Shown: positions 1-39,432, numbered from the stretch's first letter. The stretch: DNA of 39,432 nucleotides from a bacterium (GCA_046331705.1 JAXLQJ010000007.1:186001-225432), one strand, 5' to 3'. Program-made: numbers and translations. The notes: generated by a model not told the origin, from the letters alone.

Positions 1-1083
1 GGCGCGCTGCTGCTGCACCACCCCGAAGCCGCCTCGAACCCATTCTTCGGATTGGTGCCCCGGGTGCTGCTGCTGCCGACGGTGGCGTTGTCGACGTTCG
101 CGACCGTGATCGCGTCGCAGGCGCTCATCACCGGGAGCTTCTCGCTCACGCAGCAAGCGATCCAGCTCGGCTACTGTCCGCGGCTGCAGATCGTCCACAC
201 CTCGGACGAGATGCGCGGGCAGATCTACATCCCGGCGGTCAACGGCGCGCTCGCCGTCGCGTGCGTGGCGTTGGTGCTGATCTTCCGCGAGTCGAGCCGC
301 TTGGCCGCCGCATACGGCATCGCGGTGACGGCAACGATGGGGATCACCTCGGTCCTCTACTTCGTGGTGGTGACGCGCAACTGGCGCTGGCCGCTGTGGA
401 AGGCGATCCCGCCGGTGGCGCTCTTCCTCGCTTTCGACGTGACGTACTTCGGCTCGAACTTGCTCAAGGTGGTCGACGGCGGCTGGGTACCGATCCTGAT
501 GGGCACGGTGCTGCTGGTGGCGATGACCGCGTGGAAGGAAGGCCGCGCCGAGCTCGGCAAGCGCATCAGCGACGGCTTGCTGCCCCTCGACCTGCTGCTC
601 GGCGAGATTCACCGCAAGGAGATCCACCGGGTCAAGGGAACGGCCGTGTTCCTGTCCTCGCTCAGCTCGGGAACCCCGCCCTCGCTGCTCCATCACCTCA
701 AGCACAATCAGGTGCTGCACGAGCAGGTGGTGCTGCTCACGATCCAGGTGGCCGACGTGCCCAAGGTGCGGGGGGATGCACGCCTCGAGCTCAAGGCGCT
801 CGGCGAAGGATTCTTCCGGCTCATCGCGCACTACGGCTTCATGGAGACGCCGAACGTCCCGGACATCGTCGAGCGCGCGGAGCGGCTGGGCTTGCGCACC
901 GAACCGATGCTCACCAGTTACTTCTTGAGCCGCGAGACGCTGCGTCCGAGCTCCATCGGACCGATGGCGCGCTGGCGCAAGGAGCTCTTCGCGCTGATCT
1001 CCCGCAACGCGCGACCGCCCTCCGACTTCTTCGGCCTCCCGCCTGGCCGCGTCATCGAGCTCGGACTCCAGATCGAGATCTGA
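1..1083 (+). CDS. kup: Kup (KUP/HAK/KT) potassium uptake protein, 5'-truncated by the window edge
   Basis: Frame is open from base 1 (GALLLHHPEAASNPFF). Kup motifs IASQALITGSFSLTQQAIQLG, HTS..MRGQIYIP, AAAYGIAVT, DGGWVP, HHLKHNQVLHE, YGFMETP and C-terminal VIELG. Confidence 0.96.
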   Translation, partial: GALLLHHPEAASNPFFGLVPRVLLLPTVALSTFATVIASQALITGSFSLTQQAIQLGYCPRLQIVHTSDEMRGQIYIPAVNGALAVACVALVLIFRESSRLAAAYGIAVTATMGITSVLYFVVVTRNWRWPLWKAIPPVALFLAFDVTYFGSNLLKVVDGGWVPILMGTVLLVAMTAWKEGRAELGKRISDGLLPLDLLLGEIHRKEIHRVKGTAVFLSSLSSGTPPSLLHHLKHNQVLHEQVVLLTIQVADVPKVRGDARLELKALGEGFFRLIAHYGFMETPNVPDIVERAERLGLRTEPMLTSYFLSRETLRPSSIGPMARWRKELFALISRNARPPSDFFGLPPGRVIELGLQIEI

Positions 1084-1132
1084 GGTCCCGACGCCCGACT
1101 CGACCGTCGCAGCGGTCGATCGCCGTCTACGC

Positions 1133-1161
1133 GTGACATCCGTCACTCGCGTTGCTATAAG
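1133..1161 (+). promoter_or_regulatory. Putative sigma70 promoter of the FadL-FadL-dehydrogenase operon, overlapped by a GTGA-N6-TCAC palindrome
   Basis: -35 GTGACA (1133-1138), 17-bp spacer, extended -10 TG-C-TATAAG (1156-1161). GTGACATCCGTCAC (1133-1146) is an inverted repeat. Confidence 0.55.
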
Positions 1162-1237
1162 GGCGCGCGCTTTCGCGATCCGTCGGCACGCGGCATCACG
1201 CTTCGACGATCGACAGCATCCTCTCGAGGCCGGCGGA

Positions 1238-2731
1238 ATGACCTCCGTGACTCCCTTCGTGCGTCGCCCCCAGTCACCGTTCGTCTCTTCTGCTCGCCGC
1301 GCCCGGCCGCGCACGTGCGCGCCGGCGCTGGCTCTGGGCTGCCTCTGCATCGTCGCGCTCTTGCCGTCCCGAAGCGCGTGGGCACAGACCGGTCCCTTCT
1401 TCAACGAGTTCGCGGCCACCGCGCGCAGCGGCGCGCTCGGCCAGGCGTTCACCGGGCTCGCGGACGACGCCTCCGCCGCTTATTACAACCCCGGCGGACT
1501 CGGCTTCGCGCCCGATCAGACCTACATCGGCTGGCACTACGCGAAGCCCCGGCTGAATCTCGACTACGTCGATCCGGCGCAGCCGGATGTCCACTTCGAC
1601 ATTCCGCCCACCCGCGGCCTCTCCGTCGGCGCCGCGAGCCCGCTGGCACCGCAAAGCGTGATCGACGAGTTTCCGTGGCTGGCAGCGCTGCGCTGGGGCG
1701 GGGCCGTGTTCCTGAGCCTGCCCGAGATCAACAGCTTCACGAGCTACGCCGACGACACGACACCCTACTTCTTCCGCTACGACACACGCCCCGACGTGAT
1801 CTCGCTCGCGATCTCGGCCGGCTGGCGCGTGTTCGACTGGCTCTCGATCGGCGCCGGAATCATGGGGACGGTGTCGAGCTTCCAGGAGACCGAGGCCAAC
1901 GTGCGGCTCCCGGAGCTGATCTGCGCGGTGATCGAGAATCCGCCGCCGCAATGCGTGTCCGACGAGCCCGACCCGACCAAAGGACTCGATCTCTCGCTCA
2001 AACAGCGCTTGCCGCTCGAGATGACGCCGTTGGTCGGAATCCTGGTGAAGCTGCCGACCCCGTTCCTCGCCGCGGACAGCTCGGTCGGCTTCTCGTGGCG
2101 AGGCGAGATCGGAAACGACTTCGGCACCGGCCCGGAGACCACGTCCTTCGGCTACCGCGATCCCGAGACCGGCCTCTTCGTGCCGCTGATCCCGAAGCCG
2201 GGTCAGGCGCCGCCCGTCATCCCGGTGATCAACTTCATCGGCTACTCACCGCAGCAATTCAACTTCGGCATCGCCGTCCATCCCACGAGCGATCTGACCC
2301 TCGACCTCGACGGAACGTACAAGCTCTGGGAGACGTTCCGGATGTTCCATCGCACCAAGCCGGATCCCGCGTTCGAGAATCGTTTCGTCCCGCGTGCCGG
2401 CGTCGAGTACCGCATTCCGTGGGTCGTGGAGCATTGGCTGCTCGGGCTGCGCGAGGTCGCGTTGCGCGCGGGCTACACCTACGAGCCCACTCCCAATCCT
2501 TCGCTCGGCGGACGAACCAACGTGCTCGACTCGAATCAACACGTCGTCTCCGGCGGCGTCGGCATCGGCACCCGATTCATCGAGGCGGCCAACCTGACGC
2601 TCGATCTCTTCTACCAGTACCACTTGCTCGCCGATCGATCGCGCACCAACGACGAGGACCCGGCGCACGGGCCGTACACGATCAGCGGCGACGTGTGGAG
2701 TGTCGGCATGGAGGGCAGCGTTGACTGGTGA
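1238..2731 (+). CDS. FadL/TodX/OMPP1-family outer-membrane hydrophobic-substrate channel (paralog 1)
   Basis: Signal peptide ending SAWA|QTG. Hatch motif GALGQAFTGLADDASAAYYNPGGL, amphipathic beta strands (RAGVEY, LRAGYTYEPTP) and C-terminal aromatic residue (W). Start moved from GTG1133 to ATG1238 because GAGG lies 8 nt upstream and the promoter overlaps 1133. Confidence 0.85.
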   Translation: MTSVTPFVRRPQSPFVSSARRARPRTCAPALALGCLCIVALLPSRSAWAQTGPFFNEFAATARSGALGQAFTGLADDASAAYYNPGGLGFAPDQTYIGWHYAKPRLNLDYVDPAQPDVHFDIPPTRGLSVGAASPLAPQSVIDEFPWLAALRWGGAVFLSLPEINSFTSYADDTTPYFFRYDTRPDVISLAISAGWRVFDWLSIGAGIMGTVSSFQETEANVRLPELICAVIENPPPQCVSDEPDPTKGLDLSLKQRLPLEMTPLVGILVKLPTPFLAADSSVGFSWRGEIGNDFGTGPETTSFGYRDPETGLFVPLIPKPGQAPPVIPVINFIGYSPQQFNFGIAVHPTSDLTLDLDGTYKLWETFRMFHRTKPDPAFENRFVPRAGVEYRIPWVVEHWLLGLREVALRAGYTYEPTPNPSLGGRTNVLDSNQHVVSGGVGIGTRFIEAANLTLDLFYQYHLLADRSRTNDEDPAHGPYTISGDVWSVGMEGSVDW

Positions 2732-4160
2732 GTCGCCCCGACGACCGCGGTTCGCGGCGTTGCTCGTCGCGGCGCTCGCCGTGTGCGCGGCGACCGCCGA
2801 GCACGCCCGTGCCCAGACGGGTATTCCCTTCGACGAGTACGGCGCCGGCGCACGCAGCTCCGCCATGGGGCAAGCGTTCACGGGGATCGCGGACGATCCC
2901 TCCGCCGCGTACTACAACCCCGCCGGGCTCGCGTGGGCACCGGTGCAAACCGCGCTCGGCTTCCGATACGTCAAGCCCAGCACCAGCTACTCGACGACCT
3001 GCAAGGTGGTTCGCTACGGGACGTGCCCGTCCTTCGGCATCACCGAGCCGGTGCCGCCCGCGGGAACCCAGCTGCCGATCGACATCGACTTCGACTCGCC
3101 GGCCCTGACGGCGCTCACGATCAACACGATCGCCGATCTCGATTACGACGCCGTCAACGCCAAGCTGCCGTGGCTCAAGCCGCTGACGTTCGGTGCCGCC
3201 GTGTTGCTCGCGCTGCCCGACCTGAACGCGTTCAGCAGCTACCCCGACATCGGCGAGCCCTACTTCTACCGGTACGACACCACACCCGACGTGCTCTCGC
3301 TCGCGCTCTCGTTCGCGTATGCGTTCGACGACTGGCTCGCGGTCGGCGCCGGCATCCTCCCCACGATCAACAGCCTTCAGTCCAACGTCACCAAGGTCAC
3401 GCTCAACGGCGAGGGTGTGCCCGTCGACCTCGGCATCTCGCAGACCGGGCGCGTCATGATCACGCCCATCGCCGGCATCCTCCTTCGCCCGCACGTCTTC
3501 GACCTCGAGCACCTCGTGACGGTGGGCTTCTCGTACCGCGGTCAGATCAAGAACGTGTTCGGCCAGGGGCCGACGCAGGTCATCTACGGCAGCGTCGGCG
3601 AGGACGGCGTGTTCCATCCCCTGCCACCGCTCAACGCCGAGGTGTTCAACGCCAGCGGGTTCGTCCCCGAGCAGTTCACGCTGGGAGTCGGCGTCACGCC
3701 GGCCGAGCGGCTCGTGCTGGGATTCGACGTCACGCACAAGCAGTGGAGCGCCTACCACTACTGGCTCGATCAGCCCCCGAAGCCCAACTTCGACAACGTC
3801 TTCGTCTACCGCGTGGGCGGCGAGTACACCTTCCCCCTCGACGAGGAAATGGCGCTCCCGGCGACGGTTCTCGACGCGCTCACCGTTCGGCTCGGCTACT
3901 ACTTCGAGCCGAGCCCGGAACCCGACGCGACCCTCGACGGTCGCCAGAACATCCTCGACAGCGATCAGCACGTGGTCTCGGCGGGACTCGGGATCGGCAC
4001 CCGCGTGATGAAGAAGTTCCAGATTCGCTACGATCTGCTGTTCCAGGCTCACCTCCTGAACGACCGCAGCACCGCCAACAGCGGCGATTCGCGCTTCGGC
4101 CCGCTCACGGCGAAGGGCACGGTGTACGACATCGGGGTCGAAGCGAACTTCGCGTTCTGA
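2721..4160 (+). CDS. FadL/TodX/OMPP1-family outer-membrane channel (paralog 2)
   Basis: TTG2721 follows GGAGGG and overlaps the stop of paralog 1. Signal peptide ending HARA|QTG, motif AMGQAFTGIADDPSAAYYNPAGL, RLGYYFEPSP, C-terminal beta-signal EANFAF. Confidence 0.88.
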   Translation: MTGESPRRPRFAALLVAALAVCAATAEHARAQTGIPFDEYGAGARSSAMGQAFTGIADDPSAAYYNPAGLAWAPVQTALGFRYVKPSTSYSTTCKVVRYGTCPSFGITEPVPPAGTQLPIDIDFDSPALTALTINTIADLDYDAVNAKLPWLKPLTFGAAVLLALPDLNAFSSYPDIGEPYFYRYDTTPDVLSLALSFAYAFDDWLAVGAGILPTINSLQSNVTKVTLNGEGVPVDLGISQTGRVMITPIAGILLRPHVFDLEHLVTVGFSYRGQIKNVFGQGPTQVIYGSVGEDGVFHPLPPLNAEVFNASGFVPEQFTLGVGVTPAERLVLGFDVTHKQWSAYHYWLDQPPKPNFDNVFVYRVGGEYTFPLDEEMALPATVLDALTVRLGYYFEPSPEPDATLDGRQNILDSDQHVVSAGLGIGTRVMKKFQIRYDLLFQAHLLNDRSTANSGDSRFGPLTAKGTVYDIGVEANFAF

Positions 4161-4173
4161 GCGAGCGGCGGCC

Positions 4174-5487
4174 ATGCCGCCGCGATCCCCCGTCCTCGTG
4201 AGCGAAGCTGCCGCGGTGCGATCGCCCACTCGCCCCTGCCGGCGCGGCGTGGCCGGCGCGATCGCGCGCGCGAGCCTGGCGCTGCTCGTCGCGTGCGCGG
4301 CGGCGTGCAGCTCGGGTTCCGCCCAGCCGGCGAACGGGAACACCTGCGGCGGCCAACCGTCCGTGCGCGGCGAACCCCCGCTCGGGCTCGAGCGAGTCGC
4401 CACCGGCTTCCACGATCCCGTCGACTTCCACGCGCTGCCCGGCTCGCCCGACCTCACCGTCCTGCTGCAGCGCGGCGGCACCATCGCCTTGCTCGAGAAC
4501 GGCGAGCCGCGAGCCGAGCCCTTCGGCGACCTGAGCGCGGCCATCACCCGCAACGCGGACTCCGGCCTCCTGGCGCTCGCCTTCCATCCACGTTTCCCCC
4601 GGGATCCGCGGGTCTTCGTTCGCTACTCCATCGACCACCCGTTGCAGACCGTGCTCGACGAGTTGCGCACGCTTCCCGGTGATCCGACGCGCCTCGACTC
4701 GAGCAGCGCGCGTCGCCTGGTGGCCATCGGCCGCGACACCCTCGGCCACGATGGCGGGAGCCTCGCATTCGGACCCGACGGGATGCTCTACCTCGGCGTC
4801 GGCGACGGTGGCCCCCTCGGCGATCCGGCGGGCAAGGCGCAGGATCCTCGGAAGCTATCCGGCAAGATCCTGCGCATCGACGTGGACCACGGCGACCCGT
4901 TCGGGATCCCCGCGGACAACCCATTCGTGGGCGTCGACGGCGCGCGTGCCGAGATCTGGGCACTGGGCCTGCGCAACCCGTGGCGCCTGAGCTTCGACCG
5001 CGCCACCGGTGATCTCTGGATCGCGGACGTGGGCGAGGATACTCGCGAGGAGATCGACCGAGTCGCGGCGGGCGATCCCGGGGGCCAGAACTTCGGCTGG
5101 AACCGCTTCGAGGGGACGCACTGCTTCGACGTCGAGGCGGGCTGCGACGCGACCGGCCTCGTGCCTCCCGTCCTCGAGTACGAGCATGTCGAGCCCGGCG
5201 GCGCGCCTCCGGGCGGGCCGTGCGCCGTGGTGGGGGGCTTCGCGTATCGCGGCTGCGCGATGCCCGACCTCGCGGGCACGTACTTCTACGGCGACTTCTG
5301 CGCCGGTTTCGTGCGCGGCTTCCGGCTCGGCGCGGACGGCGTCACCGACGAGCAGGATTTTTCGCCGATCTTTCGCGAGCAGGGGCTCGACTCGGTCGCG
5401 GCCTTCGGCGAGGACGCCCGCGGCGAGATCTACGTCCTCGACTACGTCGACGGCGACGTCTTCCGAATCGTCCCCGTCCCGGACTGA
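4174..5487 (+). CDS. PQQ-dependent glucose/sorbosone dehydrogenase-family (GSDH) beta-propeller lipoprotein
   Basis: Lipobox-like LVACAAA|CSSG. Motifs GLLALAFHPRF, HDGGSLAFGPDGMLYLGVGDGG, GKILRID, IPADNPF, GLRNPWRLSFD, FGEDARGEIY. True start may be slightly downstream. Confidence 0.88.
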   Translation: MPPRSPVLVSEAAAVRSPTRPCRRGVAGAIARASLALLVACAAACSSGSAQPANGNTCGGQPSVRGEPPLGLERVATGFHDPVDFHALPGSPDLTVLLQRGGTIALLENGEPRAEPFGDLSAAITRNADSGLLALAFHPRFPRDPRVFVRYSIDHPLQTVLDELRTLPGDPTRLDSSSARRLVAIGRDTLGHDGGSLAFGPDGMLYLGVGDGGPLGDPAGKAQDPRKLSGKILRIDVDHGDPFGIPADNPFVGVDGARAEIWALGLRNPWRLSFDRATGDLWIADVGEDTREEIDRVAAGDPGGQNFGWNRFEGTHCFDVEAGCDATGLVPPVLEYEHVEPGGAPPGGPCAVVGGFAYRGCAMPDLAGTYFYGDFCAGFVRGFRLGADGVTDEQDFSPIFREQGLDSVAAFGEDARGEIYVLDYVDGDVFRIVPVPD

Positions 5488-5498
5488 CGAGCCGCCCC

Positions 5499-6311
5499 TC
5501 AGCTCTTCTGGCGCGAGAAGAAGAGCCGCTTCGCGTTCGCGTACAGGAACTTCTCGATCACGCCGTCGCGCAGCTTGAGCTCGCGCGCCTCCGCCAAGCA
5601 GCGATCCATCGCCAGCACCGGATGGTCCGACGCGAAGAGGATCTTGTCCTGCCCGCGCGTGTTCATGAACTGGATCAGCTCGGGCGGGAAATACTTCGGC
5701 GCGTACGCCGAGGTCATCATGTGCAAGTTGGCGTACTTGAGCATCAGCCGGATCGCCACGTTCCACCACGGATCGGCGCCGTGCGCCATCACCAGCTTGA
5801 GCTCCGGGAAGAAGAGGCAAACCTCGTCGAGGTACATCGGGTCCTGGCATTTCCCCGGCGCGGGCGGTCCCGGAATGCCGGTGTTCACCGAGATCGGCAG
5901 ATCGAGCTCGATGCATTTGGCATAGACCGGGTAGTAGACGCGGTCGTCGGGCGGCAGGTTGATCATGAAGGGCGTGACGCGCGCCAGCACGAGGTTCTCG
6001 TTGCGAGCGAGGCTCTCGAGCACGCGCACGGCGCGCATGCCCTGACGCGGATCGAGGTACACCGAGAGCCCGAAGCGATCGGGATGCTTGCGCGCGAAAT
6101 CGAGCACCCGCTCCTCGAGGTTGTCGCCGACACAGGTGATGACCGCCTTCTCGACGCCGATCCGATCCATCAGCTCGAGCGTCTCGGGGATCTCCCAGTT
6201 CTTGAACATCTGCTCGGCGCGCTTGAAGTAGTCCTCGGCGACGCGCACCAGGAAGTCGGGCTTGCCGAGGGCGCCCATGTTCACGTTGACGAAGGCATCG
6301 ATCGCTTGCAT
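5499..6311 (-). CDS. Amidohydrolase_2-family protein (resembles mycobacterial Rv3510c-type proteins)
   Basis: PPDDRVYYPVYAKCIELDLP, FPELKLVMAHGADPW, TSAYAPK, KILFASDHP, FLYANAKRLF; AG-rich RBS. Confidence 0.85.
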   Translation of the reverse strand: MQAIDAFVNVNMGALGKPDFLVRVAEDYFKRAEQMFKNWEIPETLELMDRIGVEKAVITCVGDNLEERVLDFARKHPDRFGLSVYLDPRQGMRAVRVLESLARNENLVLARVTPFMINLPPDDRVYYPVYAKCIELDLPISVNTGIPGPPAPGKCQDPMYLDEVCLFFPELKLVMAHGADPWWNVAIRLMLKYANLHMMTSAYAPKYFPPELIQFMNTRGQDKILFASDHPVLAMDRCLAEARELKLRDGVIEKFLYANAKRLFFSRQKS

Positions 6312-6476
6312 CGGTGGGTCCTCTCTCTCAGGGATCGCCCCTCGGCGATCGGGTCTCGTGCTCGCAGTGACCGACGCGCGCTAGCTCGACCGCGCCGCGG
6401 TCCGACCGCGAGCGGCCTCGCCATCACCCGGACGAGGCTGCGCCGCGGTCGTCGGTGAACGCCCGCTCATCCCGAC

Positions 6477-7379
6477 TCACGGACTGACGGGCTCGGCCGG
6501 CGCGGCTCCCGCCAGCAGCTCGTTCACGATTGGCCCGAGCTCACTGGGATTCCAACGCGCCTTCTTGTCGCGAGTCGGGCCACGCCGCCAGCCGTCGGCG
6601 AGCGTGATTCGGCCGCCCGAGACCTCGAAGACACGCCCGGTCACGCGCGCCGACTCGCTGCTCCCCAGCCACACGACCAGCGGCGACATGTTCTCGGGCG
6701 CCAGGAAGTCGAAGGCACCGTCCGGGATCTGGACCTTCCCGAAGCCGATGCTCTCCGTCATGCGTGTCCGCGCCGTGGGTGCGATCGCGTTGACCGTGAT
6801 TCCGTAGCGGGACAGTTCCTTCGCGGCGATCACCGTGAAGGCGGCGATGCCCGCCTTCGCCGCGCCGTAATTGCTCTGCCCCGGATTGCCGAAGATCCCC
6901 GACACCGACGTGGTGTTCACGATCCGTGCGTCGACCTGCTCACCCGCCTTGGCGCGGTCGCGCCAGTGCTCGGCGGCGAAGTGCGCCGGGCCGAAGGTCC
7001 CCTTGAGGTGCACCCGGATGACGGCGTCCCACTCCGACTCGGACATGTTGACCAGCATCCGATCCCGCAGGATGCCGGCATTGTTCACCAGCACGTCCAC
7101 GCGGCCGAAGCGCTCCACGGTCGAGCGAATCAGATTCGCGGCGCCGTCCCAGCTCGCCACGTCGTCGCCGTTGACGACCGCCTCACCGCCCCCGGCGCGG
7201 ATCCGCTCCACCACCTCGCCCGCGGGCCCCGCCGACGCTCCCGCGCCGTCCACCTCGGCACCCAGGTCGTTCACGACGACCTTGGCGCCCTCGGCGGCGA
7301 ACATGAGCGCGTGCGCGCGACCGATCCCGCGGCCGGCACCGGTCACGATGACGACTCGCCCCTCGCAGATTCCCGGCAC
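6477..7379 (-). CDS. Short-chain dehydrogenase/reductase, Rv3548c-like (paralog of 37390-38295)
   Basis: TGAGRGIG, VVVNDLG, NNAGILRDRM, YGAAK catalytic motif; GGGAGG RBS upstream of GTG. Confidence 0.92.
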   Translation of the reverse strand: MPGICEGRVVIVTGAGRGIGRAHALMFAAEGAKVVVNDLGAEVDGAGASAGPAGEVVERIRAGGGEAVVNGDDVASWDGAANLIRSTVERFGRVDVLVNNAGILRDRMLVNMSESEWDAVIRVHLKGTFGPAHFAAEHWRDRAKAGEQVDARIVNTTSVSGIFGNPGQSNYGAAKAGIAAFTVIAAKELSRYGITVNAIAPTARTRMTESIGFGKVQIPDGAFDFLAPENMSPLVVWLGSSESARVTGRVFEVSGGRITLADGWRRGPTRDKKARWNPSELGPIVNELLAGAAPAEPVSP

Positions 7380-7409
7380 CCGAGCCTCCCCCGTTGGCAG
7401 CGCCGGGCG

Positions 7410-7438
7410 AGACTAGAACACGTTTCACTTCTCGACAA
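7410..7438 (-). promoter_or_regulatory. Sigma70 promoter of the SDR (probably also the amidohydrolase) with a KstR-like operator in the spacer/-10
   Basis: Minus strand reads TTGTCG-N17-TAGTCT. The operator core TGAAACGTGTTCTA (plus strand 7414-7427 TAGAACACGTTTCA) fits TnnAACnnGTTnnA. Confidence 0.75.
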
Positions 7439-7485
7439 GGCAGCGCACGCGCGCGCCCCGCGCGCCCCACCCCCGGCGCCGCGAC

Positions 7486-8178
7486 TCAGGAATAGCGGTC
7501 GTCGCGCCAGGGGAGCGCGGTCATCGAATAGCCGCGCTGCTCCCAGAATCCCGGGCGATCCCCGGCCATGAGCTCGATCCGCTGGATCCACTTGGCGCCC
7601 TTCCACGCATAGAGCTGCGGCGTGATCATGCGCACGGGACCGCCGTGCTCGCGCCTGAGCGGCTCGCCGTCGGCGCGATGCACCAGCAGCACGTCGGGCT
7701 TGAGCGCTTCCGCCAGCGAGACGTTGGTCGAGTACCCGTCGTAGGCGTGGCACATGGCGTGGGTGGCGGTCTCGAGAGGCCGCGCCAGCGCGATCACGTC
7801 GGCGAAACGCACTCCCACCCAGGGCACGTCCATGCGGGACCAGGTGGTGACGCAGTGGAAATCGCTCACGTCCTCGACCTGCTCGAGCGCCAGGAAGTCG
7901 TTCCACGAGAGCGTGACGGGCGCTTCCACGGCGCCATCGACCCGCAGCGCCCAGCGCTCGATCGGAATGGTTGGTTGCATGCCCAAGTCGAGCACGGGCC
8001 ACTTCTCGACCGCGTGCTGGCCCACCGGCAGCTGCGGCATGCCGTGCCGGTTGAGCGGGCCGCTGCCGAGCGGACTCGGATCGGCGAGCGACGGGGTCGC
8101 CCGCATGTGCTCCTCGAAACGAGCGCGCAGCTTCATGCGCGCCGCCACGATCTTGTCGAGCTTGGGATCGTCGCTCAT
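7486..8178 (-). CDS. Sulfite-oxidase-like molybdopterin-binding oxidoreductase (YuiH/MsrP-like, cytoplasmic)
   Basis: LPVGQ, WPVLDLG, DFHCVTTWS (Mo-ligand Cys), WVGV, YSTNVSL, EHGGPVR, YAWKGAKW, GFWEQRGY. Start ATG8178 follows GAGGAG. Confidence 0.9.
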   Translation of the reverse strand: MSDDPKLDKIVAARMKLRARFEEHMRATPSLADPSPLGSGPLNRHGMPQLPVGQHAVEKWPVLDLGMQPTIPIERWALRVDGAVEAPVTLSWNDFLALEQVEDVSDFHCVTTWSRMDVPWVGVRFADVIALARPLETATHAMCHAYDGYSTNVSLAEALKPDVLLVHRADGEPLRREHGGPVRMITPQLYAWKGAKWIQRIELMAGDRPGFWEQRGYSMTALPWRDDRYS

Positions 8179-8225
8179 CGGCTCCTCGCTCGGCTGACGC
8201 GGGCGGCTGGCTGTGGCCGCCCGAG

Positions 8226-9008
8226 CTATCGTCCTCGGAAGCGCGGCGCGCGTTTCTCCAGGAAGGCGAGGACTCCCTCCTGATAATCCTCGCTGGCGAA
8301 GCACGCGGCCACCAACGCCTCCGCCTCGCCCTCGCTCAGGACGCCGCCCACGTGGCGGCGCACGGCGAGCCGCGCGTAGCGCAGCGCGAGCGGCGCGTTC
8401 TTGGCGATCTCGCCGACCCATTCCTCGGTGCGCGCGAGCAGCTCCTCGCCGGGAACGCAGCGCTGCACCAAGCCGAGTCGAAGGGCCTCGGGACCGTGCA
8501 CGAACCGTCCCGAGAGCAGCAGATCCAGCGCCGTCGCCTCGCCGGCCACCGCCACCAGTCTTTCCACCGCGGCGTGGGGGTACGCGAGCCCGAGCTTGCC
8601 TGCGGGAATGCCGAGAAACGCGGTCTCCGCGGCGATGCGGAGGTCGCACGCGAACGCGATCAGGCAACCCCCGCCCAGGCACGGCCCGCCGATCATCGCG
8701 ATCGACGGCACCGGCAGACGCTCGAGCACCCGGATGGTGTCCACCGCGCCCTGGTCGTAACGCCGGGCCAAGTCCGGATCGGAGCGAAGGTGCCGGAACT
8801 CGTTGATGTCCGCGCCGGCGATGAAGTTGCCGGCCGTGCCGGTGACGACCACCGCGCGCACACCGTCCTGCGCGGCGAGCCATTCGAGCCTGCCGGGGAT
8901 CGCTTCCCAGAGCTCGCGCGTGAGCGCGCCACGGCTCTCGGGGCGATCGAGGACCAGCCAGCCGATCGGCCCAGCCACACGCGTCCGAAGCGAATCGGTC
9001 ACGCTCAT
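8226..9008 (-). CDS. Enoyl-CoA hydratase/isomerase (crotonase) family protein
   Basis: FIAGADINEF, GPCLGGG, ACDLRIA, PAGKLGLAY, SEDYQEGVLAFLEKRAPRF. Start ATG9008. Confidence 0.9.
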   Translation of the reverse strand: MSVTDSLRTRVAGPIGWLVLDRPESRGALTRELWEAIPGRLEWLAAQDGVRAVVVTGTAGNFIAGADINEFRHLRSDPDLARRYDQGAVDTIRVLERLPVPSIAMIGGPCLGGGCLIAFACDLRIAAETAFLGIPAGKLGLAYPHAAVERLVAVAGEATALDLLLSGRFVHGPEALRLGLVQRCVPGEELLARTEEWVGEIAKNAPLALRYARLAVRRHVGGVLSEGEAEALVAACFASEDYQEGVLAFLEKRAPRFRGR

Positions 9009-9184
9009 GGGATCCCTTCCGCGTCGCGATCGAGGAACGAGGTGCTTGGCGCGGCGGCACATTTAGCGCCGGCGATCGTGCGGGGCAATCGCGCGCGCGA
9101 GCGCCGCGGCACGTCTGTGAAACTCGTCGGCACTCTGTCATCCTTCGGCGCCATACGCCGCGTCATCAGCGGGCCGAGGAGCTC

Positions 9185-9691
9185 ATGCCGGACACACCCA
9201 CCATCGCCACCGACCAGTTCAAGGCCCTCATGTCGACCTTCGCCGCGGGCGTGACGGTCGTGACCACCATCGACGACGCCGGCCAGCTGTGGGGTCTCAC
9301 CGCCACGGCGTTCTCGTCGGTATCCCTCGACCCACCGCTCTGCTTGGTGTGCATCGATCGGCGCACGGCGAGCCACGATCCGATCCTCGACGCCACGCGG
9401 TTCGCGGTCAGCATCCTCAGCGATCAGCAGCAAGACCTCTCCAACCGCTTCGCCAGTCGCCTGCCCGACAAGTTCGCGGGCGTCGCCTGGACCGCGGGCC
9501 CCGCCACCGGCAGCCCGGTTCTCGGCGACGCGCTGGCGTGGATGGATTGCAGTGTCGAGCACGCCCACGCGGGCGGCGATCACACGATCGTCGTGGGCCG
9601 CATCCACCACGCGTGGATCGGCGAAGGCAAGCCCTTGGTCTATTGGCGCGGTGCGTACGGCGACGTCACCTCGCGGCCGAAGGCGTGGTGA
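9185..9691 (+). CDS. Flavin reductase (HpaC/HsaB/RutF-like)
   Basis: FAAGVTVVT, TATAFSSVSLDPPLCLVC, GDHTIVVG, PLVYWRGAY; RBS GAGGAG. Confidence 0.93.
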   Translation: MPDTPTIATDQFKALMSTFAAGVTVVTTIDDAGQLWGLTATAFSSVSLDPPLCLVCIDRRTASHDPILDATRFAVSILSDQQQDLSNRFASRLPDKFAGVAWTAGPATGSPVLGDALAWMDCSVEHAHAGGDHTIVVGRIHHAWIGEGKPLVYWRGAYGDVTSRPKAW

Positions 9692-9725
9692 AGCCGTTGC
9701 CGCGCTCGCCGCGCGAGGTGGGTCG

Positions 9726-10490
9726 ATGACGGGTCGGGTATCGGGGAAGGTCGCGCTGATCACGGGTGCGGCGTCGGGGCTGGGCGCAGCAGCGGCGCGA
9801 CGGCTCGCCGCCGAGGGCGCCCGGGTGATGCTCACCGACCTTCAGGACGAGCGCGGCACCGAGGTCGCCGCGGAGATCGGCGCTCACGCCCGCTATCGAC
9901 ACCTCGACGTCGCCTGCGAGGCGGACTGGAGCGCGGCCATCGCGGCGACGATCGACGCGTTCGGCAAGCTCGACGTCCTCGTCAACAACGCCGGCATCGG
10001 CCTGCTCGCGGACGTCGAGGCGACGTCGCTCGAGGACTGGAAGCGGGTCCACGCCGTGAACCTCGACGGCGTCTTCCTCGGCTGCAAGCACGCGCTGCCG
10101 GCGATGCGCGCCAGCGGCGGCGGCTCGATCGTGAACATCTCGTCGATCTCCGGCATCGTCGCCGGCCACAACCTCGCGGCCTACAACTCCAGCAAGGCCG
10201 CGGTCCGGCATCTCACCAAGTCGGTGGCGCTCCACGGCGCCCGCTCTCGGCCGCCGGTGCGCTGCAACTCGATCCATCCCACCTTCGTCGACACGCCCAT
10301 CCTCGACGCCCTGCTCAGCGCCGCACCCGACCCCGCCGCGGCACGGCGCAAGCTCGCCGCCCAGATTCCGCTCGGCGCCATCGGCGAGCCCAACGACGTC
10401 GCCTGGGCGGTCGTCTACCTGGCGTCCGACGAGTCGAAGCTCATGACCGGCGCGGAGCTGGTTCTCGACGGCGGTCTCTCGGCGCAATAG
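9726..10490 (+). CDS. Classical SDR (3-beta/17-beta-hydroxysteroid or cyclic-alcohol dehydrogenase-like)
   Basis: GRVSGKVALITGAASGLG, NNAG, SSISG, YNSSK, RCNSIHP, LASDES, TGAELVLDGG. Start ATG9726 follows GAGGTG. Confidence 0.9.
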   Translation: MTGRVSGKVALITGAASGLGAAAARRLAAEGARVMLTDLQDERGTEVAAEIGAHARYRHLDVACEADWSAAIAATIDAFGKLDVLVNNAGIGLLADVEATSLEDWKRVHAVNLDGVFLGCKHALPAMRASGGGSIVNISSISGIVAGHNLAAYNSSKAAVRHLTKSVALHGARSRPPVRCNSIHPTFVDTPILDALLSAAPDPAAARRKLAAQIPLGAIGEPNDVAWAVVYLASDESKLMTGAELVLDGGLSAQ

Positions 10491-10665
10491 CGCCGCGCGC
10501 GCCCAGCGCCACGCACCCCGCAGTCGTGCACTGCATGGGGCACGCGGTTTGTCCCCCGGCGCCAGCGCCGCGGAAACTGTGGCCCAGCGAGGCCACCGCT
10601 CCCGCCACGGTGGCGCCACGGAACCTATTGCTCAGCCAGCCCCGCTGGTGAGATAAGAGGGGACG

Positions 10666-11481
10666 ATGAAAATCACGATCATTCGGCCGCTCCTCTCGCT
10701 CTTGCTCGTCTGCCCACTGGTCTTCACTGGCGCTGCGCGTGCGTTCGAGGAAGTCCGTGGACCACTCGACTCGGATCCGAAGCTGCCGTCGATCCCCGAC
10801 ATCGGCGACATCCAGCTCTCGCCGGACGAGTGGACGGAGGTCCAGAAGGGCGAGATCGTCGTACAGATCCTGGAGCGCGGTGAGGAAGATCGTCAGGCCC
10901 GCGCGATCGGCTATCTGAAGCACAATCCCAGCCAGCTCTTCGACGTCGCCACGGATTCCACCTTGGCGGCGCGGCTGGTGCCCGAGGTCAAGAAGGTCGA
11001 GGTCCTCGAGCGCTCTTCGTCGCACAAGCGCTTCCACGGCGAGGCCGACTTCTCGTTCATGCTGCCGCGCTTCCAGTACACGATGCTCTCCGCCTACAAC
11101 GACAGCCACACCGGTCAGGCGTGGACGCAAGTGAAAGGCGATCTCGACAAGAACGAAGGGAGCCATTCGTTCTTCTGGGACGCGCAGCGTCAGCAGACCC
11201 TGGCGGTCTTCACCTACGACATGGCGCTCAAGGGCATCTTGAGCATCGTGCCCGAGTACGTGGTGATCCGGATCGCGAGCCGCACCCTGCCCGACTTCCT
11301 GCGCAATCTCGACAACGTCATCGACTCGGTCTACGCCGAGGACCCAGCCCGGGGAACGCGCGTGGCCTCGGAGTGGACCGGGCTCAAGCCCCGTCTCGAA
11401 GGCGGCCAGCTCGCGTCCCGCGCCTGGCAGGGGCCGATCGCCGTGGCCACCCGCGAGGCGCACCCTGCCGGCTCTCCGTAA
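10666..11481 (+). CDS. Secreted SRPBCC/START (polyketide cyclase-like) lipid-binding domain protein
   Basis: Signal peptide ending AARA|F; RBS GAGGGG. START-like pattern PSQLFDVATD...VPEVKKVEVLE, WTQVKGDLDKNEGS and C-terminal helix PEYVVIRIASRTLPDFL. Confidence 0.65.
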   Translation: MKITIIRPLLSLLLVCPLVFTGAARAFEEVRGPLDSDPKLPSIPDIGDIQLSPDEWTEVQKGEIVVQILERGEEDRQARAIGYLKHNPSQLFDVATDSTLAARLVPEVKKVEVLERSSSHKRFHGEADFSFMLPRFQYTMLSAYNDSHTGQAWTQVKGDLDKNEGSHSFFWDAQRQQTLAVFTYDMALKGILSIVPEYVVIRIASRTLPDFLRNLDNVIDSVYAEDPARGTRVASEWTGLKPRLEGGQLASRAWQGPIAVATREAHPAGSP

Positions 11482-11501
11482 GTCCCGTCCCTCGGACGTA
11501 C

Positions 11502-11536
11502 GACGCCCCCGCTGGATCGAATCCAGCGGGGGCGTC
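11502..11536. terminator. Perfect 16-bp hairpin, probable bidirectional terminator between convergent genes
   Basis: GACGCCCCCGCTGGAT-CGA-ATCCAGCGGGGGCGTC, lying between stops at 11481 (+) and 11595 (-). U-tracts are weak. Confidence 0.7.
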
Positions 11537-11594
11537 TTGCTCCCCGGGCGAGCAGCGGGTCGCGCCAGCCGTCACCGCCCGCCCGCGGCTCTGG

Positions 11595-12827
<1,233 letters not shown>

Positions 12828-12961
12828 GGGTTCTCCCTTCTCTCTCTCGCCGGGTCACCGCATTCTCGAAGTCGGTGCCCGGGCCTATTGGGGTGGATGC
12901 GCCGAACCATAGCAGACCGCGGAAGTGTTCGTGGAATCAGGCAATTTCGCGCATGACACGG

Positions 12962-12990
12962 TTGTACGAGCGACGGCCGAGCGTTACGCT
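12962..12990 (+). promoter_or_regulatory. Putative sigma70 promoter of sucA-sucB-lpdA
   Basis: TTGTAC-N17-TACGCT, 53 bp upstream of the sucA ATG. A divergent extended -10 (TG-C-TATGGT, minus strand 12906-12911) could serve the thiolase. Confidence 0.55.
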
Positions 12991-13043
12991 GAAATCGATT
13001 TTCCGGCACGATCCGACAACGCATTCCGAAGGACGCGTCTCTC

Positions 13044-15869
13044 ATGGCCCAAGCGGAGAGCTGGCCGCATCCCTCGAACCTCGCCTTCGTCGAGGAGCTG
13101 TACGTTCGCTGGCTCCGCGATCCCCGCTCGGTGGACGCCGATTGGGGAAAGTACTTCGCGACGCTGCCCACGGAGCGCGCGTTCGCCGCCGAGCCGCGGC
13201 TCGGCGCCACCGCCCCGAACGGCTCGATCTTCCGCTCCTACGGTTCCAACGGTCACGGCTCGGCGCACCTGGCGCCGAGCGCCGCTCCGGATCAGTCGAT
13301 CCAGATCCTGCAGGACCGCGTCGACCAGCTGATCCGCGCCTACCGCTTGCGCGGCCACCTGATCGCCGCCGTGGACCCCCTCGGACTGCCACGCCCCTTC
13401 CAGCGCGAGCTCGATCCGGCGTTCTACAAGCTCACCGACGCCGACCTGGATCGCGTGTTCTCGAGCGAGACCATCGCGCTCGAGGGCGAGCTCACGCTGC
13501 GACGCATCCTGCGCCGCCTCCAGTCCACGTACTGTCGGTCGATCGGCGTGCAGTTCATGCACATCACCGATTACGGCGTGAAGGCGTGGCTCCAGGCGCG
13601 CATGGAGCACTCCGAGAACCGGATCGTCCTCGGCCGGCACGAGCAGCTGCGCATCCTGCGCCGCCTCACCGACGCGGTCATCTTCGAGGAGTTCATCCAG
13701 AAGCGCTTCCAGGGTGCCAAGTCGTTCTCGCTGGAGGGATCCGAGAGCCTGATCCCGCTGCTCGATCTGGCCATCGAGCACGCCGGCGACCTCGGCGTCG
13801 AGCAGATCGTGATCGGCATGAGCCACCGCGGACGGCTCAACGTGCTCTCGAACATCATGGGAAAGAGCGCCGCCGAGATCTTCGCCGAGTTCGAGGATAC
13901 GAACCCCGAGCTCTCGCTGGGCCGCGGCGACGTCAAGTACCACCTCGGCTATTCGAGCGATTGGAAGACCACCGCAGGCAGGAGCGTGCACCTCTCGCTC
14001 TGCTTCAACCCGAGCCATCTCGAGTTCGTGGGCCCGGTCGTGCAAGGCCGCGTGCGAGCCAAGCTCGATCGCATGGGCGGCGACGATCCCGCGAGCCGCG
14101 CGCTCGGCATCGTCATCCACGGCGATGCCGCGTTCGCCGGCGAGGGTGTCGCTCAAGAGATGCTCAACATGAGCCGCCTCGAGCCCTACTCGATCGGCGG
14201 CACGATCCACGTGATCGTCAACAACCAGATCGGGTTCACCACCCCGCCCCACCAGGCCCGTTCCAGCACGTATCCCACCGGCGTCGCGCGGATGCTCCAT
14301 TCGCCGATCTTCCACGTGAACGGCGAGGATCCCGAGGCCGTGGCGCAGGTGGTGCGCCTGGCGCTCGACTTCCGCCAGCGCTTCCGGCGCGACGTGTTCA
14401 TCGACATGTACGGCTACCGTCGGCGTGGCCACAACGAGGGCGACGAGCCGTCGTTCACTCAGCCGCTGCTCTACAAGGCGATCGAGGCGCGCAAGCCCGT
14501 CCGCGAGGGCTACCTCGACCATCTTCTGCGCCTCGAGGGCGTCACCCGCGAGGAGGCCGACGCCTTGGCGGCGCGCCGCCGCGAGCACCTGGAGCAAGAG
14601 CTCAAGCGGGCCCAGAGCGCCAAGGTGTTCCCCACCGATGCGCCGATGGGCGGGGTGTGGCGCGGCTACTGCGGCGGCAACGAGCTCGAGGTCGAGGAGA
14701 TCGACACGGGCGTGCCGCGCGAGCGGCTGGCGCGCCTGCTCGAGATCCAGACGCGCCTGCCGGGCGGTTTCCACCCCCATCCCAAGATCGCGAAGATCCT
14801 CGAGACGCGGCGCGAGATGGCGGCGGGAAAGCGCCCCCTCGACTGGTCCGCGGGCGAGAACCTCGCGCTGGCGACGCTCGCGATCGAGGGCGTGCGCATT
14901 CGCCTGACGGGCCAGGACGCCGAGCGCGGCACCTTCAGCCATCGGCACGCCGTGCTCCACGACTTCGAGGACGGGCACACCTACATGCCGCTCGCGCACC
15001 TGGCGCCGGAGCAGGCGCCGGTCGACATCGACAACAGCCCGCTCGCCGAGATCGCGCCGCTCGCCTTCGAGTACGGCTACAGCATGGATCGGCCCGAAGC
15101 GCTGGTGATGTGGGAGGCGCAGTTCGGCGACTTCGTCAACGTCGCGCAGGTCATCATCGACCAGTTCATCGTGAGCGCCGAGCAGAAGTGGCAGCGGCTG
15201 AGCGGGCTGGTGATGCTGCTGCCACACGGGCTGGAAGGCGCGGGTCCGGAGCACTCGAGCGCGCGGATCGAACGGTTTCTCTCGCTCGCCGCCGAGGACA
15301 ACATCCAGGTCGCGCAACCGACGACCCCGGCGCAGATCTTCCATCTGCTGCGGCGACAAGTGTTGCGACCGTGGCGCAAGCCGCTGGTCGTGATGACGCC
15401 GAAGAGCTTGCTCCGGCTCCCCGCGGCGAGCTCGTCGCTCGACGACCTCACGACGGGCACCTACCAGCGCGTCATCGCCGACGCGCGCCCCGCGGCGCAG
15501 CAGAAGAAGACCGAGCGCGTGCTGCTCTGCACCGGCAAGCTCTACTACGAGCTCGACAAGAAGCGAACCGAGCTCGAACGCGACGACGTCGCGATCCTGC
15601 GCCTCGAGCAGCTCGCCCCGTTTCCCGGCGAGACCCTGCGCCGCAGCCTCGCCGAGTATCGCGCCGAGACTCCGGTCTTCTGGGTCCAGGAAGAGCCCGA
15701 GAACATGGGCGCCTGGGCCCATCTGCGCGTGCGATTCCTGGAGCGGATGTTCGATCGCCATCCGTTCGCGGGCATCTCGCGACCCGCGTCGGCGAGCCCG
15801 GCCACGGGCTCGCACGCGAGCCACAAGCTCGAGCAAGAGGCACTGCTCGCCGAAGCCTTCGGGCTGTGA
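13044..15869 (+). CDS. sucA: 2-oxoglutarate dehydrogenase E1
   Basis: [80 protein letters not shown]. Confidence 0.98.
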
Positions 15870-15966
15870 GGGCCGCGGCCATCGCCGAGCGCGCGCCGCC
15901 GCCCGACCCGCCCGACGCAACCCCGACCGCGCACGTTCGCCCCCATCCGAGAGGAACGAAGCTGCC

Positions 15967-17232
15967 ATGGCCATCGACATCGTGGTGCCATCCGTCGGCG
16001 AATCGATCACCGAGGTCGAGCTCGGCGATTGGCTCAAGAACGAGGGTGATTGGGTCGAGAAGGACGCGCCGATCGTCGTGATCGAGAGCGAGAAGGCCAC
16101 CGTCGAGGTCCCCGCGCCGGTGTCGGGCACGATCGCGAAGATCGCGAAGCGCAAGGGCGAGAAGGCCCAAGTCGGCGAGACCATCGGCCAGATGGAGGAG
16201 TCGGCCAAGCCGACGAGCGCGTCACAGCCGGCCGCGAAGGCGGCGCCGGCTGCCAGCGCGGCGGTTCCCAGCGCCCCGGCGGCGCCCGCCGGCGCGCAGG
16301 CAGGCGACGGCGTACGCGTGATGCCCGCGGCGCAACGCGTCCTCGCGCAACACGGGCTCGCGGCGAGCGACGTCCCGGCGAGCGGGCCGGGCGGCCGCCT
16401 GCTCAAGGAAGACGTCGAGCGACACGTGGCGGCTGCACAGACGGCGCCCGCCGCCCCCGCGTCTCAGCCTCCGGCGCCGCCGCCCGCTCCCCAGGCGATC
16501 GCCTTCGCGGCGGCCTCCGGCGAGCCCGGCGGCGTCGAGGACGACGTCGTCCCCATGAGCCCGCTGCGCCGCAAGATCGCCGAGCGGCTCGTGATGTCGC
16601 AGCAAACCGCCGCGCTGCTCACGACCTTCAACGAGATCGACATGTCGGCGGTGATCGCGCTGCGCAAGCAGTATCAGGAAGCCTTCGCCGCCCGCTACGG
16701 CATCAAGGTCGGCTTCATGTCGTTCTTCGTGAAGGCGGCCGTGGATGCGCTCCACCGGGTGCCCGAGGTCAACGCGGAGATCCGCGGCACCGACATCGTC
16801 TACCACCGCTACTACGACGTCGGCGTGGCGGTGGGCGGCGGCCGCGGTCTGGTGGTGCCGGTGATCCGGCACGCCGATCGGCTCTCGTTCGCCGAGGTCG
16901 AGCGCACGATCGAAGACTTCGGCAAGCGTGCGCAAGCGGGCAAGCTCAAACCGGAGGAGCTCTCGGGCGGCACGTTCACCATCTCGAACGGCGGGATCTA
17001 CGGCTCGCTGCTGTCGACGCCGATCGTGAACCCGCCGCAGGTGGGCATCTTGGGGCTGCACAAGATCGAGGACCGGCCGGTGGCCGTCGGCGGCCAGGTC
17101 GTGATCCGGCCGATGATGTACGTGGCGCTCACCTACGATCACCGCATCATCGACGGCCGCGAGGCGGTGACCTTCCTGAAGCGCATCAAGGAAGTCATCG
17201 AGGACCCGGCACGGATGCTCCTCGAGATCTGA
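15967..17232 (+). CDS. sucB: Dihydrolipoamide succinyltransferase E2
   Basis: Lipoyl domain ([19 protein letters not shown]), E3-binding [35 protein letters not shown]. Confidence 0.97.
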
Positions 17233-17290
17233 GCCGGGCGTCGCGCGCCCGGGAACTCGCATTTCTCCCACACGAAGGGCAGCTCATCTC

Positions 17291-18691
17291 ATGGAACGCT
17301 CGCGACACGATCTGGTGGTGATCGGCGCCGGCCCGGGCGGCTATCAGTCCGCCATTCGCGCGGCACAGCTCGGCCTCGACGTGGGCGTGGTCGAGAAGGA
17401 CGCCACGCTCGGCGGCACCTGCCTCAACGTGGGGTGCATCCCCAGCAAGGCGCTCCTCGAATCGAGCGAGCTCTACGCGGAGGCCGCGCACGGTGCCTGG
17501 ACCACTCACGGCATCCGCACGGGCGCCGTCGAGCTCGACCTCGCCGCGCTGCTCAAGCGCAAGGATCAGGTCGTGAAGGCGCTCACCACGGGCGTCGCCG
17601 GCCTCTTCAAGAAGCACAAGATCGCGCGCCACACGGGACGCGGCCGGATCACCGCGCCCGGGCGCGTGTCGGTCGCCGGCGCGGACGGCCAGGACATCGC
17701 CGAGCTCGAGGCCAAGCACATCCTGATCGCCACGGGCAGCAAGCCAGCGAGCTTGCCAGGCGTGGTGCTCGACGGCGATCGCGTCGGTACCAGCACCGAG
17801 GCCATCGCCTATCGCGAGGTGCCGAAGCGATTGGTGGTCATCGGCGCGGGCTACATCGGCCTGGAGCTCGGCTCGGTGTGGCGCCGGCTCGGCTCGCACG
17901 TCGTGGTGGTCGAGTTCCTGAACCGGATCCTGCCCGGAATGGACGACGAGATGGCGGCCGAGGCGCAGAAGGTCTTCGCCAAGCAGGGACTCGAGTTCCA
18001 CCTCGGCAAGCGGGTCACGGCGGCCCGTGCCGATGGCGACGGGGCCATCGTCGAGATCGAGGGAAGCGAGCCGATCGCTTGCGACCGAGTGCTCGTCGCG
18101 GTGGGCCGCCTGCCCTTCACCGAAGGCCTCGGCCTCGAATCCGTGGGGATCGCGCTCGATCCGAAGGGCCGCATTCCGGTGGACGCGCACTGGCAGACCA
18201 GCGCGCCGGGCATCTACGCGATCGGCGACGTCATCGCCGGGCCGATGCTCGCCCACAAAGCCGAGGAAGAAGGCGTCGCCGTCGCCGAGTGGATCGGCAC
18301 GGGCTGGGCGCACGTCAACTACGAGACGATCCCCGGCGTTTGCTACACGAACCCCGAGTTCGCCACCGTCGGCAAGACCGAGGAAGCGCTGAAGGCGGAA
18401 GGGATTCCCTATCGCAAGGGCTCGTTTCCGTTCCGCGCCAACGCGCGCGCGCGCACCCTCAATCAACTCGAAGGACGGATCAAGATCCTCGCGCACCGAG
18501 ACACGGATCGCGTGCTCGGCGTGCACATCTTCGGTCCGCGCGCCGGCGAGCTCATCGCGGAAGCGACGCTAGCCATGGAGCTGGGGGCCTCGAGCGAGGA
18601 CATCGCACGCACCTGTCACGCTCACCCCACCCTGCCCGAGGTGCTGCGCGAGGCGGCCCTCGCGGTGGACGGACGCCCGCTCAACATCTGA
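17291..18691 (+). CDS. lpdA: Dihydrolipoamide dehydrogenase E3
   Basis: GAGPGGY, GGTCLNVGCIPSK, GAGYIGLE, GPMLAHKAEEEG, HAHPTLPE. Confidence 0.97.
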   Translation: MERSRHDLVVIGAGPGGYQSAIRAAQLGLDVGVVEKDATLGGTCLNVGCIPSKALLESSELYAEAAHGAWTTHGIRTGAVELDLAALLKRKDQVVKALTTGVAGLFKKHKIARHTGRGRITAPGRVSVAGADGQDIAELEAKHILIATGSKPASLPGVVLDGDRVGTSTEAIAYREVPKRLVVIGAGYIGLELGSVWRRLGSHVVVVEFLNRILPGMDDEMAAEAQKVFAKQGLEFHLGKRVTAARADGDGAIVEIEGSEPIACDRVLVAVGRLPFTEGLGLESVGIALDPKGRIPVDAHWQTSAPGIYAIGDVIAGPMLAHKAEEEGVAVAEWIGTGWAHVNYETIPGVCYTNPEFATVGKTEEALKAEGIPYRKGSFPFRANARARTLNQLEGRIKILAHRDTDRVLGVHIFGPRAGELIAEATLAMELGASSEDIARTCHAHPTLPEVLREAALAVDGRPLNI

Positions 18692-18752
18692 TCCCGCCGG
18701 CGACCCGGCGCCGACGGAGTGGACGGCCGGAGCCGCGGAACGGGACCTCGGA

Positions 18753-21014
18753 TCAGCTCGCGCCGGCGGCGCTCCGCCCGGGAAGATCCGCGCTGACCTT
18801 GCCCACCTGGACGATCGGCAGCTCGGGAGCAGGCTCGCCAGTGATCGCCTCGACCAGCTCGGGATCCAGCCTGCGGTAGTTCCAGGCCGCCTCCACGCGA
18901 AAGCGGCAGCCAGGCCTGGATTCGTCGCATGCGAGCGCCGCGCCGTCGAGGCGCACCTCGTGCGCACCCACGACCGGAATCCGTCCCAGATCCACGACCT
19001 TGTCCACCGCCCAGAGGCGGTGGTCGCGGATCATCTCGCCGTCGGCGTCGAAGAGCCGATCTCCCAGGGCCGGCGCTCCCTCCGGGCCGCGACCACCGAT
19101 GTCGAGCACGATGCCACCGCGCTCGTCGGTCGCTCGCACCGAAAGCCAGACCTGGAAGAGATCCGTTGGGCCAGTCGGAAAGACGTGGCCGATCTGCCCC
19201 GAGTTGCGGGTGAGGACGACGAGCGTGTCGCCCTCGCGCTCCACCGTCATGACGAGCAGAGCGGCTGACCCGGCGTCCGGCGCAGCGGCGCTCACGGGTG
19301 CGGCCTCGCCGTAGGCGTACCCCCCGGTCGGCGGAACGGACCCCGGCGCCGCGAGACTGGCCACCACCTCGCTGACGCCGGCGGCTCCCCTCGCCACGCC
19401 GGCGACGTACGTGCTCGCAGCCAGGAAGCGGTGATCGTGGATGGGGACGTCGTACGTCTGGTGGTAGTAGCTCATGTGGCAGGCGGTGCAGGTCCTTCCC
19501 TCGGCCGCCGCGGGTGAGCCCTGCCACGACGCGTATTGGTCCTGAAGCACGTGCGCGACCCGCCCGTGGGTCGGCGGGCCGAGGGTCTGCACGTGGCAGG
19601 GCGTGCACGTGGTCGCCTCGTGAGTCGCGAAGCGATAGCGCTCCCGGTGTCTCCCGAGGTGGCTCGAGACGAGCATGTGCTCGACCAGCGGCCGGGCGCC
19701 GGGCAGTCGGCCCAGCTGGCTCGCGGCGCCGGGGCGGTCGATGAGCAGCGAGAACGCGTCCGCCCCCAGCGGTACGACCTCGAACGCGCCGTCGCCGCGG
19801 CCGCCAGGCATCGCGCGGTGACAGGAGACGCAATGCACCCCGGCGCGATAGCCCTCGCTCGCGACCACGGCCTCGAAGCTCGCGTCGGCCGGGTCGCGCG
19901 CGTGCGGCGCATGGCAACGCAGGCAGAAGCGCAGCTCCTCGGGCCCGCGCTCCGCGCGCAACCTGCGGAGCAGCGAGGTGAAGAACGGGTTGTTCGCCGC
20001 ATGCGCGTGCGAGGACTGTACCCAGCCGGGGACCACGTCGCTGTGACACGACTCGCAGGTGCCCGGCACGATGGCGGTGAAGCCGACGTCCATCGGCACG
20101 AGCGCGGTGGTGTCGCTCGCGAAGCTCGCCAAGCGCGCGCTCCCAGCCACCGCGAGCAGCGTGGTCGCCAGCACGGCGGCGACGAAGGCCGGCAGCGCTT
20201 GCCAGCGGATCGGCGTCGCCCAGGGGTACCTCCGCCGCGGTGGATTCCACACCCGCGCGCTACGCGCCCGCGACGAACGGATGTGTGCCACCACGAGCGC
20301 CAGCGCGATCCACGACGTCACGACGTGCACGAACCACGGGATCGGGTAGCGATCGAACACGTGAACGTAGAGCAACAGGCCCGAGCTCGCGCCGGCGCCG
20401 CCGAGCGCCGCGACGAAGCAGACGAGCATCGCCAGCCCGCCCAGGCCCCCCGGGGTCTTGGTCACGCTGCCGCTGCTCTTGGCCACGCTCCAGAGCAGAA
20501 TGCCGCCGCTGATCACGCCCGTGCCCAGCACCATCAGCGTGTGGTGCTTGGCGTCGAGAAGCAGCCGGGCGAAGACGGCCAGCACCGTCAGCAAGGCGAC
20601 GGCGAGGCGAGCGGCCCGCCCCAAGCCGAGGATCCGCACCACCCCCAGCAGCAGGCCCGCGACGGCGGCGATGAACCCAAAGTCCTTCACGATGTGGGCG
20701 TCCCATTCATCGCGCGAGCGCCAGGCGCCCACCACACCGATCACCAACGCCACGAGCGGCGCCCGTGACGCGCTACGCAGCGGGCTCCCGACACCGCCGA
20801 CGGTCTGCGCCAGATGGAGCGCGACATAGGCGAGCCCGAGGGCGATCACGACGACGCCCACCGCCATGTGCGCGATCTGCAGGAACTGGAGCGCGAGCGC
20901 CGGGCGCGGCTGAGTCCACGTCACCGCGCCGCTGACGGCGAGAAAGCACAGCAGGCCCGCCAACACGCCGCGCAGGCGACTCTCGGCGGTCAACTCAACC
21001 CCGCCCAGGCACAC
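18753..21014 (-). CDS. Polytopic membrane protein fused to a pentaheme c-type cytochrome (c554/c552-like) domain
   Basis: About 8 hydrophobic segments in the N-terminal ~300 aa, then five CxxCH motifs (CESCH, CLRCH, CVSCH, CTPCH, CTACH), SSHAHA, HDHRF and GHVFPTG. Start is uncertain (GTG21014 or TTG20993). Confidence 0.85.
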   Translation of the reverse strand: MCLGGVELTAESRLRGVLAGLLCFLAVSGAVTWTQPRPALALQFLQIAHMAVGVVVIALGLAYVALHLAQTVGGVGSPLRSASRAPLVALVIGVVGAWRSRDEWDAHIVKDFGFIAAVAGLLLGVVRILGLGRAARLAVALLTVLAVFARLLLDAKHHTLMVLGTGVISGGILLWSVAKSSGSVTKTPGGLGGLAMLVCFVAALGGAGASSGLLLYVHVFDRYPIPWFVHVVTSWIALALVVAHIRSSRARSARVWNPPRRRYPWATPIRWQALPAFVAAVLATTLLAVAGSARLASFASDTTALVPMDVGFTAIVPGTCESCHSDVVPGWVQSSHAHAANNPFFTSLLRRLRAERGPEELRFCLRCHAPHARDPADASFEAVVASEGYRAGVHCVSCHRAMPGGRGDGAFEVVPLGADAFSLLIDRPGAASQLGRLPGARPLVEHMLVSSHLGRHRERYRFATHEATTCTPCHVQTLGPPTHGRVAHVLQDQYASWQGSPAAAEGRTCTACHMSYYHQTYDVPIHDHRFLAASTYVAGVARGAAGVSEVVASLAAPGSVPPTGGYAYGEAAPVSAAAPDAGSAALLVMTVEREGDTLVVLTRNSGQIGHVFPTGPTDLFQVWLSVRATDERGGIVLDIGGRGPEGAPALGDRLFDADGEMIRDHRLWAVDKVVDLGRIPVVGAHEVRLDGAALACDESRPGCRFRVEAAWNYRRLDPELVEAITGEPAPELPIVQVGKVSADLPGRSAAGAS

Positions 21015-21462
21015 GGCTCGATCGGCGCTCGTGCGACCACCACCGGCAGCGCGCCGACGCCAGATTCATCGCGCGGAAACGGTAATCGAAACTCGCTCTC
21101 CCCGGTACTCGATCGGGAGCTCGCCGGAACGATTCGACACGCGCCGACGGCGCCCCGAGCCGCCGCCCGCGCGAGCGGCGCTGGCGCATGACCGCGTTCC
21201 CCCCTGCGCACGATCGCGCCCGCGTCGCCCGTCGAGCCGACTCCGCCGCGGGGTTGGCGGGAAGGGTCACTCTCGCAAGGCGCGATGGCTGGCCACCGAG
21301 ATCGCCGGCTGCTCGTGGGGCTGACCCAGCCCGCCCGCAGGCCACGCCCCCCGGGGCGCGAGTGAGCGATTCGGTCTTCACGCGCTTCGCTTCGCGATCC
21401 GGTCCGCTTCGTCCATCCACACGTCGCGTGCCGCCGCTATATTCGCGCCGGAGGCACGGCAC

Positions 21463-22998
21463 GTGAAAGACGACGCTCCGGATCACCCTCTCCCGCCATC
21501 CGCAGCCACCCCGCCTCGGCCCGGCACCGCCGGCAGACCGATCCGCGATGCTGCCGACTATCTGGCGAGCCTGCGCGGGCGAAACCTGCGGGTGTTCGCG
21601 CTCGGCGAGCGCATCCCCGAGCCGGTCGATCATCCGCTGATCCGGCCGTCGATCAACGCGATGGCGGCGACCTACGATCTGGCGCTCACCGACCCCGAGC
21701 TCGCCACGGCCCGCTCGTCCCTGGTGAACGAGCGCGTCAACCGCTTTCTGCACGTCACCGAGTCGGTCGACGACGTGGTGGCGCAGAACAAGATGCAGCG
21801 CCGCCTCGGCCAGCTCACGGGTACGTGCTTCCAGCGCTGCGTGGGCATGGACGCGATCAACGCGCTCTTCTCGATCACGTACGACTGCGATCGAGCCCAC
21901 GGAACTCCCTACCATGCGCGGCTGCGATCGTTTCTGGCGATGGCCCAATCCCTCAACCTGGTGATCGGCGGGGCGATGACGGACCCGAAGGGCGACCGAA
22001 GCAAGGGGCCCTCGGAGCAAGACGATCCCGACGTCTTCGTTCACGTCGTCGAGCGCCGCGCCGACGGGCTCGTGCTGCGCGGCGCCAAGGCGCATCAGAC
22101 CGGCTGCATCAACTCCCACTGGATCGTGGTCATGCCGACGATGCGTCTCGACCCGCGCGACGCGGCCTTCGCGGTGGTGGCGGCGATCCCGGTGGAGGCC
22201 GCCGGGCTCACGTTCGTGTACGGCCGCCAGTCGTGCGACACGCGCAGCCTCGAGGGCGGCGCGATCGACGTCGGCAACGCCAGCTATTCCGGCCAAGAGG
22301 CGATGATCGTCCTCGAGGACGTCTTCGTCCCGTGGGAGCGCGTGTTCCTGGATGGCGAGACCGAGATGGCCGCGCCGCTGGTGGAGCGTTTCACCGCGTA
22401 CCACCGGCGCAGCTACGTGTGCAAGACCGGCGTGGGCGACGTGCTGATCGGGGCGGCCGCATCCATCGCCGACATGAACGGCGTGGCGGGCGCATCGCAC
22501 GTCCGCGACAAGCTGGTGGAGATGGCCCACCTGAACGAGACCATCTATGGCGCCGGCGTCGCTTCCTCGTACGAATCGAAGCCCACCGCCGCCGGGAACT
22601 ACCAGAACGACGACCTGCTCGCCAACGTGTGCAAGCACAACGTCACGCGCTTCCCGTACGAGATGGGGCGGCTCGCGCAGGATCTCGCCGGTGGGCTGCT
22701 CGTGACGCTTCCCTCGGAGAAGGATCTCGCGTCCCCGGAAACCGGCCCCCTGCTCAGCCGCCTGTTGCGCGGCCGCAGCGGCGTGCCGACCGAGCACCGC
22801 GTGCGCATGCTGCGGCTGATCGAGAACATGACCTTGGGACGAAACGCCGTCGGTTACCTCACCGAGTCGCTTCACGGCGCCGGCTCGCCGCAGGCTCAGC
22901 GCATTCAGATCGCGCGCCAGATGGATCTTGCCCACAAGAAGCGCCTGGCGCGTCGGCTGGCCGGGATCGACGACGACGAGCCCGGGCGTGACGGCTGA
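21463..22998 (+). CDS. abfD: 4-hydroxybutyryl-CoA dehydratase / vinylacetyl-CoA delta-isomerase
   Basis: [4Fe-4S] ligand motifs GTCFQRCVGMDA and YHRRSYVCK; MTDPKGDR, GAKAHQTG, ESLHGAGSPQAQR. RBS GGAGG; -10-like TATATT at 21438-21443. Confidence 0.9.
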   Translation: MKDDAPDHPLPPSAATPPRPGTAGRPIRDAADYLASLRGRNLRVFALGERIPEPVDHPLIRPSINAMAATYDLALTDPELATARSSLVNERVNRFLHVTESVDDVVAQNKMQRRLGQLTGTCFQRCVGMDAINALFSITYDCDRAHGTPYHARLRSFLAMAQSLNLVIGGAMTDPKGDRSKGPSEQDDPDVFVHVVERRADGLVLRGAKAHQTGCINSHWIVVMPTMRLDPRDAAFAVVAAIPVEAAGLTFVYGRQSCDTRSLEGGAIDVGNASYSGQEAMIVLEDVFVPWERVFLDGETEMAAPLVERFTAYHRRSYVCKTGVGDVLIGAAASIADMNGVAGASHVRDKLVEMAHLNETIYGAGVASSYESKPTAAGNYQNDDLLANVCKHNVTRFPYEMGRLAQDLAGGLLVTLPSEKDLASPETGPLLSRLLRGRSGVPTEHRVRMLRLIENMTLGRNAVGYLTESLHGAGSPQAQRIQIARQMDLAHKKRLARRLAGIDDDEPGRDG

Positions 22999-23572
22999 GC
23001 CGCCGCCACGCCACCGCTGGCTCGAGCAGGTGGACGTGCTCGATCGCGCGGCGATGCGGCTGCTACCGCGCATTCGCCGGCGGTCGCTCACGCCGCCGCT
23101 TCTCGCCATCACGTACTCGGGCTCGGCGCCCAGCTGGTTCGGAGCCGCACTGATCCTGATGGCGCTCGTGCACTACGAGGTCGGCCCGGTCACCACGCTT
23201 CGCGCCTGGCTCGCGTGCATGACGGGATCGTTCGGATCGCTGCTCGTCGGCGAGGCGTTGAAGCGGCTCTTTCGTCGCACGCGCCCCTACCACGCCCTCG
23301 CCGATCACGAGGCTCTCGGGTGGCCGCCGCCCAACGCTTCCATGCCGTCGACGCACGCGTCGACGTCGGTGGCACTCGCCGTCGGCCTGGCGCTGGCTGG
23401 CGACCCGCACGCGGGCGCGGTCGCCGCGTGGGCGGCGCTGGTGGTGTTCTCGCGCTACTACACGGGCGTCCATTACCCGAGCGATCTGGCCGTCGGCGCC
23501 GCGCTCGGCGGCGCCTTCGGCCTTCTGGACTGGACCTGGGTGGTGCGCGCGGTGCTCGGCGCACCGGGCTGA
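22988..23572 (+). CDS. PAP2-family membrane phosphatase
   Basis: C1 KRLFRRTRP, C2 PSTH, C3 SRYYTGVHYPSD and hydrophobic helices. GTG22988 overlaps the abfD end. Confidence 0.88.
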   Translation: MTAEPPPRHRWLEQVDVLDRAAMRLLPRIRRRSLTPPLLAITYSGSAPSWFGAALILMALVHYEVGPVTTLRAWLACMTGSFGSLLVGEALKRLFRRTRPYHALADHEALGWPPPNASMPSTHASTSVALAVGLALAGDPHAGAVAAWAALVVFSRYYTGVHYPSDLAVGAALGGAFGLLDWTWVVRAVLGAPG

Positions 23573-23614
23573 ATCAGCTCCGGACGGCCGCGCAGCTCGC
23601 GCGGGAGCGCTCGC

Positions 23615-24421
23615 TCACTTGCCTTCCTTGGGGTCCTTCGCTGCGGGCGGCGGCGGGGGCGGTGCCGCTTCCTGGATTCCGACCAGCTCGACCTCGAAGA
23701 CGAGCGTGGATTGCGGCGGAATCGTGGGCGGCCGGCCGTTGGGGCCGTAGGCCAGCTCGGGCGGGATCACGAGCTGCCACTTGTCGCCGACCTTCATCAT
23801 CTGCAGCGCTTCCGTCCAGCCCTTGATCACGCCCGTGACCGGGAACTTCGCCGGCTCGTTGCGCTTGTACGAGCTGTCGAACTCGGTGCCGTTGATCAAC
23901 GTGCCCTTGTAGTGGGCGCTCACGGTATCGGTGGGCTTGGGCGACTTACCGTCCCCCGACTTGAGCACCTTGTACTGAAGGCCGCTCGCGGTGACCTTCA
24001 CGCCGTCCTTCTTCTTGTTCTCGTCCAGGAACTTCTTGCCCTCGGCGGCGTTCTTCTCGCCTTCGGCCTTCATGGCGGCCTGGCGCTTTTCGATCATCTG
24101 CTTCTGGAAATCCATCATGACCTGGCGATTCTCGTCGGCGTTCATGACCGAGTCCTTGCCCGAGAGCACCTCGGTCAGGCCGCGCACGAGAAAGTCGATG
24201 TCGATGTCGGCACCCGCGGGCTTGACGCTCTCGCCGACGTTCCGCCCCAGGGCGTAGCCGAGCCGCTGCTTCGGAGTCCACGACGCCGTGGCCGGGTTCG
24301 GAGCCGGCGCCGGCGCTGCCGGCGGAGCCGATGCCGCCGGAGTGGCGTGCGGATCGTCCTCGGCCCGGACCAGCCCGGCCCACGCCATCATCGCCAGCAA
24401 GGCGATTCCCATGCGCTTCAT
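23615..24421 (-). CDS. fkpA: Periplasmic FKBP-type peptidyl-prolyl isomerase (FkpA/Mip type)
   Basis: Signal peptide VRA|E, dimerisation domain GYALG, TASGLQY, HYKGTLINGTEFDSS, VIKGWTEAL, IPPELAYG, LVFEVEL. Extended -10 TG-C-TATGAT at 24506-24511 (minus). Confidence 0.9.
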   Translation of the reverse strand: MKRMGIALLAMMAWAGLVRAEDDPHATPAASAPPAAPAPAPNPATASWTPKQRLGYALGRNVGESVKPAGADIDIDFLVRGLTEVLSGKDSVMNADENRQVMMDFQKQMIEKRQAAMKAEGEKNAAEGKKFLDENKKKDGVKVTASGLQYKVLKSGDGKSPKPTDTVSAHYKGTLINGTEFDSSYKRNEPAKFPVTGVIKGWTEALQMMKVGDKWQLVIPPELAYGPNGRPPTIPPQSTLVFEVELVGIQEAAPPPPPPAAKDPKEGK

Positions 24422-24542
24422 TCGTATCTCCTGAGACGCCGCCCAGCGAGCGACGGCAGAAACGAGAACGGCGGACCAGGCCAGCCCCGAGCCGCCAAGC
24501 CGCGAATCATAGCAGCGGGAAGAGCCGGACTCGCGCGCGTGC

Positions 24543-25976
24543 TCACGAAGGCAGATGAAGCGCCTTCGGCTCGAGGTATTCCTCGAGCCCCCACACGCCG
24601 AGCTCGCGGCCTCGGCCGGACTGCTTCATGCCACCGAACGGTGCCGCCGGATTGAACGGCGCGCCGTTCACGTGGACCTGACCAGTGCGAATGCGACGCG
24701 CCACCCGCTCGGCGCGGGCCCGGTCGTTCGACCACACCGCGCCGCCGAGCCCGTAGACGGTCTCGTTGGCGATGCGCACCGCGTCCTCCTCGTCCCGATA
24801 CGGCACGATGCAGAGCACCGGTCCGAAGATCTCCTCTTGCGCCACGGTCATGTCGTTGCGTACGTCCGCGAGCACCGTGGGACGCACGAAGTAGCCGCGC
24901 GCGAGGCCGTCCGGCGGCTCGACACCGCCCGTCACCAGGCGCGCGCCCTCGGCGAGGCCTCGCTGGATGTACCCACGCACCCGATCGCGCTGCGTCGCGC
25001 TCACCAGCGGACCGAGCTTCGCGCCGCCCCGCACGGGATCGCCCACGGTCACGTGCTCCGCTTCGTCCTTGGCGATGCGGATCGCGTCGTCCTGGCGATG
25101 CTCGGGGACCAGCATGCGGCTCCACGCCGTGCACATCTGGCCCGAGTTGCTGTAGCACTGCTGCACTCCCGCGCGCACCGCCTTCTCGAGATCGGCGTCG
25201 TCGAGGATCACGTTGGCGGACTTGCCGCCGAGCTCGAGCGCCACGCGCTTCACCGAGGCCGCCGCCAGCTCGGCGACGCGCTTGCCGGCGCGCGTCGAGC
25301 CCGTGAACGAGACCATGTCCACTCCCGGGTGGCGCGCCATCGCCTCGCCCACCACCGGCCCCGACCCGCTCAGCAAGTTGAAGACGCCGGCCGGCAGCGC
25401 GGCACGCTCGACGATCTCGGCCAGCGCGAAGCACGCGAGCGGCACCACCTCGCTCGGCTTGAGCACCACCGTGCAACCCGCGGCCAACGCCGGCGCGACC
25501 TTCGCGATCACCTGGTGCAGCGGGTAGTTCCAGGGCGTGATCGCGGCCACGACTCCCACGGGCTCCTTCACGATCAGCGAATGACCCACGGTCTCCTCGA
25601 ACGCGAACCGTTCGAGCAGGTCGGCGTAGAACCCGAGTGTCAGGATCGGCAAGCCCACGTGGATCTTGGACGCTGCCGAGAGCGGTGCGCCCAACTCTCG
25701 CGCGATGAGCAGCGCCAGCTCCTCCTGGCGCTCGACCAGCCCGCGCCCGATCGCCCGGAGCAGCGCCGCCCGCTCGTGCGGCGCGCGCGCCGACCACGCG
25801 GGGAACGCCGCTCGTGCCGCGGCCACCGCGTCGTCGACGTCCGCGGGCGTACCGGCGGGAACCGAGCCGAGGACCTCCTCGGTGCTCGGATTCACCACGG
25901 CGAACGAGCCGCTCTCGCGTGGCGCCACCCAGGTTCCACCGATGAAGAAACGGTCTCGCACGATCCGCTCGCTCAT
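24543..25976 (-). CDS. NAD(P)-dependent aldehyde dehydrogenase
   Basis: [45 protein letters not shown]. Start ATG25976 follows GGAGG. Confidence 0.95.
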
Positions 25977-26085
25977 CTCCGCCTCCTCCGTCCCTGGCCC
26001 GCGGCGAGCATAGCGCGCCATCCCACGCTCCCCGCTCGGGGGCCGCGAGCGCCCTTCCCGCCCCTTGGCAGCCCGGGCTCCACGC

Positions 26086-26104
26086 GACTAGAACACGTTT
26101 CACT
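26086..26104. promoter_or_regulatory. KstR-like operator (second copy) in the divergent ALDH / DUF35-ltp intergenic region
   Basis: GACTAGAACACGTTTCACT is identical to 7411-7429. It abuts the RBS (GGAGAG 26105-26110); TTGGCA at 26065-26070 lies 18 bp before TAGAAC. Confidence 0.75.
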
Positions 26105-26117
26105 GGAGAGCAGCGAC

Positions 26118-26558
26118 ATGAGCACCGCGAAGACGGAAGTGCCGGCGGTCGAAGGTTGGTTCGCAGCGGATGGCGACGGTCCGCATTTGATCGGCGGCCA
26201 ATGCGAGAAGTGCGGCACGTTCTCGTTCCCCCGCGAACCGCTCTACTGCAAGAACCCGGCGTGCGATTCGAGCGCGATCCGCGCCGTCCCGCTCAGCCGC
26301 CGCGGGCGGATCTGGTCGTACACCAACGCCTGCTATCAGCCTCCGCCACCCTACGTCGCCGCCCAGCCCTTCGTGCCCTTCGCGATCGCCGCGGTCGAGC
26401 TCGAGCGCGAGGGCTTGGTGGTGATGGGGCAGCTCGCCGAGGGTGTGCGCGTCGAGGACGTCCGGGTCGGTCAGGAGGTGGAGCTGATCGTGGAGACGCT
26501 CTTCGAGGACGCCGAGCGCCGCCACCTCGTGTGGAAATGGAAGCCCCTCGCCGCCTGA
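26118..26558 (+). CDS. DUF35 Zn-ribbon/OB-fold acyl-CoA-binding protein (Rv1628c-like)
   Basis: CEKCG..FP...YCKNPAC zinc ribbon, LSRRGRIWSYT, PFAIAAVEL, VGQEVEL, WKWKP; RBS GGAGAG. Confidence 0.92.
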   Translation: MSTAKTEVPAVEGWFAADGDGPHLIGGQCEKCGTFSFPREPLYCKNPACDSSAIRAVPLSRRGRIWSYTNACYQPPPPYVAAQPFVPFAIAAVELEREGLVVMGQLAEGVRVEDVRVGQEVELIVETLFEDAERRHLVWKWKPLAA

Positions 26559-26592
26559 GCCCCACCTCCGAGACTCGTCGGGAGCGACACAC

Positions 26593-27786
26593 ATGGCCAA
26601 GAACGACGTCGTGATCCTGGGTGTCGGCATGCACCCGTGGGGCAAATGGGGCAAGAACTTCGTCGAATACGGCGTGGCGGCCGCGCGCGCGGCGCTCGCG
26701 GACGCCCAGGTCGAATGGCCCGAGATCCAGTTCGTCTCGGGTGCCTGCACGATGCGTTGCGGCTACCCGGGCTACGTCGCCGGCGCGACGTTCGCGCAAG
26801 CGCTGGGCTGGAACGGCGCCCGCATCGCCAGCTCGTACGCGGCGTGCGCGTCCGGCTCGATGGCGCTCGAGGCAGCACGCGCCCAGATCCAGTCCGGTCG
26901 CGCGGAGGTCGCGCTGGTGGTGGGCGCCGACACCACGCCCAAGGGCTTCCTCGCGCCCCAGGCGGGCGACCGCCCGAACGATCCCGATTGGCTGCGCTTC
27001 CGGTTGCTGGGCGCGACCAACCCCACGTACTTCGCGCTCTACGCGCGCCGGCGCATGGATCTCTACGGCACCACCGAGCGGGACATCGCCGCGGTACGGG
27101 TGAAGAACGCGGAGCACGGCCTCCACAATCCCAACGCGCGCTATCGCAAGCTCTTCTCGATCGAGGAGGTGCTGGGCTCGGCGATGGTGTCGGACCCGTT
27201 GCGGCTCTTCGAGATCTGCGCGACCAGCGACGGCGGCGCGGCGGTGGTCGTCGCGAGCCGTGCCTACGCGAAGAAGAAGGGACTCTCGAAACCGGTGAGG
27301 ATCGCCGCGATCTCCACGGTCACGCCACGCTACCCGAGCGCGCAGATCGAGATGCCCGACTTCGCCACCGACTCGTGGGCGGTCGTGCCGCGCCCCGAGC
27401 ACGCCTTTCGCGATTCGGTCGCGCGCGCCGCATACGCCGAGGCCGGACTCGGCCCCGAGGACATGAGCCTGGCCGAGGTCTACGACCTTTCCTCCGCGAT
27501 GGAGCTCGATTGGTACGAGCAGATCGGACTCGCCCAGCCTGGCGAAGGCGACAAGCTGTTGCGTGACGGAGTGACGCGGCTCGGCGGACGTTGCCCGGTG
27601 AACGCGTCCGGCGGGCTCGCGTGCTTCGGTGAGGCGGTGCCGGCGCAAGCACTGGCGCAGGTCTGCGAGCTCACGTGGCAGCTGCGCGGCCAGGCCGGCG
27701 CGCGACAGGTGAAGAAGGCGCGCGCGGGGATCACGGCGAATCAAGGGCTCTTCGGTCACGGCTCGTCCGTGATCCTGACGCGCTGA
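26593..27786 (+). CDS. Thiolase-like lipid-transfer protein (SCP-x type, Rv1627c-like)
   Basis: GMHPWGKWG, GYPGYVAGATFAQALG, YAACASG, GADTTPKGF, ICATSDGGAA, EVYD, VNASGGL, NQGLFGHG; follows its DUF35 partner. Confidence 0.9.
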   Translation: MAKNDVVILGVGMHPWGKWGKNFVEYGVAAARAALADAQVEWPEIQFVSGACTMRCGYPGYVAGATFAQALGWNGARIASSYAACASGSMALEAARAQIQSGRAEVALVVGADTTPKGFLAPQAGDRPNDPDWLRFRLLGATNPTYFALYARRRMDLYGTTERDIAAVRVKNAEHGLHNPNARYRKLFSIEEVLGSAMVSDPLRLFEICATSDGGAAVVVASRAYAKKKGLSKPVRIAAISTVTPRYPSAQIEMPDFATDSWAVVPRPEHAFRDSVARAAYAEAGLGPEDMSLAEVYDLSSAMELDWYEQIGLAQPGEGDKLLRDGVTRLGGRCPVNASGGLACFGEAVPAQALAQVCELTWQLRGQAGARQVKKARAGITANQGLFGHGSSVILTR

Positions 27787-27887
27787 GCGCGCGCCCATAC
27801 GACGCACGCTCGAGCTCGGTCAGCGGTTGGCCTCGCGGGCCGTGGGCCCGTAGACTCCCTTCGTCCCCCGGCAACCGGAGTCGAGCC

Positions 27888-28460
27888 ATGATCCGATCGA
27901 TCGCGCGCATCTCATCCATCGCCTTCCTCGGTCTCGTCGTCGCCTGCCCGGCGCCACCGCCCCCTTCCGGGCCGACGCCGCAGGAAGAGCTGGCGGCGAA
28001 GATGGAAAAGCTCGCGGCCGCCGATCGCGCCGTGAACGACGAATGCTTCGGCAAGCTCACGCGCGGCGAGATCCCCAGCAACCGATCGTACGTGGAGTGC
28101 TACGTGGCCAAGGTACGGCCCGCGTACCAGCAGTACGGCCCGGAGAACATCGACCTACTCGAATCGCTCGCGAAGCAATGGCGCGCCATCGCGGATCAAG
28201 TCGACGCGCGCAAGCTCAAGGCCGCCGACGCCCAGGTGGCCATGGCCAAGGTCAAGAGCGAGATCGAGGCCGAAGCCCGGCGTCGCGCCGCCGAGGCCGA
28301 AGCGCTCGCTCAGAATGCGGCAGGCAGCAACGCCAAGGAATCGAACGTCGAAGGTTCCTCGGCCGATGCCGTCCAGAACCGCAAGATGTTGGAGCAGGGT
28401 CTGCACGACAAGGCCAAGCCCAATCCGAGCGGCATCCCCGGGCGCCGCGGCGGCGGTTGA
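27888..28460 (+). CDS. Hypothetical alpha-helical lipoprotein
   Basis: RBS GGAG; signal peptide with lipobox LVVA|C, Pro-rich linker, Cys pair and coiled-coil-like helices. Possible promoter TTGGCC-N18-TAGACT at 27827-27856. Confidence 0.7.
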   Translation: MIRSIARISSIAFLGLVVACPAPPPPSGPTPQEELAAKMEKLAAADRAVNDECFGKLTRGEIPSNRSYVECYVAKVRPAYQQYGPENIDLLESLAKQWRAIADQVDARKLKAADAQVAMAKVKSEIEAEARRRAAEAEALAQNAAGSNAKESNVEGSSADAVQNRKMLEQGLHDKAKPNPSGIPGRRGGG

Positions 28461-28496
28461 CGCCCTCGCCCGCCCACGCGGGAATCGCCGCCGCGC

Positions 28497-29666
28497 TCAG
28501 CGCGGCAGGCCGAGACCGCGCTCTGCGATGATGTTGCGCTGGATCTGATTGGTGCCGGCGTAGATCGTGTCGGCGCGCGTCCACAGATAGAGGCGTTGCA
28601 GCTCGTTCACCTGGTAGGGCGCGCCGTCGAGGATCTCGCTGGCCGCGCCCAACACGTCGACGGCGAGCTCGCCCAAGCGCCGGTGCCAGCTCGCCCAGTA
28701 GAGCTTGGTGATCAGCGCCTCGCGCGACAGCTCGGGTGTGCCGGCGCCGCTCAGGACACGCAGCGCGTTGAGCCGCATGATCCTGAGACCGATCCACGCG
28801 TCCGCCAGCCGCTGACGGAGCAACGGATCGCGAGCGGCTCCATTGGCTTTCGCCACCTCGATCACGCGCTCGAGCTCCATCTGGAACTGGAGCTGCTGCG
28901 CGAGGGTCGAGGCGCCGCGCTCGAACGCCAGCAAGCCCATCGCGACCTTCCAGCCGCCGTCGACCGCGCCCACCACGTTGGAGGCCGCGGTGCGCGCGTC
29001 CTCGAAGAACACCTCGGCGAACTCCGCGGTACCGGTGATCTGGCGAATGGGCACCACCCGCACGCCCGGCTGATGCATCGGTACCAGCAGGAACGTGATG
29101 CCGTGATGCTTGGCGCCGCTCGCGTCCGTCCGCGCGAGCGCGAAGCACCAATCGGAGATGGCCGCGAGCGAGGTCCAGATCTTCTGACCGTTCAGCACCC
29201 ATTCGTCACCGTGGCGTTCCGCCTTGCACTGCACGTTCGCCAAGTCGCTGCCGGCGTTGGGTTCCGAGTAGCCCTGACACCACAGCTCCTCACCCGACAC
29301 GATCGGCGGAAGGAAGCGCTTCTTCTGCTCGTCGGTGCCGAACGCGATGAGTGTCGGGCCGAGAAGCGTCTCGCCGATGTGGCCGAGGCGTCCGGGCGCC
29401 CCGGAACGAACGTATTCCTCGTTGAAGATCACTTCCTGCACGAGGGTCGCGGCCCGACCGCCGTGCTCGATCGGCCAACCGAGACACGTCCAGCGGCCCG
29501 CCGCCAGGCGCGCCTCCCACTTGCGGCGCCCCTCGAGCGCCCCGTCCATGTCGCCCGGCCAACCACGCCCGCGGACCTCCGCCAGCTCGCCGCTCAGGTT
29601 CTCCGCGAGCCACGCGCGCACCTCGTCGCGAAACGCGAGATCTTCGGCGCTGAGGTCCAGTTGCAT
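28497..29666 (-). CDS. fadE30: Acyl-CoA dehydrogenase alpha subunit FadE30/IpdE1 (HIP pathway)
   Basis: N-terminus FRDEVRAWLAENLSGE...G.PG, TCLGWPIEHGGR, WCQGYSEPNAGSDLA, LWTRADTIYAGTNQIQRNIIAERGLGLPR; located in the ipd operon. Confidence 0.85.
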   Translation of the reverse strand: MQLDLSAEDLAFRDEVRAWLAENLSGELAEVRGRGWPGDMDGALEGRRKWEARLAAGRWTCLGWPIEHGGRAATLVQEVIFNEEYVRSGAPGRLGHIGETLLGPTLIAFGTDEQKKRFLPPIVSGEELWCQGYSEPNAGSDLANVQCKAERHGDEWVLNGQKIWTSLAAISDWCFALARTDASGAKHHGITFLLVPMHQPGVRVVPIRQITGTAEFAEVFFEDARTAASNVVGAVDGGWKVAMGLLAFERGASTLAQQLQFQMELERVIEVAKANGAARDPLLRQRLADAWIGLRIMRLNALRVLSGAGTPELSREALITKLYWASWHRRLGELAVDVLGAASEILDGAPYQVNELQRLYLWTRADTIYAGTNQIQRNIIAERGLGLPR

Positions 29667-29702
29667 GGGTCGCTCGCTCGGCGTTCGAGAGGGAGGCTCG
29701 GC

Positions 29703-30857
29703 TCAGAGTCCGATCGCGCGAGCGATGCGCTCGCGATGGAAGCTCGCGTCTCCGAGCAGCGTCGCGGAGGAACGGGCGCGCTTGAAGAAGAGGTGCACGT
29801 CGTGCTCCCAGGTGAAGCCGATGCCGCCGTGGATCTGGAGCGCTTCGGCGGCGCACGCCGCGTAGGAATCCGAGGCGTAGGCACGGGCCATCGCCGCGGC
29901 GCTCGCGACCTCCTCGTCGCTCGCCGCGGTACCGGCTTGCGCCGCGACCTGGGCCGCGTAACGGACCGCCGAGCGCGCCGACTCGACGCGCAACAGCATG
30001 TCGGCGCATTTGTGCTTGATCGCTTGGAACGATCCGATTGGGCGGCCGAACTGGACGCGCACCTTGGCGTAGTCCACGGCCAGGTCGAGGCAGCGATCGG
30101 CACCTCCGACCTGCTCGGCCGCGAGCGCGATCGACGCCAGATCCAGCACCCGCTCGAGCGCGTGCCAGCACGAACCGGCGCCCCCCATGAGCGCATCGCG
30201 CGGCACCACCACGTCGTCGAGCCGGATCCGCGCGAGACGCCGGGTCTGATCCAGCGTGGGCAGCCACGTGCGCTCGACTCCCGTCGACGTCGCGGGCACC
30301 AGGAAGAGCCGGATGCCGTCGATCCCCGCGGAACGGGGCTCCCGAGCCGCGACGATCAAGAGATCGGCGCTGTGACCGTCGACGACGAAGGACTTCTCGC
30401 CTCGCAGCACGAAGCCCGAGCCCTCGGCGCGCGCTTCGCACCGGATCTCTTCGGGCGCCACCCGGCCCTCGGCCTCGGCCCAGGCGAGCGTGGCGCGCAC
30501 GCCGCCCGCCGCGATGTCCGGCAGCACGTCCTGCTTCTGCTTCTCGGTGCCCACCAGCAGCAGCGCGGGTGTCGCGAGGCAGACGGTCGAGAAGAACGGA
30601 GCGCACAGCAGCGTGCGCCCCATCTCTTCCATCAGCACCGAGAGCTCGACGGCGCCGAGCCCGAGCCCGCCGTAGCTCTCGGGAATCGCCATCGCCGTCC
30701 AGCCGAGCTCCTCGGCGATCCTGCCCCAGACCTCGGCGTCGAACCCGATCTCGGTTTCCATGCACGCGCGCACCGCGGTCGAGCCCGAGTGCGCGGCGAG
30801 AAACCGGCGCGCCGAATCCCGCAGCGCCTGTTGCTCGTCGTTCAGCAGCAGGCTCAC
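29703..30857 (-). CDS. fadE33: Acyl-CoA dehydrogenase beta subunit, FadE33/IpdE2-like
   Basis: EQQALRDSARRFLAAH...AVRACM, LDQTRRLA, RVQFGRPIGSFQAIKH, QIHGGIGFTWEH. GTGA overlap with the upstream stop. Confidence 0.7.
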   Translation of the reverse strand: MSLLLNDEQQALRDSARRFLAAHSGSTAVRACMETEIGFDAEVWGRIAEELGWTAMAIPESYGGLGLGAVELSVLMEEMGRTLLCAPFFSTVCLATPALLLVGTEKQKQDVLPDIAAGGVRATLAWAEAEGRVAPEEIRCEARAEGSGFVLRGEKSFVVDGHSADLLIVAAREPRSAGIDGIRLFLVPATSTGVERTWLPTLDQTRRLARIRLDDVVVPRDALMGGAGSCWHALERVLDLASIALAAEQVGGADRCLDLAVDYAKVRVQFGRPIGSFQAIKHKCADMLLRVESARSAVRYAAQVAAQAGTAASDEEVASAAAMARAYASDSYAACAAEALQIHGGIGFTWEHDVHLFFKRARSSATLLGDASFHRERIARAIGL

Positions 30858-31891
30858 GGGTAGACCTCGCGGCTGCCGTCGAGCACCACCGCGGCGATTC
30901 GCGCCCGATGGAAGCCGGCATCCCCCCACGCCGCGGCCAGCGCCCAGATGCGCTTCATCCACAGATGCAGGTCGTATTCCGTCGAGTACCCGATGGCGCC
31001 GTGGCATTGGAGCGCCAGCTTCGCCACCTGCTGGGAGATCACCGAGGCGCGTGCCTTGGCGATCGAGGCGTCGAGCGCGCGGTCCGGGGAATCCGCGGCC
31101 ACCGATGCCGCGGCCCGATGGACGAGCGGACGGGCCATCTCGATGGCGGTGAGCGCGTTGGCGAGGTGGTGCTTGATCGCCTGGAAGCTGCCGATGGGCT
31201 TACCGAACTGCTCGCGCACCTTCACGTAACCGACGGTGAGGTCGAGGATGTGAGCCGCGAGGCCGACGAGCTCCGCCGACGCGCCGAGCGCGCCAAAGGC
31301 GCACGCTTCCTCGCGCGCGCTGGCGGCGCTCGCTCCGATGGCCAGTCGCACGCCATCCGCCTCCGCCCAGTCCACGCGAAACAAGCGACGCGCGCCGTCC
31401 ACGGACTCGAGCCGCGTACGGGTGGTGGCCGAACGCGGGACCGCCCACAACGCTCCCGATCGAAAGGTCACCAGCAGATCCGCGGAGTCGGCGTTCGGGA
31501 CGAAGGGAGCATCGTCGAGGGCGACGGTGATCGTGGCGTCGCCGGCGAGCGCGGGCGGCAGCCACTCGCGCTGAACCGAATCCGGCGCGAACCGGGCGAG
31601 CAACGGCACCGCCACCGCCGCGTGCTCGAGGAGCGGCTCCGGCAACGCCGCGCGCCCCGCTTCCTCGAGCGGCAACACCAGATCCGCCGCTCCGAGGCCG
31701 AGCCCGCCGTGCTCCTCCGGGCCGTTGATCCCGAGCAGCCCCAGATCGCCGAGCTGCTTCCACAGACCCGGCACGCGTCCCGTCTCGTTGGACCAGCAGC
31801 CGCGCACCGCGGACGCGGGGCATTCCTTCGCGAGCATGTCGCGAAGCGAGCCGCGAAATCCCAACTGGTCGTCGGTGAACGCAAAGCGCAT
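30854..31891 (-). CDS. fadE32: Acyl-CoA dehydrogenase beta subunit, FadE32-like
   Basis: MRFAFTDDQ, DLVLPLEEAGRAALPEP, ESVDGARRL, REQFGKPIGSFQAIKH, QCHGAIGYSTEYDLHLW, AAWG. Confidence 0.78.
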   Translation of the reverse strand: MRFAFTDDQLGFRGSLRDMLAKECPASAVRGCWSNETGRVPGLWKQLGDLGLLGINGPEEHGGLGLGAADLVLPLEEAGRAALPEPLLEHAAVAVPLLARFAPDSVQREWLPPALAGDATITVALDDAPFVPNADSADLLVTFRSGALWAVPRSATTRTRLESVDGARRLFRVDWAEADGVRLAIGASAASAREEACAFGALGASAELVGLAAHILDLTVGYVKVREQFGKPIGSFQAIKHHLANALTAIEMARPLVHRAAASVAADSPDRALDASIAKARASVISQQVAKLALQCHGAIGYSTEYDLHLWMKRIWALAAAWGDAGFHRARIAAVVLDGSREVYP

Positions 31892-31910
31892 CCGTTCGCT
31901 CCTGGATGAA

Positions 31911-33071
31911 TCAACCCTTGGGCAGCTTGAGCAGCCGTTCCGCCACGACGTTGCGCTGGATCTCGTTGGTGCCGGCGTAGATCGGCCCCGCGAGCGAGAA
32001 CTGGAAGCCCTTGAGCCAGCTGCCGTCGTCACCGGTGAGCGACGAGCCTTCCTCCAGCTCGCGGGTCGGGCCGAGCAACGCCAGCGCGGTCTCGTGCATG
32101 CGCACGTCCATCTCGGACCAGAAGATCTTGTTGAGGCTCGCGTCGGCGCCCATCGCCTGACCTTCCAGCATGCGCGTGACCGTGCCGTAGGTGTACCAAC
32201 GGTAGGCCTCGGCATCGATGAACGCCTCGACGACCGCGTCGCGAAGCGCGGGATCGGCCGTGGCGCGCTGGCGACGCCAGAGGTCGACGAGCCGGGCGGC
32301 CGTGGCCATGAAACGACCCGGGCTGCGCAACGTGAGGCCGCGCTCCGAGTTGGTGGTGGCCATGGCGATGTCCCAGCCCTTGTCGACGGCGCCGATGACG
32401 TCGCGGTCGGGCACGAACACGTCGTCGAAGAAGACCTCCGCGAAGCCCTCGTCGCCGTCCAGGCGCTCCACCGCGCGGACGCGCACCCCCTCGGCGTCGA
32501 GCGGCACCATGAAGTACGTGAGGCCCTTGTGGCGCGGCACCTTCGGGTTGGTCCGAAACAAACCGTAGATCGCGTCGCAGAACGCGCCGCGCGTGCACCA
32601 GGTCTTCTGGCCGCGCAGTCGGAAGCCCCCGTCCACGCGATGCCCTTCGCTGCGCAGGCTCGCGAGGTCGCTGCCCGCGTTGGGCTCCGACCACGCCTGC
32701 GCCCAGGTGTAATCACCCCGTGCCATCGGCCCGAGGATTCGCGCCTTCTGCTCCTCGTTGCCGAACTCGAAGAGCACCGGCGCCAGCAGGAAGATTCCGT
32801 TCTGTGTCACGCGTTGCGGCGCGCGGGCGCGGTAGTACTCCTCCTCGAAGATCAGCCACTCGAAGAGCGTGGCCTCGCGTCCACCGTATGGCTTCGGCCA
32901 CGACACCACCGCCCAGCCGGCGTCGAAGAGCTCGCGCTCCCATTCGAGATGGCGCGCGAAGCCCTCGCGCGTGTCGCCGGAGGGCAGCGGCTGCTTCGGC
33001 ACGTGCGCCGCCAGCCAGTCGCGGCATTCGGCGCGAAACGACTGCTCTCGCTCGGTGAACGTCAGGTCCAT
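31911..33071 (-). CDS. fadE31: Acyl-CoA dehydrogenase alpha subunit FadE31
   Basis: LPSGDTREGFARH..W, WLIFEEEYYRA.AP.RV.QNG..LLAP, WAQAWSEP, GPIYAGTNEIQRN. Confidence 0.85.
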   Translation of the reverse strand: MDLTFTEREQSFRAECRDWLAAHVPKQPLPSGDTREGFARHLEWERELFDAGWAVVSWPKPYGGREATLFEWLIFEEEYYRARAPQRVTQNGIFLLAPVLFEFGNEEQKARILGPMARGDYTWAQAWSEPNAGSDLASLRSEGHRVDGGFRLRGQKTWCTRGAFCDAIYGLFRTNPKVPRHKGLTYFMVPLDAEGVRVRAVERLDGDEGFAEVFFDDVFVPDRDVIGAVDKGWDIAMATTNSERGLTLRSPGRFMATAARLVDLWRRQRATADPALRDAVVEAFIDAEAYRWYTYGTVTRMLEGQAMGADASLNKIFWSEMDVRMHETALALLGPTRELEEGSSLTGDDGSWLKGFQFSLAGPIYAGTNEIQRNVVAERLLKLPKG

Positions 33072-33086
33072 GGGGCGAGCCTCGAA

Positions 33087-34142
33087 TCAAGCGGCGAGAC
33101 GGTCGAGCGTCGCTTCGGCGTCGGCGACGATCGCCGCGATCGCCTCCGCGACCGTCGGCAGGGAGTCGATGGCGCCGACCACCTGCCCCGTCGGCAGGAT
33201 GCCGGCCTCGAGCCTGCCGTCGACCATGGTCGCCTTGGTGAGCATGGGCGCGTTCGCGGCCATCGCGAGCTGAGCCCACGTGAGGTCCTGGCTCTTGCGC
33301 ATCGCCAGGCCTTCCTTGAGCAGATTCACGAACGAGGTCCCGGTGAGCTTCTGGAACTTGAGCGCGTTGAGCAGTGCCCGCGGAAAGCGGAACAACGGAT
33401 TGATCCGCTCCAGATGATCGATCAAGTCGGTGCGGATCACGCGCTGGGGAGCGCCGTCGACGGCGGACGTGACCACCGTCCCCATGAGGTTGGTCTTGAG
33501 GTAGACGGCCTTGATCTCGTCCGGGACGCGGCTCTCTTGGGTGAGCAAGAACCGCGTTCCCATGGCGATCCCCGCCGCGCCGTAGGCGAGCGCCGCCACC
33601 AGCCCGCGCCCGTCGTGGAAGCCGCCCGCGCCGATCACGGGGATGGACACCGCCTTCACCACCGCCGGCAAGAGCAGCGACGTGGCGATCGGTCCGGTGT
33701 GGCCGCCGCCCTCGTGGCCCTGGGCGATCACCGCATCCACTCCCCACTCCGCCATCTTCTGCGCGTGGCGCGGCGCACCGACGGTGGGCATGGTGAGCAC
33801 ACCGCCGTCCTTGAGCTTGCGAATGAGCTCCTTGGTCGGCGGGCTCGCGAAGCTCGCGAGCTTCACGCGCTCGCGAATCACCAGCTCCGCGTAACGCTCC
33901 ACGTCCGGCTGGTCGCCGCGCATGTTCACGCCGAACGGGCGCTCGGTGCGCCCCTTGACCTCGGTGATCGCGGCGCTCAGCTGCTCGAAGGTCATGGTGG
34001 CGGCGGCGAGGATGCCGAAGCCGCCGGCGGCGCTGGTCGCCGACGTGAGACGAGCGCCCGAGACCCACCCCATGCCGGTCTGGACGATCGGGTACTGGCA
34101 ACCGACGAGCGCGGTGAACGGTGTCGCGAGCACGCGGTGCAT
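33087..34142 (-). CDS. ipdC: IpdC, nitronate-monooxygenase-family flavoprotein of HIP catabolism
   Basis: PIVQTGMGWVSGARL, GHEGGGHTG, AGGFHDGRGLVAAL, MGTRFLLTQES, MAANAPML, GILPTGQV. TGATG overlap with ipdB. Confidence 0.88.
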   Translation of the reverse strand: MHRVLATPFTALVGCQYPIVQTGMGWVSGARLTSATSAAGGFGILAAATMTFEQLSAAITEVKGRTERPFGVNMRGDQPDVERYAELVIRERVKLASFASPPTKELIRKLKDGGVLTMPTVGAPRHAQKMAEWGVDAVIAQGHEGGGHTGPIATSLLLPAVVKAVSIPVIGAGGFHDGRGLVAALAYGAAGIAMGTRFLLTQESRVPDEIKAVYLKTNLMGTVVTSAVDGAPQRVIRTDLIDHLERINPLFRFPRALLNALKFQKLTGTSFVNLLKEGLAMRKSQDLTWAQLAMAANAPMLTKATMVDGRLEAGILPTGQVVGAIDSLPTVAEAIAAIVADAEATLDRLAA

Positions 34143-34840
34143 CACTTGAGGCCCTCGCGGATGAGGCGCAGCTCGTCGTCGCTCGGCAGCCGCGTGGTCG
34201 GCACGTCGCCTCGAACGTCGAGCTCGAACCCGGTGTTCGCCACCACCTCGTCGACGCTCACGCCGGGGTGAACGCTCTTGAGCCGCATCCGGTGATCGGG
34301 CGTCGCGAAGTCGAGCACCGCGAGGTTCGTCACCACCACACGGATCTCGTGGAACCGGCGCTCGCGCGGACCGAGGGCGGCGGCACGGTCGTAGCCCACT
34401 CCGCTCACCATGTCGACGCGCGGTAGGAACACGTCCTTGGTGTGCTTGGGCACGAAGTAGCTGGTGGCGTGGCAGATGGTGTTGCCGGGAGCGCCGCGCA
34501 CGCCGAGCAGCTGGCTCGCCGGCTTCGACCAATCGCCAATGCACGACAGGTTCTGGTTGCCGTAACGATCGAGCTGAGAGGCGCCCATGAACACGTGGCG
34601 CTTCCCCCACCACACCACGTCGAAGACCTTGCGATAGGGCATCCAGCCCTCGACGACGCCCCACTGCTGCATCGCCGCGACGCCGTCGGTCAGCACCAGG
34701 TCCGGCTCGAACGTCCGCTTCGCGAGACGCGCGCCCAGCGCCGGGATCGGCAGCATCGGGCTCGCCATGATCTCGCCATCGCCGCGAAAGGCCTCGGCGC
34801 ACGCCACCACGCAGATCTCGTCGCGGGTCGCCTCGCTCAT
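34142..34840 (-). CDS. ipdB: IpdB, beta subunit of the ring-C cleaving hydrolase (CoA-transferase fold)
   Basis: TRDEICVVACAEAFRGDGEIMASPM, GARLA..TFEPD..LTDG, EGWMP, GVRGAPGNT..HATSY, VSGVGYD. ATGA overlap with ipdA. Confidence 0.9.
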   Translation of the reverse strand: MSEATRDEICVVACAEAFRGDGEIMASPMLPIPALGARLAKRTFEPDLVLTDGVAAMQQWGVVEGWMPYRKVFDVVWWGKRHVFMGASQLDRYGNQNLSCIGDWSKPASQLLGVRGAPGNTICHATSYFVPKHTKDVFLPRVDMVSGVGYDRAAALGPRERRFHEIRVVVTNLAVLDFATPDHRMRLKSVHPGVSVDEVVANTGFELDVRGDVPTTRLPSDDELRLIREGLK

Positions 34841-35691
34841 GATCTCGCCCTCACCGCTTCGACGTAGGCCGCGTGACTCGGCGCATCGAGATAGCGTTCC
34901 TTGAACGCCTGCCAAGCGCCGGGATCCTTCGCGGTGGCCGCGTACGTTTTCTGGAACGCCTCGTCACGACCGTAATCCGGCGGGCATTCGGTGAAGTGGG
35001 CGCCGAGCGGAGCCTCGATCACCCCGTCGACCATCATGCGGTCGATGAGCAGCGACTGGATCGGACCGCCGTCGCGCAGCTCCTCCGTGGTCACGATCCG
35101 CTCACAGCTCATGAAGCGCTTCGTCGCGGCCATGCAGAAGAGATCGTCGAAGTAGGGATCGGGCCCCAGGTACTGGCCGTTGCCACGGGCGTCGGCGCGA
35201 TTCATGTGCACCAGCGCCACGTCGAGGGCGAGCGCCGGCATCGCCACCAACTCCTCGCCGTCCGCGTAGGGCGAGCGCACGGTCGCGAGCTCCGGGTTCA
35301 CGCGCATCACGTCGCTGCCGAGCCCGGCGCGGGTGGGCAGGAACGGCAGCCGGTACGCCGCCGCGCGCAGCCCCCACTGGAACATCCCCTCGTCCAGCTC
35401 CATCGCCTGAACCGTGGCTGCCTCGCGAGCCTTGCGGAAATGCGGCTCGAGCGGGATGGAGTCGAGCGACACGAAGCCGTAGACGATCTTCCGGGCCTTG
35501 CCGAGGGCGCACAGAATGCCCACGTCGGGGCCGCCGTAGGAGACGATCGTGAGGTCGGTGAGCGACGAGCGCGCGATGGCGCGAACCAGCGACATCGGCT
35601 TGCGTCGCGAGCCCCAACCACCGATGCCGATGGTCATGCCGTCGCGCAGCTCGGCGACGACGTCTTCCTCGGTGATCCGCTTGTCCGCCAT
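34837..35691 (-). CDS. ipdA: IpdA, alpha subunit of the ring-C cleaving hydrolase
   Basis: GMTIGIGGWGSRRKPM, YGGPDVG, FVSLDS, DEGM (catalytic Glu), LPFLP.RAGLGSD, GPDPYFDDLF, GAHFT...DYGRDE. Confidence 0.93.
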   Translation of the reverse strand: MADKRITEEDVVAELRDGMTIGIGGWGSRRKPMSLVRAIARSSLTDLTIVSYGGPDVGILCALGKARKIVYGFVSLDSIPLEPHFRKAREAATVQAMELDEGMFQWGLRAAAYRLPFLPTRAGLGSDVMRVNPELATVRSPYADGEELVAMPALALDVALVHMNRADARGNGQYLGPDPYFDDLFCMAATKRFMSCERIVTTEELRDGGPIQSLLIDRMMVDGVIEAPLGAHFTECPPDYGRDEAFQKTYAATAKDPGAWQAFKERYLDAPSHAAYVEAVRARS

Positions 35692-35696
35692 GCCGG

Positions 35697-36470
35697 TCAG
35701 CCTTCGCGCTTGGTCACGCCGAAGCCGGCGTCGCGCTTTTCCACGAACGCGTCGCGCGCTTGGTCCGCGACGCCGCTCAAGTTGAGCTCGAACGTGAAGC
35801 CCTGCTCGAACCGGTAGCTCTTCCTCACGTCCCAGAGATCGATGCCGTTCAGCGATTCCTTGGCGGCGCGGATCACCGCCGGGCTCTTGGCGGCGATCTG
35901 CTTCGCGACCTTCGCGGCGGTCTCGCGCAAGCGCTCGCGCGGCACCACCTCCAGCACCGAGCCGAAATGCTGCAGCTCGCGGGCGGTCGCGGTCGCTGCG
36001 GTGTAGACCATCGCGCGCATCTTGTGCTGCGGCACGAGCCGGGCGAGATGCGTGGCGGCCCCCAACGCTCCGCGGTCCACCTCCGGCAGCCCGAAGTACG
36101 CGTCCTCCGACGCGACGATCACGTCGGCGTTTCCCACCAGCCCGATCCCGCCGCCCAGGCAGAAGCCGTGAACGGCGGCGATCACCGGCACGGCGCACTC
36201 GTACACCGCCGCGAACGCGGCGTAACAACCGCGGTTGGCGCCGATGAGCGCGTCGAATCCCTGGGTCGCCTGCATCTCCTTGATGTCGACGCCGGCGTTG
36301 AAGCCCTTGCCCTCGGCGGCGAGCACGACCACCCGCACATCGGGGTCCGCGCCCGCGGCGCGAACGATCTCCGCCAGCTCGAACCAGCCCTTCACGGTCA
36401 AGGCATTCACCGGCGGATGATTCATCACCACCGTGGCGATGCCGTCGCTCACTTCTCGGGTGATCGGCAT
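35697..36470 (-). CDS. echA20: EchA20 crotonase (ring-D hydrolysis)
   Basis: PPVNAL, GFNAGVDIKEMQ, ALIGANRGC..AF.AVYEC, LPEVDRGALGAATHL, SYRFEQGFTFELN; adjacent to ipdA. Confidence 0.92.
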   Translation of the reverse strand: MPITREVSDGIATVVMNHPPVNALTVKGWFELAEIVRAAGADPDVRVVVLAAEGKGFNAGVDIKEMQATQGFDALIGANRGCYAAFAAVYECAVPVIAAVHGFCLGGGIGLVGNADVIVASEDAYFGLPEVDRGALGAATHLARLVPQHKMRAMVYTAATATARELQHFGSVLEVVPRERLRETAAKVAKQIAAKSPAVIRAAKESLNGIDLWDVRKSYRFEQGFTFELNLSGVADQARDAFVEKRDAGFGVTKREG

Positions 36471-36503
36471 GAAGCTCCTCTCGCGAACGGGACGACGAGC
36501 GAT

Positions 36504-37307
36504 TCAGCTCCGCGGCGGCGCGGAGGTCGTGTTCTTGGCGGCGTCCAGGAACGCTGGCCGCTCGCCGCCGCCGTGAACCATGATCGCGGCGCCATTCACG
36601 TAGCTCGCCAGCGGTGAAGCGAGAAACAAGCACACGTCCGCGATCTCACGGGGCTCGGCGAGGCGCCCGAGCGGCACCGTCGCGCCGACGGACGCGATCC
36701 CCGCGTCGTCGCCGTAGTGCAGGTGCGCCTGCTCGGTGCGGATCATGCCGCCGGTCACGGCGTTCACACGCACCTTCGGCGCCCATTCCACGGCGAGCGT
36801 CTGGGTGAGGTTCAGCAAGCCCGCCTTCGCGGCGCCGTAGGCTGCCGTCCCCGGCGAGGGTCGCGTGCCGCTGACGCTCGCGATGTTGATGATGGAACCG
36901 CCCTCATCCTGCCGCTGCATCACCGCGTTCGCGCGCTGCGCGGCGATGAACGCTGCGGTCAGGTTGAGCTCCAGGATCTTGGAGAAAAAGCGCGGCGACG
37001 CCGTGGCCGCCTCGGCGTACGGCGATCCGCCAGCGTTGTTCACCAGCACGTCGAGGCGGCCGAATCGCTCCGTGGCATTGGCGACGAGCCGCTCGACCTG
37101 CTCGGCGTCGCGGACGTCGGTGGCCACGAACACCGCAGCCCGCCCTCCCCCGAGCGGCAGCTCGGGGGGCTCGCTACGCCCGCAGATCACCACGTGGGCG
37201 CCCGCCGTGAGGAACGCGGTCGAGATTCCCCGGCCGACGCCCTTGGCGCCGCCGGTGACGAGCACGACCTTTCCGGTGAAATCGAGTGGATCCAACGGCG
37301 TCAGCAC
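36504..37307 (-). CDS. SDR, Rv3549c-like (HIP cluster)
   Basis: TGGAKGVG, NNAGGSPYA, RPSPGTAAYGAAK, LAVEWAPKVRVN, HLHYGD, VHGGGERPAFL. Confidence 0.88.
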   Translation of the reverse strand: MLTPLDPLDFTGKVVLVTGGAKGVGRGISTAFLTAGAHVVICGRSEPPELPLGGGRAAVFVATDVRDAEQVERLVANATERFGRLDVLVNNAGGSPYAEAATASPRFFSKILELNLTAAFIAAQRANAVMQRQDEGGSIINIASVSGTRPSPGTAAYGAAKAGLLNLTQTLAVEWAPKVRVNAVTGGMIRTEQAHLHYGDDAGIASVGATVPLGRLAEPREIADVCLFLASPLASYVNGAAIMVHGGGERPAFLDAAKNTTSAPPRS

Positions 37308-37389
37308 CCTGCGGCGCGTGCTGCTGCGCGGCGGCTCACGCGAGACACCGAGGGCTCGCTTCCCCGGTCGAATGCCACGATCGACCGAG

Positions 37390-38295
37390 TCACGTCCCGT
37401 AGACCTTCTGCGCGGGCACGGCGCGCGCCATCAAACCGCGCACGGCGGCGCCCACTTCCGTGGGAGCCCAGCGCTCGCCCTTGTCGACCTCCGGACCGGT
37501 TCGCCAGCCGTCGGCGAGCGAGATCTTTCCGCCGGCGACCTCGAAGACGCAACCGCTCACGTCCTTCGAGTCGGCACTGCCGAGCCAGACCACCAGCGGC
37601 GAGATGTTCGCCGGGTCCATGGCGTCGAAGCCGCTCTCGGGCCGCTTCATCATGTCCTTGAAGACGTCCTCGGTCATGCGGGTCCGCGCCGCCGGGGCGA
37701 TGGCGTTGGCGGTGACGCCGTAGCGCTTGAGCTCGGCGGCCTGCACCAGCGTCAGGGCCGCGATGCCGGCCTTGGCCGCCGAGTACGTGCCCTGCGCGAC
37801 GCTGCCCTGGAGCCCGGCGCCGGAGCTGGTGTTGATGATCCGCGCGTCCACGGCCTGCCCCGCCTTGACCTGATCGCGCCAGTACGCCGCGGCGTGGCGC
37901 GACACGCAGAAGTGGCCCTTCAGGTGGACGCGAATGACCGCATCCCACTCGTCCTCGGAAGTGCTGACGAACATGCGGTCGCGCAAGAAACCGGCGTTGT
38001 TCACCACCGCGTCGAGTCGTCCGAACGCGTCCACGGCGGCCTTCACCAAGCGGCCCCCGCCCGCGAAGTCCGCGATGTCGTCGCCGTTGGCGATCGCTTG
38101 GCCGCCCAGCGCGCGGATCTCCTCCACGACCTCACCCGCTGGACCCAGCGAGTTCCCGCTGCCGTCGAGCGCCGCGCCCAGGTCGTTGACGACCACCTGG
38201 GCGCCCTCGCGGGCGAACGCCAGCGCGTGCGCGCGGCCGATGCCGCGCCCCGCGCCGGTGATGATGACCACTCGTCCCTCGCAGAGTCCGGGCAT
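37390..38295 (-). CDS. SDR, Rv3548c-like (HIP cluster)
   Basis: TGAGRGIGRAHALAFA, NNAGFLRDRM, DARIINTSSGAGLQGS, YSAAK, SPLVVWLGS. Start ATG38295 follows GGAG. Confidence 0.9.
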   Translation of the reverse strand: MPGLCEGRVVIITGAGRGIGRAHALAFAREGAQVVVNDLGAALDGSGNSLGPAGEVVEEIRALGGQAIANGDDIADFAGGGRLVKAAVDAFGRLDAVVNNAGFLRDRMFVSTSEDEWDAVIRVHLKGHFCVSRHAAAYWRDQVKAGQAVDARIINTSSGAGLQGSVAQGTYSAAKAGIAALTLVQAAELKRYGVTANAIAPAARTRMTEDVFKDMMKRPESGFDAMDPANISPLVVWLGSADSKDVSGCVFEVAGGKISLADGWRTGPEVDKGERWAPTEVGAAVRGLMARAVPAQKVYGT

Positions 38296-38307
38296 GCGTC
38301 TCTCCAC

Positions 38308-39432
38308 TCAACCGAGCCGCTCGAGAATCGTCACGTTCGCCTGACCGCCGCCCTCGCACATCGTCTGCAGGCCGAAGCGACCCTTGCTGCGCTCGAGCTC
38401 GCTCAAGAGCGTGGTCATGAGCCGGGCACCCGTGGCACCGAGCGGATGGCCGAGCGCGATGGCGCCGCCGTTCACGTTCACCTTCGCGGGGTCCGCACCG
38501 GTCTCCTTGATCCACGCCAGCACCACCGAGGCGAAGGCCTCGTTGATCTCGACCGCGGCCACGTCGCCGATCTTCATGCCCGCCTTCTTGAGCGCATACG
38601 CCGTCGCGGGAATGGGCGCGGTCAGCATCCACACCGGATCGGCGCCGCGGACGCTCATGTGGTGGACGCGGGCGCGCGGCACGAGCCCGTGCTCCTTCAC
38701 CGCCCGCTCCGACGCGACCAGGATCGCCGCCGCGCCATCGGAGATCTGGCTCGAGACGGCGGCGGTGAGGCGCCCGCCCTCCGCCAGCGTCTTGAGCGTG
38801 GCCATCTGCTCCAAGGTGGTGCCGCGCCGCGGCCCTTCGTCGCGCGAGACGCCGTTGAGCGGCGCGATCTCGCGCTCGAAACGGCCCTCGTCCTGGGCGC
38901 GGATCGCGCGCTCGTGGCTGGCGAGCGCGAAACGTTCCATCTCCTCGCGGCTGCAATCCCACTTGGCGGCGATCATCTCCGCGGCGCGGAACTGCGAGAC
39001 CTCTTGCCCCGCGTAGCGCTCCTGCCAGCCCTGCGAGCCCGAGAACGGGTCGGTGAAGCCGAGCTGGGTGGCGACGGTCATCGCCGACGCGATCGGGATC
39101 TGGCTCATGTTCTGGACGCCGCCCGCCACCACCAGGTCCTGGGTGCCGCTCATCACCGCTTGCGCGGCGAAATGCACCGCCTGCTGCGACGATCCGCACT
39201 GGCGGTCGACGGTGGTGCCGGGCACCTCGTCCGGCAGACCGGCCGCGAGCCAGCAAGTCCGCGCGATGTCTCCCGCCTGCGGGCCGATGGTGTCGACGCA
39301 ACCGAAGACCACGTCCTCGACCGCCGCCGGGTCGACACCGGTGCGCTTCATCAGCTCACGGAGCACGTGCGCGCCCAGGTCCGCCGGATGGACCTGGCTG
39401 AGCCCGCCCTTGCGCTTGCCCACGGGCGTACG
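38308..39432 (-). CDS. fadA6: FadA6 thiolase of HIP catabolism, 5'-truncated by the window edge
   Basis: Frame is open to the edge (RTPVGKR). [48 protein letters not shown]. Confidence 0.88.
   Translation of the reverse strand, partial: RTPVGKRKGGLSQVHPADLGAHVLRELMKRTGVDPAAVEDVVFGCVDTIGPQAGDIARTCWLAAGLPDEVPGTTVDRQCGSSQQAVHFAAQAVMSGTQDLVVAGGVQNMSQIPIASAMTVATQLGFTDPFSGSQGWQERYAGQEVSQFRAAEMIAAKWDCSREEMERFALASHERAIRAQDEGRFEREIAPLNGVSRDEGPRRGTTLEQMATLKTLAEGGRLTAAVSSQISDGAAAILVASERAVKEHGLVPRARVHHMSVRGADPVWMLTAPIPATAYALKKAGMKIGDVAAVEINEAFASVVLAWIKETGADPAKVNVNGGAIALGHPLGATGARLMTTLLSELERSKGRFGLQTMCEGGGQANVTILERLG

Follow-up and report, generated by a model that had tools for sequence, protein, structure and literature searches.

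Background

KstR (Rv3574/MSMEG_6042; PDB entries 3MNL, 5CW8, 5FMP and 5UA1/2), which represses cholesterol breakdown in mycobacteria, and its regulon in Mycobacterium and Rhodococcus are the closest described counterpart of the system considered here. KstR2 (Rv3557c), also a TetR repressor, controls the steroid pathway in its second half, C/D-ring (HIP) catabolism. PsrA/FadR-type TetRs of Proteobacteria and Thermus repress beta-oxidation genes until acyl-CoA or fatty acids release them, and their operators contain half-sites of the AAAC/GTTT type. The GAAAC-N2-GTTTC half-site variant also fits a PsrA-type operator. KshA/KshB, P450s, a GMC oxidoreductase and DUF35-Ltp pairs form a set typical of the attack on the sterol side chain and on rings A/B.

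The regulon data of Kendall 2007 (PMC1995591) include EMSA-positive KstR sites at Rv3545c/Rv3546 and Rv1894c/Rv1895 of M. tuberculosis, and put the number of sites at 16 for M. tuberculosis and 31 for M. smegmatis. At Rv1628c/Rv1629 a KstR motif is predicted in Table 3 of that paper, which marks EMSA as not done for this site. This bears out the original prediction for the present DNA in naming Rv1628c as a regulon member.

Two identical 19-mers in intergenic regions

The window, which is the whole stretch of 39,432 nt that was analysed, contains two exact copies of GACTAGAACACGTTTCACT on the plus strand, at 7411-7429 and 26086-26104, exactly where they had been predicted. No third site with up to three mismatches exists in the window, 0 of 100 dinucleotide-preserving shuffles yield any match, and the whole 8.17-Mb genome contains no exact copies other than these two. 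Both lie between genes and have a G+C content of 8/19, compared with 66.5-72.7% for the window, in agreement with the AT-rich, intergenic placement first described. Identity between the copies breaks off sharply at both edges of the 19-mer, indicating that they are not parts of a longer repeat. The operator TAGAAC(N2)GTTCTA with the core TnnAACnnGTTnnA, as it appears in the motif data of Kendall 2007 (PMC1995591), is shared with KstR: TnnAACnnGTTnnA occurs twice in the window against 0.05 expected, and the window core is the reverse complement of the core of the two EMSA-positive M. tuberculosis sites. The two 19-mers are very probably binding sites of a distant KstR relative.

Copy 1 is flanked by two minus-strand genes, one for a molybdopterin oxidoreductase with its stop at 7486 and one for an SDR with its GTG start at 7379, 31 nt from the 19-mer:

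5499-6311, minus strand: Amidohydrolase_2 gene (Pfam PF04909, 2e-34)
6477-7379, minus strand: SDR gene, 300 aa, first downstream of copy 1 (Pfam adh_short, 5e-42)
7410-7415, minus strand: putative -10-like hexamer TAGTCT, read from the sequence, 17-nt spacer, 2-nt overlap with the operator
7411-7429, no strand assigned: predicted operator copy 1, exact 19-mer, PWM score 32.2, palindromic core TAGAACACGTTTCA at 7414-7427
7433-7438, minus strand: -35-like hexamer TTGTCG of the putative SDR promoter, read from the sequence

The SDR belongs to the NCBIfam PRK07791 subfamily (460.9 bits, cut-off 373). The Amidohydrolase_2 gene follows after a 166-nt gap and, judging from its orientation, may be transcribed together with the SDR gene, in second place. 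In the orthologous intergenic region of five genomes the core of copy 1 is invariant while the flanks diverge. TTGTC is kept in 5/5 genomes (GGACAA/CGACAA on the plus strand), and the -10-like element is conserved as TA(G/C)TCT.

Copy 2 is located between an aldehyde dehydrogenase gene (start 26021, minus strand) and a DUF35/ChsH2-type gene, the ATG of which is at 26118 and not at 26119:

24543-26021, minus strand: aldehyde dehydrogenase gene, divergent from the DUF35 gene (Pfam Aldedh, 1.5e-168)
26065-26070, plus strand: putative -35-like hexamer TTGGCA, read from the sequence
26086-26104, no strand assigned: predicted operator copy 2, exact 19-mer, PWM score 27.2, core at 26089-26102
26105-26110, plus strand: GGAGAG ribosome-binding site, read from the sequence, 7 nt before the ATG, GGAG conserved
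26118-26558, plus strand: DUF35/ChsH2-type OB-fold and zinc-ribbon protein, 146 aa (Pfam OB_ChsH2_C, 2.5e-12; zf-ChsH2, 2.5e-7)
26593-27786, plus strand: Ltp-type (non-Claisen) thiolase or "lipid-transfer protein", 397 aa, partner of the DUF35 protein (Pfam Thiolase_C_1)

With an 18-nt spacer from TTGGCA, the -10 element would be TAGAAC, within the operator. TTGGCA or TTGGAA is present in 4/4 genomes, and GACTAGAACACGTT(T/C)CA(C/T)TGGAG is kept in 4/4 genomes that have the copy 2 region. Each operator forms the conserved island in its orthologous intergenic region. GGAGAG directly follows the 19-mer, and so copy 2 indeed abuts the ribosome-binding site as foreseen. The Ltp thiolase passes the NCBIfam PRK06059 equivalog cut-off (698 bits against 424), and the DUF35-ltp pair resembles Rv1628c. 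The aldehyde dehydrogenase gene may also be controlled from copy 2, but this is uncertain, as its upstream region aligns with only one other genome (G006).

A consensus sigma-70 scan at threshold found no promoter in the region of either copy, so the hexamers proposed at both copies are drawn from their conservation. The predicted TTGTCG-N17-TAGTCT arrangement at copy 1 holds as far as the hexamers are concerned, on the minus strand, but not as a consensus promoter. TAGTCT agrees with TATAAT at 3/6 positions, which accounts for the blank scan at copy 1.

One further gene cluster of the window resembles the gene set of the KstR2 regulon:

28497-39423, minus strand: KstR2-like cluster with thiolase, two SDRs, hydratase, two-subunit CoA transferase and four ACADs

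No KstR-type operator occurs within this cluster. The KstR2 motif has no exact match and three one-mismatch matches, all in coding sequence, and the two 19-mers are not KstR2-type sites.

A genome-wide family of predicted operators

A genome-wide PWM scan places the 14-bp core TAGAACACGTTTCA in a family of 26 strong palindromes with the consensus GAAGTAGAACATGTTCTACTTC, which is extended relative to that of KstR by AAG/CTT flanks. The 26 sites score at least 22.7 and the remainder at most 17.2, a separation that is partly circular. The pattern TRRAACRYGTTYYA occurs 27 times in the genome, compared with once for a reversed-pattern control. Outside coding sequence, in the sense of not deep inside crude gene calls, are 24 of the 26 strong sites, compared with 244 of 1000 random positions. 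The roughly 26 operators are spread over 23 intergenic regions, a regulon size like that of the mycobacterial counts in Kendall 2007 (PMC1995591).

As the original prediction had anticipated, the strong sites adjoin steroid/lipid-catabolic genes. About 25 of the 37 flanking ORFs scanned belong to such enzyme families, including two KshA_C Rieske proteins, a KshB-type reductase and two P450s, and six have no family match. Acyl-CoA dehydrogenases, CoA ligases, SDRs, hydratases, an Ltp thiolase and a TonB-dependent receptor also flank operators. The KshA/KshB-like components, P450s, acyl-CoA dehydrogenases, CoA ligases, hydratases and Ltp proteins are held in common with the KstR regulon, whereas the TonB-dependent receptor is a difference from it. 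Pfam-level family names alone are no proof of steroid substrates.

A distant KstR relative in a non-actinobacterial host

The host encodes Omp85/BamA-type, LpxC and LptD genes and is an uncultured Gram-negative-type bacterium of a tiny, deep-branching lineage, a phylum-level group of six genomes. It is therefore non-actinobacterial, as had been supposed, and, unlike the hosts of KstR, an LPS-bearing diderm. Because the same operators are found at orthologous promoters in five related MAGs, a chimeric bin is unlikely.

The window contains no TetR gene, which upholds the earlier statement that kstR is missing from it, and TetR_N matches on the contig come no closer than 21 kb upstream (C7:165022-165156). 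A KstR-like gene encoding 225 aa is present elsewhere in the genome, at G000:C2:305294-305971. Its product combines PF00440 (TetR_N, 50.9 bits) with PF17925 (TetR_C_20, 50.3 bits, cut-off 26.5), the architecture of KstR, and is the only protein in the genome with a PF17925 match (1 of 36 candidates scored). A phmmer search against PDB gives M. tuberculosis KstR entries as the best matches over the full length (E 5e-21), followed by a Rhodococcus TetR (2.6e-16) and by other TetRs at 3.8e-8 or weaker. The protein has a KstR-like fold: Foldseek ranks 1-23 for its AlphaFold model (pLDDT 88) are chains of M. tuberculosis KstR and Rhodococcus 3BJB, and among the matches listed the KstR chains reach a target TM of 0.85-0.93 with an rmsd of 1.5-2.3 Å.

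NF033703 is the best NCBIfam family of the protein (124.5 bits over positions 7-184 of 185; second best 54), and no other protein of the genome matches this model over its full length. The score is below the equivalog cut-off of 280 bits, which Tsukamurella kstR, as a positive control, exceeds with 306 bits, so the protein is distantly related to KstR. Scores are similar (119-126 bits) for its orthologues in MAGs of Binatia, Myxococcota and Gammaproteobacteria. A forward search against plasmid records gives Tsukamurella "kstR" and a Nocardia locus as the best matches, and a reverse tblastn search with Tsukamurella KstR returns C2:305387-305944 (E 2.5e-21; next 3e-4). The protein is thus the reciprocal best hit of an annotated kstR, at about 28-32% identity to actinobacterial KstR.

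Linking the repressor to the operator

In the host genome no operator directly precedes the KstR-like gene. The gene belongs to a cluster of six co-directional genes, separated from one another by at most 74 nt, and an operator stands at the head of this cluster, 4.8 kb upstream of the gene:

Repressor operon, in order: ACAD, ACAD, CoA ligase, ERG2/Sigma1R-like, KstR-like (fifth), KshA-like

Because it lies inside a putative operator-headed operon of 5 kb, the gene may well be autoregulated. This differs from kstR, which is divergent with its own operator. Sixteen loci with KstR-like orthologues were assessable in other MAGs. An operator is present within about 105 bp upstream of the orthologue in 10 of the 16 (MAGs labelled Myxococcota, Binatia, Gammaproteobacteria or "Spirochaetales"), and 4.6-4.7 kb upstream, at the operon head, in two from the host lineage; the remaining four (L025, L026, L027 and L034) have no upstream operator.

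Repressor and operators also occur together across genomes. All six genomes of the host lineage have both, with 20-27 operator matches each, although these are close kin and count as one observation. Five of five genomes of other lineages that have the repressor contain 3-9 operator matches, against 0-1 for the control. None of 55 unrelated genomes has the repressor at E<=1e-20, and their pattern matches total 25 against 47 for the control.

Proposed mechanism and alternative explanations

In the proposed mechanism, a repressor dimer would bind the palindrome TAGAAC-N2-GTTTCA. At copy 1 its site would lie over the spacer of the putative SDR promoter and reach the beginning of the -10 element. 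At copy 2, 15 nt ahead of the start codon, it would lie over the -10 element of the DUF35-Ltp operon and the region where transcription starts. Because the operators lie over putative core promoter elements, a likeness to KstR, binding would block RNA polymerase. One KstR-like repressor would control KshA/KshB-like components, P450s, acyl-CoA dehydrogenases, CoA ligases and SDRs, and also hydratases, Ltp thiolases and the TonB-dependent outer-membrane receptor. By analogy with M. tuberculosis, its release may be brought about by a sterol-derived acyl-CoA thioester. The evidence is computational throughout and makes it likely that a KstR-type TetR repressor recognises the 19-mers as its operators and governs a sterol/lipid regulon of about 26 sites. 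The original prediction of a KstR-like regulon in a non-actinobacterial diderm is supported computationally: a KstR-like TetR is encoded, the motif adjoins steroid/lipid-catabolic genes and is no mobile repeat, and the genome is neither actinobacterial nor, in all likelihood, chimeric.

The repressor and its operators may be real and yet serve, in place of growth on external steroids, the turnover of the host's own sterol-like or isoprenoid lipids or general fatty-acid catabolism, with a non-steroid acyl-CoA as effector. An ERG2/Sigma1R-family (sterol C-8 isomerase family) gene inside the repressor operon and the generic beta-oxidation families of many regulon members speak for such a role, and Kendall 2007 (PMC1995591) casts the mycobacterial regulon itself as one of lipid degradation. 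We nevertheless consider it improbable, because three KshA_C-type Rieske genes, the KshB-type reductase, two P450s, a GMC oxidoreductase and DUF35-Ltp pairs are found at operators or in the repressor operon, and the presence of an operator at the gene for the TonB-dependent receptor suggests that an external substrate is taken up.

There is far less room for binding of the palindromes by another regulator, either another TetR of the PsrA/FadR type or a non-TetR protein, with targets of the KstR-like protein elsewhere. The genome has 40 TetR_N matches, the host KstR-like gene is not directly preceded by an operator, and the GAAAC-N2-GTTTC half-site resembles the PsrA operator. However, the other 39 TetR_N loci are all more than 10 kb from strong sites, and the PsrA model has no full-length match in the genome (best 57.5 bits, over the HTH only). 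The T. thermophilus FadR family is only the next-best fold match (TM 0.69, rmsd 4.8 Å). Moreover, the operator accompanies orthologue promoters in other lineages, and its core is identical to sites bound by M. tuberculosis KstR in the EMSA data of Kendall 2007 (PMC1995591). That the two 19-mers recur by chance, or are left over from a dispersed or mobile repeat, and have no regulatory role is hardly credible, for in spite of the many occurrences of the sequence across the genome, the shuffles, the lack of any flanking repeat, the conserved orthologous positions, the excess over the control pattern and the strong non-coding placement already contradict it and mark an operator family.

Turning back to the KstR-type reading, a sterol-acyl-CoA-sensing regulon coupled to TonB-dependent uptake could be common to several diderm lineages, namely Myxococcota, Binatia, some Gammaproteobacteria and the six-genome lineage, a proposal that we put at slightly below even chances. 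If true, aerobic KshA-type sterol degradation with mycobacterial-style control would reach well past Actinobacteria and Proteobacteria, and actinobacterial KstR, important for tuberculosis, would represent a single branch within a far broader family of regulators. The description of KstR-type regulation outside actinobacteria as not established applies to the literature searched; JGI automatic annotation already labels some homologues "cholesterol catabolism regulator".

Operator candidates in the window

The 19-mer GACTAGAACACGTTTCACT occurs exactly at two positions of the window, as the original prediction had it, and both copies are intergenic and lie at genes of steroid or lipid type:

7411-7429, copy 1 of the 19-mer, 31 nt from the GTG start codon (7379, minus strand) of an SDR gene that lies downstream
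26086-26104, copy 2 of the 19-mer, with a divergent aldehyde dehydrogenase gene on one side and a DUF35/ChsH2-type gene on the other
immediately 3' of copy 2, GGAGAG, ribosome-binding site of the DUF35/ChsH2-type gene
26118, ATG of the DUF35/ChsH2-type gene, with an Ltp-type thiolase gene next

The window contains no further match to the 19-mer at up to three mismatches, 100 shuffles gave no match at all, and the two copies are the only exact ones in the whole genome (8.17 Mb, 70% G+C, 118 contigs). The sequence is not part of a dispersed repeat: identity between the copies breaks off sharply at either end of the 19-mer, and no longer repeat family covering it was found.

When the orthologous intergenic regions are aligned (five genomes of two genera for copy 1, four genomes for copy 2), the operator forms a conserved island between divergent flanks in both cases. 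The copy 1 core is unchanged across the five genomes and is flanked on the minus strand by TTGTC(G/C) and TA(G/C)TCT at a spacing of 17 nt, and therefore the operator would occupy the spacer and reach into the -10 element. At copy 2, GACTAGAACACGTT(T/C)CA(C/T)TGGAG is kept in the four genomes, and 18 nt separate TAGAAC from an upstream TTGGCA or TTGGAA. We infer these -35/-10-like hexamers rather than detect them, because neither arrangement meets the threshold of a sigma-70 consensus scan, which returned no promoter at copy 1 or copy 2. Whichever hexamers are chosen, each operator is no more than about 30 nt from a start codon, a position typical of repressor sites. It is uncertain that copy 2 also controls the aldehyde dehydrogenase gene on its other side, as the upstream region of that gene aligns with one relative only.

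A genome-wide family of palindromes

The genome holds 54 occurrences of TnnAACnnGTTnnA, 28 of which fit T[AG][AG]AAC-NN-GTT[CT][CT]A; 27 fit TRRAACRYGTTYYA, compared with 1 for the same pattern read backwards. A weight matrix derived from the genome sites gives a 22-bp palindrome, GAAGTAGAACATGTTCTACTTC, and assigns scores of 22.7-40.2 to 26 sites and 17.2 or less to everything else, a separation that is partly circular because the same sites were used to build the matrix. As the original prediction had anticipated for a regulon, these sites are mostly non-coding and stand beside sterol- or lipid-catabolic families; they are spread over 23 intergenic regions on 17 contigs. Placement was judged by whether a site is not deep inside a gene call: 2 of the 26 sites lie deep within crude gene calls, compared with 756 of 1000 random positions. 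The presence of a start codon within 250 nt was dropped as a measure of promoter placement, since 912 of 1000 random positions pass too.

In the genome-wide set, TAGAAC and TGAAAC half-sites are about equally common and are mixed freely within single operators. The GAAAC-N2-GTTTC form also resembles a PsrA-type operator; no protein of the genome matches the PsrA model over its full length.

According to the available text of Kendall et al. (2007, PMC1995591), the KstR site is a 14-bp palindrome, TAGAAC(N2)GTTCTA, with the core TnnAACnnGTTnnA, and it overlaps the -10 element of the kstR promoter. Read on the opposite strand, the window core TAGAACACGTTTCA is TGAAACGTGTTCTA, which is the core of the EMSA-positive M. 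tuberculosis KstR sites at Rv3545c/Rv3546 and Rv1894c/Rv1895 (PMC1995591). Membership of Rv1628c in this regulon, as stated in the original prediction, holds in the form of a predicted site at Rv1628c/Rv1629, for which EMSA was not done, in the same table (PMC1995591).

Genes at the probable operators

The 37 ORFs flanking the 26 sites were scanned against Pfam.

Pfam families of the operator-flanking ORFs, with number of ORFs
Acyl-CoA dehydrogenases, 3
SDRs, 3
AMP-dependent ligases, 3
Rieske proteins with KshA C-terminal domain, 2
KshB-type FAD/NAD/2Fe-2S reductase, 1
P450s, 2
Luciferase-like monooxygenases, 2
Aldehyde dehydrogenases, 2
GMC oxidoreductase, 3beta-HSD/epimerase-type, enoyl-CoA hydratase and nitronate-monooxygenase-type, 1 each
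Amidohydrolase_2, Ltp-type thiolase, DUF35 protein and CoxG/SRPBCC protein, 1 each
TonB-dependent receptor, 1
Less obvious neighbours (CCG/Fer4 protein, pilin-like protein, MurJ), 1 each
ABHD18, weak match
ORFs without a family, 6

Judged from these family assignments, the operator-flanking genes would be the set expected for attack on the sterol side chain and rings A/B, to which the TonB-dependent receptor is a Gram-negative addition. This receptor may take up sterols across the outer membrane under the control of the KstR-type system. Its gene lies on contig C82 (L020:301-2436, minus strand), divergent from an acyl-CoA ligase gene, and the operator there (C82:18891) is among the best-scoring ones. 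In the window, the SDR passes the NCBIfam model PRK07791 (461 bits, cut-off 373) and the Ltp protein passes PRK06059 (698 bits, cut-off 424); we take these models to represent Rv3548c and Rv1627c, respectively.

The probable KstR-like repressor

A regulon of this kind calls for a KstR/TetR orthologue, and a search of the genome found a KstR-like gene at C2:305294-305971, on another contig. TetR_N has 40 matches in the genome. A TetR gene adjoining an operator was sought as the repressor, and none of the 40 loci is adjacent to one. PF17925 (TetR_C_20) has a single genome match, at C2:305609-305935 (51 bits, cut-off 26.5), which falls in the 225-aa ORF of the KstR-like gene. Among solved structures, the best sequence match of the encoded protein is M. 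tuberculosis KstR (E 5e-21, residues 28-216 against 12-193), followed by a Rhodococcus RHA1 TetR protein (2.6e-16) and by the remaining TetRs at 3.8e-8 or weaker. In the reverse direction, Tsukamurella kstR searched against the six-frame genome finds the KstR-like gene first (31.7% identity over 186 residues, E 2.5e-21), with the next match at 3e-4.

The best full-length NCBI family is the KstR equivalog model NF033703 (124.5 bits; runner-up 54 bits), and the KstR-like protein is its only full-length match in the genome. Its score is far under the cut-off of 280 bits, which the annotated Tsukamurella kstR passes with 306. The protein is thus a distant member of the KstR family and not an equivalog, because its best matches are KstR-like but its NF033703 score is well below the cut-off. 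An AlphaFold2 model (31 sequences, mean pLDDT 88, pTM 0.79) is closest to KstR chains, with target TM scores of 0.85-0.93 and rmsd of 1.5-2.3 Å. The closest structure is 5FMP, the operator-bound form of KstR; the next family is represented by T. thermophilus FadR (TM 0.69, rmsd 4.8 Å). The KstR-like protein and the palindromes very probably constitute a repressor-operator pair. By analogy, its effector could be a sterol-acyl-CoA, with the chances about evenly balanced.

Probable operon and orthologous loci

Six genes run in one direction (ACAD, ACAD, CoA ligase, ERG2/Sigma1R-like, KstR-like, KshA-like), separated by gaps of 23, 30, 74, 3 and -4 nt; the KstR-like gene is fifth in this order, and the cluster looks like a catabolic operon. 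An operator, C2:300519, precedes the first gene of the cluster, and the spacing of 4.6-4.8 kb between operator and repressor is repeated in related genomes. The ERG2/Sigma1R-family gene (C2:304733-305290; L047:4333-4890; Pfam 7.8e-68) ends 3 nt before the KstR-like gene and belongs to the sterol C-8 isomerase/sigma-1 receptor family.

Seventeen loci in other MAGs encode orthologues of the KstR-like protein (L022-L038, 44-93% identity); one is cut at a contig end, leaving 16 assessed. In 10 of the 16 (L028-L033 and L035-L038), a KstR-type palindrome ends at most about 105 bp upstream of the match; that of L036 has a TGCAAC half-site. In two others, both of the window's lineage, the palindrome lies 4.6-4.7 kb upstream, and in the remaining four (L025, L026, L027 and L034) no KstR-type palindrome was found upstream. 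Nor was one found upstream of L039 and L040, which are weak, non-orthologous TetR matches. The orthologous loci of other lineages provide a more direct link between repressor and operator than this genome does. The closest repressors outside the window's lineage come from MAGs labelled Myxococcales, Myxococcota, Binatia and Gammaproteobacteria. The taxon labels of the MAGs carrying L026, L028 and L034 look doubtful. L026:6001-6651, from an 'uncultured Spirochaetales' MAG, is interrupted by a stop codon inside the stretch matched by tblastn; a frameshift, a broken gene or faulty assembly could account for it.

Host and distribution

With genes for four Omp85/BamA-type proteins, LpxC and LptD, the host is an LPS-bearing diderm, non-actinobacterial and outer-membrane-bearing as originally proposed. 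Its phylum-level group comprises six genomes in two genera, and all other genomes compared are related at the level of 'same domain'; the host lineage is thus very small and deep-branching. The window also encodes separate sucA, sucB and lpd genes, a Mip-type FKBP and a multihaem cytochrome.

The repressor is present in all six genomes of the group, each with 20-27 pattern matches compared with 0-3 for the control, and this counts as one observation because the genomes are close kin. Among 55 unrelated genomes the repressor was found in none (E<=1e-20), and the pattern matches total 25, compared with 47 for the control. Five repressor-bearing genomes of other lineages have 4, 9, 3, 4 and 8 matches, compared with 0, 0, 0, 0 and 1.

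A repressor tree built by a quick method from 21 rows (without L026, which has the internal stop, and without L024, a fragment) splits the KstR-like rows from three paralogues (SH-aLRT 96) and groups the protein of the window's genome with L022 and L023 (98). Two actinobacterial rows are on a long branch beside a Gammaproteobacteria MAG (support 90), a placement that is unreliable. The tree argues against recent transfer from Actinobacteria, and the direction of any transfer is not inferable from it.

Possible KstR-type regulation outside Actinobacteria

In the literature searched, KstR is described as an actinobacterial regulator. In its available text, a 2019 review discusses KstR for mycobacteria only; the regulators it gives for Proteobacteria are different ones (PMC6678751). 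The metagenome survey of Holert (2018, PMC5790920) restricts 9,10-seco steroid degraders to Actinobacteria and Proteobacteria, and its available text makes no mention of KstR. Bergstrand (2016) mentions KstR2 alone, in Actinobacteria, and our literature searches returned nothing relevant linking KstR with Myxococc* or Binat*. In the databases, 1458 proteins match the repressor at E<=1e-10; among the best 120 of these, PF00440 is present in all 120 and PF17925 in all but one. The JGI pipeline already labels a few homologues 'cholesterol catabolism regulator'. New here are the gene of the repressor, the fold of its product, the probable operon in which it lies, and the presence of the operator at promoters of its orthologues.

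The sites, the gene set, the repressor gene and the diderm host lend computational support to the original prediction of a KstR-like regulon, and the system is supported as a new but distant example of KstR-type systems in a non-actinobacterial diderm. If it works as proposed, the sequence of the operator would have persisted across phyla despite divergence of the repressor to about 30% identity, and the regulator would move together with its pathway. Sterol degradation would then be likely in uncultured diderm lineages, with outer-membrane uptake under the same switch. The candidate repressor-operator pair is now open to in vitro testing.

Other features of the window

Several genes lie between the two operators, and none of them has a KstR-type operator:

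9185-9691, flavin reductase gene
13044-18691, sucA-sucB-lpd
18753-21014, multihaem cytochrome gene (753 aa)
21463-22998, HpaB-type two-component flavin monooxygenase gene

A further cluster resembles the mycobacterial C/D-ring (KstR2-regulon) set:

28497-39423, minus strand, cluster with a thiolase, two SDRs, an enoyl-CoA hydratase, four acyl-CoA dehydrogenases and a 352-aa ORF without a family
34837-35703 and 34142-34915, minus strand, two-subunit CoA transferase of this cluster

No KstR-type operator was found in this cluster, and a KstR2-type motif has no exact match in the window, the cluster included. The SDR gene downstream of copy 1 has a paralogue in the cluster at 37390-38307 (7142-7389 against 38058-38305, 76% DNA identity over 248 nt), and the thiolases at 11595-12827 and 38308-39423 are likewise paralogous.
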